From contig JAGLON010000018.1 of the NCBI GenBank assembly GCA_023138975.1, positions 160,381-224,380 on the forward strand: DNA of 64,000 bases, written 5' to 3'. Below are positions 1-64,000 of this stretch, piece by piece. Numbering within the stretch: position 1 is the stretch's first letter; every line of letters starts with the position of its first letter. The notes under the pieces were generated by a model, which worked only from the letters and a program-made list of their open reading frames with translations, was not told the DNA's origin and made no database searches. A program made the position numbers and the translations under genes. Origin of the DNA: Candidatus Zixiibacteriota bacterium (GTDB lineage: Bacteria > Zixibacteria > MSB-5A5 > GN15 > JAAZOE01).

Positions 1-84
1 ATCAACTGTTTCCTGCGTCAATTCGGCGTGAATAGGAAGGACGAACATAACACTTATCAGAAGACTTAATATAATTTTTCTCAT
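1..84 (-). CDS. 5-prime end of a secreted-protein gene that runs off the left edge of the window
   Basis: ATG at 84 (minus strand), 13 nt after the stop of the 692-aa ORF. Translation MRKIILSLLISVMFVLPIHAELTQETVD looks like a signal peptide. Truncated, so absent from the ORF track. Confidence 0.4.
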   Translation of the reverse strand, partial: MRKIILSLLISVMFVLPIHAELTQETVD

Positions 85-97
85 AATCATTATCTCA

Positions 98-2176
98 CTA
101 TTTTTTAACGTCGGTCGAATCCGGTTTTGGCAAAGACTCATCTAATCCTGCGCCCCATTTGCCGGGGACATTCCAGAAGAGATTGTTCCCGCCGTTTCCC
201 TGATAGCGATCATCACCGTCCATATCAAGGAATATCCCAATAGAACCGTAATCACGCCTCGGATTGCCGTAACCTTGAGTATTGTGCTTGTCGTGCGTGT
301 AATAGCCGTCATCACCGGTGAGGTCGTTGAAAATCCCGATGCCGTTGGCCTGACCGGCTCCCTGTGCCAATCCCTGAGCCGTATAGATATCGTTGCCGCC
401 TTTGTCTAACAGCCACCCGCAGGAATAATCATGCCCGCATCCCTGACAAACGCCGTGCGAACGGTAAACATCGTCGCCGTCGCAATCCATCAGCATCCCC
501 AGTGTCATGTGAGCTCCGGCTCCCTGAGCGTACTGATAGGAGGAATAAAGATCATTGCCCGATTTATCGTAAATCATACCCAGCGACCACCAGTACGAAG
601 ATGCTTGAGCGAAAAAGTCGGCCAGGTAGGAATCATTGCCGCCGTAGTCACAGATGAATCCGAAACCGCCGGACATGTGAGGTCTCACACCAATTCCAAA
701 GCCCTGAGACAGCGATGTGTAATGATTGCCGACATGGAAGTACTCTTTATACTTCGGCTGAATGATATAGGAATCGTTGCCGTCGTAATCGATAATGCCG
801 CCGATTCCTTTCACGAAGCCGAATCCCTGACTCTGGAGATTAGCTGTATAGACATCTGAGCCTTCTTCGTCTATTAACAGGCCGTAGCCGAATGTTCCTG
901 CGCCTTGTACAAATGTATCGCCGAAGTATTTATCGTTACCTTTTTTATCCCAGAGAATGCCGACACCGAAGTATCCGGCACCGAGTCCAAAATTTTTGGC
1001 TTGATAGATATCATCGCCTTCGTAGTCGATTAGGAGTGAAAAGTCCAGTGCGCCACAGGCGAGGGCATAGTCGGTCGTGGCATTATAGAAATCATTGCCG
1101 GAGTAATCAACGATGATGCACGGGTGCGGATTGTTGATATCATAGGACAAGTTATAGATATCATCCCCGCCCGGATCAATGATTAGTAAATAGTCACCAT
1201 CGTAAACATCATTCCCTTCGGTGCCAATCGCTACTTTGAACTTACCTTTTTTCTCAAAGTCCTTAGTCTTTTTCGCGACTTTCTTTCGAAACCCTTTGTC
1301 AATTAACGGACGCAATTCAGCAAACAGACTATCCAGCTTTCTTATTTCATCTATAGGTATTCTTGCCGGTGTAATCTCTTTTCCATTTTCTGCAAATTTA
1401 ATGGCCCATGCTTCTTCTATATTCTGAATGGAATCGAGCTGCTCGTTCGTCCATTTACGGTAATCGGGATCATCAAGAATGAGCTCTGGAAAAGTATCTT
1501 TCACGAATACCATGAGCTTGGCTTTATCATTTTTTTTATCACTATAATTGTATCTGTATTGTAATCTTGAAGGCGCTCTCAAGTAAAACTTGTAACTTAT
1601 AAAATATGGAGAAGCATATATCTGATTAAATATGCTTCCAGCATCCCCTTTTATATCAATGGGACTTCCCCAACGCTCTTCCAGATAGACAATGGGAGAC
1701 CACAAGTTTGGCTCCGGTGATCTGTGTCCTCGGGCTCTTACTTTCACTGACTGTATGTAAGTTTCCGCCGACCAAAGACTACGGTCTTCTTTACTATCAG
1801 ACAGGTCCTCACCATCAGACAGGTCTCCACCATCAGACAGGTCTCCGAACAGATATTGCAGCAGTGATAAAGCAACTTCGGGCTTATCTCCAAACCCCCG
1901 CATCACATCGGCAAAGTTGTCCGTGAAGTCGGCCATCCGAATCGGTCGGGTCATCAGGCTGTCGACTATCTTCAGCCGATATGGGTCTTTGGCAGTATAG
2001 TCATCCCGGAATCTGAAATCATCCCGGGTCAAGAGCATATTATTCAGGATACGATCCATCCCGGCATCAAGCAGGCTGTCTCTATCTATTGTCGTTGTGT
2101 CGGTGGGAGTCTCCTGAGCGGCTGTGGGAGCGCACGCCAGAGCCATCAATACGAGGGTAATAATGATTTTCTTCAT
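98..2176 (-). CDS. secreted repeat protein; C-terminal half carries about 12 G-[ND]-D-x-Y / QG-G-G repeats (RTX/beta-roll-like); function unknown
   Basis: 692-aa ORF with signal peptide MKKIIITLVLMALACAPTAAQ. Recurring GNDVY, GDDIY, GNDFY, GNDKY, GSDVY, GNDSY, GNDLY, GDDVY, GNDIY, GDDGY, GDDRY motifs every 20-40 aa. Confidence 0.75.
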   Translation of the reverse strand: MKKIIITLVLMALACAPTAAQETPTDTTTIDRDSLLDAGMDRILNNMLLTRDDFRFRDDYTAKDPYRLKIVDSLMTRPIRMADFTDNFADVMRGFGDKPEVALSLLQYLFGDLSDGGDLSDGEDLSDSKEDRSLWSAETYIQSVKVRARGHRSPEPNLWSPIVYLEERWGSPIDIKGDAGSIFNQIYASPYFISYKFYLRAPSRLQYRYNYSDKKNDKAKLMVFVKDTFPELILDDPDYRKWTNEQLDSIQNIEEAWAIKFAENGKEITPARIPIDEIRKLDSLFAELRPLIDKGFRKKVAKKTKDFEKKGKFKVAIGTEGNDVYDGDYLLIIDPGGDDIYNLSYDINNPHPCIIVDYSGNDFYNATTDYALACGALDFSLLIDYEGDDIYQAKNFGLGAGYFGVGILWDKKGNDKYFGDTFVQGAGTFGYGLLIDEEGSDVYTANLQSQGFGFVKGIGGIIDYDGNDSYIIQPKYKEYFHVGNHYTSLSQGFGIGVRPHMSGGFGFICDYGGNDSYLADFFAQASSYWWSLGMIYDKSGNDLYSSYQYAQGAGAHMTLGMLMDCDGDDVYRSHGVCQGCGHDYSCGWLLDKGGNDIYTAQGLAQGAGQANGIGIFNDLTGDDGYYTHDKHNTQGYGNPRRDYGSIGIFLDMDGDDRYQGNGGNNLFWNVPGKWGAGLDESLPKPDSTDVKK
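1796..1849 (-). repeat. in-frame 18-bp tandem repeat (3 copies) inside the 692-aa gene
   Basis: atcagacaggtcYYcacc repeated at 1796, 1814 and 1832. Encodes GDLSDGGDLSDGEDLSDS. Confidence 0.85.
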
Positions 2177-2270
2177 ACCCTATTAAAGGGCCAAACCGCC
2201 TATGCTGTCAATCATAATAGATATCTGTTTTCTAGACCTGAATCTATATATACATTCATTCTTCTATTTG

Positions 2271-2299
2271 TTGGTAATCACGTCGAATTGTACTATAAT
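2271..2299 (+). promoter_or_regulatory. candidate sigma-70 promoter (TTGGTA-17 nt-TATAAT) for the 2331 gene
   Basis: ttggta at 2271-2276 and tataat at 2294-2299 with a 17-nt spacer, 32 nt upstream of the ATG. Confidence 0.35.
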
Positions 2300-2330
2300 T
2301 AAATAGTTGTTTTTTCTAGGAGGAAAGAGA

Positions 2331-2906
2331 ATGGACTCAACGACAATATTTCTTGATACCATCAAAGTCGCAATAGCAAACTCAACTTCAAATAGCCTTT
2401 ATGAATTTTTGCTCAAAATCGGACCTATCATAGTTTCATTGATAGCAGTGCTTATTTCATTGTATATGGCTCGCATTACAGCCCAAAAGAATAAGGACGC
2501 AAATTCTCTTATAGAAAAGCAGATTGAAGTTGGTGTAGAGAATACTCGTAAACAAATAATTCTGTCTTATCGTCAGCAGAAAGTAAATGAATTGAAGGAT
2601 TGTTCAGTCAAATTGATTACTGCATGCAAGTCCATATGGTTTAATCCTGAACCAATAACTGAAACTATGCTGATGGACAACATTAATTCGCAACGAGCTT
2701 TGAATGAATATAGTACTAAGATTGACCTGATATTGGATATTGGCAATAAAGATGATTTGGAGCTTAGACTAAAAATGTCAGACCTATGTATAAGTATTCT
2801 TAAAAATAAGGATTCTGATTGTCCAGATTTTGACAGCTTGGCTAATAGTCTGAATCTTAAAATCAAGAATGAAGAACAACAATTAGAAAAGTGGAACGAG
2901 ATTTAA
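2331..2906 (+). CDS. hypothetical single-pass membrane protein (AT-rich orphan)
   Basis: ATG at 2331 is preceded by AGGAGG (2319-2324). The ORF-track start at 2307 lacks an RBS. One hydrophobic helix (IGPIIVSLIAVLISLYMA). I recognise no family motif. Confidence 0.55.
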   Translation: MDSTTIFLDTIKVAIANSTSNSLYEFLLKIGPIIVSLIAVLISLYMARITAQKNKDANSLIEKQIEVGVENTRKQIILSYRQQKVNELKDCSVKLITACKSIWFNPEPITETMLMDNINSQRALNEYSTKIDLILDIGNKDDLELRLKMSDLCISILKNKDSDCPDFDSLANSLNLKIKNEEQQLEKWNEI

Positions 2907-2962
2907 TCAGGATATTTCTATAAATCGGCCTTTCACAAAGTGGCGAAAGTAAAATCTATCTA

Positions 2963-3745
2963 TCACATCCTCTTGGGCCTGACAACAAATACCCACGCAG
3001 GAAGGATGGGAAAAATAATCTTGCGGAACAGCCAGCGAGGCATCCTTGACAGAAATGAACCGGGTTGAATCACATCATCGGCGGTATACTTTTTCGGGTC
3101 GTCAATCAGCTTTTCTGTATAATCTATCATCTCGAAGTTTTTTAACAGCTTCCGCAAATTCCTCAACGACAGTAAAAAGACATCGTATTTGACTTTTCGA
3201 CCCATCAGCTTCAAATATAAATGCGACGCCCATAAAGGCATCCATGATAAAAATGGCAAAAAATAATGACCTTCTATAAGTACAAACCGGTTACCGGCCC
3301 CAAAATAACAGAACCCGTTCGGAGACAGCAAACGTTCAATTTCAAATGCCAATCCGTGCTGATCTTCGACATGCTCATAGACTTGATTGCAGATAATGAC
3401 ATCGACTGAGCCGTCAACTAATCCAGACTTGGTACCGTCTGAGCAAACGTAATCAATATTGGATGCACTCGTTTGTTTCTTACCCGATTTCAATCCGACA
3501 TCATCGACATCAAGCGCAATCACCCGTTTGAAATGCCCGGCGAAATATTCGGTCATAATAGAAGTTGAAGCTCCCAAGTCCAGTGCGACTAATTGGTCAA
3601 GCGGTTTATCGGCAAAGTCACGGCACACAGCAATAACTTTTTCCGCCTTCTTATTGCGTTGGTCCTCGTTGTACAGGACAGGGAATCGTTCGGAGAAGGT
3701 CCCCTCTTTTTCATAGTCATATTTTGGTTCAGTAGCTACGCTCAT
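2963..3745 (-). CDS. class I SAM-dependent methyltransferase
   Basis: Motif I-like VALDLGASTS and the later DVIICNQVYEHV. 4-nt overlap with the upstream gene, so operon member. Confidence 0.8.
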   Translation of the reverse strand: MSVATEPKYDYEKEGTFSERFPVLYNEDQRNKKAEKVIAVCRDFADKPLDQLVALDLGASTSIMTEYFAGHFKRVIALDVDDVGLKSGKKQTSASNIDYVCSDGTKSGLVDGSVDVIICNQVYEHVEDQHGLAFEIERLLSPNGFCYFGAGNRFVLIEGHYFLPFLSWMPLWASHLYLKLMGRKVKYDVFLLSLRNLRKLLKNFEMIDYTEKLIDDPKKYTADDVIQPGSFLSRMPRWLFRKIIFPILPAWVFVVRPKRM

Positions 3746-4422
3746 TTGATTTTTAACCTGTAAATTTGTGATAATGAAAATAGTCCCGGAATCAGCCGGG
3801 CTATAAACCTGCCAACAGCCTGCAATGCCTTTAATTTGGGCGGTACGACCGAGACCGAAATCGTTTTATCAATAGTCAGCCCGCATTTATCAAACAGCTC
3901 CCTCGCCCGTCCTGGAGAAAACAGTCTGATATGCGACTCCTCAAAATGTCCCAGATGGCTCTTGCCCAGTAACAGTTTTAATCTTGATAGAATATGAAAC
4001 TCATTCGGTACTGAGATTATCAGATAACCACCCGGATTAAGAGCTTTTCTCATCTTGGCTATAACCGCTTCCGGATCGAATATCTGCTGGAGAACCTCAA
4101 GGCACATCAGAACATCATACTTACCCGGAATCGGGTCAGTTTCAAGATCACATAAAAAAGCATCGAATCCAGATTGAGAGAGTTCTCTGATTGTATCTGA
4201 CGAAATATCACAACCGTTGACATTAAACCCTGACTGAAACAATTGCCGCATAACAGTTCCGCGTCCGCATCCGACATCGATAATCTTTTTGTTTTTATCT
4301 GGTTCAAAAAGCGTTTGTATAATATCGGCTCTTTGAATCGAACGCAGATCGGCGCTTGAGATATCCCGGGTTTTCCAGTATTGATTAAAATACTGTTTTT
4401 TCTCATCGGTTCCATTTAACAT
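3742..4422 (-). CDS. class I SAM-dependent methyltransferase
   Basis: IIDVGCGRGTV (GxGxG motif) and YDVLMCLEVLQQI. Overlaps both neighbours. Confidence 0.8.
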   Translation of the reverse strand: MLNGTDEKKQYFNQYWKTRDISSADLRSIQRADIIQTLFEPDKNKKIIDVGCGRGTVMRQLFQSGFNVNGCDISSDTIRELSQSGFDAFLCDLETDPIPGKYDVLMCLEVLQQIFDPEAVIAKMRKALNPGGYLIISVPNEFHILSRLKLLLGKSHLGHFEESHIRLFSPGRARELFDKCGLTIDKTISVSVVPPKLKALQAVGRFIARLIPGLFSLSQIYRLKIK

Positions 4423-5570
4423 GCGACAGATTCCCGGCGCACACTATCTTTTGACAGATAGGAGATCAGCCAATCGGCGAATGAGTCGGCGGCGCGGTCA
4501 ATATTTAGTTCATTAACACATTCATCAAATCTTTGTTTTACGGGAGTACCATTTGTGATAAATAACCGTAATGCTTCAGCAAGCTTTTCAGGAGACTGGG
4601 CAGGCACGACCGTACCGACCTGATATTTCTCAATGAAATACCGCAAATCCCCAACATCGGTGGCAATCACCGGGTGATTCAACTGCATCGCTTCACCAAA
4701 GGTCAACGGCAGTGAATCGGCATGAGTCGGAATCACAACTGCCGATGATTTTACAATGGCTCGGTACATATTTTCACGAGGCACAAATCCCAATGATTTC
4801 ACCCGGTTTGATAATCCATATTTCTCGATACGATTTTCAAGTTCGCTTCGGGCAGAACCGTCACCGATAAAATACAATTGCCATTCGGGAAATTCTGATG
4901 AAACAATTTTAAATGCCTCAAGCAAATCATATACGCCTTTGGCTTCTTCAACCCGTCCCGGACAGACAATCAGTTTTTCTCTTTTCTCATGTTTTGAAGG
5001 AGGATAATTCACTTTACGCATCGATGGAAGAAAAAAGGACTCTTTTCCACACAGCTCAGACGCTCTTTCTCCGAGTTCATAACCGTCGCTATAAATTCGC
5101 TCAGCCTGCTTTAGGACACTGATAATTTGTCCTCGGATGACAGGTATTTTTGGATAAGTATGAATATCTGAACCAAGGCACCAGACGGCATAGTCGAGAT
5201 CATACTTCTTTTTTAGATTGCGGGCGAATATCCCCGACGGAGCCGCCCACAACGCCAAACAAAAATCGAATTTATTAGTTTGATGCAGCTGCTGGGCAGT
5301 GTTGTTTCCACGATATAAATAATTCGCTATTTTCAGCCAGCTTAAAGGCGAATACTTTGATAGCGAACCGATGGTCTGGTTTTCTTCACCCCATTTAAAC
5401 CGAACAATGTTCTCCGTATTATCATACTTCTCAGAAAAATGATACGGCGTTAATACAGTCGTTTCGATATCATGACGGTTGAGGCCCTTGACGAAGTCTG
5501 ACACAAACGGCGAGGCAGCGTCATCAGCGTGAGCCGGATATCGATTGGATATAAGCAGCAGTTTAATCAA
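4416..5570 (-). CDS. GT4-family (GT-B) glycosyltransferase
   Basis: C-terminal PTHADSLPLTFGEAMQLNHPVIATDVGD (E-x7-E type motif). The ORF-track N-terminus overlaps the GT2 gene. Likely TTG start at 5570 (LIKLLLISNRYP) overlapping the GT2 stop; the start is uncertain. Confidence 0.75.
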   Translation of the reverse strand: MIKLLLISNRYPAHADDAASPFVSDFVKGLNRHDIETTVLTPYHFSEKYDNTENIVRFKWGEENQTIGSLSKYSPLSWLKIANYLYRGNNTAQQLHQTNKFDFCLALWAAPSGIFARNLKKKYDLDYAVWCLGSDIHTYPKIPVIRGQIISVLKQAERIYSDGYELGERASELCGKESFFLPSMRKVNYPPSKHEKREKLIVCPGRVEEAKGVYDLLEAFKIVSSEFPEWQLYFIGDGSARSELENRIEKYGLSNRVKSLGFVPRENMYRAIVKSSAVVIPTHADSLPLTFGEAMQLNHPVIATDVGDLRYFIEKYQVGTVVPAQSPEKLAEALRLFITNGTPVKQRFDECVNELNIDRAADSFADWLISYLSKDSVRRESVAC

Positions 5571-6618
5571 CGACCGAAACCCTTTCGGTTTTATTAATTT
5601 TGTAATCTGTAGTTTTCTTCGCCTCACTGAGCTGATTGACCTGCTGAATGATTTCTCCCTGCCGCCTTTGAACCCGGAATATCTCACGCCGTAGGCTGAC
5701 CAACAACGACCCTAAAAATCCAAACAAGAGCACCTGCATTCCAGCCAGTAGAACAATAACCATCAGGGTCATCAGGGGTCGATTTGGATTGAGCGTTCCG
5801 GCCTGCCAGAGATACACGATATAACTTCCGGCTGCCAATCCGGCCACAACTAACAATGACCCGACGACTCCAAACAAGATTGAAGGTTTTTCAAAAAACG
5901 AAAATAGTATATGAGATATCGCGGTCGCTTTGAATCGGAATTTAGATTTGCCTTTCTTTCGGGATGTAAGCACCGCAGGAAATTCGATGATCCGGAATCC
6001 GGCCGCAATGCCTTTGGATATGATTTCAAGATGAATCTCTTTACCGTCGGCTTCAAGATCGAGTGCCTGAATCTCCGAGGCTTTGTAGCCTCGTAAAATC
6101 CCCGTAACAGTATGGATATTGCCCGGCATAATACGCGAAAGGATTATATTGCCAAGTTTTGAGATAAACAAGCGATTGGCCGGGACATTCTCGGTCCCGC
6201 CGCCTTCCATATAGGGCGAGCCGATAACCATATCGGGAGCTTCCGGGGCGCTTAACAATTGGTACATGGCAGGCAAATAGGCTTCGTCATATGATAAATC
6301 AGCATCGCAGGTCATTATATATTTGCCCCGGGCATGAGAAATACCGGTACGCAGAGCTCGTCCTCGCCCTGAATTAACGGGATACCCGACCGGACGCAAG
6401 CAATCGTCATCTTGAGCCATTTCTGTCAGCTTAATGAGAGTGTCGTCGCTCGAACCGTCATCGACCGGAATTATTTCAAAACTTTGACCGGTCAGCTTCA
6501 ACGCGCTTTTTATCCGCTCAATATTGCCGGGAAGATTCGCGGCCTCATTGAACATTGGCACGACAACTGATATTGTAACTTCATTATTATACATATTAGC
6601 TAAGCTTTCTCGCTTCAA
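5563..6618 (-). CDS. GT2 polyprenyl-phosphate sugar synthase-like glycosyltransferase (DPM1/ArnC/GtrB-like) with C-terminal TM helices
   Basis: ISVVVPMFNEAANL, PVDDGSSDDT, CDADLSYD (DxD), then two C-terminal hydrophobic helices. Confidence 0.85.
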   Translation of the reverse strand: MKRESLANMYNNEVTISVVVPMFNEAANLPGNIERIKSALKLTGQSFEIIPVDDGSSDDTLIKLTEMAQDDDCLRPVGYPVNSGRGRALRTGISHARGKYIMTCDADLSYDEAYLPAMYQLLSAPEAPDMVIGSPYMEGGGTENVPANRLFISKLGNIILSRIMPGNIHTVTGILRGYKASEIQALDLEADGKEIHLEIISKGIAAGFRIIEFPAVLTSRKKGKSKFRFKATAISHILFSFFEKPSILFGVVGSLLVVAGLAAGSYIVYLWQAGTLNPNRPLMTLMVIVLLAGMQVLLFGFLGSLLVSLRREIFRVQRRQGEIIQQVNQLSEAKKTTDYKINKTERVSVVD

Positions 6619-8485
6619 TGCTATTCAAAATCTTTTCTGCTTCGGGACAGCCATCACCAGTCACAACCGCCTGCTTCAATAACTCAACAGCATCCTGGCT
6701 TCTTCCGGCATTCAAAAACGCAATCCCAAGTCTTAACAGGTATTCGGGATTTTCGGCATCGGTCTCAATAGCGTATTGAAAGAATTCCAAAGCGTCTTTA
6801 GATTGACCTATTTTATCGAAATAGACTCCGTAATTGAAAGCGTTGCGGGCCGTGAATTCGATAGTTAATAAGTCGGTAGCGTTTCCGGCAATTAACTTAA
6901 GGATTCGAGATGTTCCGCCGGACGGTAGAGGGTTAACTATCTTCTCCGCTGAATACCGGAATAAGAAGCCATCTGGACTCAGGTTATCAGTTACAACTCC
7001 CGGCGTCCCAAACTGTACTTGAATCGGCCGGGCGTCATAATTCAACGAGCAAATTTGGGCGACGAGATTATCCAGATTGTTAATTTTGTACTCGTCGATA
7101 CCCTCCGGGAAATGCAGTTCGGGATATAATTGCTGAACCTGATTTCTATAGGCGGGCCGATACAAGGCTCCCGCTGAAATAACGGCAACATCCGGCCTCC
7201 TGTGGGCGGCAAAACAATGATACCAGAGCGGCAGTGCAACATCATCTTCATTGACAATCAGGAGCGCGTCTTTAGGCGCGAATTGGAAAACAGCTTCGGC
7301 TAAAATATCCGGTCCCTCGGTGTCTGTCAGGTCGGCATCATAGAGATTTCCATAAAATTCAAAGAATGCCATTAGGATAAAAATCATTGGAAGAAATTTA
7401 ACCGCGGTTTTTCCTTGGTACTTTTCAACGAGGGTGTATAGGCCGGTAAAAGATAGCATGATTGTGAGAATAAGCGGCAATCCGGCATAAGCGACGATAT
7501 CGAAATTGACCGTCCTAAAATCAGCCGCCCAGATAGTTATTAAAAATCCCAGGCTTGCCATAAGACCAAAACAGGCAGCGAGCAAACGCTTTTTCTTAAT
7601 TGTCGCGGCGATGGCTAAAATGAGTCCGATAATAATAAAGCCGCCGGTTTGATAAAAAAGAAACTGCATCAATTTTGTCGCTCGCGCCAAATAGTCGGCT
7701 GGCGGCACCGCACCCTCCGGTAGAAAATCCTCGCCGCTGCGGGTAATCGCGTTATAGGCCGTCTCCATCGTCTTGGGCTGGCCGGAATTAATAGCAGGAT
7801 CTTGATTTGACCGAATTGGCAAATACAGATACACAGAGATTGAAATGGCAAATAGTATTACCGCAACAGCCGCAATACGCATAAAGCTCTGAACTGGCGT
7901 TTGCCGATATGTCATCCAGATTAAAATCGGAATTACCGGTAAAGTGATAATTGCCAAAAGCGAATGATTGGTAAAAGATAATCCTTGAAAGAAAATAGTC
8001 AGAAATATAAACATCTGCCAGTTCCGATTGTCTCTATCCAATAAAGCTCGTGTAAAGAAATACAGGGTCAACAGGGCTAGGAGAATTTGAAGTGCATAGA
8101 CTTCGGCCCGCACGGAAGATTGCCAGACCGGTAGACTCATAAACGCAAAAAAGGTTCCACAGACGGCAGTAATACCAATGTACTTCTTTAACTTGCTCAG
8201 GCGGGTCAGAAGTAATCTTAATATCAGAAAAAAGACAACTCCCCCGGCCGCCGATGAAACTGCTGAATAGACATTGCTTGCTTGAGCGGGATTATCGAAG
8301 AAGAGATGAAACACCCGACCTAAAATCGTATATAACGGAAAACTCGGAGAATGCGGTAATCCGAGGATTTCATTGCAGGTCGCAAACGCGGCCGAATCCA
8401 CCCAAAAATTCCCGGGCGCAAGCGTCCACAAATATACCATTAACAGACTTATGAAGATCGATACGGGCGCTGTAATTTGTTTCAT
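6596..8485 (-). CDS. DUF2723-type GT-C membrane glycosyltransferase with C-terminal TPR repeats
   Basis: 629 aa and multi-pass. N-terminal FWVDSAAFATCNEILGLPHSPSFPLYTILGRVF signature. C-terminal TPR-like NAFNYGVYFDKIGQSKDALEFFQYAIE... Confidence 0.8.
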   Translation of the reverse strand: MKQITAPVSIFISLLMVYLWTLAPGNFWVDSAAFATCNEILGLPHSPSFPLYTILGRVFHLFFDNPAQASNVYSAVSSAAGGVVFFLILRLLLTRLSKLKKYIGITAVCGTFFAFMSLPVWQSSVRAEVYALQILLALLTLYFFTRALLDRDNRNWQMFIFLTIFFQGLSFTNHSLLAIITLPVIPILIWMTYRQTPVQSFMRIAAVAVILFAISISVYLYLPIRSNQDPAINSGQPKTMETAYNAITRSGEDFLPEGAVPPADYLARATKLMQFLFYQTGGFIIIGLILAIAATIKKKRLLAACFGLMASLGFLITIWAADFRTVNFDIVAYAGLPLILTIMLSFTGLYTLVEKYQGKTAVKFLPMIFILMAFFEFYGNLYDADLTDTEGPDILAEAVFQFAPKDALLIVNEDDVALPLWYHCFAAHRRPDVAVISAGALYRPAYRNQVQQLYPELHFPEGIDEYKINNLDNLVAQICSLNYDARPIQVQFGTPGVVTDNLSPDGFLFRYSAEKIVNPLPSGGTSRILKLIAGNATDLLTIEFTARNAFNYGVYFDKIGQSKDALEFFQYAIETDAENPEYLLRLGIAFLNAGRSQDAVELLKQAVVTGDGCPEAEKILNSIEARKLS

Positions 8486-8582
8486 ATTAGTTAGTTCGGT
8501 ACATACTGAGAATCATTGACCTAAAAAAAGACGACACCAATCAGCATCGCCTTTTCAAATTTCTTATAACTAGATATTTCAA

Positions 8583-9014
8583 CTAAAACTCGGAATCATT
8601 ACTGGTGCAGATTATCAGTCCCTCTTCATCACATGTCCAGGTATCAAGTACGGCATCATCATCCAGAATACTGCTTGTTGCCGTTATTAGCAAATCGCTT
8701 ACGTCTGCCGTTGTAATCGTATAGGTATATATAGCTGTTGGCATTATCTCAACGGCAATTGGGTTGAAGGCATTTTGAGCCGCCGCTGAAGCCGAGACAC
8801 CAGCTCCCCAATAAGTAGTATGATCTTGGCGATACGTTCGTTCCATTGAGTAGATCTGTTTTAGAATCTGTTTGGCTTCGGACTGCTTGGACTTAGTCGA
8901 TGCTCTCATGAACCTGGGTATTGCGAGTGAGGCAAGAATACCGATAATAACTACGACAATCATTAACTCAATCAATGTAAATCCGCGTTGACGTTTCTGA
9001 ATTATAGTAAACAT
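8583..9014 (-). CDS. type IV pilin / pseudopilin (prepilin N-terminal methylation domain), paralogue 2
   Basis: MFTIIQKRQRGFTLIELMIVVVIIGILA class III signal. ATG at 9014 is preceded by AGGAGG (9021-9026); the ORF-track start at 9038 is rejected. C-terminal Cys pair TWTCDEEGLIIC. Confidence 0.85.
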   Translation of the reverse strand: MFTIIQKRQRGFTLIELMIVVVIIGILASLAIPRFMRASTKSKQSEAKQILKQIYSMERTYRQDHTTYWGAGVSASAAAQNAFNPIAVEIMPTAIYTYTITTADVSDLLITATSSILDDDAVLDTWTCDEEGLIICTSNDSEF

Positions 9015-9084
9015 CGGTAACCTCCTAAACCGCTTCACTAATCGCCTCGTCTTTAAAACCGCTTCATTCTGGTCATTTCTACCT

Positions 9085-9120
9085 AAAAGAATAAAAAGGG
9101 CGGAAGTATTCTTCCGCCCT
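9085..9120 (-). terminator. rho-independent terminator after pilin paralogue 1
   Basis: agggcggaag-tatt-cttccgccct (10-bp stem, 9097-9120) followed on the minus strand by TTTTTATTCTTTT. Confidence 0.8.
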
Positions 9121-9141
9121 AAAGGTGCTTAAATAATCTAG

Positions 9142-9573
9142 TTAGTTGACGACATCATCACTGGTGACCTGTAGCAGGCCCGCCTCGTCAATGGTCCAGG
9201 TATCAATCGTTGCATCATCATCAAGTACACTGCAAGTTGCTGTCACCAAGAGATCGGTTGCGTCCGCGGTTGTAACTGTGTAGGAATATATCGCCGTCGG
9301 CATAACTTCTACACCAATTGTATTAAGTGTGTTTGGAGCCGCGGCAGAAGCTGTAACACCAGCACCCCAATAAGTGTTATGATCCTGACGATAAGTACGT
9401 TCCATTGTGTAGATCTGCTTCAGAATCTGCTTGGCTTCCGACTGTTTTGACTTAGTCGATGCTCTCATGAAACGGGGAATCGCTAAAGCGGCAAGAATAC
9501 CAATGATGACAACCACGATCATGAGCTCGATAAGTGTGAAACCTCTCTGACGGTTATGGAATTTTGAGAACAT
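9142..9573 (-). CDS. type IV pilin (prepilin N-terminal methylation domain), paralogue 1, probable major pilin
   Basis: MFSKFHNRQRGFTLIELMIVVVIIGILA. RBS GGAGG at 9582-9586. Has its own sigma-54 promoter and its own terminator. Confidence 0.9.
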   Translation of the reverse strand: MFSKFHNRQRGFTLIELMIVVVIIGILAALAIPRFMRASTKSKQSEAKQILKQIYTMERTYRQDHNTYWGAGVTASAAAPNTLNTIGVEVMPTAIYSYTVTTADATDLLVTATCSVLDDDATIDTWTIDEAGLLQVTSDDVVN

Positions 9574-9631
9574 TGAAAACCTCCTTAAAAACGTTAACGT
9601 TTACCAATTATTTTTTCATTACCCAACCTTT

Positions 9632-9647
9632 TGCAAAGTCTGTGCCA
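9632..9647 (-). promoter_or_regulatory. sigma-54 (-24/-12) promoter of the pilin gene
   Basis: Minus strand reads TGGCAC-agact-TTGCA, an exact match to TGGCAC-N5-TTGCW with correct GG/GC spacing, about 60 nt upstream of the ATG at 9573. Confidence 0.75.
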
Positions 9648-9827
9648 GAGAACTTTCATTCTCGCCACATCTCGCAAATACTTCATAACCCCTTGCCGCA
9701 CAACAAGACATTTTTCTTAGTCGTTGGGTTTTGACCAAGCCAACTGCCCAGTATGGGATTAATTCTATACTTTTTTATTTGTAAACTGCCTGTACCGTTG
9801 CAAATTGCCATGAATATCTTCTGCCTA

Positions 9828-11213
9828 TTATTTATCTTTTTTATTTGAATTTAAGCCGGATTTGTATTTTTCCAGCTTACGATATAGCGTAGAGGTATCT
9901 ATTCCTAACGTGCGGGCTGCTTTTGACTTATTTCCCTCCGACTGATCCAAGACCCAATGGATATAAGCCTTTTCTATAAATTCAAGGGAGGGTGTTTTGT
10001 GATCGGTCGGTCCGACAAGGCTATCACTTTTGCCTTTAATAATTATATCCGGGAATGCATCCGATTCCAATTTCGTACCCTTATTGAGTAAAACAGCACG
10101 TTCAATCGTGTTTTCCAATTCACGTACATTGCCGGGCCAACTATATGCGGCGAGCATATTATAAATCTCCGGCTGAATAACCTTCGTTCCCAGATTATGA
10201 CGGCGACAGAACTTCTCGACAAAATGATCAATAAGTATCGGTATGTCATCTGTCCTGTCCCTCAACGGGTCAATTACAATCGGAATGACATTTAGGCGGT
10301 AGAATAAATCAGCGCGAAAGCGCCCCTCCTGAACTTCCTGCTCCAAATTTGCATTAGTAGCAGTAATCAACCGGACATCAATGTCAATGGGCTGAGTCTC
10401 ACCGATAGGAGTTATTCTCTTTTCCTCAATAACACGCAAAAGCTTCACCTGAATCGACGGAGACGTATCACCGATTTCATCGAGGAAAAAAGTCCCTCCA
10501 TCGGCCGCCTTAAAATGTCCATCTTTCGAACTTATCGCTCCGGTAAAAGCGCCTTTGCCATGACCGAACAACTCAGATTCTAATAATGTTTCAGGAATAG
10601 CGGCACAGTTGATACTGACCAAACGGCCGTCGTTACGATCGGAAAGCGTATGAATAGCCCGGGCCACCAAATCTTTTCCTGTACCTGATTCGCCGCGAAT
10701 TAGAATAGTGGAATCAGCTTTGGCCACCTGGCGAATCATTTCTTTAAGCTTCATAATAGACTCGGAGACCCCGATAATACTATCGAGCCCCTGAACCTGA
10801 GCCAATTGTTTCCGCAGAGTTATATTTTCACCAATGATTCGGTTATGAGATAAGACCTTATCAATCGTCAGTTTAATTTCATCGATTTTGAACGGCTTGG
10901 TGACGTAATCAGCAGCGCCAATTTTCATTGCCTCAATTGCAGATTCGACCGAAGCGAACGCCGTCATGACAATAAAGTCCTGCTCGGTTTTACGCTTTTT
11001 TACCTGGCCCAGAAGTTCAAGACCGGACATTTCCGGCATCATCATATCCGTAATTACCAGATCATAAGAACCGTTGCAGATTCGGTCAACTGCCTGCCGG
11101 CCGTCAGTGCTGGTTTCGACTTCATACCCCTCCTTTTGGAGCATGATAGCCATGAAATTACACATTGACTCTTCGTCATCTACTATGAAAATTCTACGCG
11201 TCATGTTACCCAA
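9828..11213 (-). CDS. sigma-54-dependent response regulator (REC + AAA+ + Fis-type HTH; NtrC/PilR-like)
   Basis: IFIVDDEESM...DLVITDMMMP (REC), GESGTGKD (Walker A), GAFTGA loop, ELFGH, C-terminal AARTLGIDTSTLYRKL. Confidence 0.9.
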   Translation of the reverse strand: MGNMTRRIFIVDDEESMCNFMAIMLQKEGYEVETSTDGRQAVDRICNGSYDLVITDMMMPEMSGLELLGQVKKRKTEQDFIVMTAFASVESAIEAMKIGAADYVTKPFKIDEIKLTIDKVLSHNRIIGENITLRKQLAQVQGLDSIIGVSESIMKLKEMIRQVAKADSTILIRGESGTGKDLVARAIHTLSDRNDGRLVSINCAAIPETLLESELFGHGKGAFTGAISSKDGHFKAADGGTFFLDEIGDTSPSIQVKLLRVIEEKRITPIGETQPIDIDVRLITATNANLEQEVQEGRFRADLFYRLNVIPIVIDPLRDRTDDIPILIDHFVEKFCRRHNLGTKVIQPEIYNMLAAYSWPGNVRELENTIERAVLLNKGTKLESDAFPDIIIKGKSDSLVGPTDHKTPSLEFIEKAYIHWVLDQSEGNKSKAARTLGIDTSTLYRKLEKYKSGLNSNKKDK

Positions 11214-11504
11214 CTTGATTCAGAGTCCTTTACAGCTTTACTTTCTTTACAGGGAATCGGCAACATGCACCTCCCCTAAACCGGGTAATTGCAATTTGCA
11301 ATATATTTCAACAGCTATGCGAAGGTGGCTATTGCATTACGGGGCAAAAGATTAACAAGACAGAGTAAGTAACCCTGTGGATCCATCGTGTTTCTGAAGT
11401 TAATTGTCCAATTATTACACAGTGTTTTCGGTAAGGATGACGTTTTTTCTTTGCAAGATTGATATTTTATAGTAATATTTCTGATTGACTGAAGGGATAG
11501 TATT

Positions 11505-11960
11505 ATGATAAATCATAGTCTGTTAGACGAGCTAAAATCTGTTTCTATTAGCAATTCATCCCGTGATGAATATCTGTTAAATACAGCAGAATTAATTCAA
11601 AAGCACTTTCCAGTCTATATTTGGATTGGCTATTACTTCTTAAAAGGTGATAAACTGCATGTCGGCCCCTATGTCGGTAAACCGACTCCTCATACAGTTA
11701 TAGACCTTCATAAAGGAATCTGCGGAGCCGCCGTAAGCCAAAAAGCTACCATTATAGTAGATGACGTCAACGCTGACCCTCGTTATTTGGCTTGCTCCCT
11801 TGAAACCAAATCGGAAATTGTAATTCCGCTGATTGTAAACGGCCGGATTATCGGCGAGCTCGATATTGATTCGGATAAAAAAGCAGCCTTTTCTGAAGAT
11901 GATAAGTTGATACTTGAGGCGGCGGTAGAAATTATTGGCCAAGCTTTGGCCAAAACATAG
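11505..11960 (+). CDS. msrC: single-GAF-domain protein of the free methionine-(R)-sulfoxide reductase type
   Basis: 151 aa with WIGYYFLKGDKLHVGPYVGKP...KGICGAAV...VDDVNADPRYLACSLETKSEIVIPL...IGELDIDS, the YebR/fRMsr pattern. Confidence 0.7.
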   Translation: MINHSLLDELKSVSISNSSRDEYLLNTAELIQKHFPVYIWIGYYFLKGDKLHVGPYVGKPTPHTVIDLHKGICGAAVSQKATIIVDDVNADPRYLACSLETKSEIVIPLIVNGRIIGELDIDSDKKAAFSEDDKLILEAAVEIIGQALAKT

Positions 11961-11964
11961 CCGT

Positions 11965-14127
11965 TTATTCCCGGCTTAACACCCCGCTGGTCAATGCGTT
12001 GATACGATTTTTAACTTTATTTATAATCGCCGGAGGTTTTTCTCCAGGATAATCTAAAACTGATTGGTAGCTGCTAATTGCGTTTTCTCCATACCCCGGC
12101 ATCTTTTCATAAATGACTGCCTTATTATAATGAAGCAACGGATTATTAGGCTCAATAGTTATCAGACTATCAAAAGATTCAATAGCCTGAATATAATCGC
12201 GCCGCCTTATGGCAATCTCAGAAGTCACCAAAAATAAATTGTAGCGGGCGACTTCATAGTCAGGACTGATCTTGATTGCTCTCTCCAATGCCTGACTGGC
12301 TTCATTCAGTTTTCCTAACTGCCGATTCAACATACCAAGAGTGACATAAATTTCGCGTGAAATATATGAAGGCTGGTCATCCTTTTCGGACATTTCAATC
12401 CAATAATAGCTTTCATTCGTTATGTCCCTGTTTATGAAAAATTGCGCTATCGCTAACTTTGTCATGACATCATCAATCGAAGTCTCTAATTGACGAAAAG
12501 AACGAAGAGCATCATTTAGCCGCATATCCCGAGTTGTAATAAAATTATCGATTCTATTTAAAGCGTATTCAATATAAACCTGCTGCAGTTTATAATCGTC
12601 GGTATCGAAATTATATCTGGCCAGGTCATACTCTGTCTCGCTAAGAAAATCATTATTATACTCAGGGTTACTAACAATATGCCCGGGGACATCTATTAGA
12701 CCTCGAGAGACATAACTGGCTGCAGGTTGTTCACTTTCCGGATGAATTAAAAACTCTCGCCCCCAACAGACGACATTGTTTTGTTTTAATTTACTAATGG
12801 CTTCGCTGAAACTCTTAGCACCTGTATTATTGAGCAGTCTCGTTAACGTTCCATTAGTTGTGTAAAGTCGAATATCGGATCTATAGTTTTCACAGTACCT
12901 CATATACAGAGCTGAATGGGCGGCATTATCCGACCGTAGTAATAAAACCGCGTTTTGGGGGACGGCATCAAGGATATCCCTGGCGTAAACCTCGCCTGTA
13001 ATTTCCGACGACAAATCACAACGGGAATAGTTGGTGAGAATCGGGACGGCTACGAGGATAACAATCACTACATTTATTATGACGGGATATTTTTTTAATA
13101 TAGTCCGCTGCACTCGCTTTAACAACTGATGCAACCCGATTATCAGAGCAATAACTAACGGAATAATATACCCCTCATAGTCCGGAATTCGATAACAGCA
13201 GACTATTATTCCGCTGACAAAGGCAGGAATAGAAAACAGTACAAATAAGCGGATATTACGCCTAAAACCAATTATCAATCCAAGGAAACCAATTATGAGA
13301 ATACCCGGTCCGCTATACCAGAATAATTCTATTATTGTTCGTTTGAGGAATAATAGTAAATCGAAGAAAGTGGGCGTATAAACAAACTGCTGATAAATTG
13401 TCGCATTGATACTCTGCCAGAGTGATTTTAAGGAATTATCTGCCATCCAATTAATTGGCAGTGAGTTATCAAAACGAAACAAAAGGAAACCGTAAAGGAA
13501 TAAAGGCATAACAAATAATGCTATCGCGACTCCGGCTTTACGCAAAATGATAGTTTCGGTTTTTGACTTGATTATTATTGCCAGAACGGCTGACAAAATA
13601 ACCACTCCCCCGGAGAAATGATGCGTCAGCAGCAACCCGCATAAAATTGCAATCGAATAGAGACGTTTCATTGAAGCATGCTGATAATACAGAACGATTG
13701 CATATAAAGCGGAAAGATACAACATCGCTCCAAAAGTATAGACTTCAGCAAACACCGCATGCATCCAAACCGGATAGGAAAAGGCAAAAACCAATGCCAG
13801 AGACATATTCATTGAGGTTGAGAGTTTTCTTGAGGATAAGCTGGCTAGTAATCGATACATAATGGCTGCGGAACAGGCGGCGGCAAAGGCTGAAAAAAGA
13901 TTAGCCGCATATGCCGGTCGAAGAAAGAAAAACAGCTTTACCCATAGATAGCCCAGGATAGTATACAACGGATACCCGGGTGGATGGGCAATCCCACCCG
14001 TAGTTAAAATCGTAGTAAGTTCTCCGGCATCACCCACAAATACTGTGCGGCAACAAGTGATAACGTAAACTGTCAGCGCGATAATAAAAATTACAATGGT
14101 GTCAGTTTTGTGCGCTCCGTTAATCAT
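11965..14127 (-). CDS. DUF2723-type GT-C membrane glycosyltransferase with C-terminal TPR repeats (second paralogue)
   Basis: VFVGDAGELTTILTTGGIAHPPGYPLYTILGYLW signature, many TM helices, C-terminal TPRs. Start taken at MINGAHK (14127); the ORF-track start at 14160 is also possible. Confidence 0.8.
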   Translation of the reverse strand: MINGAHKTDTIVIFIIALTVYVITCCRTVFVGDAGELTTILTTGGIAHPPGYPLYTILGYLWVKLFFFLRPAYAANLFSAFAAACSAAIMYRLLASLSSRKLSTSMNMSLALVFAFSYPVWMHAVFAEVYTFGAMLYLSALYAIVLYYQHASMKRLYSIAILCGLLLTHHFSGGVVILSAVLAIIIKSKTETIILRKAGVAIALFVMPLFLYGFLLFRFDNSLPINWMADNSLKSLWQSINATIYQQFVYTPTFFDLLLFLKRTIIELFWYSGPGILIIGFLGLIIGFRRNIRLFVLFSIPAFVSGIIVCCYRIPDYEGYIIPLVIALIIGLHQLLKRVQRTILKKYPVIINVVIVILVAVPILTNYSRCDLSSEITGEVYARDILDAVPQNAVLLLRSDNAAHSALYMRYCENYRSDIRLYTTNGTLTRLLNNTGAKSFSEAISKLKQNNVVCWGREFLIHPESEQPAASYVSRGLIDVPGHIVSNPEYNNDFLSETEYDLARYNFDTDDYKLQQVYIEYALNRIDNFITTRDMRLNDALRSFRQLETSIDDVMTKLAIAQFFINRDITNESYYWIEMSEKDDQPSYISREIYVTLGMLNRQLGKLNEASQALERAIKISPDYEVARYNLFLVTSEIAIRRRDYIQAIESFDSLITIEPNNPLLHYNKAVIYEKMPGYGENAISSYQSVLDYPGEKPPAIINKVKNRINALTSGVLSRE

Positions 14128-14313
14128 ACTCAGCCCCTTTCGAGTATGAAGGCAGTGCATACATATGTGTTACAACCCGTTAGCCCAAATATAATACAAT
14201 ATGCAATAATCGCAACCGCTAATTTGCGGCTGAATCATTCTAGAATGAGTTAAGAATACTATTGTCAGAACAGTTAAATACTGTTTATTTGTACTGTATC
14301 ATCGGAGGTGTCA

Positions 14314-14475
14314 ATGTTCTTAGGTATTGTTTTAGTTTTAGTTGGTAGTATCTGGCTGTTAAATGAATTCGGGATAATCTATTGGAACAACTGGGGGAAA
14401 CTCTGGCCGGTAATAGTTATCGCCCTGGGTGCGAAAATGATTTTCAATAGTAAAAAAACGGATTCGACAGACTAA
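14314..14475 (+). CDS. small (53 aa) two-helix membrane protein
   Basis: Below the ORF-track cutoff. GGAGGTG RBS at 14304-14310, ATG at 14314. MFLGIVLVLVGSIWLLNEFGIIYWNNWGKLWPVIVIALGAKMIFNSKKTDSTD. Followed directly by a terminator. Confidence 0.5.
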   Translation: MFLGIVLVLVGSIWLLNEFGIIYWNNWGKLWPVIVIALGAKMIFNSKKTDSTD

Positions 14476-14477
14476 AT

Positions 14478-14499
14478 AAACCGGACGATTGTCCGGTTT
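14478..14499. terminator. bidirectional rho-independent terminator between convergent genes
   Basis: aaaccggac-gatt-gtccggttt hairpin with A/T runs on both sides. Confidence 0.7.
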
Positions 14500-14518
14500 A
14501 TTTCGAGTTATTACAATT

Positions 14519-15073
14519 TCACTTTTTTGTATATACCGCTTTCATAGTGGAAAACCATGTCTTGCCGCCATCAATTGACATTTCCATTAACCAGTCAAAT
14601 GATTTCTCCGTTAAACTTGAAATAGTCATTCGGGAAAGATATGCTTTTCCCATGTAGAGTTCTTCACCCTGAACAACAAATTTACCATCCACCATATTGC
14701 CTTCATATATACTCAATTGGGCAAACATATTATCTAACCAAGTCACCTGCCACTTTTTTAACTCTCGATTGTAACACATGGTGCTCTCACCAACAAAAGG
14801 CATCCCCATCATTTCGCCTTTATAGTTCTGACGAATGGCTGCGCCATTGAGAATATAGTCATAAGAACCGCTTGATTTCATGTCTTGCCAGGGCTGACTT
14901 GGATCCTGACGCATTTTCATATCAACATCCCAGGCTCCAATAAGATACTTGAGTTCTTTTAATTCAACGGGCGGCCCCATCGGCGGCATACTTTCTTCCG
15001 TTTTCGTCGAATCGACAGCAAAAACCGGAACAATGAGAACTAATAGAATAATTGTCAAAAACAGATGCTTCAT
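14519..15073 (-). CDS. secreted DUF1579-like protein
   Basis: Signal peptide MKHLFLTIILLVLIVPVFA. GAWDVDMKM...NGAAIRQNYKGEMMGMPFVGESTMCYN...WQVTWLDNM pattern. Confidence 0.65.
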   Translation of the reverse strand: MKHLFLTIILLVLIVPVFAVDSTKTEESMPPMGPPVELKELKYLIGAWDVDMKMRQDPSQPWQDMKSSGSYDYILNGAAIRQNYKGEMMGMPFVGESTMCYNRELKKWQVTWLDNMFAQLSIYEGNMVDGKFVVQGEELYMGKAYLSRMTISSLTEKSFDWLMEMSIDGGKTWFSTMKAVYTKK

Positions 15074-15194
15074 TACTTCCTCCTTAATTATCCATCACTA
15101 TACTTTGAGCTATCCAAAAATTCATTACATGCCAAGTATACGTGTAAAGCTGGTTATGGAAATAACAAATTAACAGGAAGTGAAGTTTGTGATA

Positions 15195-15716
15195 TTATTC
15201 CAGATTCAGTTTTTTAATAATTCGGCTTACTTCAGCCAGGTGGTGATCGTCATGTTCGGCCATAAAAAAAGCAGAATCTATTACTCTCATTGTTTGATCC
15301 AGACGGGGATGCCTGGCCGTCGCCTGTTTCTGCTTGGGCGTCAATGTTTCAATTTGTCTGATGAGTTTATCTCGTGAGCTTCGAAATTCTTTTAACAAAT
15401 ACTCAATTGAAGTATTATTATGATTGGCTTCATGAGTCTTTTTATTGGTAAGTTCTGCCGGTCGCAACCGTTCCCGTCCGGCAATGAAATCCTCTATCCG
15501 ACCGTACCAGAGCGGTTCCAGATCCCACAGGTGTCCAACATTTTCCTGAATAGACCAGCAGTCATTGACTCGTTCAATAAGTTTGTCCTGAGGTACTTCG
15601 CGAATTCGCTCTCCGATTCGGATCGGTGTTCCCCGCAACCGTTCGACAACCATAGGAAACATCTCTATCGGCATTTCAAAGTTGAATGTCCTATCGAACC
15701 ACAGGATAGATTTCAT
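15195..15716 (-). CDS. DinB-family (four-helix bundle, metal-binding) protein
   Basis: VGHLWDLE and AEHDDHHLAEV His-rich motifs; 173 aa. Confidence 0.75.
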   Translation of the reverse strand: MKSILWFDRTFNFEMPIEMFPMVVERLRGTPIRIGERIREVPQDKLIERVNDCWSIQENVGHLWDLEPLWYGRIEDFIAGRERLRPAELTNKKTHEANHNNTSIEYLLKEFRSSRDKLIRQIETLTPKQKQATARHPRLDQTMRVIDSAFFMAEHDDHHLAEVSRIIKKLNLE

Positions 15717-15737
15717 AATTTACTCCGTCAGATTAAG

Positions 15738-16424
15738 CTATAAAACCTTAAAAATATATGACAGGCAGTAATAAATACCTACAATAATGAATACGACACC
15801 GGTGATCCTCCGAGCCCAGTATTCTACTTTACTCAGAAGATCATACGCCCGACCGATTTTTTGAGCGCTAAAGGCGATGATGAACGCGAAAATCATGACC
15901 GGTACAGCCGTCCCGATACCATAAATAACCGGTAATGCAATCGGGTCATTGTATTGAAGAGATAATGAGATCAAGCTACCGAAAAACAAAGCCGCTGATA
16001 CCGGACAAAATGATAAGGCGAATAAAAAACCAAGTAAAATGGCTGTCCACTTGCCGCCGGATTCTGCTCTTTTCTGAAGCTTTTCGCTCACGCCCCGGCC
16101 TTTGGTTCCGAAGGCTATCATCTCCAAAAGAAACATCCCCACAATTATTAAAATCGGCCCCAGCGCTTGATTCATATATTTCTGAAGAGATAGTGAGATA
16201 TCCTTAACAGTAAGCAGACTGGTAACCAAAATAGCGGCCAAAATCAGGTAGGCCAGAGTTCGTCCCAGAGTGTAAAGAAGCCCCGTCAACAAAACCTGTC
16301 TGGCAGTCTTCACCCGCTTGCCTATAAATGATATCGCGGCAATATTCGCCGCCAGCGGACAGGGACTTATCGAAGTCAGGATTCCAAGCCAGAGCGCCGT
16401 TCCTATCGCGAGAATAAATTCCAT
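15738..16424 (-). CDS. CcdA/DsbD-like thiol-disulfide transfer membrane protein (ArsG-family-like)
   Basis: Six TM helices. SISPCPLAANIAA and SFCPVSAALF Cys-Pro motifs in TM1 and TM4. Confidence 0.8.
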   Translation of the reverse strand: MEFILAIGTALWLGILTSISPCPLAANIAAISFIGKRVKTARQVLLTGLLYTLGRTLAYLILAAILVTSLLTVKDISLSLQKYMNQALGPILIIVGMFLLEMIAFGTKGRGVSEKLQKRAESGGKWTAILLGFLFALSFCPVSAALFFGSLISLSLQYNDPIALPVIYGIGTAVPVMIFAFIIAFSAQKIGRAYDLLSKVEYWARRITGVVFIIVGIYYCLSYIFKVL

Positions 16425-16891
16425 TAATTGCGCTCCAAATAGGCAGCGATTCCCGCTTGGACATAATCAGTAAACTGCTCCTCATCCCACACCAAATCCC
16501 ATATTTTTTCCAGATTACTCCAATTACCATTTTGATTTGGCCGGTTATCCACAATTACAAGCGACTGAACGATTAAATCATACTTTTCAGCAAACTGTAA
16601 ATTCTCCGGTTCCTCAATATTTGCGATCTTCCACCGGAGTTTCCCAGAGGCAATTTCATCGGCAAACTTCTCATGCACCGCAGTATAGGATAGCTTCTCA
16701 ATCTTAGTGCAGGTCGGGCATCTTTTACTGTTATGAAAATAATAAACCGTAATACCATCAAACGAGTCGGCGGCAATCTCGACAACAGAAACCGGCTCAG
16801 TCGATTTTAGCACATTATTATAAACAAAATGAGACACGCTCACGACGACAAAAAGAGCCAAAACCACGGTGTAGATTGTTTTGCTTTTCAT
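16424..16891 (-). CDS. membrane-anchored thioredoxin-fold protein with CPTC motif
   Basis: N-terminal anchor helix and YFHNSKRCPTCTKIE. Stop/start overlap with the CcdA-like gene. Confidence 0.7.
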   Translation of the reverse strand: MKSKTIYTVVLALFVVVSVSHFVYNNVLKSTEPVSVVEIAADSFDGITVYYFHNSKRCPTCTKIEKLSYTAVHEKFADEIASGKLRWKIANIEEPENLQFAEKYDLIVQSLVIVDNRPNQNGNWSNLEKIWDLVWDEEQFTDYVQAGIAAYLERN

Positions 16892-16908
16892 TCTAACCTC
16901 GATTCAAA

Positions 16909-17142
16909 TTAGCTGATCATTTTTTTGATTTCATCGAGCGATGGTACCGTACCCGAAACTTTAACATCACCGTCAACCACCAGTGCCGGTGTTATCATTA
17001 CACCGTAAGTTGTAATTTGCATGATATCAGTCACTTTTGTAAACACATAATCAAAACCGATTTCATCAGCCGCCTGCTGCGTCAATTCGGCCAGCTTCTG
17101 GCATTTGGCACAACCGGGTCCTAAAACTTCTATTTTCTTCAT
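16909..17142 (-). CDS. small thioredoxin-fold protein (redox-active disulfide protein 2 type)
   Basis: 77 aa, MKKIEVLGPGCAKCQKL (CxxC). Confidence 0.8.
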   Translation of the reverse strand: MKKIEVLGPGCAKCQKLAELTQQAADEIGFDYVFTKVTDIMQITTYGVMITPALVVDGDVKVSGTVPSLDEIKKMIS

Positions 17143-17154
17143 TACTTCTCCCTT

Positions 17155-18453
17155 TTAGAACATAAGCCCATAAACAATACCGCTAATGGTTGACATGATA
17201 ACAACCAAGAAAACATAGACAACTGTTTTTTTCAACCCCATAACGCTCTTTATTACCAGCATATTCGGCAGTGATAACGCAGGACCGGCCAAGAGCAGAG
17301 CCAATGCTGGTCCCTTACCCATGCCGCTGCCGATTAAGCCCTGCAAAATTGGTACTTCGGTCAGTGTCGCAAAATACATAAATGCTCCTGCCACCGATGC
17401 AAACAAATTGGCGGCGATAGAATTACCTCCAACCGCGGCTGCTATCCACTCATTTGGTATAAGACCTTGATGACCGGGTCGTCCCAAAAGTAATCCAGCG
17501 ACCAAAACTCCATAGAACAATAGTGGCATGATTTTCTTGGCAAAATCCCAGCTTTGAGCGAACCACTCCCCGGTTTCATCCTTCGCTGTACCGGTTATTA
17601 CCGATAACCCGATAACAGCTGAAGTGAAAGATAGTGCCGGTGCTTCTGGAAAAAAGCCCCATAGTATTACCGGAGGAATTGCGATAAACAGGATTTTCCA
17701 CCAGACGATTTTAAACCAATTGATAAGAATCAATCCCAGAACCCCTCCCAGGAATGACACAACAATCCATTTATTGGCGTAGATACTCGCCCAGAGACCG
17801 GTTACTTCCTCCGGTTTGCTCCAGGTAGCGAAAATCAAAATTCCTATCATTACAGCAAAATAAATGGCTGTTTGAAGCAGATTTCTTGAAGAATCCTCGT
17901 CTGGAATTACCGCCTCGGCAGCTTTAGCGCTTTCTTCACGGCGATAAATAAATTGCATAATCAGCCCGATTACGATACTGAATATCACGGCTCCAACTGC
18001 GCGGGCGACACCAAGTTCAAAACCCAAAATCCGGGCGGTTAAAATAATAGCCATGATATTGATAGCCGGACCGGAGTACAAAAACGCAACCGCCGGTCCA
18101 AGTCCGGCTCCCATGCGGTAAATACCAGCAAAAAGCGGTAGAATCGTACAGGAACAAACCGCGAGTATTGAACCTGCTACGGAAGCCACAGGATAGGCAA
18201 TATATTTCTTGGCCCGCGGTCCGAGATATTTCATAACCGATGCTTGACCAATAAAAACGCCGATGGCTCCGGCGATGAAAAAAGCCGGTACCAGACACAG
18301 TAAAACATGCTCGCGAGCATACCATTGCGTCAAGTATACCGCTTCAAACAGAGCCGATTGAATTCTATCTAAATCTTTGGGTATAAAGTAGAATATCAAA
18401 AAGACGACGACAATTGCGGTCAGCGGCTTCCATTCTTTCTTCCAGTTGATCAT
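17155..18453 (-). CDS. DUF318/ArsP-like permease
   Basis: 432 aa with about 10 TM helices. Vicinal cysteines in SILAVCSCTILPLF. Confidence 0.75.
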   Translation of the reverse strand: MINWKKEWKPLTAIVVVFLIFYFIPKDLDRIQSALFEAVYLTQWYAREHVLLCLVPAFFIAGAIGVFIGQASVMKYLGPRAKKYIAYPVASVAGSILAVCSCTILPLFAGIYRMGAGLGPAVAFLYSGPAINIMAIILTARILGFELGVARAVGAVIFSIVIGLIMQFIYRREESAKAAEAVIPDEDSSRNLLQTAIYFAVMIGILIFATWSKPEEVTGLWASIYANKWIVVSFLGGVLGLILINWFKIVWWKILFIAIPPVILWGFFPEAPALSFTSAVIGLSVITGTAKDETGEWFAQSWDFAKKIMPLLFYGVLVAGLLLGRPGHQGLIPNEWIAAAVGGNSIAANLFASVAGAFMYFATLTEVPILQGLIGSGMGKGPALALLLAGPALSLPNMLVIKSVMGLKKTVVYVFLVVIMSTISGIVYGLMF

Positions 18454-18462
18454 ATTGAAGCC

Positions 18463-18783
18463 CTATTTTAACATTAACAACTGATTTTTTGCTGAGTTTT
18501 CCAAAACCTGCTCCACACATCCGAAAAAGATCATCACACAGTGCATGTGGAGTGAGTAGTTCACCTGCGTGCCCTTTTTGGCGCTGGTAATAATTCCGGC
18601 GTTTTTAAGGATTGAGAGGTGCTTGGAAACGGTGGACATATCGGCACCGATAATTTTCGTTAATTCCGCCACACACATATCCTGCTGTGAGAGCATATCA
18701 ACGATACAGAGCCGAGTGGGGTGTGCCATAGCCTTAATAACCCGGGCCCGTATTTCATATTTGGTCATATCAATGGTTTTCAT
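18463..18783 (-). CDS. ArsR/SmtB-family metalloregulator
   Basis: HPTRLCIVDMLSQQDMCVAELTKIIGADMSTVSKHLSILKNAGII winged-HTH pattern. Confidence 0.85.
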   Translation of the reverse strand: MKTIDMTKYEIRARVIKAMAHPTRLCIVDMLSQQDMCVAELTKIIGADMSTVSKHLSILKNAGIITSAKKGTQVNYSLHMHCVMIFFGCVEQVLENSAKNQLLMLK

Positions 18784-18804
18784 AGAATACCCTTATTTTC
18801 TTAT

Positions 18805-18820
18805 TTGGCAATATAGCCAA
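18805..18820. promoter_or_regulatory. candidate ArsR operator (inverted repeat TTGGC-N6-GCCAA)
   Basis: ttggcaatatagccaa, 22 nt upstream of the arsR-family ATG. Confidence 0.3.
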
Positions 18821-19134
18821 ACATGCGGCCTACACAAGACTTTTTTATTGATTTTTCTCTTTTCTGACAAATTTTGTCACAAAAAAACAGTTTGAGGGGT
18901 ATTTTTAGGGGCTAATTGACCCACCTTTTAACAATCGGGATAGCGGGTGTCACAATTCCAAAATCCCTGCCTCACCGCAGGGATTTTCCTGTTTCAGGCA
19001 AGAACTCTTGTAGTATTCACATTTCCACGCAATAGAGCGGATTACATTATATTATAAAATCACTTTCAAATTTCTCATTATTCTGCTATCTTATTGGCAT
19101 ACAGAGAACCACTACTTTTCAGGAGGGCTACCTC

Positions 19135-22008
19135 ATGTTAAAGAGCCGTAAAACTTTAATTGCCGTTTTGTATTTTGTTTTAATTTGCAGTTCAGTTTTA
19201 TTTGCCGCCCAGCTTCAATTGACTACTCCGAGAATAACAGAAGAATTAGAAGAAGCTGCTAATACTCGAATTGAAGATTACACATCATATATCGATGCCA
19301 ATCGGATATTTATGTTTGTGACCAATGAAGGAATGTTCGGTCGTGACCTGGCTGGAGTTTTCGGAAACGACTACGGAACCTACTATCCATATACTTCTAC
19401 CTCTGATATCATAAACGGTTTTAATACCTCGTCGCCTCTCTATGCTGCTGGTATCTGGATTGGCGGAAAAGTAAATGGGCAGACAAGAGTGGCCGTCGCA
19501 GAGTATTCAACTGAATATGTTCCCGGACCTATGCAAAACGGAACCTATCAGCCCGATCAATATGATTTCAAAAATTACAAGCTCTACAATGATAGCATGG
19601 AAAGTAATCCAAATAGTGACTATCTCAATTGGCCCGTTGATCAGGGTGCTCCGGTTGATGAATCTGGAAGACCGGTAATTAAAGGCAACCAGATGCTATG
19701 GAGCGTCTATAATGACGCAAATCCATGGCAGCATATGAGTAACCCCGGAAATACTGATCCATTAGGTATTGAAATTCAACAGTCTGTATATGCTTATAAT
19801 ATGGGCGGATTTGACTCTACCATTATACCTTCAGCACTTGAAGTCACTCATCTGGGCAGCTCCGATATAGGTTTGTCGGCCTATGGAGCAACAACTGATG
19901 TTCTGGAGGGACATGAATACATGTTGATCGTCAAGAAATTTGGTCCAGCTTCACATGAATGGAGTTTATCAAACTTGACTTCGGGAACCATACTTCTGGA
20001 TAATCAAACTCATTCCAACTTTGGCCCGATAGAGGGTTTACGTATTAACCTGGATTTCGGGACATCGGCCATATGGGAGTATGAGAGTGCCACCCCGGCT
20101 AATATCAGCCCGGTTGCAATGCAGGATTATCCGTCCTATACCGGAGGCAGATGGTTTTCCGGTACGGATTTTGGAGGCGAACTCTTTTTTGGTGGTGTCT
20201 TCATGGAACCCAGCTTCTGGGGAGTAACATCGGTTGCGCCAAATGACATCAAGCCGGTAGAAATTCGATTTCAGCCTATGGCCTCGTACACGGATCTCAC
20301 CGGTGACGGACAGTATACCATCGGCGAACCGTTTACAGTCGATGATCCGGGCCAGACACAAGGCGCATTCATGTACTACACTTTTGACGGCAATGCCTAT
20401 GAAGGTTTCTATCCCATTCCGTTCACTGCCTGGGATATATCTGATCCGGGAAATCATCGTCAGCTGAATGTTATCATCAGAGATAGAGACCAAAACCATG
20501 CTTGGAATCTGTACAGCGATGAGTACAACGCCTCCCTTCCCAATGACGGTGATTTACGTTATAACTATACTTGGATACAAGATTCTGACTATGATCCGAC
20601 CGGTACATACTATGGCGATGGTTCCGGAGGTTCGATTGATTTTTGGTCCTATAATGGCGGAAACGGCATCTGGGACGGCATGTGGGTACTCTATCTGAGA
20701 GACCGGTATAACGGAGGTATGCTCGCCGAAGAAGGAACTTTCCGGCTTTTGCCCAATACTGGCATGTCTGTGGATACGTTTTTATTCACAGCCATAGCCC
20801 CCGAGGTGATTTTTAGCGGTCCTGAAGATCAGGCGATTTATCTTGAATATAAATTGTTTAACAAAGGCTCAAACACGATAAGTGATATGTATATATCAAT
20901 GTGGGCCGATCCCGATCTGGGAGGCTTGGCAGATGATCTGGTCGGATGTGATACTATCAATGATGTGTACTTCTGCTATAATCACGATAGTTATGATGAT
21001 CAGTATTTCGATAACCCACCCGCCTTAGGCTTCAAAGTCCTGCGTGGTCCGCTGGTTCCTTCTCCTGGAGATACGGCTTACTTTGACAATATCCCTGTTC
21101 CCAATTACAAGAATATAGGTATGTCATCGTTTAATCTCTATGTCAATGGAACTGATCCGGACAACGCTGCTGAAACGTATAACTACATGCAGGGCCTTCA
21201 GCGGAACGGCGCTCCTCTCCCGAACGGAACTAAATATATGGTTCCCGGCAATCCTGTAGCAGGCACCGGTGATTTAGATGCCGCACCTGCGGACAAGCGC
21301 ATGATGGCCAGCTTTGGACCGTTTAACTTCAATCCGGGCGACAATCAATATGTACTAGTCAAAATGGCCGTCGGACGAGGTGCTGATCGGTTAGAATCAA
21401 TTACTCGGGCCATTCAAGTTCTCAATAACGATCCCGGTGGATTCCCCGATGACCCGTATCAGATGCTCTGTTCGTTATACCCTGATCCTCAGTATGCCCT
21501 TTTTCAATATGCAATCGATCCGATTCTTGATACAATCATATTAGGTCGGCTCGGTGAAGATATTGAAGACATCAATCTGGCCTCTATTCGTATTAATAAT
21601 GACTTGGTACCAATATCCACAGAGTACTTAACCGAATACGAAGGCTTCGGCGGCCGTGTCCTCCGCATAATATTCAACGGCTCTGAATTTGTTGCAGGAT
21701 ATGGCGTTGTATGGGATATGCAGTCTAAGCCATATACTGTCTCCGGACAATTTTCAGACAGTTCGCCGCTATTTTATGAAGGGATCTTTTTGCTTCGAGG
21801 CCACACCAGCGGTGACGCCAATTCTGATGGAATAATAAACGCTGCTGATGCTGTCTATCTCATCAACTATATATTCAAAAGCGGCCCGGCGCCCGATCCG
21901 ATAGAACTGGGCGACGCTAACAATGACAGCAGGATTAATGTCGGCGATGCGGTCTTCTTGATAAATTACATCTTCCGCAACGGCCCGGCACCGGGGCAAC
22001 GGCAGTAA
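19135..22008 (+). CDS. large secreted protein with a C-terminal dockerin-like double repeat; N-terminal 850 aa of unknown function
   Basis: Signal peptide MLKSRKTLIAVLYFVLICSSVLFA, RBS AGGAGGG. C-terminus GDANSDGIINAADAVYLINYIF ... GDANNDSRINVGDAVFLINYIF (two EF-hand-like Ca loops). Confidence 0.85.
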   Translation: MLKSRKTLIAVLYFVLICSSVLFAAQLQLTTPRITEELEEAANTRIEDYTSYIDANRIFMFVTNEGMFGRDLAGVFGNDYGTYYPYTSTSDIINGFNTSSPLYAAGIWIGGKVNGQTRVAVAEYSTEYVPGPMQNGTYQPDQYDFKNYKLYNDSMESNPNSDYLNWPVDQGAPVDESGRPVIKGNQMLWSVYNDANPWQHMSNPGNTDPLGIEIQQSVYAYNMGGFDSTIIPSALEVTHLGSSDIGLSAYGATTDVLEGHEYMLIVKKFGPASHEWSLSNLTSGTILLDNQTHSNFGPIEGLRINLDFGTSAIWEYESATPANISPVAMQDYPSYTGGRWFSGTDFGGELFFGGVFMEPSFWGVTSVAPNDIKPVEIRFQPMASYTDLTGDGQYTIGEPFTVDDPGQTQGAFMYYTFDGNAYEGFYPIPFTAWDISDPGNHRQLNVIIRDRDQNHAWNLYSDEYNASLPNDGDLRYNYTWIQDSDYDPTGTYYGDGSGGSIDFWSYNGGNGIWDGMWVLYLRDRYNGGMLAEEGTFRLLPNTGMSVDTFLFTAIAPEVIFSGPEDQAIYLEYKLFNKGSNTISDMYISMWADPDLGGLADDLVGCDTINDVYFCYNHDSYDDQYFDNPPALGFKVLRGPLVPSPGDTAYFDNIPVPNYKNIGMSSFNLYVNGTDPDNAAETYNYMQGLQRNGAPLPNGTKYMVPGNPVAGTGDLDAAPADKRMMASFGPFNFNPGDNQYVLVKMAVGRGADRLESITRAIQVLNNDPGGFPDDPYQMLCSLYPDPQYALFQYAIDPILDTIILGRLGEDIEDINLASIRINNDLVPISTEYLTEYEGFGGRVLRIIFNGSEFVAGYGVVWDMQSKPYTVSGQFSDSSPLFYEGIFLLRGHTSGDANSDGIINAADAVYLINYIFKSGPAPDPIELGDANNDSRINVGDAVFLINYIFRNGPAPGQRQ

Positions 22009-22023
22009 TAGATTTTGCAGATT

Positions 22024-22056
22024 GACTGTGATTATTCCTTTGGGGTAATCACAGTC
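22024..22056. other. 11-bp-stem hairpin at convergent gene ends
   Basis: gactgtgatta-N11-taatcacagtc. Overlaps the 3-prime end of the minus-strand lipoprotein gene. No T-run. Confidence 0.4.
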
Positions 22057-22532
22057 ACTCGCACGTTGCGATTTTCTAAATGTAGTCGGCAAGGTAATAA
22101 TTCATCTACTCGTAAAAACATCTGATGAGAATCTGTGATATAGTCTGAAATAGCACAGCCTCTTTTCGTCATCGAATAATACGACCAAAACCCACCGTCA
22201 TAGCCAAATTCCGATACCGCCTCATTTGTTTCTACCCAAAGGAGTGTTTTGATATTGCGTACGTGATGCGCAAATTGTAACACCGTACTTGAAAAATATG
22301 AGACTTCAATATCATCAATTGTGCCCGCTTGAATCCCATCAATACCGGAGAAATCAAAAATGAATTGACAATGGGTTGTGTCGGCTGTCGGTATTATTTC
22401 GACGGTGAAAGTATCCATAAGAGTGTTTTGCGATCCGCTATTGTCAGGGTCAGTCGATTTTCCACACGATACTACTAACAGAAACACCAGAACTGCAATC
22501 AGACCGTAGTAAATGACATTAAACTTCTTCAT
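22032..22532 (-). CDS. hypothetical lipoprotein
   Basis: MKKFNVIYYGLIAVLVFLLVVSCG lipobox; 166 aa. Confidence 0.65.
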   Translation of the reverse strand: MKKFNVIYYGLIAVLVFLLVVSCGKSTDPDNSGSQNTLMDTFTVEIIPTADTTHCQFIFDFSGIDGIQAGTIDDIEVSYFSSTVLQFAHHVRNIKTLLWVETNEAVSEFGYDGGFWSYYSMTKRGCAISDYITDSHQMFLRVDELLPCRLHLENRNVRVTVITPKE

Positions 22533-22659
22533 GATCCCCTCCCATCAGAATAACGCCTACAGTATATAGACTATTATAATACTGTTTTTGTTTATTTTAG
22601 GCTATGAAATATTTCCTCACAGCATTTGCATTAGTCGATGATTGTACTATCAGCCTTGT

Positions 22660-23160
22660 AGATTTAACCACCCCCTCGCCCCCTCCTTACTAAGGAGGGG
22701 GATGGGGGAGGTTCGCTGTAAACATGGATAGTAGGGCAGGTTCCCTTAGGAACCTGCCAATGCCAAACATAGGTGACATTCCTATGGCAGGACCCCTAAC
22801 AATATTAGGACTATAGCCTTTATTTCCCCTCTCTAGAGGGGACCTGTATCACGCCATCTTAGTTTATAATTCATTTGAGATGTCCAGAATAATTGCTTGT
22901 GTGTTAAAATAGACTCCAATAATTAAACCTAAACTGCAGAAATTAACAACATCGTCCCCTCTATAAGAGGGGTGCCCGACAGGCTATAGTCCCGCTCTGC
23001 GGGGGCGGGGTGTGTTAACTTGTGGAAAGCGTAAAATGGGTTTACTTGTCTGTTTAGAAAATCTTTCGAGCGTAAGCGAGTTAGATTATCTTAATCCCGC
23101 ATTTTAATGCGGGACGACGAGTACTCCGTGGATGCTCATTTTTTAAAGTTTTTTGAGTAG
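22660..23160. repeat. hairpin-module mosaic A (REP/BIME-like)
   Basis: Modules shared with other gaps: 22666-22712, 22731-22766, 22808-22818, 22948-23018, 23053-23114, 23133-23154 (see findings). Confidence 0.85.
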
Positions 23161-23439
23161 TCCTGATTCGGTTGATATGCTGGCAATGCCTTATTGAGGC
23201 CACCCGGCATGGGTTTCTAGCTACCGCGGTAATTATAATATTCTTAAGGTTTACCGTGAACATAGTTATCCATTGTTTAGACTGTTAGTTATAGAGGTGT
23301 ATTCGAGATTTGCAGTGAATTGGTACTGAATCTGTTACCTAAGTGCCTAGGCTATAGTGTCACTCAATTTTCTGAGAGATACAATTTTGAATTTCTGTTT
23401 GAACAGATTGTATCATCTGTTTCCTGCGGACACAAAGCA

Positions 23440-23466
23440 CTTGGCGGGAGAATTCTCCCGCCCAAG
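23440..23466 (-). terminator. terminator-like hairpin after the FG-GAP/dockerin gene
   Basis: cttggcgggag-aatt-ctcccgcccaag, 24 nt past the stop. Weak T-run (tgctttgtg). Confidence 0.45.
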
Positions 23467-23489
23467 TATTTAATATTGTTCACTTTAGC

Positions 23490-25844
23490 TTATTTTCCGC
23501 ATCCGTCAAGCGGTGGGCCCCCATCCCGGAAAATGAAATTAATCAGATACACAGCATCAGCGAGATTAACAATTTCATCGCCATTCATATTTCCCGCACA
23601 TAAAGGACTTGGTGCAGCTCCAGCTCTAAAAATATAGTTAATGAGAAAAACAGCATCACTGAGGTGGAGAATCCCATCACCGTTGGCGTCACCGGGCACT
23701 ACTTGACTTCCATTACTAAAGGTCTTGTTATAAAGTGTGGCGTATACTGTTGTAATATCAATGTCTCCGTCAGAGTCAAAATCAATTCCTACCGGGTTGC
23801 TCCCAATGATATGATAATGATCGGGCTCAGCAAAAGTACCATCCCCGGCTCCCAACAAAACTGTCAAGTTGCCCGATATTACCCCGGTTATATCAGGAAA
23901 TCCATCGCTATTGATATCAGCGCACAAAGGCTGTCTGCCTCCACACTCGTAATGAACAGGACCTGAGAATGTCCCATTCCCATTATTTAGAAAGATTGAT
24001 GTATTATCGTCGGTTGAAGCCGCTATATCATTGTCTCCGTCATTATCAAAATCCTCCGCCAGCAAACCATAAACTCTATCAATACTGCCCGTAGTATAGC
24101 TTACCGTATCGGCAAATGTTCCATTACCGTTACTCAGCAAGACAACAAAGCCATCTACTATTCCATATTCCAAAAACACCAGATCAACATCACCATCATC
24201 ATCTAAATCAGTAACATCCATAGCACCGGGTGCACCCCCTTCATGAAGATAAGTAGCCGTGCCGAATGTCCCGTCACCGTTATTCAGGCTTATAAAGACG
24301 CCTGATGGATAACTTGAATACGAAATAGTTAGATCGATATCTCCATCCCCATCAAAATCTCCACCCGATAGATATTTGGCTTTACTCCCAATGGAAGAAA
24401 TAATAGCTGACCCAAAAGTTCCATCACCATTATTCGGATATATATATATATCCGTCAAAAGAGAAAATCCTACTGCCAAATCAATATAATCGTCACCGTT
24501 ATAATCAGAACCAAATACTGACAGCGGACGGTCAGGAAGTGCGATGTAGTACGGTGTGTTGTAGGGATCAGGACTATTATTCAGATAAACTGAAATAGAG
24601 CTATCGCTATAATTTGCAGTAGCAATATCATCATGCATCCAATCACCATCAAGGTCGCCGACCCACATATTATAAATCGATCTTACAGCCCGATAAGGTG
24701 TTCCAGCAAACGTTCCATCGCTATTATTCATCAAGACTGCAATTGCGGTTCCTTGACTTACTGCCAGATCAACATTTCCGTCATCATCAAGATCACCAGC
24801 AACCAGCGCGGCTTTGAGACTACCGCCATAATAACCTATTGGCGAAGCAAATGTTCCATCTCCATTGTTTGAAAGAATAGCAATAGTATACGTCCCTCCC
24901 CTGCCAACAACCGCCAGATCAATATCACCATCCGCGTCAAAATCGGCGGCATTTATAGTATTCGATTTTTCAGTTGCGGCATATTTAATAGCCGCACCAA
25001 AAGCACCACTGCCGTCATTTATAAGGATTGAAACGGTATCGGTAACGCTATTAGCGAAAGCAAGGTCCTTATAACCATCACCGTTAAAATCTGCTCCGGT
25101 TACAGAATTCTGAGCCTCACCCAGATCATAATAAACGCCTGCTGCAAACCCTCCAGAACCATTGTTCAGTCGAACGCAGGCACTATTACTTCCCTTGCTG
25201 CCGACCGCCACATCGATATCTCCATCACCATTCAGGTCAGATGCAAAAATTGAATAGGGCAAGGAGCCAACCGTATGGTAGGTGGGTGTTCCAAATACGC
25301 CTGTGCTATCGTTTAGCATTATTGAAATCTGGTTATTGGTAGTTGCTGTGATTACCAGATCATTATCAAAATCACCATCAATATCGGCTATCGTCACGAA
25401 TCGAGGCTGACCGTGAGTATAGTAGCTGATTCTACTTTCAAAGGTTCCATCACCATTATTTTTCGAAACAAAGACATTTCTGCTGCCGGTAAGAATACTG
25501 GATACGCACACCAGATCGATATCGTTATCACCATCAATATCGGCTCCGCTTATAGACATCGGCAACATCCCGGTTAGGTATTCCTCCGCTTCGGCATAGG
25601 TCCCATCGCCATTGTTCAGCAAAACCGAAATATAACTATTATTTTGCGCATCAACTCTTGTGTAAACAACCGCCAAGTCAATATCGCCATCACCATCAAA
25701 ATCCGCAGCGAACATATCCCCGGCACTCCAGACCTCATAAATGGGCGGAAGCCAGTCAAAAAGGTCACCGGCTATAACATTAGCTGTGGGCGTTGAAATC
25801 ATAAAAACGGTTAATATTGTGAGTGTCATCAGCAATTTTCGCAT
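23490..25844 (-). CDS. secreted FG-GAP/VCBS-repeat (beta-propeller) protein with a C-terminal dockerin-like double repeat
   Basis: At least 11 repeats of FxxADFDGDGDIDLxV type. C-terminus GDANGDGILHLSDAVFLINYIF ... NMNGDEIVNLADAVYLINFIF. Start set at MRKLLMTLTIL (25844, GGAGA RBS); the 94-codon upstream extension in the ORF track is rejected. Confidence 0.85.
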   Translation of the reverse strand: MRKLLMTLTILTVFMISTPTANVIAGDLFDWLPPIYEVWSAGDMFAADFDGDGDIDLAVVYTRVDAQNNSYISVLLNNGDGTYAEAEEYLTGMLPMSISGADIDGDNDIDLVCVSSILTGSRNVFVSKNNGDGTFESRISYYTHGQPRFVTIADIDGDFDNDLVITATTNNQISIMLNDSTGVFGTPTYHTVGSLPYSIFASDLNGDGDIDVAVGSKGSNSACVRLNNGSGGFAAGVYYDLGEAQNSVTGADFNGDGYKDLAFANSVTDTVSILINDGSGAFGAAIKYAATEKSNTINAADFDADGDIDLAVVGRGGTYTIAILSNNGDGTFASPIGYYGGSLKAALVAGDLDDDGNVDLAVSQGTAIAVLMNNSDGTFAGTPYRAVRSIYNMWVGDLDGDWMHDDIATANYSDSSISVYLNNSPDPYNTPYYIALPDRPLSVFGSDYNGDDYIDLAVGFSLLTDIYIYPNNGDGTFGSAIISSIGSKAKYLSGGDFDGDGDIDLTISYSSYPSGVFISLNNGDGTFGTATYLHEGGAPGAMDVTDLDDDGDVDLVFLEYGIVDGFVVLLSNGNGTFADTVSYTTGSIDRVYGLLAEDFDNDGDNDIAASTDDNTSIFLNNGNGTFSGPVHYECGGRQPLCADINSDGFPDITGVISGNLTVLLGAGDGTFAEPDHYHIIGSNPVGIDFDSDGDIDITTVYATLYNKTFSNGSQVVPGDANGDGILHLSDAVFLINYIFRAGAAPSPLCAGNMNGDEIVNLADAVYLINFIFRDGGPPLDGCGK

Positions 25845-26134
25845 GTAGGATTTCTCCATAGCTAATAGGATGGTAAATATCTTCATAATATCCCCCGATG
25901 GGTGAATAACTAGTAGATGTCCGCAAATCGATTTGCCCCAGTATAAACGGATAGGCCTACCCAAATGCCCCAAACTTGGTATTGTCTCGTGTGCTCTTTT
26001 GATGCCCCGCAACGCAATAATTGCATGCGGAGAAAAGTGATACTTGTATCTATATATAATATGCAATTGTGATTCTGTCAATAGAGCTTTTTCTTCAGAC
26101 TGTAAAGCCAATAAGAGTACTCTCAACCACAGAA

Positions 26135-26170
26135 CAAAAAAGCCCCTTCGAGGTTACTCAAAAGGGCTTT
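26135..26170 (-). terminator. rho-independent terminator after tRNA-Leu
   Basis: Minus strand reads aaagccctt...aaggggcttt followed by TTTTTTG. Confidence 0.6.
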
Positions 26171-26178
26171 CAAATCTA

Positions 26179-26262
26179 TGCCGAAGGAGGGATTCGAACC
26201 CTCACGCCCGTAAGGACACTGCGCCCTGAACACAGCATGTCTACCAGTTCCATCACTTCGGC
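26179..26262 (-). tRNA. tRNA-Leu (anticodon CAG), long variable arm, CCA not encoded
   Basis: Minus strand reads GCCGAAGTGATGGAACTGGTAGACATGCTGTGTTCAGGGCGCAGTGTCCTTACGGGCGTGAGGGTTCGAATCCCTCCTTCGGCA. 7-bp acceptor stem, anticodon stem CTGTG/CGCAG with loop TTCAGGG, GGTTCGAATCC T-loop. Confidence 0.9.
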
Positions 26263-26449
26263 TTTTCCGAGCAGATAATATATATAAATATTTGGACTAA
26301 GCAACTGTTTTTTCGTCCTAATATTGCAGCCAAAAAGCTCGGAACATTCACCCCATTTGCCGATTATAACTTGTAATGATTGTTTTTGTTGTTAATCGGG
26401 AAATGAAACCAGTTCTTGTGGAAGACCCGAATAGTTTTAAGGAGACTAA

Positions 26450-27817
26450 ATGAAAGTCTGTATTAGTGTTACTCTTCTCATCTGTCTGTTATTACCATTT
26501 CCAGTCTTTGCGGTATCGCCGTATCAGCAGGAAATTTATAGCGCTCGTGACCGTGTTTTACCGGCGCTTATTCATATTCAGCCGGTGGTAATCGACTACA
26601 TTACCGGCCGGGAAAAGAAACATTCCGTGGTCGGTTCGGGAATCATTATCTCCGCCGACGGCTACGCTGTAACCAACTATCATGTTGCCGGCCGAGCCGA
26701 GCGGATCATCTGCACCCTGCATGACAGGGAGCAGGTTCCTGCAGTCCTTATCGGAGGCGATCCGGCCACCGATCTGGCCGTTATCAAATTAGACCTTTCA
26801 GAGTATTCCGGCAAGCTTGACCCGGCTGTCTTCGGTTCATCAAGCGACTTGCAAGTTGGACAAACGGTGCTGGCACTGGGTTCTCCTCTGGCTCTATCCC
26901 GCTCGCTGTCCAAGGGCGTAATATCGACTTTAAACCGCTTCTTCCCCGGCAATATAAGACTTCCCTCCGGTGAAAAAACCGGTAAGTATAATACCTGGCT
27001 GCAAACCGACGCGGCCATCAACCCCGGCAACTCCGGCGGACCGTTAGTAAATCTTGATGGCGAAGTCATGGGGATAAATACCCGAGGCGTTTTCTTTGCC
27101 GAAAACATAGGCTTTTCGATTCCGGTTGATATCGTCAAGGAAGTAACGGCCAAGCTAATTGAATTCGGAAAGGTTGACCGCAGTTGGATTGGCGTTCACG
27201 CTCAACCGCTGCAGGATCTGGAATCATTCTTCGGAACCGAAACTAACCGCGGCGTATTGATAGCCTCAATCGACCCCGGCTCACCAGCTGAGAAAGCGGG
27301 ACTGAAGGCAGGACAGATTATCCTGAAATATAATGGCCATGATGTATCGGCCCGGTTTGAGGAAGAATTGCCGGCCTTTTATCAGATTATAGCATCTTCT
27401 CCAGCCAATACCGAAGTTGAAGTTGTTCTTCATAACGGTGATGATAAAGTTATAAAGATTATTCCGAGAGCGCTGGGCGCTCTTCAGGGTGATGATTTCG
27501 ATTTCGAGAAATGGGGTTTCACCGCCAAAGCGATTACCAATCAAATGGCTATCGATCGCAGACTCGATGATACTCTGGGCGTTTTTGTGACTCAATCGGC
27601 AATGGCCGGTGCCGCCTTTAGCGGAGGTCTTCATCGAGGCGATGTTATCATGGAGCTAAACAATAAACCGGTCAACAGCCTCGATGAACTAAAAACAACC
27701 TATGATGAAATGCAGGAAGCGGAAAAAATCCTTCTGACGATTAATCGTAGCGAAACCCGCCGCCTGGTCCTGATGAAACTGGACAACGAAGAGGATACTG
27801 AAGACGATGAAAAATAA
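26450..27817 (+). CDS. htrA: HtrA/DegP-family periplasmic serine protease with two PDZ domains
   Basis: Signal peptide. Catalytic TNYHV (His), DLAVIKL (Asp), GNSGGPLV (Ser). PDZ motifs GSPAEKAGLKAGQIIL and GLHRGDVIMELN. Confidence 0.9.
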   Translation: MKVCISVTLLICLLLPFPVFAVSPYQQEIYSARDRVLPALIHIQPVVIDYITGREKKHSVVGSGIIISADGYAVTNYHVAGRAERIICTLHDREQVPAVLIGGDPATDLAVIKLDLSEYSGKLDPAVFGSSSDLQVGQTVLALGSPLALSRSLSKGVISTLNRFFPGNIRLPSGEKTGKYNTWLQTDAAINPGNSGGPLVNLDGEVMGINTRGVFFAENIGFSIPVDIVKEVTAKLIEFGKVDRSWIGVHAQPLQDLESFFGTETNRGVLIASIDPGSPAEKAGLKAGQIILKYNGHDVSARFEEELPAFYQIIASSPANTEVEVVLHNGDDKVIKIIPRALGALQGDDFDFEKWGFTAKAITNQMAIDRRLDDTLGVFVTQSAMAGAAFSGGLHRGDVIMELNNKPVNSLDELKTTYDEMQEAEKILLTINRSETRRLVLMKLDNEEDTEDDEK

Positions 27818-29204
27818 GCTGTTTGTTCTAATAATCACGATGCTGTCCGTTTCAGTTCTTTGGGCCGGAGACGCTAATTTCCAAAAGCTGTTTGATAAAG
27901 TGAACCCGCACCTCGTTTCGGTGGAATATAAGGCCGAGATGAATTTTATGGGTCAGTCCGAAGATATCGAGGGACGTGTCCCCGGCATCATTATCAACGG
28001 CAATATTGTTATCTTCGACGGGACATCATTGGGAGCCGGAAGACTGGCAACCGACATGTACGGCTCGCCTCAGGTTGATAAACCGAAATCCATCAAAATC
28101 ACGGATTATAACGACAACACGTATGATGCCGAGTATATCGGCGTTGATGATTACAGTCTAATCGCGTTTTGCCGTCTCCCCGATTCGGCCATGAAAAACC
28201 TGAAAGCAGTAGAGCTTAAAAATAAATCATTGCGGCTGGGTGAGGAAGTTTACGTTTTCTGGATGCTGCCGAAAAGCTACAATCCCAAATATCAACTGAC
28301 CAAAACCAGAATCACCTCGGTCCTGACTAAACCGGAAAAATTCTATCTCACCGGTGAACTGCCTCAGGAGTTTGTTCTGTCTCCGGTCGTTACGGCCAAA
28401 GGAGAGATGATCGGTATTATCACCCCGGTAACACAGGTACCGTCTTATACCCGCTTTGATTACGGTAACGTTTTCGGCAATCCGGTCGGGATTATGCCTC
28501 TGGAGCGGTTTGAGAAAATCATCAATAACCCGCCCGAAGAGGATAAAGTAAAACGCGGCTGGATGGGAATTTCACTTCAGGCGCTCGACCCGGAAATTGC
28601 TGAATTCTGGGATGTCAAAGTTGACGGCGGGATTATCCTAACGGATATAATCGATAATTCTCCCGCGGAAAAGGCCGGTCTGAAAGCCGGTGATTTCTTG
28701 ATCAAACTCAACGGCGAATCAATTGATGTTACGGAAGATGAAAACATTTCTATCTTCCAAAAGAAAGTTTCCGAATTAGGCGCTGGCTCGGAAATTACAC
28801 TGCTCTATATTCGTCCCGGTGACAATCAAGTGGATTCGAATGAAGTTACCATCGTTTTGGCCGAACGGCCGGGCGCTCGCAGTGACGCTCCCAAGCATGA
28901 AGATGAAAACTTCGACCTGACGGTACGGGATATGGTTTTTGCCGACTATAATGCCCGTAATCTAAAAGAGGACGAAATCTCCGGCGTCATCGTCGAGAAA
29001 ATCGAACAAGGCGGATGGGCCGCGGTCGGAGGTCTCCGTACCGGTCTTATCATCACGCAAATCAATGGCAACGAGATTGTCTCGGTTGAGGACTTCAAGA
29101 CCATCATGGCCGAGATTGAGAGCAGCAAAGACAAAGAAGTTGTATTCATGACGTGGCGGCGCAACAAGACAAAATTTGTGCACGTCAAAACCCACTGGGA
29201 ATAA
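27807..29204 (+). CDS. HtrA-like protein with two PDZ domains but a degenerate catalytic triad (pseudo-protease)
   Basis: Overlaps htrA by 11 nt. Where htrA has TNYHV it has VIFDG, and where htrA has GNSGGPLVNLDGEVMGI it has EFVLSPVVTAKGEMIGI. PDZ motifs NSPAEKAGLKAGDFLIKLNG and GLRTGLIITQING. Confidence 0.8.
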   Translation: MKNKLFVLIITMLSVSVLWAGDANFQKLFDKVNPHLVSVEYKAEMNFMGQSEDIEGRVPGIIINGNIVIFDGTSLGAGRLATDMYGSPQVDKPKSIKITDYNDNTYDAEYIGVDDYSLIAFCRLPDSAMKNLKAVELKNKSLRLGEEVYVFWMLPKSYNPKYQLTKTRITSVLTKPEKFYLTGELPQEFVLSPVVTAKGEMIGIITPVTQVPSYTRFDYGNVFGNPVGIMPLERFEKIINNPPEEDKVKRGWMGISLQALDPEIAEFWDVKVDGGIILTDIIDNSPAEKAGLKAGDFLIKLNGESIDVTEDENISIFQKKVSELGAGSEITLLYIRPGDNQVDSNEVTIVLAERPGARSDAPKHEDENFDLTVRDMVFADYNARNLKEDEISGVIVEKIEQGGWAAVGGLRTGLIITQINGNEIVSVEDFKTIMAEIESSKDKEVVFMTWRRNKTKFVHVKTHWE

Positions 29205-29902
29205 GGGAGGATGCCCCCCCTTTTTTAGGCTATTTAGAAAATCTTACGAGTTATAACGAGTTAGATTATCTTAATCCCGCGTTTTAATGCGGGAACGCGT
29301 AGATGACCTGGGTTTTATAATCATGAGTTTGCTTTTATACGGCACAGCTTCGCCTGCCTGAAGATATAAACTTTTTTTCTGACAGGGATACTCCCTTTTC
29401 AGGCAAAGCCTACTACTAAAAAGATGATTTTATAATTAACCACCCCCCATCCCCCTCCTTAGTAAGGAGGGGGGTTTCGACATTGTTCTGCCATTGTAAC
29501 TGGTCATATCCCGGCAGATGTAGATATCCCGCAACGCAGGACAATAGCCTGCCAGGCACAAAACTCCATTATGAAATTCGGTAGGTCAAGACCCCTGCGG
29601 TCTTGACAGTCGGTAGGGCAAGTTCACCCCCTACATGGGCACAATAGCCCTTAGGAACCTGCCATTGCCAACCAAAGGTTGGCAACCTAGATTCCCGCCT
29701 GCCATCAGAGGATAACTTTGTTTTTATGGTCAATCCTCTTCGTAGGGGCTGACTATGTCAGCCCGAAAAGACTTTGGCTGTGATTCCATCCGGGTCGACA
29801 GAGTCGCCCCCTACAGGGAAAATAGAATCCACTTTTTATAGAAAATGTTCAGACCATTTTTCGCCACCAATGGGTGCGGTACAAACTGCTCTAACCTACT
29901 CT
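29205..29902. repeat. hairpin-module mosaic B (REP/BIME-like)
   Basis: Modules at 29233-29294, 29346-29362, 29438-29475, 29520-29549, 29581-29607, 29637-29668, 29742-29814 and 29857-29885, all with copies in other gaps. Confidence 0.85.
29742..29814 (+). repeat. 73-bp REPIN-like inverted doublet (copy 1)
   Basis: GTAGGGGCTGAC-tat-GTCAGCCC ... GGGTCGAC-aga-GTCGCCCCCTAC. The reverse complement of 46035-46107 aligns end to end. Confidence 0.8.
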
Positions 29903-31945
29903 TTACTTCATTGATTTTAACGCTTTTTCGATATTATCTTTTTGAGGACTGTCGGGTACTTGCTCAAGATAGTAAGTCAAATATTTCTCTGCCTTTTTGC
30001 CATCTTTAACATAATAAGCACTGTACCCTGCTAATACATAGTTCTCTAGTCTTTCTGGAAGCACAGATGTCATTTTTTCATAATACACCAACGCCGAATC
30101 ATATTTCTGTAATGTGAAATATGCTGTTGCCATTGCTTCTGTCACTCGGTGATACTCAGGATCAATCTTCAGAGCCTTGTTATAATACTGAAACATTCTA
30201 TAATAATCTTTTATCTTAAAATATAGAACGCCCAAATTTGCATGATTTATTGAACTGTAAGGTTCAAATTCCAGTGCAAGTTTAAGATCAGATTCAGACT
30301 TTTTTAACTGGCCTAAATTTAAATAGGTTACTCCTCGTAGAGCATAAGATCCCGCTTTGTAGGGTTCGATGTTAACAAGCTTATGAGCCAATGGCAGCGC
30401 TTCAGCATACTTTCCCGCAGTATTCAGCCCTTCGGCCTGTCGCAGATAGGTTATTTCTGGAAAAATCTGGCGCGTATGCATTTGAGTACTATTTGCCTGA
30501 GCAGAATCGCCCAAATTTAAATAGTAGTCCTGTAAAACCACATACCCGGTTTTGCTTTTTGGCGTATCAAGTTTCAATAAGTATGTGTAGTAATCTATGG
30601 AAGGTTTAGTCTGCAAATTAACAAAAAAGTATGGTAGTATTAAGAGAAATGACAGAATCGTAATGGCCGGAATAAACTGCTTATGGCGTGTATTACCAAA
30701 ATTCATTGAGGCCAACAAAAGAAGCAACAGCGCAAAACCGCATAGAGAAAACAAGTCCCAATCTCGTCCCATACCAATTCGGGGGTCGAGGATCAATATC
30801 AAACCTAAACCTCCGATAAAAAATACCCATAGGAAATTGCGGGCTGGAGATTTGCCGTTGGCTTTTCGATTTTTTATAGCAAAGTAGAGTAATATTGGCC
30901 ATAGAGGAACCAAGAGGCTGAATTCATTGATAATATCAAGCATATGCGAAATAGAAATCAGTGCATACTCCGTCGCAGGAGCCCGCCCTGAGAATAATGG
31001 CAGAAAATGAACTTCGAATCCGGGCGACGTAAAGTATTTGTAGAAGAATAAGACGGCACCCCCGGCAATTAAAACAGATGCCCCGATCAGGAAGATAGTT
31101 TTGTATTTCTCGAAGAGTTTTCTACCTGGATTAATCGCAATTAATAATACTGGCATTGAGATAAGGAAAAACAGGCTTTGCAGATGCATCACAATAGCAA
31201 GCAAGGCTAACAATACCGGCCAAATAATTCCGCAGTTCTTGTTTATATACTTCAGTGAAAAATAAACATAACCGGATATTGATGCCCACAGAAGCGGATA
31301 ATTTTCAGCATACCCCATAAACAGGAGCATCCACCCGCTGAAAATTGAAAGCGCAAGAATAAATAGTCGATTGATATTCTCCTGAGTTATCTCAAAAGCT
31401 ATCCCGCACAGGAAGAAAACAGTAACGCCTCCGGATAAGACAGAGACTACAGCAAAGGCGGTTTCGCCTCCCTCTTTGCCGGCAACCGGTAATATTGAAT
31501 AGACAAGTTTGACAACAGCAATCGATCCGATTTCCGTCCACTTATACATGACCGGGTTATCGCTCCCGATGTGACCGATAACAGTATATCCGTCTCCCAG
31601 AAAATGAGTCGGCATCTTAAGGATCCAGAAAAGAATCATAAGGACTACTGAAAAAAGCATCCACTTGATCTGTTTCTTACCGGAAAATAGAAATCCGAGA
31701 GATTCAAAAAGTTGAAGAACCGCCTTGTTAAAACTCTTAATTAGAAACAGAAACAAAAGAAGAAAACAGCAGAGATAAGGAATCAGGGTAGCATCCGGTA
31801 AAAACTGCAGATGATTAAATCCCCAAATACGACCTTCTGGAAGAACCAGGTGAATGAAACGTACGAGAACCAGCATCAATCCCAATGCAGTGACTATGAT
31901 TGGGTTGATTGTGTAGTTTTGATCATTGTAAGAATTGCTTTTCAT
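29903..31945 (-). CDS. multi-pass membrane protein with C-terminal TPR repeats (GT-C-like architecture; family not recognised)
   Basis: 680 aa, about 12 TM helices, then TPR-like repeats (AEALPLAHKLVNIEPYKAGSYALRGVTYLNLGQLKKSESDLKLALEFEP...). Confidence 0.7.
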   Translation of the reverse strand: MKSNSYNDQNYTINPIIVTALGLMLVLVRFIHLVLPEGRIWGFNHLQFLPDATLIPYLCCFLLLFLFLIKSFNKAVLQLFESLGFLFSGKKQIKWMLFSVVLMILFWILKMPTHFLGDGYTVIGHIGSDNPVMYKWTEIGSIAVVKLVYSILPVAGKEGGETAFAVVSVLSGGVTVFFLCGIAFEITQENINRLFILALSIFSGWMLLFMGYAENYPLLWASISGYVYFSLKYINKNCGIIWPVLLALLAIVMHLQSLFFLISMPVLLIAINPGRKLFEKYKTIFLIGASVLIAGGAVLFFYKYFTSPGFEVHFLPLFSGRAPATEYALISISHMLDIINEFSLLVPLWPILLYFAIKNRKANGKSPARNFLWVFFIGGLGLILILDPRIGMGRDWDLFSLCGFALLLLLLASMNFGNTRHKQFIPAITILSFLLILPYFFVNLQTKPSIDYYTYLLKLDTPKSKTGYVVLQDYYLNLGDSAQANSTQMHTRQIFPEITYLRQAEGLNTAGKYAEALPLAHKLVNIEPYKAGSYALRGVTYLNLGQLKKSESDLKLALEFEPYSSINHANLGVLYFKIKDYYRMFQYYNKALKIDPEYHRVTEAMATAYFTLQKYDSALVYYEKMTSVLPERLENYVLAGYSAYYVKDGKKAEKYLTYYLEQVPDSPQKDNIEKALKSMK

Positions 31946-32039
31946 TGACTAGTCCGTGTTTTTTGACTTATTCAAGCTATAATATAAGTCAAAATAATGG
32001 CTTTGGATATCAAGTTATCTATTTTTTCTATTGGCTCAA

Positions 32040-32640
32040 TAATAAAGAGAAGGTCAAGACCTACCCACTGCGTGGGTACTATAGCCTGTGATCCTGACAT
32101 TGCCAACTGTTTTTCAAACGGGTCATTTCACCGCGCAAAATGCAACATCGTCCCCTCTATGAGAGGGGTGCCCGACAGGGCGGGGTGTGTTAATGCAATC
32201 TCATCCAATTCGCGCTCTGCGCGAAACGGCTTCGCCTGCCTGAAATTCTTCTACCCGGTATCCCACGGCTTCAGCCGTGGGTTTTTCCTTATTGATAGCA
32301 AGTCGACTAATTTCGCACCCAATGGGTGCGGTACACTGTAGCCACAAATCATCTACTAATAACATACACACATTTTCGCCACAACTTCGTTGGTGATTTC
32401 GAATTGCTCATCTTTTTATAGATATCCTTATATGTTATAGCGGAGAGACCATTATGCTCGCCTGTAAAAACCAAATCAAATTCAATCGCCAAAACGACCA
32501 ACTTTCAATCTTGCTTATTTCTGGCAATTTACACAAAGCCGAAAACAAAAAAACTTTAAAAAATGAGCAAGCAAACCCAATTCCTCGTAACGCCCTGTAT
32601 GGTAATCAGTAACGAGACTTTTTAAGGAAATAGGTCTCAA
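32040..32640. repeat. hairpin-module mosaic C (REP/BIME-like)
   Basis: Modules at 32052-32105, 32144-32192, 32228-32244, 32262-32281, 32311-32338, 32548-32569 and 32610-32628, with copies in other gaps. Confidence 0.85.
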
Positions 32641-32708
32641 AAAATATACGTTAATATGAAAAACAAAGCCATTTTCCGGATGAAAAACGCGAAGTACTCG
32701 TCGTAGAC

Positions 32709-32994
32709 GAGTGTCTCCCCTGCGAAAGCAGGGGTCCATGCCGAGATTGACTTTGCTTGGGCATGGATTCCCGTTTTCACGGGAATGACAAAATGATAAT
32801 TTGAGTATTAGAGTGTCTCCCCTGCGAAAGCAGGGGTCCATGCGGAGATTGACTTTGCTTGGGCATGGATTCCCGTTTGCACGGGAATGACAAAATGATA
32901 ATTTGAGTATTAGAGTGCCTCCCCTGCGAAAGCAGGGGTCCATGCGGAGATTGACTTTGCTTGGGCATGGATTCCCGTTTTCACGGGAATGACA
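32709..32994. repeat. tandem repeat, 102-bp unit x 2.8, each unit carrying three hairpins
   Basis: Units start at 32711, 32813 and 32915 with only about 3 substitutions in total. Hairpins cccctgc-gaaa-gcagggg, ccatgc..gcatgg and attcccg-ttttca-cgggaat. Confidence 0.9.
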
Positions 32995-33109
32995 TATCTG
33001 AAATTGGCTCAAATAATAAAACTTATTAGGATAATGCCAAACTTTTCAAATCTACTTTCCAATCTGACTTGACAATGGTTTTGCCACCATTTTGCCTGTT
33101 TTTGATTCC

Positions 33110-33124
33110 GGCACAGGCTTTGCA
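33110..33124 (+). promoter_or_regulatory. sigma-54 (-24/-12) promoter of the cohesin/T9SS gene
   Basis: cGGCAC-aggct-TTGCA with the GG-to-GC offset of 12 nt, 95 nt upstream of the ATG at 33219. An AT-rich tract lies between it and the tandem repeat. Confidence 0.6.
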
Positions 33125-33218
33125 ATATATACACTTCAGAATATGAAGAACTTATTGAACGACATACTATTGAGAGAATATATCGTATAATGATAGAGGA
33201 GTAGAAAGGACCGACATC

Positions 33219-34064
33219 ATGAAACATATGCTAAAGCATTTCACAGTGGCTGCAATAGTTTTCGCACTTTGCACAATTGCCGCACCGGTTTTCGCTGTTG
33301 ATATATCGGTTGGGTCTGCGACAGGCGCTCCGGGAGATCAAGTTGTTGTTCCCGTTTACCTTAACAACAATGACGTCAGGATTGCGTCTCTTACCGTACC
33401 GCTTCAGTTCTCCAATACCTACCTTAATATCGATTCGGTATCTTACGCAGGAACACTCATAAAGCCGAATATGTCTCCCCTGACCCATATCGATAACCCG
33501 GGGCAGTTTTTACGGATCACTTATATTCCCAGCGCCGGTCTACCACTGATTGAGGATTCTCAGGGACTGCTGGCCAATATTTACTTCACGATCTCTCCAT
33601 CGTCCCCGGATCATATTATTTACGTGGACTCGGTAAATAGTTTGACAACCATACAGAGCCTTGATATATGGGTGCGTATGGAAATTAGCGATTCTCTGGG
33701 AGAGAGCTTGGTCTTTCCTGACTTCTCAGCCGGGACAGTCGAAGTCAGAAATCCTCTTGATGCCGATGATGATGAATTTGGTTTGCCTAATGTACTGGCC
33801 TTGAACCAGAATTATCCTAACCCGTTCAACCCGACAACGACAATCAAGTTGGCCGTTCCTGTTGCCTCCGATTATTCATTGGAGATTTACAACATTGCCG
33901 GTCAGAAGATTCGTTCCTTCAGTGGCTTTGCCAATGCTGGAAACGTTGAAATCGTGTGGGATGGTAAGGACAATTCCGGCAGCACGGTTGCTACAGGTGT
34001 CTATTTCTACAAGGTTATAGCTGGAGAATTCTCCGCTACCAAGAGAATGGTCATGCTGAAGTAA
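33219..34064 (+). CDS. secreted cohesin-domain protein with a T9SS type-A C-terminal sorting domain
   Basis: Signal peptide. Cohesin-like ISVGSATGAPGDQVVVPVYLNNNDVRIASLTVPLQFSNTYLNIDSV. C-terminus LNQNYPNPFNPTTTIKLAVP...GVYFYKVIAGEFSATKRMVMLK (Por_Secre_tail pattern). Confidence 0.8.
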   Translation: MKHMLKHFTVAAIVFALCTIAAPVFAVDISVGSATGAPGDQVVVPVYLNNNDVRIASLTVPLQFSNTYLNIDSVSYAGTLIKPNMSPLTHIDNPGQFLRITYIPSAGLPLIEDSQGLLANIYFTISPSSPDHIIYVDSVNSLTTIQSLDIWVRMEISDSLGESLVFPDFSAGTVEVRNPLDADDDEFGLPNVLALNQNYPNPFNPTTTIKLAVPVASDYSLEIYNIAGQKIRSFSGFANAGNVEIVWDGKDNSGSTVATGVYFYKVIAGEFSATKRMVMLK

Positions 34065-34097
34065 TCAAGCTTTGTCTGAAATCACAGCTTGTTTCGT

Positions 34098-34132
34098 ACC
34101 CTCGTGCCTCTTCGGCACGGGGGTATTTTTTT
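34098..34132 (+). terminator. rho-independent terminator after the cohesin gene
   Basis: ccctcgtgcc-tctt-cggcacggggg followed by TATTTTTTT. Confidence 0.8.
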
Positions 34133-34187
34133 GTCTGCGCCGTATCCGTAATTGACTTAGCCTCTTCATTTCCGTACTATTTTATCG

Positions 34188-34613
34188 ATGGAAAATAAAC
34201 GATATTTAGGGATTGACTATGGCACCCGGAGAGTCGGCGTGGCCGTGTCGGATCCGATGGGAGTGATTGCCAGACCGCTCGATACGCTCATAATAGACTC
34301 AATGGGTCAGGCCGTCGAAAAAATAGGCGATTTGATTGTCGAGTATGAGCCGGTTGGAGTAGTTGTTGGAAATCCTATTTCTATGTCCGGGGACGAGTCG
34401 GAATTGTCGCTTTTGGTTGATGAGTTTGTGGAGCTTCTAAAAGATACAACCGATGTACCGGTGACTTATGAAGATGAGCGGTTAAGCTCGGTACAAGCGA
34501 AACAAGTACTGCATTCGCACGGTAAAAAGATAAAAGGGAATAAAGAAATAATTGATCGTATCGCCGCCGCGATTGTTCTTCAGTCATTCCTTGACCGGAA
34601 TAGTGGTGTGTGA
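34188..34613 (+). CDS. ruvX: Holliday-junction resolvase-like / pre-16S rRNA nuclease YqgF
   Basis: YLGIDYGTRRVGVAVSD N-terminus; 141 aa. Confidence 0.9.
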   Translation: MENKRYLGIDYGTRRVGVAVSDPMGVIARPLDTLIIDSMGQAVEKIGDLIVEYEPVGVVVGNPISMSGDESELSLLVDEFVELLKDTTDVPVTYEDERLSSVQAKQVLHSHGKKIKGNKEIIDRIAAAIVLQSFLDRNSGV

Positions 34614-34635
34614 CAAGAATAAAATTGCCGATATA

Positions 34636-34800
34636 ATGACTAAAGCTAACAAAAATAATGATGTGCCGCTGCCAGCCAGATTCAGAAAAACCGTCTGGGT
34701 GAAAATTCATTACCGGTTCTGGACACTGTTTATTCTTATGCTGAGTCCGGTCGCGAAACTTTTTGGAATATTAGAGTCGAGTATTAAACAGGATGAGTAA
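34636..34800 (+). CDS. possible 54-aa single-TM protein translationally coupled to mltG
   Basis: ATG at 34636 in the frame of ORF 34552..34800. Hydrophobic FWTLFILMLSPVAKLFGIL. ATGAGTAA stop/start overlap with mltG. No clear RBS. Confidence 0.3.
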   Translation: MTKANKNNDVPLPARFRKTVWVKIHYRFWTLFILMLSPVAKLFGILESSIKQDE

Positions 34801-35779
34801 AGTAAAAAAATATATAATGCTGTTCACGCTCCTGCTGGTAGTTGGAATTATTTCCGGTTGCTGGTGGCTTTTTGCGCGACATGATATATACCCGGCTTCG
34901 ATTATGGTCGAGCATGGAGATCCGTTTTATAAGGTCGTTGTCAAACTCGATGACCGGGAGATTGTCTCAACGCCGTGGATATTTTCCAAAGTTGGGATTC
35001 TCATCGGTATCGATAAGAAAATCATTCCAGGCCGTTATGATTTCAATACTCGCACATCGAACTATAACGTCTTCCGAAAACTATGGAAAGGCGATATCGC
35101 TGTTTTATCGATAACAATACCGGAAGGATATAATCTTAAGAAGATCTCCAAATTGCTTCATCAAAAATGCGGGGTTAACCGTCAACGTTACGATTCTCTG
35201 GTTCGGGATTCTCAATACCTGTTGACCCTGGGCATTGACGCAGGGTTTGCGGAAGGATTTCTGTTCCCTGAAACATATCGTTTCGCCTGGGGAGTCACCG
35301 CCGCCGAAGCGATTGAGGCGATGTCGCATCAGTTGTTTTCCCGCATCGACGAACCGATCCGGAGACGGGCCGGGGAGATGGGGTATACTATCAACGACAT
35401 GCTGAATATGGCCTCGATTATCGAGCTTGAGGGATGTATGCCGGACGAGTATCCGACGATTGCGTCAGTTTATCGCAACCGCTACGACATCGGAATGCGG
35501 CTGCAGGCTGACCCGACTGTGATTTATGCGATGGGAGGTCTCGACCGAAAGCTGATGGTCAAAGATTATAGTTTCCCGTCAACCTATAATACATATCTGC
35601 ACAAAGGGTTGCCGCCGACACCAATATGCTCACCCGGAATGGACGCGATCATGGCGACGCTTTATCCTGCCTCAACCGAGTATTTATATTTTGTGGCCGA
35701 CGGCCGCGGTCGTCATGTTTTCAATAAAACCCACAAAGAGCATCGCAAGGATGTTTACCGTATCAAACGGGGGGGGTAA
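34793..35779 (+). CDS. mltG: endolytic murein transglycosylase MltG (YceG-like)
   Basis: N-terminal TM, ASIIELEG, VYRNRYDIGMRLQADPTVIYA, YNTYLHKGLPPTPICSPG. Confidence 0.9.
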   Translation: MSKVKKYIMLFTLLLVVGIISGCWWLFARHDIYPASIMVEHGDPFYKVVVKLDDREIVSTPWIFSKVGILIGIDKKIIPGRYDFNTRTSNYNVFRKLWKGDIAVLSITIPEGYNLKKISKLLHQKCGVNRQRYDSLVRDSQYLLTLGIDAGFAEGFLFPETYRFAWGVTAAEAIEAMSHQLFSRIDEPIRRRAGEMGYTINDMLNMASIIELEGCMPDEYPTIASVYRNRYDIGMRLQADPTVIYAMGGLDRKLMVKDYSFPSTYNTYLHKGLPPTPICSPGMDAIMATLYPASTEYLYFVADGRGRHVFNKTHKEHRKDVYRIKRGG

Positions 35780-35798
35780 CACGCGGAAGCGTGTTTTC
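35778..35798 (+). terminator. terminator-like hairpin at the mltG stop
   Basis: aacacgc-ggaa-gcgtgtt followed by ttc. Short T-run. Confidence 0.5.
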
Positions 35799-35819
35799 AA
35801 CTACTACATTCTAAGCACC

Positions 35820-36045
35820 GTCATACCCGTGAAAACGGGTATCCAGAGCGGAGTTCGGTCAATCTCACTACTGGATTCCCGACTCGTCCCGTTTTACGGA
35901 ACTCTCGGGAATGACAGGGAGATGGCAACCGCTGGCTAGCAATGGCAGGATAGTTACCCACTGCGTGGGCACTATAGCTCGTGATCCTGACATTCGTGCG
36001 AAGCACGATAAGTACTCGTAAAGGTGACAGGCTATAATACCCACA
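35820..36045. repeat. hairpin-module mosaic D
   Basis: 35823-35842, 35871-35918, 35955-35994 and 36030-36042 have copies elsewhere. Confidence 0.8.
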
Positions 36046-36111
36046 TAGTGAGCGAACTCTCCTACTACTAAATTCAATTGACATAATGCCGGCGACGAGC
36101 TAATTTCATGC

Positions 36112-37368
36112 ATGAATATTATCAGACCATTTATCGTAATCATCATTATTCTAACCATCATTTCATGCGCCAATGATGACAGCCGGCAAGAGACTTTCAA
36201 TACTGTATGGCAAACTGTAAATGAAACATTTCCTGACAGCGCCTTCGGCGGTAAAAACTGGGAGAGCATCAAGAGTACTTATGAGCAGAACCTGAGTGGC
36301 ATTACTTCCGATTCCGAAATATGCAGTCTCATCAATAAGATGCTGTTTGAACTCAATGTCTCGCACACCTTCATCGGGCCAATATCAGAAATTCAGCAAA
36401 AAGCGTCTCCCTATATGTTCCAACCGGGAAGCCCGGGATTTGATATACGCATTCTTGATGATGAAGTTATTGTAACCCGGATAGATAATCCTCAGGTTGA
36501 GAAATCCGGACTTCAACCGGGATGTGAGCTTGTTTCAATAGACGGTTATCCCGTCGAGGAAATAATATCAGAGGCATCACTGATGCCTCCCTACAATAAC
36601 CGTTATAAGCATTTTCTGCAAACCGAGGAAGTTCTGAGGCATCTATATGGGCAACCCGAATCGACATTCCAAATCGAATACGAGGACGTTAATGGGAGCG
36701 TTCAATCTCAAAAAATCATTCGCATTGCGCGCGAGAATTCTATCGTACTCGCCCCCGAAATTCCTCCGATATATCTTGAGTGTGAGTGGAGAAAACTGGA
36801 GAATGAGGTTGGGTACTTGCGTTTTAACGCTTTTCAACCGGAGAATCCCACAGAGGTTCTCGCCGCTCTGGATTCGTTATCCGATTCAAAAGGGTTGATT
36901 CTTGATCTCCGGGGAAATAATGGCGGTTCAACATCCGCCCAGCAAGCTATCGGCGGAAGGTTTTTTGCAGATACAGTTGCGGCGGCTATCATTGGTACCC
37001 GGCACAATGATGATACGCTTTATTATTATGGAAGCCATGATACATTGACGGGACCGGTTGTGATACTCGTTGACGAAGTTAGTATTTCGGCGGCTGAGAT
37101 GTTTCCGGCGGCCATGCAGTCTCTTAACCGGGCAACAATTATTGGCGCGCAAACGCCCGGCGCCGTCATGGGCGGGGATTTAATATTTCTAAATGATAGT
37201 TTGTGTTTGGTTCATCCAATCTTTTCCGTTAAAACAGTTCAAGGGATAATGCTTGAAGGTCAGGGAGTAATCCCTGATATTGAAATCGCATTGAACAAAG
37301 AATTATTATCAAAAGGAATTGACACCCAGCTTGAAGCAGCCAAAGATTATTTGAAAGATAAAATGTAA
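36112..37368 (+). CDS. S41-family (tail-specific/C-terminal processing) peptidase lipoprotein with PDZ-like domain
   Basis: MNIIRPFIVIIIILTIISCAND lipobox. DLRGNNGGS and VDEVSISAAEMF (Ser nucleophile context). Confidence 0.8.
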   Translation: MNIIRPFIVIIIILTIISCANDDSRQETFNTVWQTVNETFPDSAFGGKNWESIKSTYEQNLSGITSDSEICSLINKMLFELNVSHTFIGPISEIQQKASPYMFQPGSPGFDIRILDDEVIVTRIDNPQVEKSGLQPGCELVSIDGYPVEEIISEASLMPPYNNRYKHFLQTEEVLRHLYGQPESTFQIEYEDVNGSVQSQKIIRIARENSIVLAPEIPPIYLECEWRKLENEVGYLRFNAFQPENPTEVLAALDSLSDSKGLILDLRGNNGGSTSAQQAIGGRFFADTVAAAIIGTRHNDDTLYYYGSHDTLTGPVVILVDEVSISAAEMFPAAMQSLNRATIIGAQTPGAVMGGDLIFLNDSLCLVHPIFSVKTVQGIMLEGQGVIPDIEIALNKELLSKGIDTQLEAAKDYLKDKM

Positions 37369-37439
37369 TGTTGGTTTTAGTCTCTTTGATTTATGCTTCT
37401 TGGTCTGCCACCATGCGATTGAACAATTATAAATCGTTA

Positions 37440-37790
37440 TGCTAACCACCCCCATCCCCCTCCTTGGTAAGGAGGGGGCGAAGGGGAGGTCTTCCTGTCC
37501 TAAACAAAAAAGTCTCGTTACTTCTTATCACACAGAGCGTTATAGCGAATTGGCTTCACTCGTCTTTGACGAGTACCCTGTGCTTGCTCACTTTTAAGGT
37601 TTTTATTTTTTGAATTAAGATTTAGCGGTTCAGAGGATAGATCTCGTCTCTGTGAGATTGCTGTTTTCATCAGTTTCCCTTTTTGATGGTGTTTACTAAA
37701 GAATCTATCTTCGGGATTTGAATCGAATTGGTAGTGAAAGTGTTGCTGTTACCGATGAGGACATCCCGCATAGCAGGACTATAGTCTGCC
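37440..37790. repeat. hairpin-module mosaic E
   Basis: 37444-37490, 37505-37610 (about 75% identical to the reverse complement of 32545-32630) and 37757-37786. Confidence 0.8.
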
Positions 37791-37797
37791 GGCCACA

Positions 37798-38412
37798 TTA
37801 ACTGTTTATATACTTCGCGACATTGGTATAATCGTGCATGTAAGTATAAGCACGACTTAATTCAAGATTTACTAAGCTTTCTCCATAGGATGATTCATAG
37901 TCATCCGTTATTTGAGATTCTTTATAATTGGCTTTATAGGCATCCTCAAAATCAAGAACTGCCTCACTGAATTTTTTCAGACACATATAAGTTCTACCCC
38001 TATTGAGATAATATAAATAGAGGTCTGAATATCGCTCTTCGTCTTCATATATGCTGAGAAGATCTGAAATATTTTCCAAATTGATTAAAGCTTTTCCGTA
38101 TTGGGATTGATGATAGAAGGAAAAGCCGAGATATTGATAACAGAGCAAATAGGGTGTTGATATTTTCTCATCATCGGGAAGTAGCTTTAAACATCTTATT
38201 AAGTATTTTTGACAGTCCTTATACTTATTAAGGTAGTAATAACTTTCATCAAGATGAAGGCTAATGTTCCATTCTTCAATTGTATCCGTGTGGTATTCAA
38301 GTAAATGCTTTAACAAAGGAACCGCTTTTTCATACAAAAAGTTATCGCTATAATCCGCAGCCTCCAGAAGCATTATTCCAGCATTTTCTCTCGAATGAAT
38401 TTCACATTTCAT
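37798..38412 (-). CDS. hypothetical TPR-like helical-repeat protein (AT-rich gene)
   Basis: 204-aa ORF with helical-repeat character (YEKAVPLLKHLLEYH, YGKALINLENI, FSEAVLDFEDAYKAN). No signal peptide. Markedly AT-rich. Confidence 0.55.
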   Translation of the reverse strand: MKCEIHSRENAGIMLLEAADYSDNFLYEKAVPLLKHLLEYHTDTIEEWNISLHLDESYYYLNKYKDCQKYLIRCLKLLPDDEKISTPYLLCYQYLGFSFYHQSQYGKALINLENISDLLSIYEDEERYSDLYLYYLNRGRTYMCLKKFSEAVLDFEDAYKANYKESQITDDYESSYGESLVNLELSRAYTYMHDYTNVAKYINS

Positions 38413-38489
38413 TTTCTTATTTGTCCTTTATTACTATAACAACACAGGTGAGTAATATTCACTCAATCCCAATAATTTATTAAGTGAAT

Positions 38490-38575
38490 GCCAACCTGCG
38501 ATTGGCAATGTCAGGAGCACGGGGCTCCTGACCTACGGGGCTATAGTGCCCCACGCAGTGGGTAGGTTTTGACCA
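38490..38575. repeat. hairpin-module cluster H
   Basis: The reverse complement of 38502-38573 matches 32052-32105 with an internal GTAG-headed hairpin (gtaggtcaggagc-cccgt-gctcctgac). Confidence 0.8.
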
Positions 38576-38583
38576 ACAGCTTT

Positions 38584-39090
38584 CTACAATCTCTTAGATG
38601 TAAACTTTTTGGCGAGCATCTTGGAATGCTTGCGGCGCTCAAGCCGCCGCTGGTAACGCTCAGGGGCGCTCTGGTGGAGTTCTTTTTCGAAATCAGTCTC
38701 TGGAATCACCGGCAATACCGGAATGGTTTTACCGTCCTCTCCAATAGCAACAAAAGTCAAAAACGACGAGGCACAAACCTTACGTTCCGCAGTCTTCAGA
38801 TTCTCACTGATGATATTTACATAGACTTCCATCGAGGTATTATGCGTCCAGGTCACGAAGGCTTCCATACAGATCATTTCACCGACATTGATAGCATGAA
38901 GAAAATCGACCGAGTCGGTCGAAGCGGTGACGACTTGCTGACGGGCATGGCGGTAGGCGGCTATCGAGGCGATGTCGTCAATATAGTTCATGACCATGCC
39001 GCCAAACATGGTGCCCAGCACATTGGAATCGGGAGGAAGAACGAGCATGGCTTTGATGGTACGAGATTGCGCTACGGTTTTTGACTCCAC
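38584..39090 (-). CDS. acyl-CoA thioesterase (hotdog fold, YciA/BFIT-like)
   Basis: LVLPPDSNVLGTMFGGMVMNYIDDIASIAA. GTG start at 39090 is preceded by AAGGAG (39097-39102); the longer ORF-track N-terminus runs into repeat modules. Confidence 0.8.
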   Translation of the reverse strand: MESKTVAQSRTIKAMLVLPPDSNVLGTMFGGMVMNYIDDIASIAAYRHARQQVVTASTDSVDFLHAINVGEMICMEAFVTWTHNTSMEVYVNIISENLKTAERKVCASSFLTFVAIGEDGKTIPVLPVIPETDFEKELHQSAPERYQRRLERRKHSKMLAKKFTSKRL

Positions 39091-39408
39091 AAGGTTCTCC
39101 TTCTTGGGCCTGATTGTTTTATTTATACCGTCGGGCCACACTCCTGCCAGCGGCGGGGGCCAAGCCCTCAACTATATTGGGACTATAGCCGACAGAATAG
39201 GTCATTATTTTTTGTATTGTTTCGTTGGGTCTTGGCGTGCCAACGGTGCGGTGTGACCCAGCGATAGTAGTTATATAAAGTTACGAGTCGGAGGTAAAGT
39301 CAAGTTGATAATGTTTTGGAATCTCCGTATCACATTTTTAACGGTTAACTTGCTGATAGAGTAAAATAACTATAGATTGTAAGAAATAAAAAACAGCAGG
39401 AATATTTT

Positions 39409-39900
39409 ATGGATGCCACTTGCAAAGAGATGGTCTGGCGACAACTTGGCGCCGCAATCGATACTCTTGAGAACTGTATAACGGAATGCCCTGATGAACG
39501 ATGGGATGATCGAGCCAGGAGGGTAAAATACTGGTATGATGTTTTCCACGCTCTGTTCTGGCTGGACTATTATATGTCGGATGATCATGATAGTTTTCAT
39601 CCGCCGGAGCCGTTTGGTCTTGAGGAGATGGATCCGGCTGGGATAATACCCGCGCGAGCTTATACCAAAGAGGAGTTGTTGACTTATCTGAATTTTGGCC
39701 GGGAAAAAGCCAGAGCAAGGATAGAGTCTATGACGGTTGAGAAAGCGTCTGAGGTTTATAAATTCAGGAAAGCCGATGTCAGGTTAGATGAATTATTCTT
39801 GTACATTATGCGTCATATTCAGCATCATGCGGGTCAATTGAATCTGATATTGCGCGATGAATACGACCAAGGTAGTCGCTGGGTATTTCAGGCTAAATAG
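39409..39900 (+). CDS. DinB-family protein
   Basis: 163 aa; C-terminal MRHIQHHAGQL. Confidence 0.7.
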   Translation: MDATCKEMVWRQLGAAIDTLENCITECPDERWDDRARRVKYWYDVFHALFWLDYYMSDDHDSFHPPEPFGLEEMDPAGIIPARAYTKEELLTYLNFGREKARARIESMTVEKASEVYKFRKADVRLDELFLYIMRHIQHHAGQLNLILRDEYDQGSRWVFQAK

Positions 39901-39930
39901 TTACACGAACTGAACTTAAAATATTATTAT

Positions 39931-40046
39931 GTGGGCGGCAGATGTCCCATCTGCCCCTTAAATACAAAAACGGGTATATGGTTCACTGTTGTTTTTCTGG
40001 ATTCCCGACTCGTCCGCCTAACGTGCGGACTCTCGGGAATGACAGG
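39931..40046. repeat. hairpin-module cluster G
   Basis: GTGG-headed hairpin gcggcagatg-tcc-catctgcccc (39931-39957), and ctggattcccga...tcgggaatgacagg (39997-40046), a paralogue of 35871-35918. Confidence 0.8.
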
Positions 40047-40127
40047 GGTAGATGAGGGTAACTATTCTATTCCGAGCATGGAGTTTATCAACAGGCTCAA
40101 TAGCGTAATGCTTCCAATAACTCAATG

Positions 40128-40679
40128 CTACGCCGCGTTGAATGCTTGGTTGATATATAGTCCGGCGGTGAGTTCAGCTACTATCCCCTCGCCAAGCCCG
40201 TCAATATATGTACCGAAGGCGCCTTCGCTCTCAGATGATAAAGTCAGGAGTCCTACTTTTTGGCAGTCATACATAAGCGGAATAATCAAGACCGACTTAG
40301 TTCTCTCAGAGAGTATTATTTTTCTCTCAATAATGTTTGATGATATATGATCAGGATAATTGTCAGCTACAGGATATCCTTGCATAAGAACCTGATACAT
40401 GTTTGAGTTATTGTTTTGTATGATTAAGGTCAAGCCAGTGTTCCATCGGCGTCTTTTGTATATGTGTGTAACATGAAGGTTGTTTTGATTTGGATTAAAG
40501 TGCGACAGCGAGGCTTTTTCAATACTGAAAAAGCGCGATAGTTTGGCTATTGTTTGTCTTAGAAGCGTATCAATTCCTTTGGGGTCTATTTTAGTGTCCG
40601 AATAAGGTGTTTCTTTTTGATAAGTCGGCTGGTTCATTAATGACTCCACACTGCATTGATGATTCCACAAATCCGCCAT
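40128..40679 (-). CDS. GAF-like domain protein
   Basis: 183 aa; SVLIIPLMYDCQKVGLLTLSSE pattern. Last gene of the HK-RR operon. Confidence 0.55.
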   Translation of the reverse strand: MADLWNHQCSVESLMNQPTYQKETPYSDTKIDPKGIDTLLRQTIAKLSRFFSIEKASLSHFNPNQNNLHVTHIYKRRRWNTGLTLIIQNNNSNMYQVLMQGYPVADNYPDHISSNIIERKIILSERTKSVLIIPLMYDCQKVGLLTLSSESEGAFGTYIDGLGEGIVAELTAGLYINQAFNAA

Positions 40680-40704
40680 ACAAAGGCCCCCTTGATTTTA
40701 GGAT

Positions 40705-42078
40705 TTATTTCATTTTGGCCGGCTGGGCCAAATTAAATTTCTTTATTTTTCGCCACAAAGTCGTTCGTCCTATGCCCAGTTGGTTGGCGGTTAATGAATG
40801 ATTCCAGTTATTCTCTTCAAGCGATTTCAGTATTTGCAGTTTTTGACCATCCTGCAACGAGCGGGTACTTAATGAAATAGTTGGATGAGTTGTCAATTGT
40901 GTTTCTCTCGGTGAAATGAAGATAATGTCCTCATATTGAATCTGATTGCGCCCCGAAAGAGCCACTGCCCGTTTGAGAGTATTTTCCAACTCCCGGACGT
41001 TGCCGGGCCAGTTGTGCTTGAGAAGTAATTCGAGACCGTCGGCCGACAATGTAATCGGTGACCGGTTGTATTCTTTGGAAATGTTCTTCAAAAAGTATTC
41101 TGCCAGCGCCGGAATATCCTCGGGCCGTTCCCGGAGTGCTGGAATAAGTATTGGCATTACATTGAGCCGGTAATAAAGATCCTCGCGGAAGGTGCCCTCG
41201 CTGACCATCTTACTCAAATCAGCATTAGTCGCGGCAATGATTCGAACATTAATCTTGCGGGAATGATTGCCTCCCACCGGACGGACTTCTTTTTCCTGTA
41301 AAACGCGCAGGATTTTTGCCTGAAGCGGGTAGGGCAGATCGCCGACTTCGTCTAAGAATATCGTGCCGCCTTCAGCTTCCTCAAAAAGACCCTTTTTATT
41401 GGTAATGGCATTAGTAAAGGAGCCTTTAACGTGTCCGAATAACTCGGATTCCAAGAGATTTTCCGGGATGGCGGAGCAGTTGATGGGAACGAATGACTTG
41501 TCACGGCGGTCACTATGATGATGGGTCACCTTGGCGAATAATTCTTTGCCGGTACCTGATTCCCCGGTAATCAGAATCGAGATATTCATTCCGGCTATTC
41601 GATCGATGACCGATTTCAGATTGTCAATAATCTTTGAGGTTCCAATGATATTATCATACCCGAATTGATGAGCAACTTCCTGCCGTAGGTAACGGATAGT
41701 ATGTCTCAGGTCGATATGTTCTAGAGCTTTATTTACTTTGAAAACAACTTCAGCGCTTTTAAATGGTTTGGTGATATAATCCGAGGCGCCGTTTAGAATT
41801 GCCTGAACTGCGGTTTCGACGGTTCCGTAGGCGGTCATAATAATAACTTCGGTTTCTGGATGGATTCGCTTGGAATTCATTAATATATCAAGCCCTGAAT
41901 CTGAACCCAGGCGGAGATCGGTTAACACTAAATCAAAAACCTGTGATTCAAGATGAATGATGGCTTCTTTTTTATCCTGTGCTACAGAGGTATCAAATCC
42001 ATTCTTTGTAAATAACCTGAAAAGCATATTCCGCATTCCGGGTTCATCATCAACTATCAAAATCGAGGGCATTACCAC
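40705..42078 (-). CDS. sigma-54-dependent response regulator (REC + AAA+ + HTH)
   Basis: ILIVDDEPGM...DLVLTDLRLG, GESGTGKE, GSFTNA (GAFTGA variant), ELFGH, ANQLGIGRTTLWRKIKKF. Confidence 0.9.
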   Translation of the reverse strand: MVMPSILIVDDEPGMRNMLFRLFTKNGFDTSVAQDKKEAIIHLESQVFDLVLTDLRLGSDSGLDILMNSKRIHPETEVIIMTAYGTVETAVQAILNGASDYITKPFKSAEVVFKVNKALEHIDLRHTIRYLRQEVAHQFGYDNIIGTSKIIDNLKSVIDRIAGMNISILITGESGTGKELFAKVTHHHSDRRDKSFVPINCSAIPENLLESELFGHVKGSFTNAITNKKGLFEEAEGGTIFLDEVGDLPYPLQAKILRVLQEKEVRPVGGNHSRKINVRIIAATNADLSKMVSEGTFREDLYYRLNVMPILIPALRERPEDIPALAEYFLKNISKEYNRSPITLSADGLELLLKHNWPGNVRELENTLKRAVALSGRNQIQYEDIIFISPRETQLTTHPTISLSTRSLQDGQKLQILKSLEENNWNHSLTANQLGIGRTTLWRKIKKFNLAQPAKMK

Positions 42079-42805
42079 TCCTTTTATGAGTTCCGGTATT
42101 AAGAGTAATAGTTACGGTCGTACCAATGTGTTTTTCTGATTGTATACGCATATTACCGTTATGACGGCGCACAGCCTGGTCGGCAATAGATAGCCCGAGC
42201 CCGGTTTTACCCGGTTTGGTTGTAACAAATGGACAGGCAACCAGAGGCAACTGTTCGGGAGGAATCCCGGAACCATTGTCACGGATTTCTATGGTGATAC
42301 TATTGTCCTGTGAACAAACGGATAGCTTTATAGATCCGCCTGAAATATTGGTGATACTCTCAAAGGCATTTTCAAGGAGACTATCTATCATCACGCAAAT
42401 AATTTCGGAATCACCATTGAAAAACAGGTCGTCGGTACTGGAAACGAATTCTGCATTGACCGAGCTTGATTGCCCGGAGGCGCGGTCGGAGGCATGGGCT
42501 AAGCGGGATTGACACAGTTCGTTTAGATCAATCTGTATTTGAGTATTATTGTTATGGCAGGCAAAAAGGGTAAAACGCTTGAGAACGTCGTTGAGTGAAT
42601 CGGCTGCTTCTATTATACTGCGAATAAATGACAATTCGTCTTCACCAATTGGTTCATCAGGAGTCAATTCAATCTGGCTGGCAGCGGTCGTGATTACACT
42701 CAGAGGATTTCGTAACTTGTGCGTGAGCCTCTGTGCGATCCAGGGAAGCGATTGATAATCATCTGTGGAAGGACACTTTGGCACAAGCAGTGAAAGATCA
42801 CTCAT
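42050..42805 (-). CDS. soluble histidine kinase (HisKA + HATPase_c, no sensor or TM region)
   Basis: H-box RLTHKLRNPLSVI. DNGSGIP and GKTGLGLSIA (G-boxes). 251 aa. Overlaps the RR gene by 29 nt. Confidence 0.85.
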   Translation of the reverse strand: MSDLSLLVPKCPSTDDYQSLPWIAQRLTHKLRNPLSVITTAASQIELTPDEPIGEDELSFIRSIIEAADSLNDVLKRFTLFACHNNNTQIQIDLNELCQSRLAHASDRASGQSSSVNAEFVSSTDDLFFNGDSEIICVMIDSLLENAFESITNISGGSIKLSVCSQDNSITIEIRDNGSGIPPEQLPLVACPFVTTKPGKTGLGLSIADQAVRRHNGNMRIQSEKHIGTTVTITLNTGTHKRSGNALDFDS

Positions 42806-43187
42806 AGACTAACATTACCTTTTGTTTCAATCTGCAACATTTACTTAAGATATCGGCGGATTACCGCTTATATTAACAACCGGAGATCGGTTTTTTTAAT
42901 GTGATAGAGTCTGAAAAGTGATCTCCCGTTAAAGGCAAGGCCGTAACTAATGCCATATCAATACGTTACCACCGGTAAAGGGTATAGTTTTAAAATCTGA
43001 CGAGTTTAGTTTGGTCTTACTTTAGGCATCCCATTGTTTGCAGGAAGATGAATATATATTAAATTAATTCTGGTTCATCTTGAAATGAGAAAACCAAATG
43101 AAAGTAAAAATAAGGATATTTTGCGCTTTGTTTATGGCATTTCGTTTTTTTTCTTGACTAAAGAGGGCATTTTTTATAACTAAGCCT

Positions 43188-43469
43188 ATGCCAATATCAA
43201 TGGAGCAAGTCGAGCGTGTGGCCGGTCTGGCACGGCTGAAATTAACCCCCACAGAAAAAGAGTCTCTAAAAACCGAACTCTCTCAAATTATCACTTATTT
43301 TGATTTGCTCAGCGAAGTTAACACCGAAAACATTAGTCTGATTGAGGAGAATGTTTCTCCAAGGCAGCTTCGCGATGATATTCCAACCAAATCACTGGAT
43401 GTAGAAGACGCGCTTAAAAACGCTTCTCGAACAAAGGATAATTGTATTATCGTGCCTCGGATTTTATAA
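43188..43469 (+). CDS. gatC: Asp/Glu-tRNA amidotransferase subunit C
   Basis: MPISMEQVERVAGLARLKLTPTEKE...; 93 aa. Confidence 0.9.
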   Translation: MPISMEQVERVAGLARLKLTPTEKESLKTELSQIITYFDLLSEVNTENISLIEENVSPRQLRDDIPTKSLDVEDALKNASRTKDNCIIVPRIL

Positions 43470-43471
43470 CA

Positions 43472-44221
43472 GTGTCCCATGTGACCGCCATTATTCCCGC
43501 CCGCCTGCAAAGCAAGCGGTTTCCCCGCAAGGTGTTATTCCCTTTAAAAGGAAAGCCGCTGATTTATTATGTATGGAAAGCGGCGACTCAATCCAAACTA
43601 ATCAATCAAATCTTCATCGCCACTGATTCGGAAGAAATCGGACGGACGGTCAACAGTTTCGGCGGCGCCGTGATTATGACTTCAGCCAAACCAAAAAATG
43701 GGTCTGAGCGGGCGGCCGAAGCGGTTCGGGAAATGAAGACTAATATCGTGGTCAATATCCAAGCGGACAACCTAGGGCTAAAGGGTAGTATCCTTGATCG
43801 GGTTATTCGGGAAATGATAGCCGATCGGAAAATCAATTTCGCGACACTGGCTCGCAAAATCGACGGCAAGGACTGGAAGAAGAAGATTAACAACCCTGAT
43901 GTTGTAAAAACCATTATGACTGCAGACAGCCATGCCGGGTGGTTTTCACGATTACCGATTCCATACATTCAGCGTCCGGGCAGAAAACGGTCAATTGATT
44001 TATATAGTTTTTTGGAACACATCGGTGTATATTTTTATCGTAAGCAGGCTTTGATGGACTATGCCTTGTGGGACCGAGCCATGACTGAAAAAGTCGAGTC
44101 TTTGGAGCAGCTTCGGATTTTGGAAAATGGGGGTAGGATTCGACTATTTACTACTCGCACCAATATCCTGTCAGTTGACAGTAAGAAAGTATTGGAAAAA
44201 ATAGGCAATATTTTAAAATAG
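43472..44221 (+). CDS. kdsB: 3-deoxy-manno-octulosonate cytidylyltransferase (CMP-KDO synthetase)
   Basis: VTAIIPARLQSKRFPRKVL..LKGKPLIYYVW...IATDSEEI...NGSERAAEAV. GTG start chosen just after the gatC stop (uncertain by a few codons). Confidence 0.85.
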   Translation: MSHVTAIIPARLQSKRFPRKVLFPLKGKPLIYYVWKAATQSKLINQIFIATDSEEIGRTVNSFGGAVIMTSAKPKNGSERAAEAVREMKTNIVVNIQADNLGLKGSILDRVIREMIADRKINFATLARKIDGKDWKKKINNPDVVKTIMTADSHAGWFSRLPIPYIQRPGRKRSIDLYSFLEHIGVYFYRKQALMDYALWDRAMTEKVESLEQLRILENGGRIRLFTTRTNILSVDSKKVLEKIGNILK

Positions 44222-45895
44222 ATGGAGAGAGACGTGGAGGAGCGTAAGACTAAATATGTGTTTATTACCGGCGGGGTAGTATCCTCATTGGGAAAAGGGA
44301 TAGCATCGGCATCGCTGGGATTACTTCTAAAAAAACGGGGACTTTCGGTCAATATTCTCAAACTCGACCCGTATCTGAATGTTGATCCGGGGACGATGAA
44401 TCCGTTCCAGCATGGCGAGGTATATGTTCTTGATGATGGTTCCGAGACTGATCTGGATTTGGGGCATTACGAGCGGTTTCTCAATCAATCAATGTGCTCG
44501 GACAATAATGTCACTTCGGGACAAATTTATCATACCATTATTACTCGCGAACGGCGCGGAGATTATCTCGGCGCGACGGTACAGGTTATTCCTCATGTGA
44601 CAGCTGAGCTAAAATCATCGATTAAAAAACTGAGCAAAATCAACGGTCACGTTGACGTGATCATCGCTGAAATCGGCGGCACTGTTGGTGATATTGAATC
44701 GCTACCGTTTATGGAAGCGATCCGTCAAATGGGCCTGGAAGGCGACCCGTCCGATACGATGTTTATTCATCTGACATTGGTGCCGTATATTGATGCGGCC
44801 GGCGAGCTAAAAACCAAACCGACACAGCATTCGGTCAAGGCTCTCAGGGAGATCGGTATTCAGCCGAATATGCTTTTGTGCCGTACGGCCAAGACGTTAG
44901 GTGATGATATCCGCAATAAAATAGCGCTGTTCTGTTCGGTGCCGAGCAAGAACGTTATTGAAGCCATAGACGCTTCGACGATATATGAAGTACCTCTGCT
45001 GTTTGAGGAGCATGATTTTTCCAATATCGTTCTCAAGCATTTGAATATTGAGGCTCCCGAGCCGGATTTGACCGAATGGGAAGATTTGGTCAATCGTATC
45101 AAACATCCCAATAACCGGATAAAAATCGCCATTTGCGGTAAATATGTCTATCTGAAGGACGCTTATAAATCCATCATGGAAGCGTTCTATCATGCCGGAG
45201 CCGAGAATGATGCCCGGGTTGATCTGGTCTGGGTTTCTTCTGAGGATATCAAAAAAGGCGGAGCGGCCAAGTTCCTTGACGATATCGACGGCCTCTTGAT
45301 TCCGGGAGGATTCGGCGAACGGGGAGTTGAGGGTAAGATTGAGTCTATCCGGTTTATCCGCGAAAATAAAATTCCGTTTTTAGGGATTTGTCTCGGTATG
45401 CACTGTGCCGTGATTGAATACGCTCGCAATGTCTGCGGATTGAAAGACGCTCATTCGTTTGAATTTTATCGCGAACTGAAAAACCCGGTGATTCATCTCA
45501 TGGCCGATCAGGAAAAGATTACCGGTCTGGGCGGAACTATGAGGCTGGGTTCGTATCCGGCGGTCATTGAAAAAGATAGCCTTACGTATAAAGCGTATGG
45601 CGAAACAGAAATTGCCGACCGTCATCGTCATCGTTATGAGTTTAACAATAAGTACCGCGACATGGTGACCAAGGACGGAATGAAACTGGTCGGTTTGTCG
45701 CCTGATGGTAAACTGGTGGAGGTTGTTGAAATAGAGAATCATCCATGGTATGTAGCAGTGCAGTATCATCCGGAACTGAAGTCGCATCCGACCAAGCCGC
45801 ATCCGTTGTTCAGAGATTTCATTGCGGCGGCGGTGAAGTACCATAAGGAGCGTCGTTCGGCGGTAGAAAACCCGGAACAAAACTCAATAGCGTAA
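44222..45895 (+). CDS. pyrG: CTP synthase
   Basis: KYVFITGGVVSSLGKGI, GTMNPFQHGEVYV, and the glutamine amidotransferase domain PFLGICLGMH. Confidence 0.95.
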   Translation: MERDVEERKTKYVFITGGVVSSLGKGIASASLGLLLKKRGLSVNILKLDPYLNVDPGTMNPFQHGEVYVLDDGSETDLDLGHYERFLNQSMCSDNNVTSGQIYHTIITRERRGDYLGATVQVIPHVTAELKSSIKKLSKINGHVDVIIAEIGGTVGDIESLPFMEAIRQMGLEGDPSDTMFIHLTLVPYIDAAGELKTKPTQHSVKALREIGIQPNMLLCRTAKTLGDDIRNKIALFCSVPSKNVIEAIDASTIYEVPLLFEEHDFSNIVLKHLNIEAPEPDLTEWEDLVNRIKHPNNRIKIAICGKYVYLKDAYKSIMEAFYHAGAENDARVDLVWVSSEDIKKGGAAKFLDDIDGLLIPGGFGERGVEGKIESIRFIRENKIPFLGICLGMHCAVIEYARNVCGLKDAHSFEFYRELKNPVIHLMADQEKITGLGGTMRLGSYPAVIEKDSLTYKAYGETEIADRHRHRYEFNNKYRDMVTKDGMKLVGLSPDGKLVEVVEIENHPWYVAVQYHPELKSHPTKPHPLFRDFIAAAVKYHKERRSAVENPEQNSIA

Positions 45896-45920
45896 GGGGG
45901 GATGAACCCCCAGAATTAAT

Positions 45921-45950
45921 AAAAGCCTCGTATTGTACGGGGCTTTTTTT
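45921..45950 (+). terminator. rho-independent terminator after pyrG
   Basis: aaaagcctcg-tattgta-cggggc followed by TTTTTTT. Confidence 0.8.
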
Positions 45951-46034
45951 ATAGTACCTAGCAGATGTGGACCTCCCGCAAGGCAGGACTATATCCTTCG
46001 GCCTCCTCGCAGTGACGGGTTAATTACTTTCGAG

Positions 46035-46107
46035 GTAGGGGACGACTCTGTCGTCCCGTCTGGAATCACTACATGAAATTTTTCGGGCTGACAAAGTCAG
46101 CCCCTAC
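46035..46107 (-). repeat. 73-bp REPIN-like inverted doublet (copy 2, inverted relative to 29742-29814)
   Basis: GTAGGGGACGAC-tct-GTCGTCCC ... GGGCTGAC-aaa-GTCAGCCCCTAC. Confidence 0.8.
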
Positions 46108-46430
46108 GATGAAACATGTGTGAATCCCAGAATCATATTGTGATATTAGCTTTCCCAGTAGCTGTGGACATCTCTCAAGCCGGGACTATAACGTGCCAAG
46201 AACACAACAGTTCTATTCGTCATCGCGAGGAGCCATGGTGACATGGCGATCTGTCAACATCCTAAACAGACTGCCACAAAACCCTTCAGGTTTCTCGCAG
46301 TGACGGATCATTTATCTTAGCATGAGATTAGATCGGTGGCCCATCCCGTAAGAGGTTCTTACCTCGTCGGGTGGTCTAAAGTCTCATTTGGTTCCCGCTT
46401 AGCGGGATCTGAGTGACGTAGGACATAATT

Positions 46431-46491
46431 GGTAACCCATGGCTTTAGCCATGGGAAACAAAAACACCCACGGCTAAAGCCGTGGGGTACC
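46431..46491. repeat. second REPIN-like doublet (two inverted copies of the cccaYggc-ttta-gccRtggg hairpin)
   Basis: ggtaacccatggctttagccatggg-aaacaaaaaca-cccacggctaaagccgtggggtacc. Confidence 0.75.
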
Positions 46492-46525
46492 GGAACATGA
46501 ACCCCCTTATAAAAGATCCCTATAA

Positions 46526-46556
46526 CAAAAAGCCCCGTATTGTGCGGGGCTTTTTT
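46526..46556 (-). terminator. rho-independent (bidirectional) terminator after the 832-aa gene; near-duplicate of 45921-45950
   Basis: aaaaagccccg-tattgtg-cggggctttttt. Confidence 0.8.
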
Positions 46557-46577
46557 GTAACACTTGTCTAAAATACT

Positions 46578-49076
46578 TTACTTCTGTGATTCTTTGACCA
46601 GCTCCGTGTATTGATCTATCAAGACTTTCAGGGCATCTTCGGATTCGGACTCGGCGAAAACCGTGAAGGCCGCCGTGAGCCGGTCAGGAACGACTAAGAC
46701 AGTTCCGCCGTCTTCAAAGACTCGCACACCGTCGATTAACTGGCGGTTCTTATTATCGGTTTCGCTTATCAAGGTTCGCATGACCTGCCCTTTTTTGCCC
46801 CAGGGACATGGTACCGATACGGTTCGGCGGACATAGCCGGAATGTTCTTCGCGCATATCGGAAAGATTAAGTTCTGAACTGGCCATCATTTCAAGCAGAT
46901 GCGCCGTCGCGAACATAGCATCGGCTCCGATTTGGAATCCGGGGAAAATGAAACCTCCGAGGGTACCACCGACAAAGTCAGCTCCCTGACGAATATGAGC
47001 ATCCATCATCGCCAGATGGTCGTTGCGTACCCGGATGACTTCAACATCATAGCGTTCTGCTATTTTCTCGACACCCATTGAGGCGGCGACCGGAACGGCT
47101 ATGCGCCGGGCGTTGTGATTTTTAAGGTATAGGTCAGTAATCATTAAAAGCAGCATTTGAGAACCAATAGCTGTTCCGGTACGATCGATTACAGTCATTT
47201 TTTCTGCGGCGGGATTTATCATGACACCCAAGTCAGCCGAAAGAGCGGTAACAATAGTGGACAACTGCCCGATCTTCTCATCGGAACTGCGGGAATGCTC
47301 AGAGGCGCGCGATGGATTCGGGAAGGCGTTTAAGCTAATAGCGTCGATTCCGAGGGCTGATGTTATTTCCGGAAAAAACTGTCCGGCCGAGCCATAGGAA
47401 TAGTCGATGACGATGCGAAAATCTTTATGTTTTACTTTATCCCGGTTGATGGACCGGAGGAATTCCGCTTTATAGTTTTTGAAAAGCCCTTCCTGCAGTT
47501 CCAGATGGCCGGTTTCGGCCATTGAAGCTCGCGGGAAATCCTCATTGGCAAACGAACGCTCGACCTTCTTGGCTTTGGCGGTCGGGAGGTCAAGGCCGGA
47601 GGCATCGAGGAAAATTATATCAACCATGTTGTAGTTGGCCGGGTTGTGACGGAGATAAACTCCGGCGCCGTAATTGCCGTTTTTCAGCGCATGGCGCAAA
47701 ACAGGTGAGGGGAGAATTTCGAGATCATCAACATCAACACCGGTGGCCATCAGTCCGCACATGATCGAGCGTTTTAACAGCCGGGTGGCATCGGAAGCGT
47801 CACGACTGGCGACAATGCGTTGATTGCGTCCCAGAGAAGCTCCGAAAGCGGCTCCGAGTTTAACCGCCATTTCCGGAGTTATTTCGGTCAGTCCCAAGCC
47901 GGAAACTTTTGAATCGGTAAACAGTTCACGGTTCCATTTTTCGCCCCAGACAATGGATGATGAGACGACCGCGCCTTCATCGACGATTTTTCCCGGCCAG
48001 ATTTTGCAGTTGGCTCGAATACTGGCTCCGGCTCCAATTTTACAATCATCAGATATAACGGCCCGGTCCAAAATAGATGATTCGCGTCCGATTTGTACTC
48101 GATTGGTAATGATGGAACTTGATATTGAGGTCAGGTCGCCGATGTTTGTATCCGACCAGATAGTCGTGTCGGATATCTTGGCTTCCGCGCCAATCACTAC
48201 CTTGGCTCCTATGATGGAGTTTCCAATAATAGCACCTCGGCCAATATGGGAGCCATCGCCAAGAAAAACGGTTCCGGTAAAAGTCACTTTGTCGGCGATA
48301 TCCACGTTTTTTCCTTGATAGACAACAGTATCACCCTGCTCAGTGCGTTCATCGGTTTGATAGATTGTCACATCCCCGTCGAGGATGTCCTGCTGGGCAT
48401 GAGTATATTCGTCGATGTTACCGATATCGCGCCAGTAGCCTTGCGATATCTTACCGAGGAGATTCATCTCTTTCTGGAGCATGATGGGGAATAGATTTTG
48501 AGAAAAATCAAAATTTGTTTTGGGCGGTATGAGTTTAACCGTATCCGGTTCGAGAATGTAAATTCCGGTATTGATAGTATCGGAGAACATCTCGCCCCAG
48601 GACGGTTTTTCCATAAATCTGGTGATGCGGTTGTTTTTATCGGTGATAACAATACCATAGGCCAGCGGATTTTCGAGCCTCGTGAGTACGATAGAGGCAT
48701 CGCCGTTATTTGCCTTGTGAAAATCGACAGCTTCGGTCAGGTTAAAATCGGTCAGGACGTCGCCGGAAATAATAAGAGTTGTTTCGTCGCAAAAATCGGA
48801 TGCCGCGCGTACGGCTCCGGCTGTTCCGTAATCCTGATCGGGAAGCATATAATTCATTTTGACGCCAAATTTTCGGCCGTCCTTAAAGTAGTCGGTGATA
48901 ATTTCATGCTGGAAGAAGAGCAATGTCATGATTTCATCGAATCCGTTTTCGCGGCAGAGATTGACGACGTGTTCCATCATCGGCAGGTTACCGATTGGTA
49001 CCATCGGTTTGGGCATGTTAATGGTCAGGGGCCGCAAGCGGGTCCCGAATCCTCCGGCCATGATTATTGCTTTCAC
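46578..49076 (-). CDS. sugar-phosphate nucleotidyltransferase (NTP_transferase + left-handed beta-helix) fused to a degenerate phosphohexomutase-like domain
   Basis: N-terminus MKAIIMAGGFGTRLRPLT. Hexapeptide-repeat middle region. The C-terminal PGM/PMM-like fold has YLRHNP in place of TASHNP and INPAAEK in place of DGDGDR. Confidence 0.8.
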   Translation of the reverse strand: MKAIIMAGGFGTRLRPLTINMPKPMVPIGNLPMMEHVVNLCRENGFDEIMTLLFFQHEIITDYFKDGRKFGVKMNYMLPDQDYGTAGAVRAASDFCDETTLIISGDVLTDFNLTEAVDFHKANNGDASIVLTRLENPLAYGIVITDKNNRITRFMEKPSWGEMFSDTINTGIYILEPDTVKLIPPKTNFDFSQNLFPIMLQKEMNLLGKISQGYWRDIGNIDEYTHAQQDILDGDVTIYQTDERTEQGDTVVYQGKNVDIADKVTFTGTVFLGDGSHIGRGAIIGNSIIGAKVVIGAEAKISDTTIWSDTNIGDLTSISSSIITNRVQIGRESSILDRAVISDDCKIGAGASIRANCKIWPGKIVDEGAVVSSSIVWGEKWNRELFTDSKVSGLGLTEITPEMAVKLGAAFGASLGRNQRIVASRDASDATRLLKRSIMCGLMATGVDVDDLEILPSPVLRHALKNGNYGAGVYLRHNPANYNMVDIIFLDASGLDLPTAKAKKVERSFANEDFPRASMAETGHLELQEGLFKNYKAEFLRSINRDKVKHKDFRIVIDYSYGSAGQFFPEITSALGIDAISLNAFPNPSRASEHSRSSDEKIGQLSTIVTALSADLGVMINPAAEKMTVIDRTGTAIGSQMLLLMITDLYLKNHNARRIAVPVAASMGVEKIAERYDVEVIRVRNDHLAMMDAHIRQGADFVGGTLGGFIFPGFQIGADAMFATAHLLEMMASSELNLSDMREEHSGYVRRTVSVPCPWGKKGQVMRTLISETDNKNRQLIDGVRVFEDGGTVLVVPDRLTAAFTVFAESESEDALKVLIDQYTELVKESQK

Positions 49077-49100
49077 GATTATTTTCCTTCTCAGTGTAAA

Positions 49101-49793
49101 TTAAATCAAATTGGGAAATTGCTCGGTTAACAGCTTTGTTATACCAGAAAAATTGTCAAATGGCAAGAATTCTATTTTTTTCTCATGGCAGTAATTAGCT
49201 AAGTAATCTTTGGCGAAAATAATATCCGCCTCCGGCAGGGCGCACAGATCCGACTTGCCGTCACCAATATATATAGAAGTGTGACCCTCCGGGCAAAGCG
49301 TTTTGATATGATAGCCCTTGCAATTGGCACAACTGCCGCAGGAATGCTCGAAGTATGGAAACTCAAATTTAAATCCATCAGGTGTCACGATAGCTTTATT
49401 GGCAAACACAGGAATACCGTTGATGTTGTTATTAGCCAATATGCGGTTTATATATAAATCGAGACCGTCGGACAGCAAATAGAGCGGTATATCATTCCGG
49501 CGAATTAGAGAGAGAAATTCATGAAAAGAAGTATCGATTTCAAATGAATCGATAAACTCAAACAGTTCATCGGCGGTAAACGGTCTCATCGAAGCGGCTT
49601 CACCAATAAGGCATTGGCGCGAGTCGATCTCATTTCGCTGCCATTTACCGACGGTTTCCTCAGATTTTCCCTGAGAGAAATGGTGGAAAAGTCTGTTGCC
49701 GACATCCTGAGTCGATATTGTGCCGTCGAAATCCGAAAAAACTACCAGATTATGATTTGTCCCGTTACTTTTCATAAGGATTATATACGCCAA
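49101..49793 (-). CDS. HAD-IB phosphatase (MtnX/PSPase-like)
   Basis: VVFSDFDGTIS (DxDxT), SDGLDLYI, YIGDGKSD. Confidence 0.75.
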   Translation of the reverse strand: MAYIILMKSNGTNHNLVVFSDFDGTISTQDVGNRLFHHFSQGKSEETVGKWQRNEIDSRQCLIGEAASMRPFTADELFEFIDSFEIDTSFHEFLSLIRRNDIPLYLLSDGLDLYINRILANNNINGIPVFANKAIVTPDGFKFEFPYFEHSCGSCANCKGYHIKTLCPEGHTSIYIGDGKSDLCALPEADIIFAKDYLANYCHEKKIEFLPFDNFSGITKLLTEQFPNLI

Positions 49794-49832
49794 TTATGGC
49801 ATTTGCGCATGTTAAAATTGTGTTAGCTTTAC

Positions 49833-49861
49833 AAAAAAAGCCCGGTGTGACCGGGCTTTTT
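49833..49861 (-). terminator. rho-independent terminator after the cyclophilin gene
   Basis: aaaaagcccgg-tgtga-ccgggcttttt; T-run on the minus strand. Confidence 0.8.
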
Positions 49862-49883
49862 GAGATTTATCTGTATTCGGTAA

Positions 49884-50564
49884 TTATGGTTTTTCGATGC
49901 GGACCACATCCAGAATCAACACCGGTTCGACCGGAACATCTCCATGGCCTGCCTGCCTGTGAGTTTTTACAGCCTTAATGATATCGACAACATCCAGACC
50001 CTCGATGACTTTTCCGAAGACAGCGTAGCCGGCGCCATCGCTCTGTTTCATATCCAGGTTGCGGTTGTCCTTGACGTTAATAAAGAACTGGTTGCTTGCC
50101 GAATGGATATTTCCGCCGCGGCGGGCCATGGCGATCGTACCGCGCAGATTCTGGAGGTCGTTGCCCCATTCGTTCTTAATCTCAGGCTTGGTCGGGCGCT
50201 TGGTCATGTCGGCGTTGAAGCCGCCGCCCTGAATCATAAAATTGGAGATAACACGATGGAAAATAGTGCTGTCGTAAGAATTTTCATCAACATAATCGAG
50301 GAAATTCTTGACCGTAATAGGAGCCTTCTCACGGTTGAGTTCGATAATAATATCACCTTTGGAGGTCACCATCTTTACGTACTCAAGAGCATTGCCTTCA
50401 GATTCCGAATTGATATCTTTTTGTGATCTAATTTCCACTTTTTTCACCTTTACTTTACCGTCAGTTGAATTTTTAATTTGACCGAATCCGATTGAGGTCA
50501 GGCCGAATATCATTAGCATAAAAGCCATCCCGAAAAATACCAGTTGTTTGTTTCCTAAACGCAT
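49884..50564 (-). CDS. periplasmic cyclophilin-type peptidyl-prolyl isomerase
   Basis: Signal/anchor helix. FHRVISNFMIQGGGF and GTIAMARR. Confidence 0.9.
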   Translation of the reverse strand: MRLGNKQLVFFGMAFMLMIFGLTSIGFGQIKNSTDGKVKVKKVEIRSQKDINSESEGNALEYVKMVTSKGDIIIELNREKAPITVKNFLDYVDENSYDSTIFHRVISNFMIQGGGFNADMTKRPTKPEIKNEWGNDLQNLRGTIAMARRGGNIHSASNQFFINVKDNRNLDMKQSDGAGYAVFGKVIEGLDVVDIIKAVKTHRQAGHGDVPVEPVLILDVVRIEKP

Positions 50565-50728
50565 ATGCAGTTATCCTTTCGCTTCACAAGTAATTTGGGT
50601 CTTGAAGTTCTCCTCAGCAACCTCAGTAATCTACACAATTATACGTCAAAATCAAGAAATCAGTCTCTGAAAAAATGAACAATTTTATAAGTTCCCGATA
50701 TGCCTGAATATAAATCTCTATCTAATTC

Positions 50729-52321
50729 CTACTGAATATCTGAAACAAGCTCACTACTTGGCTCTAATATATTTTTGTACTCATCGGGGTTTAGGAGGAT
50801 TTTGGAAGCGAGTCTAATGTCTGAGCGCCCCGGGACAATAACATGTTTATAAGATGCCGTTTGTCCTTCATTTTGCTCAACGACTAATCTTCGAATATGA
50901 TAAAGTAAAAATTCTTTTTGCCTGACAAAGGCCCTTGAGTCTATTATTTCCGAATGCTGACGGAGCTTGTTTAACTGCTTTATGACGGCATCTGAAGCCT
51001 CCTCAACCGCCTGTCGCATAATTGCCAGGGCTATGACGTCAGTTGTAGAGGAGGAATATTTGACGTTTTGGGCTTTAAGGAAGTTTCCAAACAGAGTGAC
51101 AACCGAATCCGGATAGGCGAACTCATGCGGTAGCGAGGACAGAAACTCACGATGCTCCTCGATAAAATCATAAAGTAGAAACCCGGAGAGAAGGAGTCGT
51201 TGAAAGGAAATTTCGGCGTTTCCCATATGAATAATATCGGGAGCCAGCCCGGAAAAAGCGAGAGCCGAATCGGGCGGATTTAGAAATCGGCCGTCGGCAA
51301 AATAATATCTTGAAGTTGTCAACCGGATAGCGTCGCCGTTAGAAAGTCCAAAAACCGATTGAACCAGACCTTTGCCAAATGTAGTATCGCCGACAACAAC
51401 GGCGCGATTAACGCCCCGGAGTGCTCCGGAGAATATCTCGGCGGCGGAGGCTGAGCCTTGATTAGTTAGAATGACTATCGGTTTAGCGGTGAGCGGATCA
51501 GAACTGGAAAACAGTTCCCGTTTTTCCCATTTGGATCTGCTGTCGGTACCGACAATCAAATCACCGTCATTCATGAAAACATCAGCAGCGTCGATTGCCT
51601 CATACAGATATCCGCCGGGATTGTTCTTCAAATCTATGATATAGCCGACCGGGTTTTGTTTTTCCAATACTTCAATCTGTTCGTAGATATCCTCGGCTGC
51701 TCCGGCTTCGAAGTCGGTCACATGAATATAGGCTACACCATCATCATTCAAACCGGCATAGGGAATATGCACAAGCTTAATTGATTCGCGGATAATTTCC
51801 AGTTTCAGAATGTCGGAAAGCGAGGGACGGTAAACCGAAATGGCGACGGTAGTACCGGATTCACCTCGAATGTGATCGGTAACAGAACGGGGATCATCGT
51901 GCGGAACATCCACACTATCGACCCGAATAATATAGTCACCGCTTCTCATGCCTCCGATAAAGGCGGGGCCGTCCGTGCGTACCGAGAGAACCATCAATAG
52001 AGTATCTCTGGGCGCGACAGTTATGCCGATACCGCCGTATTTTCCTGACGATTCCTCACGCATCTGGCTATAATCATTCTTGGCCATTCTAAAGGAGAAT
52101 GGATCAAGAGTACCGAAGAGAGCGTTTTCGGCGGCATGCAGAGCCGTTCCTTGCGAGAATGGGAGAGGGTATCTTTCGGCGATTAGATGTGCAGCTGCGG
52201 TAAAAGTAATAGTCTGATGAAGCATCGGATCTCCGATAAGAGATAGCCCGGCGAGAAATAATGTAAGGAAAATAGCAATGGCCGAAACGAATCCGACAAT
52301 AATGGCTTTTTTATCCGGCAA
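50729..52321 (-). CDS. S41 C-terminal processing peptidase (Ctp-like) with PDZ domain
   Basis: DLKNNPGGYL, TNQGSASAAEIF (Ser), TTFGKGLVQ (Lys). N-terminal TM anchor. Confidence 0.85.
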   Translation of the reverse strand: MPDKKAIIVGFVSAIAIFLTLFLAGLSLIGDPMLHQTITFTAAAHLIAERYPLPFSQGTALHAAENALFGTLDPFSFRMAKNDYSQMREESSGKYGGIGITVAPRDTLLMVLSVRTDGPAFIGGMRSGDYIIRVDSVDVPHDDPRSVTDHIRGESGTTVAISVYRPSLSDILKLEIIRESIKLVHIPYAGLNDDGVAYIHVTDFEAGAAEDIYEQIEVLEKQNPVGYIIDLKNNPGGYLYEAIDAADVFMNDGDLIVGTDSRSKWEKRELFSSSDPLTAKPIVILTNQGSASAAEIFSGALRGVNRAVVVGDTTFGKGLVQSVFGLSNGDAIRLTTSRYYFADGRFLNPPDSALAFSGLAPDIIHMGNAEISFQRLLLSGFLLYDFIEEHREFLSSLPHEFAYPDSVVTLFGNFLKAQNVKYSSSTTDVIALAIMRQAVEEASDAVIKQLNKLRQHSEIIDSRAFVRQKEFLLYHIRRLVVEQNEGQTASYKHVIVPGRSDIRLASKILLNPDEYKNILEPSSELVSDIQ

Positions 52322-52949
52322 GTTTAATTTTCTTTCCGGCCACAGCCTTTTGGACGACGGTTAAAACCTGTTCGGATAATGTCTCGATATCCTTTTTACC
52401 ATTCAGTAGAATGATTCGTCTTTTTCCGGCTAACTCTTTAAATCCCTTGCGCACCCGGTTAAAGAATGCCTGCTTCTCTTTTTCGAGCCGATCTGGGGTT
52501 TTATTCCGACGGCTAAGGGAGGTCTGGTAGTTAACATCAAAGACAAAAGTGATATCAGGAGTGGTATAGTAGCTGGCGACCCTATTGAGGCGATTAATAA
52601 AGTTGATATCAAGTTTTCTGCCATATCCCTGATAGGCGATAGTCGAGTCATAGTAACGGTCGCATATAACAATTCCGTTTGATTCTAAAACCGGCAGGAT
52701 TTTTTTGGCAGTGATTTGAGCTCGGGCCGCTTCATATAACAGTAGTTCGGCTTCAGGGTTTATATCGAGATTACGATCAAGCAGAATTTTTCTAATTTTT
52801 TCCGATACCGGAGTTCCTCCCGGTTCACGCAGCAGTACAACCGGATAGCCTTCTTTTTTTAAAAGACTGAATGCTTTTTTGGCTTGAGTGGATTTGCCGC
52901 AGCCGTCGATACCCTCGAAAGTTATAAATAGTCCGTTTCGTTTTTTCAT
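52311..52949 (-). CDS. tmk: thymidylate kinase
   Basis: MKKRNGLFITFEGIDGCGKSTQ. Start set at 52949 because a strong terminator (52984-53013) lies inside the longer ORF-track extension. Confidence 0.9.
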   Translation of the reverse strand: MKKRNGLFITFEGIDGCGKSTQAKKAFSLLKKEGYPVVLLREPGGTPVSEKIRKILLDRNLDINPEAELLLYEAARAQITAKKILPVLESNGIVICDRYYDSTIAYQGYGRKLDINFINRLNRVASYYTTPDITFVFDVNYQTSLSRRNKTPDRLEKEKQAFFNRVRKGFKELAGKRRIILLNGKKDIETLSEQVLTVVQKAVAGKKIKLAG

Positions 52950-52983
52950 ATTACTCAATACGCTGATTCCCGATAAATACCCA

Positions 52984-53013
52984 CAAAAAAAGGCGGCCAT
53001 TATATGACCGCCT
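52984..53013 (-). terminator. rho-independent terminator after the inositol-1-phosphate synthase gene
   Basis: Minus strand reads aggcggtcatataatggccgcct followed by TTTTTTTG. Confidence 0.75.
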
Positions 53014-53030
53014 CTAAAGTACAAAAATTA

Positions 53031-54215
53031 TTAAGCTAATTCAGCTTTTTTTTTGCGAGAAGCAGCTTTCTTCTTGGCTGGAGTTTTTTTAGCAGAGCCC
53101 TTAATAGTCAGGCGAGAAGTTTTCTTTTTACTCTTCTGACCGTACTTTTCAATGAACTCTTCAACCATCTCGCGAGCTTCATCATCTCGGTATTGGACCG
53201 GAGGTGATTTTTTGAAATAGGCTGATGGAGCCAGGAGGGCGCCTTTGAGGCCGTTATCCAGACCCAGTTTACAACAGCGTACGGCATCAATGACGACACC
53301 GGCTGAGTTGGGGCTGTCCCAGACCTCAAGTTTTAATTCGCAATTTAAAGGGACGTTACCAAAGGTAGTACCTTCAAGGCGAATATAAGCCCATTTGCGG
53401 TCATCAAGCCATTGGACGTAATCGGACGGGCCGATATGGACGTTCTTGGCGCCGATATCATAATCCAGCTGGCTGGTGACAGCGTTGGTTTTGGAGATTT
53501 TTTTGGATTCTAGACGTTCACGCTCAAGCATGTTCAAAAAGTCGGTGTTGCCGCCGACGTTAAGCTGGCTGGTACGTTCGAGTTTGACACCACGATCTAA
53601 AAACAGGCGGGTCAGGATACGGTGGACGATAGTCGCACCAACCTGAGATTTAATATCGTCGCCGATAACCGGCAGGCCTTTTTCCTCAAATCTCTTCTGC
53701 CAATACTGCTCTCTGGCAATAAAGACCGGGATGCAGTTAACGAATCCGCAACCGGCTTCAAGAATCTGCTCGACATACCATTTGGTGGCATGTTCAGAAC
53801 CGACTGGAAGATAACTGATGACAACGTCAGTTTTTGTATCTTTTAGCAGTTTGACGATATCAACCGTATCGCCGGGGGCTTTCGTGATGATTTCGCTGAG
53901 ATATTTGCCGAGACCGTCGTGGGTCATACCGCGCTGAACTGTGATGCCGGTTTTGGGGACATCACAGAACTTGTAAGTATTGTTCGGTTTGGTGTAGATT
54001 GCTTCGGCCAGGTCTTTACCGACTTTGTTGGCGTCAATATCAATAGCAGCGGAAAATTCGATATCCGAGATATGATAACCGCCAAGGTTAACATGCATTA
54101 AGCCGGGGACAAAATCCTTGTCGTCGGCATCTTTGTAAAAATGTACGCCCTGGACTAATGACGAGGCGCAGTTACCGACGCCGATAATGGCGACTCTTAC
54201 TTTTCTATTAGCCAT
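53031..54215 (-). CDS. myo-inositol-1-phosphate synthase with a Lys/Ala-rich C-terminal tail
   Basis: [23 protein letters not shown] (Rossmann), [22 protein letters not shown] at 54215 with GAGGAGA RBS. Tail [34 protein letters not shown]. Confidence 0.85.
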
Positions 54216-54495
54216 TGTATTCTCCTCTTCCCTGAAAAGGGCTATAATTAAATACTTTATTGTCGCTAATTGTGGCACGAATATATAGTAGTACCCAAAA
54301 GATTGCAAATTGTTTCAAGTAATTATTACATGTATATACATAGAATAATAGGGTCAATTAACTGATACAAGATGGAGTCCGTTTTACAGTCTTTATGTAA
54401 GGATGAGTTAAATGCTTGGTAACATATTGTAATACAGTAAGATATGTGTGTTGTGGTAAACGATATGAGAGAGTATCTCTATGTTGATATTCTGT

Positions 54496-54524
54496 TTGAC
54501 ATATTATCTGTATATACATATAAT
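54496..54524 (+). promoter_or_regulatory. consensus sigma-70 promoter (TTGACA-17-TATAAT) of the marR-family gene, with the TGTATATACA palindrome in its spacer
   Basis: ttgaca at 54496-54501 and tataat at 54519-54524. The ATG at 54530 lies only 5 nt after the -10 box, so the mRNA is probably leaderless. Confidence 0.5.
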
Positions 54525-54529
54525 AAACA

Positions 54530-54964
54530 ATGGATGATAAAATTGCAAAAGATCTGGATAAATTGTTGTGCTTCTTGTGGGCAAAACGCCAGACAATGCT
54601 GCGTTATTACCTCAAGGATAAATCTGACTATAGCAGTCCTGTGCATACTCCCGAGCAGTTTTCTATTATCACTATTTTGGATGCCTACGGTCATGGTGTT
54701 CCGGTCAAGGATATTGCTTCGCAAATTGATATCCCACATTCCAATGTCTCAAGGACTTTGGATGGGCTGGAAAAACGGGGTTTGATACGGAGAACAAAAG
54801 GAAAAACCGACCGCAGGGAGGTTAGTATTCATTTAACTCTTCAGGGGAAAAAGGCAGCGCGATTTGTGGGCGATGTTTCCTCGCGGCTGCTCAAGGCTAT
54901 GTGGGGGGACTTACCCGAAAATGAGACAACCCAACTCTATGAAACCCTGCTGAAAGTAATCTGA
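54530..54964 (+). CDS. MarR-family transcriptional regulator
   Basis: ITILDAYGHGVPVKDIASQIDIPHSNVSRTLDGLEKRGLIRR...DRREV winged-helix pattern. Confidence 0.85.
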   Translation: MDDKIAKDLDKLLCFLWAKRQTMLRYYLKDKSDYSSPVHTPEQFSIITILDAYGHGVPVKDIASQIDIPHSNVSRTLDGLEKRGLIRRTKGKTDRREVSIHLTLQGKKAARFVGDVSSRLLKAMWGDLPENETTQLYETLLKVI

Positions 54965-54979
54965 ATGATTTAGGTGCGC

Positions 54980-55008
54980 TTGACATGATGGCGCCATGTT
55001 CATAATAT
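54980..55008 (+). promoter_or_regulatory. candidate sigma-70 promoter (TTGACA-17-TAATAT) of the TonB-dependent receptor gene, with palindrome ATGGCGCCAT in its spacer
   Basis: ttgaca at 54980-54985, taatat at 55003-55008, palindrome at 54988-54997. Confidence 0.45.
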
Positions 55009-55077
55009 TGTCCTCAATGATAGAGATGAGAATAAGTTAGCCCCTGTTTGCTGAACCGAGTAAAGGATCGTTTTGTA

Positions 55078-56901
55078 ATGCGAATGATTTTACTGTTTAC
55101 TGTACTGTTAATAGCAACTCCGATTTTATCCGAAGATATCGTTGACAGCGTTGTCCAGATGGATGATGTGGTCGTTACCGGTTCGCGTACTCCGATTGTA
55201 AATTCAGAATTGGCGCGCAGTGTGGTTGTTATCAGCCGGAATGAAATAGCCAATTCGCCGGCCCGGTCGGTTGAGGATATAATTGCGCAGGCGGGAGGGG
55301 TTGATATAAGGCGCCGGGGTGCGGCTGGGGTTCAGTCAGACCTGAGCATTCGCGGGACGACGTTTGAGCAAACGCTTATTCTAATTGACGGCATTAAAGT
55401 AAACGATCCGCAAACCGGACATCACAACGGTGATATTCCGGTATCTTTGGATGAGATCGAAAAGATTGAAGTCCTCAAGGGTCCGGCTTCAAGACTCTAC
55501 GGCCCCAATGCCATGGGGGGAGTTGTTAATATTATTACAGCGGATAGTTCCGGCCGGAAGATAACAGTGGAATCATCAGCCGGCGATTTTGGGTTATTTG
55601 AGCGGCGCTTATCGATGATGTATCCTTCGGGCGCGGTGAGCCATAAGTTATCGGTCTCCAAACGAAACTCAACCGGGCATCTGAACAACACCGAGTTTGA
55701 TATCCTGAATGTTTCCTATAATTCCCAGCTTACAATTCAACCGGGTAAGATTAATTTATCGGCTCGCTACTCGGACAAAGATTTTGGCGCGCATAGTTTT
55801 TATTCCGATAGATTCCCAGATGAGTATGAATCCACTGAAACGATGTTCTTTTCCGGCAGTGCCGATTTACTATTAGGAAAAATAAAGATTAATCCTCGAC
55901 TGTTCTGGAAACAGCACAAGGACGATTTTATCCTCGACCGCAACCGCCCCGATTGGTACCGCAATAAACATACGACTGATATGTACGGAGGTGAATTACA
56001 GGCCAGCATAATGATGACCAAAATGGTTTTTTCGTTTGGCGGAGAACTGGCCGCTGAGGAAATCGAAAGTACCAATCTGAAAAATCATTATCGTAATCGC
56101 TATGGTGTCTTTGCCGAGGTTTCTTATTTACCGACCAGAAGATTATCAGTTGTCACCGGAGTATCATTGTTCGGGTATTCGACCTATCCTCTCAAAGCAT
56201 GGCCCGGGATAGATATCGGGTATCAATTATCAGGATCTTTGCGGCTTTACAGCTCGGCAGGAAAATCGTTCAGGGTCCCGACCTTTACCGATTTGTATTA
56301 TTCTTCACCAGCCAATAACGGGAATGAAAATCTATATCCCGAGCAAAGCTGGACGTATGAATTCGGCGCCAAATATAACCGTGGAGCATTGTCTCTCAAC
56401 CCTGCTGTATTCCATCGTGAAGGCCGTAACATGATCGATTATATCTGGCTCGAAGAAAATTCGCTCTGGCAGGCGGAGAATATATCAAGTTCCACGACTC
56501 GCGGCATTGAGTTGAACGCTCGTTTAAAGACAGAGCTATTATTTGACTCGTCACCGATATCGTACATAAATTTTCACTATGCGTTTCTGGAAACCGAGTG
56601 GGATGCCGGAGGCTTTGATTCCAAGTATTTACTCGAACATCTCAAACATCAAATAGTCTTTGATGCGGCATCGGTCGAGGTTTACTCTATCTCAAATTAT
56701 TGGCGGTTAAGATATCAGGATAGATTTGGCGGCGAAAAGTATCTGATTGCAGACACTAGATTAAACTGGATGTATGGCAGCCTAAAACTATCTCTGGATG
56801 TGACCAATGTTTTTGATAAAGAATACAGCGAAATCGGAACTATTCCGATGCCGGGTCGCTGGCTTCGTGCCGGTTTGAAATATAGCTTATCTATAGATTA
56901 A
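55078..56901 (+). CDS. TonB-dependent outer-membrane receptor (BtuB-size)
   Basis: Signal peptide MRMILLFTVLLIATPILS. Plug motifs DDVVVTGSRTP and IEVLKGPASRLYGPNAMGGVVNII. C-terminal LRAGLKYSLSID. ATG at 55078 preferred over the TTG at 55048. Confidence 0.85.
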   Translation: MRMILLFTVLLIATPILSEDIVDSVVQMDDVVVTGSRTPIVNSELARSVVVISRNEIANSPARSVEDIIAQAGGVDIRRRGAAGVQSDLSIRGTTFEQTLILIDGIKVNDPQTGHHNGDIPVSLDEIEKIEVLKGPASRLYGPNAMGGVVNIITADSSGRKITVESSAGDFGLFERRLSMMYPSGAVSHKLSVSKRNSTGHLNNTEFDILNVSYNSQLTIQPGKINLSARYSDKDFGAHSFYSDRFPDEYESTETMFFSGSADLLLGKIKINPRLFWKQHKDDFILDRNRPDWYRNKHTTDMYGGELQASIMMTKMVFSFGGELAAEEIESTNLKNHYRNRYGVFAEVSYLPTRRLSVVTGVSLFGYSTYPLKAWPGIDIGYQLSGSLRLYSSAGKSFRVPTFTDLYYSSPANNGNENLYPEQSWTYEFGAKYNRGALSLNPAVFHREGRNMIDYIWLEENSLWQAENISSSTTRGIELNARLKTELLFDSSPISYINFHYAFLETEWDAGGFDSKYLLEHLKHQIVFDAASVEVYSISNYWRLRYQDRFGGEKYLIADTRLNWMYGSLKLSLDVTNVFDKEYSEIGTIPMPGRWLRAGLKYSLSID

Positions 56902-56919
56902 TGTTAAAGGCAGAAAAGA

Positions 56920-58050
56920 TCAGTTAACCGGCAAGGCTAACTTTTCCTTCCATGGAGTCAACACCTGGCGAGGGTTACCGTCCTCATCATAGAAGCCGGT
57001 GTCTTTCCATAGCTTGTTGATATCATCCGGCGAACCAAGCCATTCCCATAGTTCGTCGTAATCCCTCAGCACAAAATTAATAATAAACTCAGCCTCGACT
57101 GCGTCGCACCGGTTAAACAGGGTGTCAAAAAAATCTACCTGTTTGCTTTCGCTGCCGTTGAAAAATAAAGATCCCCCTTGAAGGGAAAATGTGTCGGAGG
57201 GAAAACTTGTTTCACATACCGCAATCGGTTTGGTACTGAGGGCAAAGATATTATCGAATACCGAGCCGGGGAGACTGTCGGCCATAAAGACACTTATCAT
57301 AGTATGCAGCGAAAGACCAAAATAGTCGGTATAATTGATGATGTCATTGAAACCGCTCATTTGGTCGGCGTGATTGGCTCCGGTGTAGCCTTTGACTAAA
57401 TCCATACCGGTGAATGAGAGCATGATCGGCAGATCGGGATATTCGGTTTTCAATCTTGGGTAAACATACTTATGCAGCTCGGCATAGGCGTCCCATTGTG
57501 TCAGCGTCGGGTCAGTGTCGATTAGCAGGTTTACCTCAATGCCAATACAGCAATAATCCGGATTGAAGAAATCAATTGCTCGACGGCAATAGTTCAAGTA
57601 AGCCGCCTTGACGCTGTCATGATCAAAGGTATATGTGTCCCAGGGAGAAGGAAGCGGCATATCGGCGGTTTCACCTCTGTACGGCGCAATCGTATCACGG
57701 GTGATTGCTATTGGTGTTATCGACAGGAAAGTTTTGTGTGTTGCGGGCGTCGCGTTTTTTCGACCGTTCCAGTCGTCCATGATGTTGACATGGAACGAAT
57801 CGCCGTGCAAAGCCTCCGGCCAGGGAACACCGTCATCCAAATGATGCGATATTATATCGGCATCTGTTTCAAGTTTACTGTACACATACTCAAGCGCTTG
57901 GATATTGACCGCATGCGGAAGTGGTGTGAAACCGAGATAGTACGAACGGGTTTGACCCGGAGGAGGCGGTTCCGTCGGTGAACTATCATCGCCGCACGAA
58001 GATAGCAATAGTATTATTAGTACGCTGAAGGAAAAGTTAATTACTCGCAA
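56920..58050 (-). CDS. lipoprotein, possible clan GH-A (TIM-barrel) glycoside-hydrolase-like protein
   Basis: TTG start at 58050 after AGGAG gives MRVINFSFSVLIILLLSSCG (lipobox). CIGIEVN and AVCETSFPS resemble acid/base and nucleophile Glu contexts. The functional call is weak. Confidence 0.5.
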   Translation of the reverse strand: MRVINFSFSVLIILLLSSCGDDSSPTEPPPPGQTRSYYLGFTPLPHAVNIQALEYVYSKLETDADIISHHLDDGVPWPEALHGDSFHVNIMDDWNGRKNATPATHKTFLSITPIAITRDTIAPYRGETADMPLPSPWDTYTFDHDSVKAAYLNYCRRAIDFFNPDYCCIGIEVNLLIDTDPTLTQWDAYAELHKYVYPRLKTEYPDLPIMLSFTGMDLVKGYTGANHADQMSGFNDIINYTDYFGLSLHTMISVFMADSLPGSVFDNIFALSTKPIAVCETSFPSDTFSLQGGSLFFNGSESKQVDFFDTLFNRCDAVEAEFIINFVLRDYDELWEWLGSPDDINKLWKDTGFYDEDGNPRQVLTPWKEKLALPVN

Positions 58051-58134
58051 AGTGACTCCTAAAATAGTTTTCGGTTTTTCAAAATCAGGCCATGTAATAT
58101 CCTGATGGCTGCTCCTTTGATGATTTGCTTGCAC

Positions 58135-58527
58135 TTAGCTGGAATAGTAAACAATAGCTTCACAAAAGACTACTATTACTCCCATGACAAATACAACTGG
58201 AAGGATTTGTTTCTTATTCATTTTCAATCTTTGCCAAATAAATGCGGGGCGATCAGCAAATATTCCATTAGAGAAAGTCATGTATTGATAAATAAATCCT
58301 GAAAGCATTAAGCCAGCCCAAGGAATAGCAGCAATCCAAAATAGGATCATCATTATTATAGTCGGAGCCTCCTCCGAAACAATTCCGATTCGTATCATCA
58401 AATATATGTTAGTGATGAAAACACCCACTATAATTGGTGTTTTATTGAGTATAGGAACAACTACTCGTAGGATTCCTACCTCTTCAACATCATCCAAATC
58501 TCGGCACATACTCGGATCCATATACAT
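58135..58527 (-). CDS. small multi-pass membrane protein (paralogue of the upstream gene)
   Basis: 130 aa. GILRVVVPILNK matches GLLRITYPILKI in the neighbour. AT-rich. Start uncertain (overlaps the neighbour by 38 nt). Confidence 0.5.
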   Translation of the reverse strand: MYMDPSMCRDLDDVEEVGILRVVVPILNKTPIIVGVFITNIYLMIRIGIVSEEAPTIIMMILFWIAAIPWAGLMLSGFIYQYMTFSNGIFADRPAFIWQRLKMNKKQILPVVFVMGVIVVFCEAIVYYSS

Positions 58528-58906
58528 ACATGAGAATTAGACCAAAGGTTAAACTGCAAAGCATTATCATTATTAACGATAAAACCACATGTTTTATAAT
58601 CGGAAAATAACGACCAGTATCAAACATATTAAAGATATTTTTTCCTGAGTGAATACTTATGATAAAATCAATGAGACATATCGCACCAAGGATTAGAAGA
58701 ATTCCATTTCCGTATAGTTTCCCAATACTGCTTAGTTCTTCAGGATATGTAGCGCCCTGTCGGGTTAATTCTCTCAAAAAGTGATTATATAGTATAATCG
58801 GGCCGAATATCCACCCCTGAATTTTAAGTATAGGGTAGGTTATACGAAGAAGTCCCTGGTCTTTGACTTTATCTGATTCGCAAATTTGGTCTTCTTGTAA
58901 TGGCAT
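58490..58906 (-). CDS. small multi-pass membrane protein
   Basis: 138 aa with 3-4 hydrophobic helices; AT-rich. Confidence 0.5.
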   Translation of the reverse strand: MPLQEDQICESDKVKDQGLLRITYPILKIQGWIFGPIILYNHFLRELTRQGATYPEELSSIGKLYGNGILLILGAICLIDFIISIHSGKNIFNMFDTGRYFPIIKHVVLSLIMIMLCSLTFGLILMYVYGSEYVPRFG

Positions 58907-58961
58907 ATTTATTTATTATAGTGAGAAATCAGCTCACTAAAAATACAAAAAACTATTTCCT

Positions 58962-59150
58962 CTACGCCATCCGGCTCTGGCCGATGCCAAGAATCTTATG
59001 GCAGTGAGGGCAGAAATAGATCACGTTTTTGCCGACAAAAAGACCCAGTCCTTTGGTGCGGTAATACATATGATTGAGTTCATTGCTGCAATGAGGGCAT
59101 ATCGGCGCGATATCCTCTCTTTTGGATAGCTGTAAAGTTTGAATTGACAT
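58962..59150 (-). CDS. 62-aa zinc-ribbon protein (two CxxC pairs)
   Basis: CPHCSNEL ... CPHCHKIL. ATG at 59150 is preceded by GGAG; the ORF-track start at 59162 overlaps the RBS. Confidence 0.55.
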   Translation of the reverse strand: MSIQTLQLSKREDIAPICPHCSNELNHMYYRTKGLGLFVGKNVIYFCPHCHKILGIGQSRMA

Positions 59151-59235
59151 AATACACTCCAATAATCCATAGACTTACTTTATATACATATTGAAGATTT
59201 GTTTATTCAAAGAATTGACGGAATAAATGGGGGCG

Positions 59236-59664
59236 TTAGTTTTCCGATGAAAAGTTATAACTTATGATTTTAAAATGATCTTCGGAATTGGCCCGGTACA
59301 TGATCAGAGTCTCGTATGATAGAGTATCTGAGTAAAGAACCTTGTACTGCAGGGTAACAAAAATTCCCGATAGAGGATTGTTTCCTAATTGCTTATTGAC
59401 GTGCCATCCGCTGAGTTCATACGATTCCAGAGTACCCAGCGTGTCTTTAATGGCAGGGAAAATCAGACGTACTTTACTTTCCGATGTTTCCTTAAAGAAT
59501 TCCGGCGAGATATGAACTATAATACCGTTTATATCGTCAGCTTTGACCGACTCATAAAACGCCGCGGCGATCTGAGCCGCCTCATTGCGGTCATTTGTAA
59601 ATCCGCATCCGGCTGCCATAACTATAGTTAAGGCACAGACGAGAAAGCGGGTAGAGATTTTCAT
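59236..59664 (-). CDS. hypothetical lipoprotein
   Basis: MKISTRFLVCALTIVMAAGCG lipobox. ATG at 59664, 11 nt after GGAG. Confidence 0.6.
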   Translation of the reverse strand: MKISTRFLVCALTIVMAAGCGFTNDRNEAAQIAAAFYESVKADDINGIIVHISPEFFKETSESKVRLIFPAIKDTLGTLESYELSGWHVNKQLGNNPLSGIFVTLQYKVLYSDTLSYETLIMYRANSEDHFKIISYNFSSEN

Positions 59665-59777
59665 TTTGGTCCTCACTCCTGCAGTAACTGGTAGACAGCA
59701 AGAGAATAATAGATAATATTAATCTGTCAAGGGGTATTTATTGAGAAAATGAAAACCGAAAGCGGTTAATTATGTTT

Positions 59778-60200
59778 TCAATCTTTTGGCAGGGAGTAGT
59801 AAAACTCGGCTTTGGCGCAGGCTTCATAGGCATCGGATAATAGTTTTCCCTCAACGCCGACGTTGTCATAGGGATGCTCATCAATATGAATTACCGGTTT
59901 CCAATCCGGATTACCGACTGATTCGGCAAAGGCCAGGGTCATCTTTTTTATAATGATTTGCTTAACTGAGCGTTTCAGGCGGGGACAGTAAAGCATGAAA
60001 TGCAGATATGGGCGGCTCTCGCCGCCGTTCCAAATTTTCCCACCAATAGAAACTTCGCCCGAATTGTACTCATTAAAATGAATAGCGAAGATATCGGCTC
60101 CCATCCCGGTCGCTTCGGAGAAGATAATCGTCAGCTTTTCAGCCAAAGCTGTTTTTGTCTCAGCAGTGGTCTGAGGCATAGTGATTTCGAGACACGGCAT
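59778..60200 (-). CDS. tautomerase-superfamily (4-OT/MIF-like) protein
   Basis: N-terminal Met-Pro (MPCLEITMP), consistent with a catalytic Pro1; 140 aa. Confidence 0.55.
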   Translation of the reverse strand: MPCLEITMPQTTAETKTALAEKLTIIFSEATGMGADIFAIHFNEYNSGEVSIGGKIWNGGESRPYLHFMLYCPRLKRSVKQIIIKKMTLAFAESVGNPDWKPVIHIDEHPYDNVGVEGKLLSDAYEACAKAEFYYSLPKD

Positions 60201-60273
60201 GGTCTGTTACTCCTTTAATCTAATTGAAATCCCACCGGCATACAATAATTATCGGCCATGATTGGCAATATGA

Positions 60274-60789
60274 TTACTCCGCAGATTTTCGGGAGAGTGC
60301 CCTGATGATTTCTCCGACATAGACGCGATGGTAGTCATTGTTGTACTCGGTATCAATCTTCGGGTCGAGGAAATTAGCCGGATCGATATCCTGATAATAA
60401 ATTTTTCTGCATTCCAGTACTATACGAGCTTCTTCAAAATAGACTGACCCCGCTTCGGTTTCAATTGGCGTTAGACCAATGCCGGAGATTTTATCGATAT
60501 CCCGGCCGGACTTGGTTCCGCATAGTTTTAGTACATCACGGTATTTCTTATCAAAAAAACTCAGCGTGAAAGTATCATGCTTTTCCATAAATTTGTAGGT
60601 GTAACGCTGGGGACGAACATAGCAGTAGGCGACTTTCTTGTGCCACAGCTCTCCCAATGTCCCGTAACTGGCGGTCATGGTATTGAATGACTTAAGCGTT
60701 CCGGCGGTTATTAGCATCCAGTCAGAGCCGATGAGTTGAAACGGGTTGTCTTTAATGAGTGACGGATCTATGGGTAAAAGTCTATTCAT
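60274..60789 (-). CDS. flavin reductase-like (FMN-binding split-barrel) protein
   Basis: 171 aa; IGSDWMLITAG...NTMTASYGTLG pattern. Confidence 0.6.
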   Translation of the reverse strand: MNRLLPIDPSLIKDNPFQLIGSDWMLITAGTLKSFNTMTASYGTLGELWHKKVAYCYVRPQRYTYKFMEKHDTFTLSFFDKKYRDVLKLCGTKSGRDIDKISGIGLTPIETEAGSVYFEEARIVLECRKIYYQDIDPANFLDPKIDTEYNNDYHRVYVGEIIRALSRKSAE

Positions 60790-60918
60790 ACGGTTTTCTC
60801 CTTTGTCAGCCTAAATAAAAGAGTACGGGTATTAAAGAAGATGAGCAACTTGAAACAGCTTTGATTTATTATTTAATGTCAATTACGCCCGGGAAGGGCG
60901 CAATTGAGTATCTTTTAA

Positions 60919-62232
60919 TTAACTATCCCGCCGGGATAATATAGTTGCTCCAATAGCGAACGTCAGGGTGCCGATGCCGATCAACATGCCCAGAGGCATA
61001 AGCATATCGGAGAATGTGAAATTGCGCCAGACACCGCCTTCGATAGCGAGAATACCCCATTTGACCGGACTAAAGTGGCTGATTGTCACCAGCCAGCCGG
61101 GCATGAACATTAGCGGAATCATACCTCCGCCGGTCATGGCCGAAACAAGCAGTATCCCCCAGGAGGCTCCGCCGACCGATTCTTCGGTTTTTCCAATAGT
61201 GCTCACAAGCATTGATATTCCAACAAAACAGTATGATGTCGCTATAACGGCGATTAGCAGGATGACCGGATTGCCGATACGTACTCCGAAAACAAGGTTT
61301 CCGAACAACAACAATATGATTGTAACTACTAAGCTGGATAGAAAACAGGCCAGACCCTTTCCGGCCAGGATTTGCATGCGGGAAATTGGAGCTAATCTTA
61401 AACGGAGAAAGGTTCCCGCAGTGCGTTCTTTGACAATCGATACCGCAAAAGCCGAGGCGATACCGATTAATGCCCAGAGCATTGATGAAGGGAATGTTAT
61501 TTCAAACGACGAACGGGGTCCGGCCTCATCATTGGTTATGGTTGTCATCTTCATCGGGAAAAGATTAAAACCATCCTCTTTCTTAGCCTCTGCCGTCGTT
61601 CCGGCGCTGTCCGATGTGGTATCCGATGTGCCTGTTTCGCCACTGGTTGAAATATAATGAGATAGTTCTTTGAAGCTACCTATAATACTTCTGCCAATTT
61701 CTTCTGTCCCTGGAGGGGCTTTCTCCCAGAAACTGGTATCGGCCAACAGAGAATCCATACCCATACGCCATGATTCCGGATCGGCATATCTTTTTTGCAG
61801 AAGCCTAAAATGCGACTGTGTTAAAAGTCCCTGAAGATATCCCACGGTCATTTTACGCGACGGATCAACACCGATTTCAATCATAGCCGAATCAGTGAAC
61901 ATGCCCAGGGTTTGGCCAAAGCCTTTTTTTATTGTTACGACGGCTGACAATTTACCGCGTCGTACTTTATCAATAGCGCTGTCAGCCGGTATTCTTGATA
62001 CCTGCAGAGAGGATAGTCCGCTCAGCTCTTCAGCGAAAGCGATGGAATAATCGGTGCTATCGGTGTCAACAACGGCGATTTTCATTCCGCTGGGACCGCC
62101 ACCGCCTCCGGAGAATATACTTCCAAAAAATAAAGCGACAAGTAGAGGGAAGAACAAGACCCAGAAAACGGAACCTTTATCCCGAGAAAGGACTTTCAGG
62201 TCTTTGAGCGCAAGTGTGATTATTTTACCCAT
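60919..62232 (-). CDS. ABC-2 type transporter permease
   Basis: N-terminal TM, large extracytoplasmic loop with a Ser/Thr-rich linker, five C-terminal TM helices. ATGA overlap with the ATPase gene. Confidence 0.8.
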   Translation of the reverse strand: MGKIITLALKDLKVLSRDKGSVFWVLFFPLLVALFFGSIFSGGGGGPSGMKIAVVDTDSTDYSIAFAEELSGLSSLQVSRIPADSAIDKVRRGKLSAVVTIKKGFGQTLGMFTDSAMIEIGVDPSRKMTVGYLQGLLTQSHFRLLQKRYADPESWRMGMDSLLADTSFWEKAPPGTEEIGRSIIGSFKELSHYISTSGETGTSDTTSDSAGTTAEAKKEDGFNLFPMKMTTITNDEAGPRSSFEITFPSSMLWALIGIASAFAVSIVKERTAGTFLRLRLAPISRMQILAGKGLACFLSSLVVTIILLLFGNLVFGVRIGNPVILLIAVIATSYCFVGISMLVSTIGKTEESVGGASWGILLVSAMTGGGMIPLMFMPGWLVTISHFSPVKWGILAIEGGVWRNFTFSDMLMPLGMLIGIGTLTFAIGATILSRRDS

Positions 62233-63122
62233 CAGTCTCTTAGGCTCCTTCCCGTTATGTTCAAAAACACCGTTTCCAGATCCGGTTGGTCGATACGAAG
62301 CTGACGTAAAGTATGGCCGTTGCGAGTGAGTTTGGCCAAGTCTTCCATCGGTTTTTCGGTTTCGATCCGAACTGTATTACCCTCAAATTCTCCCGGCAAT
62401 CCTGAAATATCATCAGGAAGAGATTCATATTCTGCTTCTATCAAGGCTGGCCCGCCGTATTGTTTGGTCAAGTCTCTAACCGTACCGAGGTCAAGAATCT
62501 TTCCATGGTCGATGATGGCGACCTCATCGCAGAGGCGCTCAGCTTCTTCCATATAATGAGTTGTATAGACAATCGTGCGCCCCTGAGCCTTCAGGTCCTC
62601 AATACTGTCGAAAATCATATTGCGTGACTGTGGGTCCACTCCGACGGTTGGTTCGTCAAACAGAATTACTGGAGGGTCGTGGATAACAGCACCGGCCATG
62701 TTCAGGCGGCGTTTCATGCCTCCGGAATAAGTACCGACCCTGTCCTTTTGCCGGTCGGTTAACCGTCCGAAGTCGAGTGCCCAATCAACTCGTTCCTTGA
62801 GTTTTGATCCACTAAGTCCATACAGTTTACCAAAAAATTCAAGGTTTTCCCGCCCGCTCAACATATCGTACAGAGCCAATGTCTGAGGAGCATTCCCGAT
62901 ACGTGTGCGGACACTTGATTTGGTCGGGTCGCTATTCCCGTCTATTTCCACCAAACCGGAGTCGGGTTTGAGGAGGCCAACAATTATATTTATCGTCGTC
63001 GTTTTGCCGGCGCCATTTGGCCCCAGCAGGCCGAATACTTCCCCTTTATTAATAGAGAAAGAGACATCATCAACGGCGGTTAATTCACCGAATGATTTTT
63101 TTAGGTTTTTAACGGTTATCAT
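62232..63122 (-). CDS. ABC transporter ATP-binding protein
   Basis: GLLGPNGAGKTTT (Walker A), YSGGMKRRL (signature), ILFDEPTVGVD (Walker B). Confidence 0.9.
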   Translation of the reverse strand: MITVKNLKKSFGELTAVDDVSFSINKGEVFGLLGPNGAGKTTTINIIVGLLKPDSGLVEIDGNSDPTKSSVRTRIGNAPQTLALYDMLSGRENLEFFGKLYGLSGSKLKERVDWALDFGRLTDRQKDRVGTYSGGMKRRLNMAGAVIHDPPVILFDEPTVGVDPQSRNMIFDSIEDLKAQGRTIVYTTHYMEEAERLCDEVAIIDHGKILDLGTVRDLTKQYGGPALIEAEYESLPDDISGLPGEFEGNTVRIETEKPMEDLAKLTRNGHTLRQLRIDQPDLETVFLNITGRSLRD

Positions 63123-63246
63123 ACATCCCTTGCCTTAGAGAAGATTGAAGCTCAGTACTCTGTATTATACTGTAATTTTTTAATTCTCTTGTACCTGATT
63201 GGTATCTAATACGTGAATGTGAACAATTAGTTTCTTCAGCGCAATA

Positions 63247-63286
63247 GAATAAAAGAACCCTCGTATGACTGTCATACAAGGGTTTC
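63247..63286 (-). terminator. rho-independent terminator after the outer-membrane protein gene
   Basis: 13-bp stem aaccctcgtatga / tcatacaagggtt. Minus strand is followed by CTTTTATTC. Confidence 0.6.
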
Positions 63287-63319
63287 TTCACGAAATGGAA
63301 GGATGGGTGTCTTAATTGC

Positions 63320-64000
63320 CTAAAAATCAAAGAAGTTTATCGAAAAATTGAAATCTTTCGTTTTATAATCACTCAACTGCCAACTGAGTTTAGTGGATAG
63401 GTTGAAGATACCCAGCCATGGTGTCAGGTTATGCAGACCGAATCCAATTTCACTGTAAACTTGAGGCGCAATCAGGCCGATTTCTCCGGTTGGTATCATA
63501 GGGCGGTTTTTGTATTCCGACCACATAACCCCACCATGTATTGAGAACCCAACCGGGATTTGTTTGAGAAAGTTTATACCGCTGTTTCGGAACATAAACT
63601 TGCCGAAATCATGTTCGGCGAACAGATACGCCATGCGGTCGCCGACAAAACTGGTATCGGGAAAGGTGATGAGCCCCATCGTTTGATAGATGATCCAATC
63701 CATATAACTGGCAACAAACCTGCTTTGGACGGGAAGGTTGCCGTCGGATGCCCCGGCGAAACCGAATATCGATGTTGTTCCCAGTCCTAACAATTTGAAC
63801 TGACCTTCGACCTGCGCAAAGTAGCGTTTGAAATCAAAATCAGAATTTCCAAAATCGGGTGAGGAGTACTCAATACCCGCTATGCCCTTGATATATTTGG
63901 AGGTCGGTACTATTCTAATGCGGCCTTTATCGTTTATTAGGGGGCGGGAATCAAAGCGGATGGCTGCGCTAACAGAGCGTTTGCTGCCCTCAGTAATCGG
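63320..64000 (-). CDS. 3-prime part of an outer-membrane beta-barrel (Omp85/BamA-like) gene entering from the right edge
   Basis: The reading frame stays open from 63793 to position 64000 (checked codon by codon). Ends ...FNFSINFFDF with a C-terminal Phe, typical of OM beta-barrels. Confidence 0.6.
   Translation of the reverse strand, partial: PITEGSKRSVSAAIRFDSRPLINDKGRIRIVPTSKYIKGIAGIEYSSPDFGNSDFDFKRYFAQVEGQFKLLGLGTTSIFGFAGASDGNLPVQSRFVASYMDWIIYQTMGLITFPDTSFVGDRMAYLFAEHDFGKFMFRNSGINFLKQIPVGFSIHGGVMWSEYKNRPMIPTGEIGLIAPQVYSEIGFGLHNLTPWLGIFNLSTKLSWQLSDYKTKDFNFSINFFDF

Follow-up and report, generated by a model that had tools for sequence, protein, structure and literature searches.

We propose that a minus-strand locus from an uncultured Zixibacteria MAG is probably a pilin-accessory O-glycosylation cassette of Zixibacteria, in which pilins and the genes for a lipid-linked donor lie beside genes for bacterial proteins related to TMEM260, a human protein O-mannosyltransferase. 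The pilins are likely the targets of glycosylation, based on the retention of this arrangement across dozens of species. An earlier note on this DNA had put forward, with adjacency as its sole link to the pilins, a candidate pilin O-glycosylation locus with a lipid-linked, periplasmic GT2 plus GT-C logic, and that proposal is supported by the conserved neighbourhood, the TMEM260 homology and the class of the GT2.

Gene content of the locus

In the window (the whole 64-kb stretch of DNA that was analyzed), positions 2963-11213 hold eight genes, all on the minus strand: one for an enhancer-binding protein (EBP), two for pilins and a five-gene glycosylation block. The earlier note had counted nine genes; its strand, its coordinates, the spacing of 97 nt that separates pilin 2 from the GT-C gene (8486-8582) and the small overlaps between the genes of the five-gene block proved exact on re-reading of the sequence, and its domain calls for the EBP, pilins, GT-C, GT2, GT4 and methyltransferases were all upheld by Pfam and NCBIfam. 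The EBP (9828-11213, 461 aa) is a PilR/NtrC-like sigma-54 enhancer-binding response regulator with Response_reg, Sigma54_activat, AAA_lid_14 and HTH_8 domains. Pilin 1 (9142-9573, 143 aa) has the leader MFSKFHNRQRG followed by FTLIEL, matches PF07963 (N_methyl) and fits the NCBIfam PilA model at its N-terminus; the N_methyl motif RG/FTLIEL is present in both pilins. For pilin 2 (8583-9014), the start is most likely the ATG at 9014 and not the GTG at 9038, because the former lies behind an AGGAGG ribosome-binding site and gives a protein of 143 aa, matching pilin 1 and the orthologues. The Ser/Thr-rich pilin segments quoted previously are exact as strings, but they lie in beta strands, and Ser/Thr is conserved at only part of their positions. 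The 64-kb window held no genes for the type IV pilus machinery.

The glycosylation block begins with DUF2723a (6596-8485, 629 aa), a TMEM260-family GT-C with a PF11028 match and a C-terminal TPR region. It is followed by a GT2 polyprenyl-phosphate sugar synthase-like protein (PF00535; ORF 5563-6618), which, judged by its orthologues, probably starts at the ATG at 6594 (5563-6594, 343 aa), and by a GT4 (GT-B) glycosyltransferase (Glycos_transf_1, 110.7 bits; ORF 4416-5687), for which a start at 5570 (4416-5570, about 384 aa) is probable since its orthologues are 384-390 aa long and share 8 nt with the end of GT2. The last two genes encode the SAM methyltransferases A (3742-4422, 226 aa; Methyltransf_23/12/11) and B (2963-3745, 260 aa; Methyltransf_11/25). 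The interval described earlier missed a gene just outside it that belongs to the same conserved locus, DUF2723b (11965-14160, minus strand, 731 aa; PF11028, 74 bits), which encodes a second TMEM260-family GT-C with TPR.

Other neighbours were also noted. A stand-alone GAF-domain protein (11505-11960, plus strand, 151 aa; PF01590) is encoded near the EBP gene, and such a protein is found beside the EBP in several clades. The conserved 3' neighbour of the cassette (98-2176, minus strand) encodes a secreted repeat protein of 692 aa without a Pfam match, whose membership in the cassette is uncertain; its homologues occur after the cassette in 28 loci, and directly after the pilins where glycosylation genes are missing (loci L126 and L153). 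The downstream repeat protein, HEAT, RNase H-like and HDOD genes are also syntenic without an obvious functional link.

Conservation of the cassette

A neighbourhood scan using one genome per species gave 71 species-level loci, most of them from a single candidate phylum, and in 52 of the 71 pilin genes adjoin a DUF2723 gene; most of the remaining loci are contig-end truncations or belong to distant phyla. Among Zixibacteria, the pairing of pilins with DUF2723 is kept at 24-57% GT-C identity; the EBP-pilin(s)-DUF2723a-GT2-GT4(-MT-MT) cassette recurs at 27-56% GT-C identity with unrelated flanks, and the pilin 1 orthologues are 49-92% identical across loci. Nearly all related loci have the EBP at the head of the cassette, and in many of them the pilins are flanked by a second DUF2723 gene. 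Layouts vary: the GT-C gene follows the pilins, precedes them or is found on both sides, and there are one to six pilin copies. In a second, unclassified lineage the order is GT2-DUF2723-pilin-DUF2723-GT39, and the globular domain of the pilin is unrelated. The recurrence of this arrangement in dozens of species is far beyond chance. The earlier note had named conservation of the glycosylation operon independently of pilins as grounds for rejecting the link; the 52 loci and the second lineage point the opposite way.

The association also has limits. Pilin neighbours were absent in more distant DUF2723 clades, so the pilin link is specific to the present clade. In the reverse test, there was no DUF2723 gene within 3 kb in 11 of the 46 informative loci with pilins of the present family, and some full cassettes were found without any glycosylation genes. 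Given that about a quarter of these pilin loci lack the module, the module is an accessory to pilins that can exist alone.

Relationship of the DUF2723 proteins to TMEM260

DUF2723a scored 86.6 bits against PF11028 (cutoff 24.2), and its family profile matched human TMEM260 (PDB 9rql) with an E-value of 8.7e-69 over 456 positions, the homology spanning the transmembrane (TM) core and reaching into the luminal Rossmann-like domain. These matches indicate that DUF2723a is a true TMEM260 homologue. Its layout comprises about 11 TM helices, a periplasmic Rossmann-like domain and TPR, and its AF2 model has a GT-C fold (pLDDT 92.5, pTM 0.92), with GT-C enzymes making up all of its best fold matches in the PDB (PglB, STT3, ALG12, Pmt4, ArnT, AftD and AglB). 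Four of the six functionally tested TMEM260 residues are kept: D52, H67, R264 and D441, which are essential in TMEM260 by mutation, correspond to D30, H45, R249 and D414, and the latter do not vary among about 50 species-level orthologues encoded downstream of pilins. In TMEM260, D441 is the acceptor-activating base and TPR "fingers" on the periplasmic side bind peptide. Two mannose-contacting residues are not kept in DUF2723a (E252 stands opposite Y267, and the position of R355 is within an insert of the alignment), so the donor sugar may be one other than mannose. DUF2723b also matched TMEM260 (phmmer E 1e-24), its D44 aligning with D52 and the Asp of its SDN with D441.

GT2, GT4 and methyltransferases

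The best NCBIfam matches of the GT2 were AglJ, ArnC and PgfS, and its best PDB matches were Dol-P-Man synthase (5mlz), ArnC and GtrB, over the full length including the two C-terminal TM helices (segments 247-265 and 285-303). These matches place the protein among the polyprenyl-phosphate sugar synthases (DPMS/ArnC/GtrB). A coupling of the GT2 to the GT-C donor site is suggested by the cassettes that have lost GT2, in which DUF2723a is substituted at H45 plus R249 or R225, in two independent events. Methyltransferase A is kept in the cassette of the window-type clade and several others, with methyltransferase B conserved after it. No flippase gene was found in the cassette.

Regulatory layout

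The sequence TGGCACAGACTTTGCA (9632-9647, minus strand) precedes the ATG of pilin 1 by about 58 nt and is the sole zero-mismatch sigma-54 match in the 64-kb window. In related loci, sigma-54-like sites (at least 9/11) precede 52 of 119 pilin genes, 0 of 76 DUF2723a genes and 0 of 44 EBP genes. An intrinsic terminator with a 10-bp GC-rich stem and a T-run follows pilin 1 (9097-9120, minus strand) and was the top-scoring terminator-like site of the scan. The interval between pilin 2 and the GT-C gene contains a terminator-like hairpin plus U7 (8523-8556, minus strand), folding as RNA into a 14-bp hairpin followed by UUUUUUU. At the related loci, a GC hairpin with T-run was present at 45 of 50 junctions from pilin to DUF2723, versus 4 of 40 from EBP to the next gene. 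The operon proposed previously holds for the five glycosylation genes but does not include the pilins, and we restrict the term to those five because the hairpin and U7 separate them from the pilins.

Pilin-accessory cassettes of Pseudomonas have a terminator after the pilin gene (PMC11841053), and the layout seen here, with sigma-54 sites before the pilins only and terminators after them, matches that of known pilin-accessory cassettes. The terminator and the absence of a sigma-54 promoter for the operon are also compatible with independent transcription of the GT-C operon.

Proposed mechanism and alternatives

In the mechanism that we propose, the PilR-like sigma-54 activator would drive the pilin genes from the TGGCAC-N5-TTGCA promoter, and, with terminators after the pilins, the five-gene block would be expressed by only part of the transcripts or from a weak promoter of its own. 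The membrane-anchored GT2 would move a sugar from a nucleotide sugar to polyprenyl phosphate at the cytoplasmic face, and the GT4 and two SAM methyltransferases would probably extend and methylate the glycan on its lipid, ahead of flipping. Simple monosaccharide transfer could do without a cytoplasmic GT4, so this part of the pathway is guesswork. DUF2723a, as an inner-membrane GT-C, would hold the lipid-phosphate sugar in a transmembrane pocket by D30, H45 and R249, use its periplasmic Rossmann-like and TPR domains to grip a segment of the membrane-anchored prepilin or pilin that has not yet folded, and transfer the glycan to Ser/Thr with D414 as base. DUF2723b, which has a different donor-site signature, would most likely act elsewhere on the pilin or on the first sugar, adding or extending sugar there. 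Gene content, homologies, conserved residues, the arrangement of promoters and terminators and the retained neighbourhood are observations; we infer that the pilins are the acceptors, what the glycan is and how large, in which order GT4 and the methyltransferases act, the flippase, and what each paralogue does.

If the DUF2723 enzymes instead served general protein O-glycosylation, modifying many periplasmic or surface proteins in the manner of PglL of Neisseria or the general system of Bacteroidota, the pilins would be one abundant client or mere neighbours. TMEM260-type enzymes recognise extended peptide segments via their TPR domains with no strict sequon, the glycosylation operon lies behind a terminator and has no sigma-54 promoter of its own, conservation also extends to the neighbouring secreted repeat protein, and other DUF2723 clades are not pilin-linked, all of which would fit such a role. 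We nevertheless consider it unlikely, as Neisseria pglL-type genes are typically unlinked to pilE, whereas the GT-C genes here have kept their place directly beside pilins in two lineages and despite several rearrangements, and human TMEM260 is itself protein-specific, not general.

It seems quite improbable to us that the acceptor is not a protein, i.e. that the GT2 and GT-C decorate LPS core, lipid A or an exopolysaccharide serving pilus function (cf. ArnC/ArnT and GtrB/GtrC) and are co-located since pili and polymer act together. Many bacterial GT2 plus GT-C pairs do modify LPS or polysaccharides, the fold matches include ArnT and AftD, and GT4 and methyltransferase genes are common in polysaccharide loci; however, the homology is specifically to a protein O-mannosyltransferase with peptide-binding TPR "fingers", it continues into the luminal Rossmann-like domain with D441 kept as D414, and the cassette contains no genes for polysaccharide export, for a polymerase or for lipid A. 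That the pilin and glycosylation genes are neighbours by descent within one phylum, with no functional coupling, we regard as very unlikely. Such a history would suit the preponderance of a single candidate phylum and the conservation of some downstream genes as well, but the core persists while flanks differ between loci, the GT-C gene shifts upstream or downstream of the pilins, the sandwich varies in its number of pilin copies, DUF2723 genes enclose an unrelated pilin in another lineage, and GT2 loss coincides with GT-C donor-site mutation. Pilin glycosylation remains our preferred reading.

Comparison with known systems

Human TMEM260 (PDB 9rql/9rqm/9rqn) has in common with DUF2723a the build of 11 TM helices, Rossmann-like domain and TPR. 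The two differ in that DUF2723a has a bacterial inner-membrane setting and is accompanied by donor-synthesis and tailoring genes, whereas TMEM260 adds a single, non-extended mannose, and its acceptors are the IPT domains of plexins, cMET and RON, while the putative acceptor here is a type IV pilin.

The actinobacterial Ppm1/Pmt system, in which a polyprenyl-phosphate sugar is made by a GT2 and passed by a GT-C to Ser/Thr of exported proteins, has the same two-step logic, and the GT2 class fits. Unlike DUF2723a, Pmt belongs to the GT39/PMT family, lacks a TPR domain and acts on many Sec substrates, and the genes are unlinked to any particular substrate gene. In the archaeal Agl pathway of Haloferax, the GT2 AglJ, further GTs, the methyltransferase AglP and the GT-C AglB act on dolichol monophosphate. 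AglJ is the best NCBIfam match of the present GT2, and the combination of a priming GT2, an extra GT, one or more methyltransferases and a GT-C on a monophosphate-linked glycan may serve as a template for the role of the GT4 and methyltransferases. Agl glycans, however, are N-linked via the STT3-type AglB, and the sequence-level likeness is limited to the GT2 class.

TfpW, of the arabinosyltransferase cassette of P. aeruginosa group IV (Pa5196/PA7), glycosylates pilin Ser/Thr from a polyprenyl-phosphate sugar. It is a GT-C with 11 TM helices and a periplasmic TPR domain that is encoded directly after pilA, and the comparison drawn with it in the earlier note is apt. DUF2723a resembles TfpW in size, topology, TPR tail and gene position behind a terminator, a likeness of build and position. 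In contrast to TfpW, DUF2723a is in the TMEM260/PF11028 family and the TfpW signature motifs DDX (loop 1) and YX6PFX7P are absent from it. The donor genes here are a GT2, a GT4 and two methyltransferases in one operon, whereas TfpW relies on the PRPP-derived D-Araf pathway (DprE1/E2 etc.), which is usually encoded elsewhere, and there are two GT-C paralogues at the present locus. TfpW is the closest known system, and the Zixibacteria cassette is best read as a new one of the TfpW kind, in a different GT-C family.

Organization of the pilin locus

Eight genes, all in the same orientation on the minus strand, occupy positions 2963-11213. From the upstream end these encode a PilR/NtrC-like, response-regulator-type sigma-54 activator (EBP, 9828-11213), type IV pilin 1 (9142-9573) and its paralogue pilin 2 (8583-9014), followed after a 97-nt spacer by a tightly packed five-gene block: DUF2723a, a GT-C protein of the DUF2723/TMEM260 type that has TPRs at its C-terminus (6596-8485), GT2 (5563-6594), GT4 (4416-5570), and the SAM methyltransferases MT_A (3742-4422) and MT_B (2963-3745). 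Two further genes are located just beyond the EBP gene: DUF2723b (11965-14160), the second to encode DUF2723 plus TPR, and a small GAF gene in divergent orientation. Searches of Pfam and NCBIfam confirmed every domain call of the earlier note, and the genes it listed are all present; it had, however, miscounted them as nine and missed DUF2723b and the GAF gene. For pilin 2 the GTG start, and for GT2 and GT4 the long starts, probably lie too far upstream. The top database match, at 100% identity, was a protein of a candidate division Zixibacteria MAG. The public annotation of DUF2723a (P0001, 601 aa) begins 28 codons (8402-8485, minus strand) 3' of the ORF start used here, which removes most of TM helix 1; the orthologues and the structure model both support the longer form.

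On the downstream side of the cassette is a gene on the minus strand (98-2176) for a 692-aa signal-peptide protein that has many xGxDxY repeats and belongs to no Pfam family. Its homologues were identified 3' of the cassette in 28 related loci, and its position may mean that it belongs to the pilin locus or may merely reflect old synteny. The otherwise conserved junction between MT_B and the repeat protein gene is split by a 199-aa ORF on the opposite strand (2307-2906, plus), for which a single TM helix was predicted and no family was matched. This ORF lies in a patch of low GC content (0.37 versus about 0.44) and looks like an insertion.

Relationship of DUF2723a and DUF2723b to TMEM260

Sequence comparison places DUF2723a in the TMEM260/PF11028 group. 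Both proteins matched PF11028 well above the cutoff of 24.2 bits (DUF2723a, 86.6 bits; DUF2723b, 74.1 bits), and a profile built from 56 relatives of DUF2723a matched human TMEM260 (PDB 9rql_A) with an E value of 8.7e-69. In that alignment profile positions 9-464 correspond to chain residues 30-492, so that the match spans the whole transmembrane core and reaches into the luminal Rossmann-like domain. DUF2723b matched TMEM260 by phmmer (E 1.1e-24). The AlphaFold2 model of DUF2723a (pLDDT 92.5, pTM 0.92) is helical as far as about residue 384, followed by a beta/alpha domain (391-533) and the helices of the TPR (539-628); about 11 hydrophobic/TM segments were identified in the protein, and the TPR was also matched in Pfam. 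When the model was compared by Foldseek with a set of solved PDB folds without TMEM260 entries, the top matches were all GT-C enzymes. The architecture is thus that of TMEM260, which has 11 TM helices (GT-C plus a variable module), an extracytoplasmic Rossmann-like domain and a C-terminal TPR.

The 2026 TMEM260 structure paper assigned D52 and H67 to a sugar-recognition motif, R264 and Y267 to the donor loop, R355 to TMH10 and the role of catalytic base to D441 in the Rossmann-like domain, and described an extended acceptor peptide bound by the TPR "fingers". The counterparts of D52, H67, R264 and D441 in DUF2723a are D30, H45, R249 and D414, all of which are invariant in our alignment of the family (A2) and in about 50 orthologues located downstream of pilins. 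The mannose-contacting residues differ: Y267 is replaced by E252, so that this Tyr is not kept, although the loop alignment is uncertain, and R355 is part of a stretch inserted with respect to the bacterial profile. In DUF2723b the equivalents of D52, H67 and D441 are kept and R264 is not (Ala/Gly), while a Tyr occupies the Y267 position, in the same uncertain stretch of alignment. The DUF2723 paralogues encoded upstream of pilins in related loci have a consistent signature of their own, with R249 replaced by A, G or S and D414 often by V, P or T, and this different donor-site signature points to a distinct role for them.

A 680-aa protein encoded at 29903-31945 (minus strand) is similar to DUF2723 proteins in overall build, being polytopic in the membrane and carrying a TPR domain at the C-terminus. 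It was rejected as a possible third member of the family, since only its TPR part aligned to the DUF2723 profile by hhalign; a Pfam search of its membrane part returned no match. It may represent another uncharacterised transferase of the membrane plus TPR type.

GT2 and the candidate sugar donor

The protein encoded between DUF2723a and GT4 matched the GT2 family (PF00535) with 102 bits. Its top NCBIfam matches were AglJ, ArnC and PgfS, all under their equivalog cutoffs, and among solved structures it aligned over nearly its full length with the Pyrococcus Dol-P-Man synthase 5mlz (5e-22), ArnC (2e-19) and GtrB (9e-16). A DXD motif is present as DAD in TCDADLSYD, and two TM helices (247-265 and 285-303) are at the C-terminus. 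Given its closest solved relatives and the two TM helices, GT2 belongs to the class of polyprenyl-phosphate sugar synthases (DPMS/ArnC/GtrB/AglJ), which load a single sugar onto polyprenyl phosphate.

A connection between GT2 and DUF2723a was apparent from the related loci. Every DUF2723a that is encoded downstream of pilins and has GT2 as its neighbour carries the signature D30-S31-H45-E128-H174-R225-R249-D414. In cassettes without GT2 this signature is altered: four loci (L016, L024, L040 and L057) have H45P together with R249G, and a fifth (L004, DUF2723a at 9992-12049) has S31A, H45S and R225N. The substitutions thus affect the position of TMEM260 H67 plus either that of R264 or the conserved R225, and according to the TMEM260 structure paper the sugar and phosphate are bound at these donor-pocket positions. 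That GT2 was lost at least twice independently, in coincidence with changes in the DUF2723a donor pocket, argues that its product is the donor for DUF2723a. The DUF2723a proteins of cassettes without GT2 may be decaying enzymes, or may have switched to another donor.

Elsewhere in the window, an 832-aa protein in which a sugar-1-phosphate nucleotidyltransferase is fused with a hexapeptide domain and a phosphomannomutase/phosphoglucomutase (46578-49076, minus strand) could be a source of nucleotide sugar. An inositol-1-phosphate synthase is encoded near it (53031-54308, minus strand); neither gene is linked to the cassette.

Conservation of the pilin-DUF2723 neighbourhood

Six orthologues of DUF2723a, with 27-56% identity, were all found in an EBP-pilin(s)-DUF2723a-GT2-GT4-MT-MT cassette whose flanking genes differed. 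A wider forward scan, in which an alignment of 11 closer sequences was used on one genome per species, produced 71 loci that were examined by ORF calling, BLAST and a pilin-motif search. The earlier note had read 2963-11213 as a candidate pilin O-glycosylation locus and had suggested that such neighbourhoods be compared across genomes; pilin genes adjoined the DUF2723 gene in 52 of the 71 loci, with varying flanks, and this conserved neighbourhood supports its reading at the genomic level. The other loci were mostly cut by contig ends or came from distant phyla. Several layouts were observed, including that of the window, in which the EBP gene is preceded by DUF2723b and GAF; EBP-DUF2723-pilin-pilin-DUF2723a-GT2-GT4 without methyltransferases; EBP-DUF2723-pilin-pilin only; forms without GT2; and forms with up to six pilin genes between two DUF2723 genes, the number of pilin copies varying from one to six depending on the species. 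The longest array, in a Zixibacteria MAG (L030, 6064-9707), comprises six tandem pilins, one of which has a degenerate GPSLIE cleavage motif, flanked by two DUF2723 genes.

A cluster of DUF2723, GT2 and pilin genes was also identified in a second lineage, in four unclassified MAGs labelled at source just as "bacterium". The order in one of these (L066) is GT2-DUF2723-pilin-DUF2723-GT39, and the pilin of these four MAGs has only the N-terminal helix in common with the Zixibacteria pilins. As the last gene of L066 encodes a GT-C enzyme of the GT39/PMT_2 family (14446-16344, plus strand), three GT-C genes and a GT2 gene surround a single pilin gene in this locus.

Neither partner is invariably accompanied by the other. 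A general association of bacterial DUF2723 proteins with pilins was ruled out, since the members of three further, more distant DUF2723 clades had neither pilin nor GT2 neighbours and pilin neighbours were likewise absent in several distant phyla; the link is thus a property of particular clades and not of the whole family. The converse search, of metagenome contigs with the globular pilin part as query, gave 79 loci, and among these a DUF2723 gene was present within 3 kb in 35 and absent from 11 that had at least 3 kb on both sides, while 23 were too short, which ruled out that these pilins always carry a glycosylation module. The unlinked loci were of two kinds, either stand-alone pilin paralogues in unrelated contexts or loci without glycosylation genes in which the 692-aa repeat protein was encoded directly 3' of the pilins (L126 and L153). 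These unlinked loci indicate that the glycosylation block is a module accessory to the pilin locus, comparable with tfpO and tfpW of Pseudomonas aeruginosa. Beside one stand-alone pilin of the same family (L140), an 811-aa protein with an IPT/TIG domain is encoded (7076-9508, minus strand). IPT domains are the substrates of animal TMEM260, and there is no DUF2723 gene within 3 kb at this locus; the neighbourhood is probably a coincidence.

Pilin features and transcription signals

Pilins 1 and 2 matched PF07963 with 43.6 and 42.6 bits, respectively, and TIGR02532 above its cutoff. Their leaders end in ...RQRG↓FTLIELMIVV and the mature length is 132 aa. Both are type IV pilins with a class III signal peptide, having a short basic leader ending in Gly, F+1, E+5, a hydrophobic alpha1-N and a small globular domain. 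No assembly machinery (PilB/C/M-Q or prepilin peptidase) was found among the large ORFs of the window, and a Wzy_C/O-antigen ligase domain of the PglL/TfpO type was absent from all cassette proteins in Pfam and NCBIfam searches. Among 100 unique Zixibacteria pilins, mature positions 28, 29, 34, 86, 88, 100 and 127 show at least 80% conservation of Ser or Thr, and an LDDDxxxDxW motif is nearly invariant; an example of the conserved pilin peptide is ...YSYTVTTADATDLLVTATCSVLDDDATIDTWTIDEAGLLQVTSDDVVN. The frequencies of Ser/Thr at positions 103, 104 and 127 were 0.50, 0.40 and 0.90 in DUF2723-linked pilins versus 0.08, 0.00 and 0.50 in unlinked ones, uncorrected for phylogeny, and for the mapping of candidate glycosylation sites these three positions are only a lead.

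The sole perfect sigma-54 promoter in the window, TGGCACAGACTTTGCA, is located about 58 nt 5' of pilin 1. A strong intrinsic terminator is 3' of pilin 1, and a 14-bp hairpin followed by U7 is 3' of pilin 2, within the 97-nt spacer. The same arrangement was apparent in the related loci: sigma-54-like sites were present 5' of 52 of 119 pilin genes and of none of the 76 DUF2723a or 44 EBP genes, and a GC hairpin with a T-run was identified at 45 of 50 pilin-to-DUF2723 junctions versus 4 of 40 junctions between EBP and the next gene. The order of pilin, terminator and accessory gene is the same as in the pilin cassettes of P. aeruginosa, including that with TfpW, in which the terminator sets the ratio of pilin to accessory protein (PMC11841053). 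A second, near-consensus sigma-54 promoter with one mismatch, CGGCACAGGCTTTGCA (33109-33124, plus strand), is located about 95 nt 5' of a 281-aa ORF (33219-34064), and the window also contains a second sigma-54 EBP with an adjoining histidine kinase (40705-42805, minus strand).

Proposed pathway and its significance

We propose that the pilin transcript is driven by sigma-54 and the EBP and is mostly terminated after the pilin genes, and that the five-gene block would be expressed by attenuated read-through or from a separate promoter. GT2 would produce a polyprenyl-phosphate sugar, which GT4 and the two methyltransferases would probably extend and methylate as a lipid-linked sugar at the cytoplasmic face. 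The template for this step is the archaeal AglJ/Agl-GT/AglP route on dolichol monophosphate. A putative flippase would carry the glycan across the membrane, where DUF2723a, its TM pocket occupied by the donor and its "hand" of Rossmann-like domain and TPR by an extended pilin segment, would O-glycosylate Ser/Thr. DUF2723b may perform a second, different transfer. Of this scheme, homologies, residues, gene layout and conservation were observed in the sequences, and the acceptor, the glycan, its sites and the division of labour are inferred.

It is fairly likely that the pilins are the substrate of this pathway. Broader, and put forward tentatively with slightly more doubt than confidence, is the proposal that the TMEM260-family enzymes of bacteria are dedicated to the O-glycosylation of type IV pilins, and that they act on an unfolded beta-strand region of the membrane-anchored pilin and use a methylated polyprenyl-monophosphate glycan built by GT2 and GT4, with initiation and extension split between two paralogous GT-Cs. 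If true, this would provide the first substrate and pathway for prokaryotic homologues of TMEM260, and the metazoan pathway of domain-specific O-mannosylation would gain a plausible precursor in prokaryotes. It was only in 2023 that TMEM260 became known as a protein-specific O-mannosyltransferase, with its structure following in 2026; its bacterial homologues have so far been called just "distant homologs", for which no substrate is known. In the literature searched, DUF2723 was mentioned in a single paper, and no link of DUF2723 or TMEM260 with pili was found. The conserved pilin-GT-C-GT2 cassette provides a concrete and testable candidate for both their acceptor and their donor pathway, and, at five or six genes, it is compact enough for possible reconstitution in E. 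coli with a view to glycoengineering. Phage susceptibility, pilus solubility and adhesion are commonly affected when pilins are glycosylated, and the modification may for this reason matter for the ecology of sediment Zixibacteria.

Comparison with TfpW

The functionally closest system is TfpW of P. aeruginosa (AAM52060.1), a likeness that was drawn from its published description. TfpW and DUF2723a have in common their size, about 11 TM helices, a large periplasmic C-terminal TPR domain and a gene position after the pilin and behind a terminator; TfpW uses a lipid-phosphate sugar as donor, and the adjacent GT2 is of the class that makes such donors. The motifs of the two enzymes differ, however. 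The DDX motif in periplasmic loop 1 of TfpW is missing in DUF2723a, which has a single Asp (W-V-D30-S), and the published proline-rich motif of loop 4, YX6PFX7P, was absent from both DUF2723a and DUF2723b when searched for as Y.{6}PF.{7}P or a relaxed variant. The cassette is best classed as a variant of pilin-accessory GT-C glycosylation, in which the GT-C enzyme is from a different family and the predicted donor pathway is encoded in the same operon, and as such it widens the idea of a pilin-accessory glycosyltransferase from Pseudomonas to a different GT-C family and an uncultured phylum.

Follow-up and report, generated by a model that had tools for sequence, protein, structure and literature searches.

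The 64-kb stretch of DNA analysed here (the window) comes from a MAG of an uncultured member of Zixibacteria that is 99.98% identical to GCA_030634725.1. It encodes three proteins, A, B and C, which by their domain content probably make up a cell-surface tethering system of the kind earlier proposed for related phyla. Each carries a Sec-type signal peptide at its N terminus, as read from the sequence, and the three ORFs and their quoted motifs are exactly as the initial annotation described them. [quoted passage not shown] The case is a genomic one, built on modules already named in public annotation. The host is a diderm, since a TonB-dependent receptor gene is encoded in the window. A pseudopilin-like gene is also present there.

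Protein C, its family and its locus

Protein C (281 aa; 33219..34064, plus strand) was characterized from its ORF, Pfam and NCBIfam searches, and an AF2 model. It consists of a signal peptide (aa 1-26), one cohesin (aa 27-180), a disordered acidic linker (aa 181-201), and a T9SS type-A C-terminal sorting domain (CTD; aa 199-281). The cohesin module (33297..33758, plus strand) was recognized by Pfam, by a family profile, and by AF2/Foldseek. C scores 40.2 bits against Pfam Cohesin (PF00963; cut-off 24.1) over aa 28-134, and the C-family profile retrieves solved cohesins from the PDB sequences, with 4uyp_A as the best match (E 7.4e-8). The AF2 model has a pLDDT of ~95 over aa 27-180, and its first 25 Foldseek PDB matches are cohesins (25/25). 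In this predicted structure the region is a nine-stranded beta-sandwich (jelly-roll) that can be superposed on solved type-I cohesins, with TM scores of 0.87 for 1aoh (rmsd 2.0 A), 0.85 for 6kgc, 0.82 for 4uyp, and 0.80 for 2xdh. The model therefore matches cohesins rather than an unrelated Ig-like fold, which the initial annotation had named as a finding that would refute its reading. The CTD (33813..34061, plus strand) scores 44.2 bits against TIGR04183 (cut-off 23; aa 199-278) and 32 bits against PF18962 (cut-off 27), and is modeled as a beta-sandwich with a pLDDT of ~90. HMMs, profile comparison with PDB sequences, and predicted fold thus bear out the proposed combination of a cohesin with a T9SS type-A CTD. 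The initial description of C as a scaffold, however, does not hold: cellulosome scaffoldins have several cohesins and usually a CBM, whereas C contains a single cohesin, without a CBM, and would thus be a monovalent anchor.

The C family comprises 2264 homologues. Full-length members are ~265-310 aa (the closest 277-285 aa), carry Cohesin together with Por_Secre_tail, and belong to Zixibacteria wherever an organism name is given. C is the most canonical and best-conserved cohesin that we found. Further cohesin(-like) proteins with a CTD, of 798 and 873 aa in L008 and of 836 and 799 aa in L002, are encoded in these two loci of Zixibacteria.

Comparison with the reference MAG shows that C is encoded in the window by a hybrid gene, in which the sequence from the CTD onward derives from another gene through an inversion or a mis-join at a 26-nt CTD motif. 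Window positions 23219..33844 correspond to the locus of native C in the reference (99.98% match), and positions 33807..47368 match another reference locus (99.985%), in which ruvX comes after the CTD of an 872-aa protein. It is to this 872-aa protein of the reference MAG that the CTD of C in the window belongs (identity to L090). The 26-nt core at the junction (TATCCTAACCCGTTCAACCCGACAAC; 33813..33838, plus strand) encodes YPNPFNPTT and is common to both parental loci, which lie ~62 kb apart in the reference. Because native C (P0001, 277 aa) likewise bears a CTD, the cohesin-CTD architecture stands. About 225 nt upstream of C is a 102-bp tandem repeat (32709..32994; 2.8 copies, with two hairpins per unit), and NCBI MAG contigs end at this repeat.

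Upstream of C, Pfam identifies htrA (Trypsin_2 and PDZ, 455 aa) and an overlapping gene for a DegP-like PDZ protein (465 aa), together at 26450..29204 on the plus strand. The pair scores 135 bits against NCBIfam degP_htrA_DO, under the curated cut-off of 416. These are a predicted periplasmic protease/chaperone pair, and they adjoin C in nearly all relatives. In this species a polytopic membrane protein of 680 aa with C-terminal TPRs (29903..31945, minus strand) sits between the pair and C. The order htrA–PDZ–C–Ser/Thr kinase recurs in 8-9 of 9 distinct genomes, and the kinase starts 34-90 nt past C, a spacing that suggests co-transcription of the two. The constant neighbors of C are concerned with envelope quality control and signaling, with no cargo among them. 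Given this conserved position, C behaves like a core gene and may serve as a shared receptor.

Dockerin proteins and their distribution

Protein A (957 aa; 19135..22008, plus strand) is a dockerin-tagged secreted protein whose ORF encodes a signal peptide (aa 1-24), an all-beta family domain reaching to ~aa 775, an Ig-like beta-sandwich (aa 777-888), and a dockerin. The dockerin module (aa 893-946; 21811..21972, plus strand) contains two Ca-loop/helix repeats of 22 residues each, DANSDGIINAADAVYLINYIFK and DANNDSRINVGDAVFLINYIFR, and matches Pfam Dockerin_1 at 41.6 bits over its full extent (gathering cut-off 22.9; E 1.5e-10). Beyond Dockerin_1, no family was matched in Pfam or NCBIfam searches. 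The A-family profile matches the solved dockerin 4fl4_A among PDB sequences (E 7.8e-8). AF2 predicts three helices in the module (903-915, 923-926, and 936-948), and Foldseek returns a local match to the double dockerin 8x39_A with an rmsd of 2.1 A and a weak E of 0.055. The complete AF2 model of A has a pLDDT of 83.7 and gave nothing convincing against PDB folds (TM <= 0.15). The family is all-beta and expanded in Zixibacteria, and NCBI names an identical protein 'dockerin type I repeat-containing protein [candidate division Zixibacteria bacterium]'.

Protein B (784 aa; 23490..25844, minus strand) combines FG-GAP/VCBS beta-propeller repeats with a C-terminal dockerin. Its start is uncertain and may lie 14 codons downstream, at MRKLLM (25802). 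FG-GAP_3 matches B in 13 stretches (248 bits, Pfam). The dockerin module (aa 717-771; 23532..23696, minus strand), with repeats DANGDGILHLSDAVFLINYIFR and NMNGDEIVNLADAVYLINFIFR, scores 21.6 bits against Pfam Dockerin_1, slightly below the cut-off of 22.9. A dockerin HMM built from relatives places the module in the final 60 residues, at aa 821-881 when the 887-aa ORF is counted from stop to stop, and over the whole of B it scores 94 bits, to which the FG-GAP region contributes through weak matches. In both A and B, a ~22-residue segment that pairs a DxNxDG-type Ca2+ loop with a following helix can be read twice, and so the claim that both proteins end in double dockerins was upheld by the repeats, the Pfam scores, and the relatives-based HMM. 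Between A and B lies a gene for a predicted lipoprotein (166 aa; 22032..22532, minus strand; lipobox ...VVSC), which was found in same-species assemblies only.

The dockerin cargo seen in Zixibacteria includes the A family, FG-GAP, Laminin_G_3, and Rax2/DUF5122 propeller proteins, Peptidase_S8 (2), M1 and C10 peptidases, and GSDH. No glycoside hydrolase domain was present in the roughly one dozen dockerin proteins inspected in Zixibacteria loci, whereas in a cellulosome dockerins are mainly found on glycoside hydrolases or other CAZymes; this agrees with the non-cellulosomal context initially suggested. Both repeats follow the consensus GDANGDGxxNxGDAVYLINYIFxGGPAP on unrelated cargo and in genomes only ~55% identical, and such near uniformity is the expected product of one conserved partner. 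In the A family, either a dockerin or a T9SS CTD is found behind the same N-terminal domain, and S8 subtilases and GSDH-type propellers likewise bear one or the other. This interchange in three cargo families fits the dockerin and the CTD being two alternative surface-targeting tags, and the initial view of the dockerin as a surface-targeting tag gains support from it. Within 1.3 Mb of loci, 24 ORFs had a dockerin only, 120 had a CTD only, and 1 had both, and the cohesins in these loci co-occur with CTDs. The dockerin cargo has a Sec signal peptide only and no CTD.

In locus L087, an A orthologue lies 272 nt directly upstream of C on the same strand, and in two further genomes one lies 8-11 kb or less from C. 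Dockerin genes are dense, however, at ~1 per 19 kb in control loci and only about two-fold enriched near C, so proximity to C alone is weak evidence for its pairing with A and B. Dockerins of this type number 27195 cluster representatives at E <= 1e-3, and some proteins have 9-15 tandem copies.

Proposed tethering mechanism and alternatives

From these data we infer a secretion route, an anchoring chemistry, and a binding interaction with its specificity. C would be exported by Sec, as its signal peptide suggests, and the type IX secretion system would then recognize the CTD and carry C over the outer membrane. Once its CTD had been removed, C would stay at the cell surface, probably through a link to lipid or LPS. 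In Porphyromonas, the T9SS CTD is cleaved and the passenger is joined to surface LPS; covalent anchoring of C would be an extrapolation from that case. The single type-I-like cohesin may then bind the Ca2+-dependent dockerins of varied secreted proteins, one cargo per anchor. Candidate cargo would be A and B and, in relatives, also subtilases, M1 and C10 peptidases, lectin-like proteins, and other propellers, making the system a putative monovalent device for displaying proteases and binding modules at the surface rather than a cellulosome.

Observed directly, and in favor of C as an anchor, are the module identities, the cohesin fold of the model, conservation of the C family, synteny, the uniform dockerins, and the dockerin/CTD interchange, to which dockerin/CTD exclusivity, A-C adjacency, and a precedent in Cloacimonadota can be added. 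Several observations count against it, namely the CTD-less cargo, the dockerin density, the other cohesin-CTD proteins, the non-cargo neighbors of C, and the state of the T9SS evidence. No T9SS core genes (SprA/Sov, PorV, PorU, GldK-N) lie within the window, and none of the 10 Zixibacterial CTD proteins tested was PorU; a bulk scan of 120 ORFs listed 25 of 541 families. Zixibacteria are absent from the phyla listed in the literature as possibly having a T9SS, and our literature search yielded no paper connecting the two. In addition, release rather than anchoring is also possible for type-A CTD cargo (PMC10994853).

The modules could be genuine without C being the receptor of A and B. The dockerins might use the larger cohesin-CTD proteins, or act cohesin-free in Ca2+-dependent stabilization or adhesion, while C binds one dedicated other partner. 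The cohesin(-like) CTD proteins of L008 and L002 would be available for this role, dockerin representatives far exceed the apparent need of cohesin anchors, dockerin genes are hardly closer to C than background, and the invariant neighbors of C are not cargo. We nevertheless consider this unlikely, because no other cohesin found is as canonical or as well conserved as C, a single dockerin consensus holds over cargo and genomes as would fit one conserved receptor, and in one genome an A orthologue immediately adjoins C. The conserved gene order, with the kinase so close behind C, could also place C in an envelope stress or signaling module whose other members are HtrA, the PDZ protein, and the Ser/Thr kinase; the cohesin fold would then serve some other contact (with C as sensor or substrate) and display no cargo. 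This we regard as improbable to a greater degree, as the CTD would direct C out of the periplasm and away from HtrA and the kinase, its cohesin specifically matches dockerin-binding type-I cohesins, matching dockerins abound in the same genomes, and mere inheritance may have kept the gene order.

A further possibility concerns the route rather than the partners. In a form of 'hitch-hiker' secretion, C may pick up dockerin proteins that have no CTD while they are still in the periplasm and lend them its own in trans, the complex crossing the type IX translocon non-covalently and staying together on the surface, so that C would be an adaptor first and an anchor second. The host is a diderm and its dockerin cargo has only a Sec signal; the same cargo families occur with a covalent CTD, so their fold is presumably T9SS-compatible if Zixibacteria possess a functional T9SS; and C is small, monovalent, and conserved beside a periplasmic HtrA/PDZ pair. 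Such a route would explain why scores of dockerin proteins have no outer-membrane export signal, why dockerin and CTD alternate, and why a monovalent core gene is conserved by HtrA-type chaperone-proteases. To our knowledge, co-transport through a T9SS has no precedent; none appeared in the T9SS papers retrieved by a search not aimed at co-transport. T2SS or another route could also export the cargo, given the pseudopilin-like gene in the window, and periplasmic and extracellular assembly fit the data equally. We therefore give this route only a slim chance, comparable to that of the stress module, and retain C as a surface anchor as the favored reading.

Relation to known systems and significance

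The closest logic to that of C is found in OlpA and OlpC of Clostridium (Acetivibrio) thermocellum (PDB 3ul4, 4dh2), each of which combines one type-I cohesin with an envelope-anchoring module and is thought to tether single dockerin proteins to the cell. Their structures are among the fold matches of C (TM 0.76-0.82), although sequence identity is only 16-18%. They are anchored by SLH repeats to a monoderm wall and receive cellulosomal CAZymes. C, from a diderm, bears a T9SS CTD instead, and its candidate cargo consists of peptidases, propellers, lectin-like proteins, and the A-type family. Bacteroidota type-A CTD cargo such as gingipain RgpB shares with C the ~80-aa Ig-like C-terminal domain (TIGR04183/PF18962) and an N-terminal Sec signal. 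The passenger of C differs in being a cohesin only, predicted to receive other proteins, and for Zixibacteria both the T9SS machinery and A-LPS sortase chemistry are putative.

The concept of a cohesin-CTD anchor has itself been put forward before (Cloacimonadota, 2021), and our contribution is a Zixibacterial addition to the proposed scheme. For Candidatus Stygibacter (Cloacimonadota), a cellulosome-like complex was proposed in which a CTD-bearing cohesin scaffoldin is joined by dockerin peptidases (PMC8542988). Stygibacter is likewise an FCB-group diderm, the CTD of its cohesin protein is for surface attachment, its dockerins occur on S8 and C25 peptidases and other non-cellulolytic proteins comparable to the cargo here, and the evidence is purely genomic (PMC8542988). 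Its scaffoldin, however, has 3755 aa, tandem cohesins, CBM2/CBM3, and some GH cargo (PMC8542988), whereas C is a core gene of another phylum with one cohesin, no CBM, and no GH cargo seen. Cohesin–dockerin use outside cellulose degradation is also represented by the 'Planctosome' of freshwater Planctomycetes (PMC6461901), the Archaeoglobus fulgidus cohesin 2xdh, and a Chlorobiota pair (bioRxiv 10.64898/2026.03.19.712371). These sets resemble C in having peptidase or adhesin-type cargo on a non-clostridial cell surface but belong to different phyla and have lamin-tail domain or T1SS/RTX anchors in place of a T9SS CTD.

The analysis raises a concrete, testable question, namely by which route CTD-less dockerin proteins exit a diderm cell. 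If binding holds, C would be a very small natural anchor (~250 residues when mature) and a possible tool for displaying proteins on T9SS-bearing bacteria. The uncultured phylum Zixibacteria is widespread in sediments and aquifers. If C does bind these dockerins, Zixibacteria would have a general means of coating their surface with proteases and binding modules through cohesin–dockerin pairing and a T9SS-sorted anchor, and non-cellulosomal cohesin–dockerin use would reach another FCB phylum.

Domain architecture of proteins A, B and C

The three open reading frames to which the initial annotation assigned dockerins, FG-GAP repeats, a cohesin and a type IX secretion system (T9SS) type-A C-terminal sorting domain (CTD) were confirmed by ORF, Pfam and NCBIfam matches. 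In protein A (19135..22008, plus strand; 957 aa), Dockerin_1 at aa 893-946 is the sole match in Pfam and NCBIfam (41.6 bits; cut-off 22.9). Protein B (23490..25844, minus strand; 784 aa) contains Pfam FG-GAP_3 in 13 stretches (248 bits). Its Pfam Dockerin_1 score, 21.6 bits, is slightly below the cut-off, and its last 60 residues are matched by a dockerin HMM made from relatives, which scores 94 bits over the whole of B; weakly matching FG-GAP stretches account for part of that score. Protein C (33219..34064, plus strand; 281 aa) combines a Pfam Cohesin domain at aa 28-134 (40.2 bits against 24.1) with TIGR04183, the T9SS type-A sorting domain, at aa 199-278 (44.2 bits against 23). Sec-type signal peptides could be read at the start of all three proteins, and a six-frame motif scan of all 64 kb returned no additional dockerin repeat and no additional NYPNPF-type CTD.

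Solved structures were matched by both family profiles, that of C retrieving cohesins (best match 4uyp_A, E 7.4e-8) and that of A type-I dockerins (best match 4fl4_A, E 7.8e-8). In an AlphaFold2 model of C made from 40 aligned homologues (mean pLDDT 86.5), aa 27-180 fold into a beta-sandwich, aa 181-201 form a disordered linker, and the CTD is another, small beta-sandwich. When this model was compared with the PDB by Foldseek, all of the first 25 matches were cohesins, with TM scores of 0.87 for 1aoh (rmsd 2.0 A), 0.85 for 6kgc, 0.82 for 4uyp and 0.80 for the non-cellulosomal Archaeoglobus cohesin 2xdh; within the limits of a predicted model, this excludes an unrelated Ig-like fold for the cohesin region.

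Conservation of C and its hybrid copy in the window

C has 2264 homologues, and the full-length ones, which measure about 265-310 aa (277-285 aa for the nearest), share the Cohesin+Por_Secre_tail architecture and belong to Zixibacteria in every case with a name; one is already a "cohesin domain-containing protein" in NCBI. Across nine distinct genomes the order htrA (Trypsin+PDZ), second PDZ protein, C and ~560-aa Ser/Thr kinase is kept (window 26450..29204 and 33219..34064; Zixibacterial loci L001, L003, L088, L089 and L092-L095), and the gap from C to the kinase start is 34-90 nt in 8 of the 9. Given this conserved position, C is a core gene with a single cohesin, and the scaffold proposed initially gives way to a putative monovalent anchor. 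The arrangement may reflect a functional link between the T9SS-sorted cohesin and envelope quality control or signalling. A metagenome scan with a 7-sequence cohesin-only alignment yielded 4 loci. A contig scan of genomes with the full C alignment was rejected as a finder of cohesin relatives because it keyed on the CTD motif QN[YFA]PNPFN and returned generic T9SS cargo across FCB phyla and no cohesin relatives; its loci were kept as a background set.

The reference used here, the Zixibacteria MAG GCA_030634725.1, has a protein in NCBI with exactly the sequence of A, and an ENA scaffold from that organism agrees with window 23219..33844 at 99.98% identity. The match to the native C locus stops at 33838-33844. 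From 33807 to at least 47368 the window follows a second locus of this MAG, at 99.985% identity; there the CTD belongs to an 872-aa T9SS-sorted protein, and ruvX, yceG and an S41 peptidase come next. The junction (33807..33838) affects C and everything downstream to at least 47368, such that C in the window carries a CTD from another gene and is followed by ruvX instead of the usual kinase. Only 26 identical nucleotides, coding for YPNPFNPTT, are common to both parents. Both parental genes lie on reference contig DAOWAE010000005.1, ~62 kb apart and in opposite orientation, an arrangement that points either to inversion of the stretch between two oppositely oriented CTD motifs or to a mis-joined, chimeric assembly. 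The native 277-aa C is present in three assemblies (ENA, NCBI and Logan) and the hybrid in none of these. The cohesin+CTD architecture is unaffected by the join because native C also has a CTD.

The 872-aa CTD donor (L090 of the reference MAG, 5335..7953) contains an internal dockerin-like pair, GDINMDGIDYTVADAVMF... and SDANADGATLTVADLVYL..., and Pfam detected only its CTD. Its N-terminus resembled a cohesin by eye, but hhalign gave a weak match (probability 16%, E 0.0016, 48 columns), and the protein was therefore not counted as a cohesin. About 225 nt upstream of C, a tandem repeat (32709..32994) comprises 2.8 copies of a 102-bp unit at 97% identity, each with two GC-rich hairpins, CCCCTGCGAAAGCAGGGG and ATTCCCGTTTTCACGGGAAT; NCBI MAG contigs end at this repeat, and an Rfam search of 18-36 kb, repeat included, gave no match. 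Dispersed intergenic repeats of 65-78 nt (82-88% identity) also appeared as extra BLAST matches between the window and L001, namely 23050..23114 with 29230..29294 and, inverted, 46035..46112 with 29737..29814.

Dockerin cargo and its possible pairing with C

A family of 449 proteins shares the N-terminal domain of A (~775 aa), and almost every member comes from Zixibacteria or FCB. The domain (window 19267..21459; aa 45-775) is large, all-beta and expanded in Zixibacteria, and has no Pfam or NCBIfam relative; the all-beta model of A (pLDDT 83.7) has no credible relative in the PDB (TM <= 0.15). An acidic/cysteine cluster, W590-D592-D594-G596-D601-C605-D606, is invariant in the family (motif WxDPDLGxxxDDLVGCD, aa 590-606). 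Immediately upstream of A, a cluster encoding an ArsR-type regulator, ArsP permease, thioredoxin, DsbD-like protein, DinB and DUF1579 (window 14519..18783) is syntenic with 2241..6509 of a relative's locus, L087, where the A orthologue is only ~59% identical, so A has inherited its position together with unrelated genes as one block. As the initial annotation held for its two cargo proteins, no glycoside hydrolase domain was found in roughly a dozen dockerin proteins inspected. C has just one cohesin and no CBM, and the inspected cargo has no glycoside hydrolase; the system therefore does not qualify as a cellulosome.

The consensus GDANGDGxxNxGDAVYLINYIFxGGPAP, found in both dockerin repeats, is common to unrelated cargo (the A family, FG-GAP, Laminin_G_3 and Rax2-type propeller proteins, and M1 and C10 peptidases) and stays constant across genomes merely ~55% identical, a pattern that one conserved receptor would give. 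In 1.3 Mb of fetched loci, cohesins occur together with CTDs, and 24 ORFs carry only dockerins, 120 only CTDs and 1 both. In members of the A family, the shared N-terminal domain is followed either by a T9SS CTD with nothing in between or by an additional Ig-like domain and a dockerin; the same alternation occurs in S8 subtilases and GSDH-type propellers. Together, the alternation and the ORF counts suggest two interchangeable routes to the surface, in which a protein would either carry its own covalent CTD or, through its dockerin, borrow the CTD of a cohesin protein.

The real partners of the dockerins could be other cohesin-like CTD proteins, which do occur in Zixibacteria loci, and this weakens the case for pairing with C. 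In favour of pairing are the uniform consensus, the alternation of dockerin and CTD, and the place of some A orthologues: one genome has the gene 272 nt upstream of C and on its strand, and two others have it within 8-11 kb of C. Dockerin genes, however, number ~11 per 207 kb in Zixibacterial loci not chosen for C (background ~1 per 19 kb) and are only ~two-fold enriched near C, so nearness was set aside as weak evidence for pairing. That C tethers dockerin-tagged proteins at the cell surface is the reading towards which we lean, with modest confidence.

Such dockerins are found very widely, in 27195 cluster representatives at E <= 1e-3, and some of the representatives P0280-P0310 carry 8-15 tandem copies, which have no obvious role if one cargo binds one anchor. 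With the 72-aa dockerin as sole query, a set of 5.8 billion proteins yielded short fragments only, from which no cargo census could be drawn. One Zixibacterial protein (L009, 6511..8949) is an S8 subtilase with a PKD domain whose chain continues through a cohesin-like domain into a dockerin, and an Ignavibacteriales protein (L015, 6963..9401) has the same tail; these could be an adaptor type, or the domain beside the dockerin could be X-module-like.

Possible secretion route and related systems

No T9SS core gene was found within the 64-kb window or among the 25 of 541 families listed in an NCBIfam scan of 120 Zixibacterial ORFs, and PorU was not among 10 Zixibacterial CTD proteins; these searches are absence of evidence only. 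The rest of the window encodes housekeeping genes, glycosyltransferases, regulators and a TonB-dependent receptor. It also holds three paralogous polytopic membrane proteins with C-terminal TPRs (6596..8485, 11965..14160 and 29903..31945), near glycosyltransferase and methyltransferase genes (2963..6618). Two of the three match a TMEM260-like protein O-mannosyltransferase, which hints at protein or envelope glycosylation. In the literature, no paper connects Zixibacteria to T9SS or to dockerins, and a recent review names other FCB phyla, but not Zixibacteria, as possible T9SS holders.

The organism is diderm, yet its dockerin cargo lacks a signal for outer-membrane export and would leave either by another pathway or as a complex with C; the latter would be new biology and seems improbable. 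That C stays anchored at the surface and is not released once its CTD is cleaved is assumed by analogy only, and type-A CTD cargo may be released rather than anchored (PMC10994853).

In its proposed function, C resembles single-cohesin anchors such as OlpA and OlpC. Non-cellulosomal cohesin–dockerin systems have also been proposed from genomes for Planctomycetes, as the "planctosome" (PMC6461901), and for Chlorobiota (bioRxiv 10.64898/2026.03.19.712371). The most relevant precedent comes from Cloacimonadota: a cohesin scaffoldin with a CTD is proposed there to display dockerin-tagged peptidases and hydrolases (PMC8542988). The Zixibacteria case is a like inference in another FCB phylum. New in this case are a monovalent anchor that is conserved, the htrA–PDZ–kinase genes around it and the alternation of dockerin and CTD in three cargo families.

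Follow-up and report, generated by a model that had tools for sequence, protein, structure and literature searches.

REP/BIME/NIME-like mosaics of tagged hairpins, with small units nested in hairpin loops, in intergenic gaps of a Zixibacteria genome

The long intergenic gaps in a 64,000-nucleotide stretch of a Zixibacteria genome (the window) are probably mosaics of REP-type hairpins (probability about 0.7), in which three classes coexist and which were built by stepwise insertion into loops or beside hairpins, together with duplication of composites. The most informative feature, missed by the original prediction, is the nesting of small units within the loops of other hairpins. The window comes from a metagenome-assembled genome of an uncultured bacterium of the candidate division Zixibacteria, sampled at a South China Sea cold seep, which bears out the suspected non-proteobacterial host.

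All eight gaps singled out beforehand (22533-23489, 29205-29902, 31946-33218, 35780-36111, 37369-37797, 38413-38583, 39901-40127, and 45896-46577) proved to be hairpin-module mosaics, both by self-BLAST and by direct reading; a ninth gap (39091-39408), to be added to that list, likewise carries one unit at 39165-39190. The supposed restriction to the central 24 kb is true inside the window only, as the families recur in two further mosaic gaps about 6-9 kb beyond its right end (625-1293 and 2485-3440 of L127, extra sequence from the same genome). Over 96 kb of the genome (the window plus 32 kb of extra sequence), to which all copy numbers and family counts refer, about 18 short families occur in 2-7 copies each on both strands, so the earlier estimate of at least 14 families was fair. 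Perfect hairpins (stem of at least 7, loop of 3-6) number 33 in the eight gaps (4.77 kb) versus 1.2 ± 1.1 in dinucleotide shuffles (maximum 5), and their density is 6.9 per kb versus 0.41 per kb in the remainder of the window. As anticipated, the gaps hold no ORFs other than translated palindromes (31997-32341 and 32515-33012 are translated repeats). Six of the eight gaps are located downstream of one gene or more (four convergent, two co-directional), and the neighbouring genes encode FG-GAP, dockerin, cohesin, and T9SS proteins. The window also has a hybrid join at 33807-33838, which two other assemblies do not share; it falls in coding sequence, at a T9SS sorting-domain motif that is conserved, and outside any gap.

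Self-BLAST of the window recovered the five longer groups of repeated modules: a (22664-22713, 29436-29473, and 37443-37490, 86-94% identical, with additional inverted matches), b (23053-23114 and 29233-29294, 90% over 63 nt), c (22947-22983 and 32143-32179, 97%), d (a 22-mer at 23133-23154 and 32569-32548, 100%), and e (32062-32101 and 35955-35994, 92.5%, inverted at 38539-38574). Modules f, g, and h, which are below BLAST length and were hence checked by direct reading, lie at most 1-2 nt from their predicted positions, and the GTAG/GTGG heads at 22731, 29581, 29742, 39931, and 46035 had been placed correctly.

GTAG-tagged REPs and REPIN-like doublets constitute the first class. GTAG heads occur on at least seven elements and GTRG heads on five more; the GTAG REPs have stems of 8-10 bp, loops of 3-5 nt, and an unpaired head. 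By direct reading and paralogue alignment, an "empty" copy of family G1 consists of GTAG and GGCAGGTTCC CTTA GGAACCTGCC (22731..22758, plus strand), while the loop of another (29613..29663, plus) contains one inserted 23-nt unit (29626-29648, ACCCCCTACATGGGCACAATAGC). Family G2 (empty copy GTAG GTCAAGACC CCTGC GGTCTTGAC A at 29581..29608, plus), which is also present in the Zixibacteria locus L017, shows covariation: four of its nine pairs carry compensatory changes, pairing is 100%, and the unpaired GTAG is invariant. Two G3 REPs form a head-to-head, REPIN-like doublet (GTAGGGGCTGAC TAT GTCAGCCC ... GGGTCGAC AGA GTCGCCCCCTAC; 29742..29814, plus) that folds into a single long hairpin (z = -3.7). 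Its second copy at 46035..46107 (minus; 84% over 76 nt versus 29740-29814 by self-BLAST) shows that the doublet is duplicated as one unit in inverted orientation. A GTGG-headed hairpin, GCGGCAGATG TCC CATCTGCCCC (39931..39957, plus), has related copies in L017 and in L128, a JGI contig.

Known GTAG REPs and REPINs constitute the class mobilised in proteobacteria by RAYT transposases (IS200/IS605-like Y1 HUH; Nunvar 2010; PMC3116915; PMC3733652). They share with the present elements the unpaired 5' GTAG/GTRG head, the GC-rich stem of 8-10 bp, the loop of 3-5 nt, compensatory stem variants, and extragenic clustering, as well as head-to-head doublets spaced by 20-30 nt, the one-hairpin fold, duplication as a unit, and the presence of several families per genome. 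Unlike the known systems, the host here belongs to Zixibacteria, the copy number refers to 96 kb only and that sequence encodes no RAYT, and several of the REPs hold foreign mini-units in their loops. The original reading, RAYT-type REPs in BIME-like mosaics, stands for the clustered hairpins, several of them canonical GTAG REPs, and for the two REPIN-like doublets, but not for the large share of modules tagged by CGTC/TGTC or for the commonest family, which has neither tag.

The second class comprises the CGTC/TGTC-tagged REPs. At their core stands the family GGATTCCCG..CGGGAATGAC, by its sequence the pan-bacterial "Ssn-related motif" (SRM) of the Neisseria dRS3/NTS type. Read as its reverse complement, the NTS consensus CGTCATTCCCGCGMAVGCGGGAATCYRG (from PMC11893778) gives the motif GGATTCCCG-N-CGGGAATGAC, which occurs at no fewer than 120 loci in many phyla, Neisseria lactamica among them, and at two among the matches listed a GIY-YIG ORF directly adjoins the hairpins. 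A tandem array at 32709..32994 (plus; fold z = -6.3) contains 2.8 copies of a 102-bp unit, itself a head-to-head dimer of two TGTC-tagged REPs of the CGTC superfamily (TGTCTCCCCTGC GAAA GCAGGGGTCCA and the reverse complement of TGTCATTCCCGT GAAA ACGGGAATCCA) with an AT-rich spacer. Another head-to-head dimer (35819..35916, plus) combines a canonical CGTC ATACCCGT GAAA ACGGGTAT CCA (35819-35845) with an inverted long-loop SRM variant, GGATTCCCGACTCG..ACTCTCGGGAATGACA (35873-35916); a further long-loop REP (GGATTCCCGACTCGTCCGCCTAACGTGCGGACTCTCGGGAATGACA; 39999..40044, minus) represents a variant shared with L017, L127, and L128. These elements fit the published definition of CGTC REPs (CGTC/TGTC head, 8-bp stem beginning with AT, 4-nt loop, CCA tail), including head-to-head dimers and tandem clusters (PMC3733652). 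The segment 32764-32790 (reverse complement TGTCATTCCCGTGAAAACGGGAATCCAT) agrees with the NTS consensus at 24 positions out of 28, and one compensatory change from a C-G to a T-A pair accounts for two of the four mismatches; at 35819-35846, both the CGTC head and the CCAG tail are exact. Unlike in Neisseria, the heads are mostly TGTC, long-loop variants with an inner hairpin are lineage-specific, and there are extra stem types (CCCCTGC, ATCGCGAG, and CCCTCT). Where studied, the partner of the dRS3/NTS SRM is not a RAYT but the GIY-YIG ssDNA nuclease Ssn (SsnA), with flanking SRMs in 71% of ssnA homologues; its demonstrated activity is ssDNA cleavage alone (Chenal et al. 2025, PMC11893778). CGTC REPs are found beside tyrosine transposase genes in none of the genomes examined (PMC3733652 section 16), and their transposition has never been shown (PMC11893778; PMC3733652). 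Tagged REPs are documented in eight phyla; both the coexistence of several REP families and the presence of REPs in non-proteobacterial phyla have been described already (PMC3733652) and are less unusual than supposed.

The third class is a lineage-specific unit of 21-24 nt in which a short CCC..GGG hairpin precedes ACTATAG(CC). Hairpin plus ACTATAGCC is the commonest family here; the unit turned up neither in 890 kb of other genomes nor in IMG/VR, so that the family is documented in this one lineage. Module e (32052..32101, plus) joins a G2-type REP arm (GGTCAAGACC), the 23-nt unit TACCCACTGCGTGGGTACTATAG, and CCTGTGATCCTGACATT, with further copies at 35955-35994, 38502-38574 (minus), and L127 1120-1180. 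In family f (29520..29549, plus; also 37757-37786, 45967-45996, and 46164-46192), GTRGA..T precedes a CCCGCA..GCAGG hairpin and an ACWATAGCC tail. A further module, family a, is a long palindrome, AACCACCCCC..CCCCTCCTT NNN AAGGAGGGG..GGGGGAGGTT (22666..22712, fold z = -5.3; also 29438-29475, 37444-37490, L127, L017, and L128). GGTA-headed hairpins (CCCAYGGC TTWA GCCRTGGG) form an inverted pair at 46436..46486, with a third copy at 32260-32283 and others in L127 and L128. Two hairpins were rejected as REP modules: AAAAGCCTCG..CGGGGCTTTTTTT (45921..45953, plus) is an ordinary intrinsic terminator, as is its near-identical counterpart for the convergent gene (46527-46556).

Among its paralogues, the G1 REP exists empty, with one unit, and with two units; of six G2 loops, three hold a unit and three do not. 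Composite module c (CATCGTCCCCTCT ATAAG AGGGG TGCCCGACAGG...GCGGGGTGTGTTAA; 22947..23018, plus) holds a 21-nt insert at 22984-23004 (reverse complement CCGCAGAGCGGGACTATAGCC) that is missing from its two other copies (32143-32200 and L127 2947-3000). A 24-nt insert with the hairpin ACTCGTC-AAA-GACGAGT (37555..37578, read on the minus strand) sits in an AT-rich composite element of about 95 nt and is missing from the paralogous copy at 32548-32623. The empty, single-filled, and double-filled states among these paralogues indicate that mini-units entered loops of other hairpins, so that the mosaics expanded through recursive insertion. Parsimony at a small number of sites favours insertions over precise deletions as the events. 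In the G1 and c alignments, target duplication amounts to 1 nt at most, an ambiguous one in a run of C. Identical tagged units within the loops of unrelated hairpins disrupt those hairpins (fold z = -0.6).

An alternative is that the hairpins formed where they stand as immobile functional signals (terminators, mRNA-stabilising 3' structures, nucleoid-protein or gyrase sites, or small RNAs) and owe their mutual likeness to selection, local duplication, or gene conversion. The position of six gaps downstream of genes, the two true terminators, the compensatory changes preserving stem pairing, and the action of REPs elsewhere as RNA or protein-binding elements (PMC3733652) are consistent with this explanation. 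It is nevertheless unlikely, since most of the hairpins are without T-runs, occur in both orientations, and are present in the 1.27-kb divergent promoter gap as well; the only Rfam match in the window above the gathering score is a tRNA-Leu (26179-26262), four others being far below threshold (E 0.02-0.38); and in-place signals do not sit well with units that disrupt unrelated hairpins. Moreover, relatives at 56-60% protein identity have no modules, short gaps, and background hairpin density despite partly kept synteny (the databases contain no close relatives of the host). The hairpins may have a secondary function, though this does not account for their origin. An artefact of assembly, i.e., repeats collapsed or chimeric in a metagenome bin, might be suspected from the hybrid join and from the fact that all the assemblies derive at least partly from reads of one sample (SAMN18200495 / SRR13892605). 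It is highly improbable: the join involves no gap, read length far exceeds module length, and seven of the eight gaps are base-for-base identical in other assemblies (L003 and L001; 45896-46577 is outside their coverage). Furthermore, the same families, in different order, occur in two Zixibacteria-like sequences from independent samples, AC1.147 (L017) and L128.

Among mobile elements, MITEs (internally deleted IS with terminal inverted repeats and target-site duplications, dependent on a classical DDE transposase) would likewise be short, repeated, intergenic, and non-coding, and some composites reach 95-110 nt. Yet the units, at 21-50 nt, are below MITE size, and each is one hairpin tagged asymmetrically instead of a segment bounded by inverted repeats; with target duplication practically nil and no DDE transposase nearby, this origin is very doubtful. 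The original proposal that RAYTs mobilise all families, CGTC and ACTATAGCC ones included, is improbable as well. It draws on the GTAG/GTRG heads, the REPIN-like doublets, and the reverse strand of the mini-unit (GGCT-ATAG-T plus hairpin), possibly a GTAG tag in degenerate form, but the CGTC REPs are associated with Ssn genes instead of tyrosine transposase genes. As predicted, no cognate transposase is encoded in the window; neither Y1_Tnp/RAYT nor GIY-YIG/Ssn genes were found in the 96 kb, precomputed Pfam included.

Among described architectures, the Neisseria NIME is at least as close to the three-class mosaic as the enterobacterial BIME. As in NIMEs/BIMEs, dRS3/REP hairpins alternate with different short repeat families along extended intergenic regions, in no fixed order or orientation, and surface-protein genes are frequent neighbours; unlike in these, the repeat repertoire is another one, and hairpins lying within hairpins give the mosaic a partial hierarchy in place of a purely side-by-side layout. 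The small dispersed repeats (SDR) of Nostoc punctiforme offer a lead: they are reportedly (Elhai and colleagues, 2008, Genome Res 18:1484) non-coding, apparently mobile units of 21-27 nt that lie nested within other repeats and lack both an obvious target duplication and a known enzyme. The likeness lies in size, nesting, and lack of obvious target duplication, whereas the sequences are unrelated and the phylum is different. Hairpins are preferred insertion targets also for REPs inserted in palindromes (A. variabilis GTAG-15, T. roseum GTAG-23, and H. neapolitanus CGTC-1; PMC3733652 section 7) and for IS elements targeting REPs (IS1397 and IS1111/IS110, as cited via PMC3116915). Here, however, the inserted element is itself a hairpin of 21-24 nt, and it enters the hairpin of another REP family where stem and loop meet. 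The gaps represent REP/BIME/NIME-like mosaics, which are already known in kind, and add a new tag variant and a loop-nested architecture; they are a new, well-documented example with one unusual twist, not a novel kind of element.

We infer a mobilisation based on single-stranded DNA, and likewise the identity of the enzymes: small nucleases or transposases, with genes at other places in the genome, would recognise the hairpins, each with its unpaired sequence tag, in single-stranded form. Growth would proceed stepwise, with units inserted beside existing hairpins or directly into their loops, at the junction between the 5' arm and the loop, and with later duplication of whole composites such as the REP doublets, the 102-bp dimer unit, and a 109-nt composite. 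The gaps would accordingly be both graveyards and nurseries of REP-type repeats.

Perfect hairpins (stem ≥7, loop 3-6) number 33 in eight long intergenic gaps at 22.5-46.6 kb of the window, which has a GC content of ~44%, as against 1.2 ± 1.1 in dinucleotide shuffles; hairpin density is 6.9 per kb in the gaps and 0.41 per kb in the remaining window. Direct reading and a self-BLAST of the window bear out the original prediction that the gaps have modules in common on both strands, at the positions first listed. Family a is found at 22664-22713, 29436-29473 and 37443-37490, family b at 23053-23114 and 29233-29294 (90% identity), family c at 22947-22983 and 32143-32179 (97%), and family e at 32062-32101 and 35955-35994 and, inverted, at 38539-38574, while family d is a 22-mer with identical copies. 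The same comparison yields a 76-nt doublet of family G3 and a tandem array at 32709-32994 with 2.8 copies of a 102-bp unit. Altogether, ~18 families with 2-7 copies apiece occur in 96 kb of assembled sequence from this genome; as the copies are clustered, genome-wide extrapolation from these numbers is unreliable, the yardstick for REPIN-RAYT systems being tens to hundreds of copies. In the intergenic arrays, hairpin repeats and other conserved short motifs are mixed in an order and orientation that vary, as in NIME/BIME mosaics, which the arrays resemble in overall architecture. ORFs in the gaps turn out to be translated repeat sequence, as first noted; a 52-aa ORF called in one assembly at 32454-32612, inside a 1.27-kb divergent gap and overlapping module d, has no Pfam match and is probably spurious. 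The last mosaic gap is flanked by intrinsic terminators (45921-45953 and 46527-46556) that are 93% alike, have T-runs on both sides and serve one convergent gene each. An 18-bp tandem repeat at 1796-1846 (2.8 copies of ATCAGACAGGTCTCCACC, in frame in the 692-aa ORF 98-2176) is unrelated to the hairpin families.

Elements of the GTAG superfamily were defined by Di Nocera et al. by an unpaired GTAG (GYAG/GTRG) at one end of the stem-loop, a stem of 6-13 bp, a short loop and complementary stem changes (PMC3733652). One group of elements here fits this definition in head, stem, loop and stem covariation. The hairpin census with flanks places an unpaired 5' GTAG on at least seven elements (22731, 29581, 29613, 29742, 29814(-), 46035, and 46107(-)), with stems of 8-10 bp and loops of 3-5 nt, and GTRG heads on five further ones, including 29520, 45967, 46164, and 39931; GTAG is invariant across the alignments A4 and A5. 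In family G2 (GTAG GTCAAGACC CCTGC GGTCTTGAC A), aligned with copies from another genome, compensatory changes at 4 of 9 pairs leave pairing at 100% and GTAG untouched, while in G3 two pairs are changed on both sides and pairing is 97%. The two G3 doublets, each head-to-head, lie in inverted orientation to each other (29740-29814 and 46109-46035) and are 84% identical over 76 nt as whole units; the first folds over its whole length (z = -3.7). They have the layout of REPINs, in which a pair of inverted REPs, separated by a short spacer, forms a single long hairpin and is replicated as a unit (PMC3116915).

The second tagged group corresponds to the CGTC-1 description, i.e., a CGTC (or TGTC/CCTC) head, an AT-starting stem of 8-9 bp, a loop of 4-5 nt and a CCA-type tail, with most CGTC REPs occurring in head-to-head dimers and clusters (PMC3733652). 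The plus-strand element at 35819-35845 reads CGTC ATACCCGT GAAA ACGGGTAT CCA, and a minus-strand element present in three copies (e.g., 32764-32790) reads TGTC ATTCCCGT GAAA ACGGGAAT CCA; each has the head, an AT-starting 8-bp stem, a 4-nt loop and the CCA tail. Head-to-head dimers and clusters are located at 32709-32994 (three in tandem) and 35819-35916. The 102-bp unit of the tandem array is such a head-to-head pair, in which TGTCTCCCCTGC GAAA GCAGGGG TCCA is joined to the reverse complement of the TGTC element. The element at 32764-32790 agrees with the Neisseria NTS consensus CGTCATTCCCGCGMAVGCGGGAATCYRG in 24 of 28 positions, a compensatory pair being among the differences; this consensus, also known as dRS3, is the 'Ssn-related motif' (SRM) of Chenal et al. 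2025 (PMC11893778).

At least 120 loci match the pattern GGATTCCCG-N(4-34)-CGGGAATGAC among 185,579 species-representative genomes. Those listed come from Bacteroidota, Chloroflexota, all proteobacterial classes, Nitrospirota, Planctomycetota, CPR phyla, Zixibacteria, Latescibacterota and Neisseria lactamica, and the motif is thus pan-bacterial. The typical copy among them is ctGGATTCCCGCYTTCGCGGGAATGACg, the Neisseria consensus in reverse complement; the hairpin is near-identical in very distant phyla, CPR bacteria included. Several genomes carry long-loop variants and canonical copies in one locus (e.g., L113, L068, L012, L079, and L111), the extra hairpin-forming sequence lying directly 3' of the 5' arm. 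One locus with two canonical hairpins (CAMAPQ010000003.1, labelled as a Klebsiella pneumoniae MAG) has an AT-rich context atypical for Klebsiella and may be a binning contaminant.

The assignment of the repeats to RAYT transposases stands in part. The GTAG REPs and REPIN-like doublets fit the RAYT-class layout, whereas the CGTC/SRM class is better tied to the Ssn GIY-YIG nuclease. SsnA is an ssDNA-specific, single-domain GIY-YIG protein of ~94 aa that binds the SRM and cuts just upstream of it; flanking motifs are present at 71% of ssnA homologues, and the NTS-ssnA-NTS arrangement has been likened to REP-RAYT-REP (PMC11893778). A gene of this type is recognized as a cd10448 single-domain GIY-YIG gene of ~90-100 aa, usually flanked by SRMs. 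With the E. coli YhbQ sequence as a seed only, two Ssn-like ORFs were found beside hairpins, and in these two SRM loci (L047 and L115) the GIY-YIG ORFs directly adjoin them. Since Di Nocera et al. found no transposase association of CGTC REPs (PMC3733652), the link of SsnA to the SRM and the ORFs at L047 and L115 make RAYT not the best-supported partner for the CGTC class.

Neither partner was seen in the same-genome sequence searched. Pfam models on 30 window ORFs and five flank ORFs, together with precomputed Pfam tables, gave no Y1_Tnp, GIY-YIG, DDE or integrase match, in agreement with the expected lack of a transposase in the window; Y1_Tnp/RAYT is absent from the window and 32 kb of additional same-genome sequence. 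An HMM built from the two Ssn-like ORFs has no match in the window (even at E = 100) or in L001-L003, which include the overlapping contigs of other assemblies, and the precomputed Pfam columns list no GIY-YIG in the sequence beyond the left (L126) or right (L127) window end. A degraded GIY-YIG gene at 32340-32710 is unsupported by ORF reading and by the Ssn-like HMM. About 7 kb to the right of the window (L127, 1293-2485), a DUF4268 gene and an overlapping 72-aa ORF have hairpin mosaics on both sides; the 325-aa DUF4268 protein (1293-2270) shows a faint NucS-like N-terminal match and is a possible candidate for a nuclease partner of the repeats, its mosaic flanks being only a lead since many genes in the region are flanked likewise. 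Two paralogous type IV pilin-like genes (8583-9038 and 9142-9573; 78% DNA identity over 330 nt) may be of interest, given that Ssn/NTS modulates natural transformation in Neisseria. An N_methyl motif is present in the one scanned (9142-9573), as is a match to the ComP DNA-uptake-sequence receptor domain that stays below threshold (E = 8e-5).

The commonest family here has neither a GTAG nor a CGTC tag. It is a mini-unit consisting of a short CCC..GGG hairpin followed by ACWATAGCC, the stem of which varies with mutual compensation (CCCGC/GCGGG, CCCAC/GTGGG, CCCC/GGGG, and CCTAA/TTAGG). The window has 10 occurrences of the loose 9-mer RCWATAGCC, with 1.0 expected, and ~17 genuine hairpin-bearing mini-units are present in 96 kb; family f is an extended form headed by GTRGA. 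A search of 890 kb of other genomes yielded no hairpin-bearing mini-unit. In IMG/VR viral contigs, the 14-mer of the ACTATAGCC unit gave 62 single matches, none with a hairpin and at chance level, while the long-loop SRM gave no match. The mini-unit thus appears lineage-specific.

Several host hairpins exist both with and without a mini-unit. The G1 REP is intact at 22731-22758 (GGCAGGTTCC CTTA GGAACCTGCC) and empty in a fourth copy at the start of L128, a 1.3-kb JGI contig; it carries one 23-nt unit 3' of the 5' arm at 29626-29648, and two units on opposite strands, in mirror positions, at L127 3035-3115 (alignment A1). Composite c is empty at 32143-32200 and at L127 2947-3000, and is filled by a 21-nt unit at 22984-23004 (A3). 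The G2 REP is empty at 29581 and in two copies of L017, an 8-kb locus of Zixibacteria MAG AC1.147; in its filled form, which is module e, the loop carries TACCCACTGCGTGGG.ACTATAG (32062, 38573(-), and L127 1134). A unit also lies within the loop of a CGTCAYNGCGAGG-type hairpin at L127 712-768, and an AT-rich composite of ~95 nt has a 24-nt hairpin insert, ACTCGTC AAA GACGAGT, in one of two copies (A7). The three cleanest inserts can be delimited so as to end in ..ATAG; they are followed by CC and lie directly after the 5' arm, with no target duplication except one ambiguous C. Whole composites have been copied too, among them the G3 doublet, the 102-bp dimer and a block of 109 nt that is common to 32088-32194 and L127 2947-3054 (92%).

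As the same tagged unit sits in the loops of unrelated host hairpins, insertion is a more parsimonious account than precise deletion many times over, and mini-units would have entered hairpin loops at the few sites compared. Junction extras in the long-loop SRMs of L113 and L068, relative to neighboring canonical copies, hint that loop insertion may be general. Units that enter loops might be taken for MITEs; they are single hairpins of 21-50 nt, not TIR-bounded segments of more than 50 nt, and the junctions in A1, A3, and A7 are without target-site duplication apart from the ambiguous C. A CRISPR-like reading of the 102-bp array does not hold, its units being REP dimers and variable spacers being absent.

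Long structured RNAs, conserved as colinear units, were the original alternative to mobile modules. An Rfam 15 covariance-model search of 22000-47000 (E ≤ 1) gave one match that passes the gathering score, tRNA-Leu at 26179-26262, and four others far under threshold. The distribution of the modules also speaks against colinear RNAs. L017 contains family a, two G2 copies, a long-loop SRM, GGCAGATG and CGTCATTGCGAG hairpins and a canonical SRM, in an order that differs from that of the window. A metagenome scan with the Zixibacteria-type long-loop SRM found two short contigs, including L128, where G1, a GGTA-CCCACGGC hairpin, a long-loop SRM, GGCAGATG, CGTCATCGCGAG and family a lie upstream of an unrelated gene, again in a different order. 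The nearest relatives in the protein database by S41 peptidase (L124 and L125, 56-60% identity) keep partial synteny (S41-4HBT-DinB); their gaps measure 76-352 bp, lack the modules and have background hairpin density. The modules are absent from L126 (10 kb left of the window), and two more mosaic gaps lie ~6-9 kb right of it in L127, so the confinement to the central 24 kb that had been proposed does not hold. Sharing with L017 and L128, absence from L124 and L125 and the gaps in L127 argue for elements that expanded in one Zixibacteria lineage and fill whichever gaps are available, rather than for colinear conserved RNAs or a feature of the central 24 kb.

The 'central 24 kb' may itself consist of two joined genomic regions. 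The sequence derives from a South China Sea Site-F cold-seep metagenome (PMC9357000), and its S41 peptidase is identical to a protein that bears the NCBI label 'candidate division Zixibacteria bacterium'. Positions 16450-33838 are 100% identical to scaffold_5 of ENA ZHAN22-2_SAMN18200495 (L003), and 33807-45779 are 99.98% identical to contig DAOWAE010000005.1 of GCA_030634725.1 (L001). Past the shared 32 bp (33807-33838), each of the two diverges from the window (A6), which makes the window contig recombinant or chimeric there. The shared stretch lies within the ORF 33219-34064, where it codes for a conserved T9SS sorting-domain motif, ..NYPNPFNPTT..; the join reflects a chimeric assembly or else recombination that involved paralogous sorting domains. 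GC skew changes from negative to positive at ~32-34 kb, coinciding with the join, and could mark an origin or terminus or, with equal likelihood, a misjoin of two regions replicated in opposite directions. DnaA boxes are unclustered (two matches in the window, 2.3 expected) and lend no support to an origin. The join leaves the hairpin gaps unaffected; except for the last (45896-46577, outside the coverage), they are reproduced exactly in other assemblies.

Few non-coding repeats of bacteria are as abundant as REP-type hairpins, the spread of which is understood in part only. This applies above all to the CGTC/SRM class, for which a nuclease is known but, to our knowledge, a transposition reaction is not. 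The best-supported model for this locus is one in which ssDNA hairpins of REPs would be mobilized in trans, with GTAG REPs and REPINs moved by a putative RAYT-type HUH enzyme and CGTC/SRM hairpins at least recognized and cut by a putative Ssn-type GIY-YIG nuclease. Extruded hairpins would be the preferred insertion targets, leading to nested mosaics. For units nested in loops, the nearest precedents are REPs inside palindromes (PMC3733652) and the Nostoc SDRs, which are reportedly nested in other repeats. More tentatively, at a probability of about 0.3, the mini-unit might represent ultra-small mobile DNA of a separate class, active now or until recently, with its own tag, inserting orientation-specifically and without target duplication at the 5' arm-loop junction of ssDNA-exposed REP hairpins; insertion on either strand of the palindromic target would then produce the states with one and two units, and the DUF4268/NucS-like gene would be one candidate for the enzyme.

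The locus is unsurprising in kind and informative for REP biology, in an uncultured host that is hard to follow up experimentally. For GTAG REPs/REPINs, the REP and doublet features are present, whereas the RAYT gene, flanked in REPIN-RAYT systems by the same REPs, is unseen in the window and 32 kb; for CGTC REPs/SRMs, the hairpin, consensus and dimer features are present, whereas the Ssn gene is unseen in the same-genome sequence searched. New are the host phylum, the occurrence of both superfamilies and ~18 families within a few kb, the mini-unit with its different conserved tail, and the clear empty, single and double states that indicate hairpin-loop insertion. Both tagged superfamilies and an untagged mini-family coexist in a candidate phylum known from metagenomes only, and dRS3/NTS, which has been investigated as a feature of Neisseria, recurs with hardly any change in Zixibacteria and in many further phyla. 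Such mosaics yield spurious ORFs and hamper MAG assembly, and could act as lineage markers for the Zixibacteria clade. The empty, single- and double-filled paralogues place the point of insertion where the stem and loop of another hairpin meet, and constrain the mechanism to an ssDNA hairpin target, orientation-specific insertion and zero duplication. If the tentative reading of the mini-unit is true, recursive loop insertion would be a general growth route of REP/NIME-type mosaics, and the same-junction SRM insertions in other phyla (L113 and L068) would reflect the same process.
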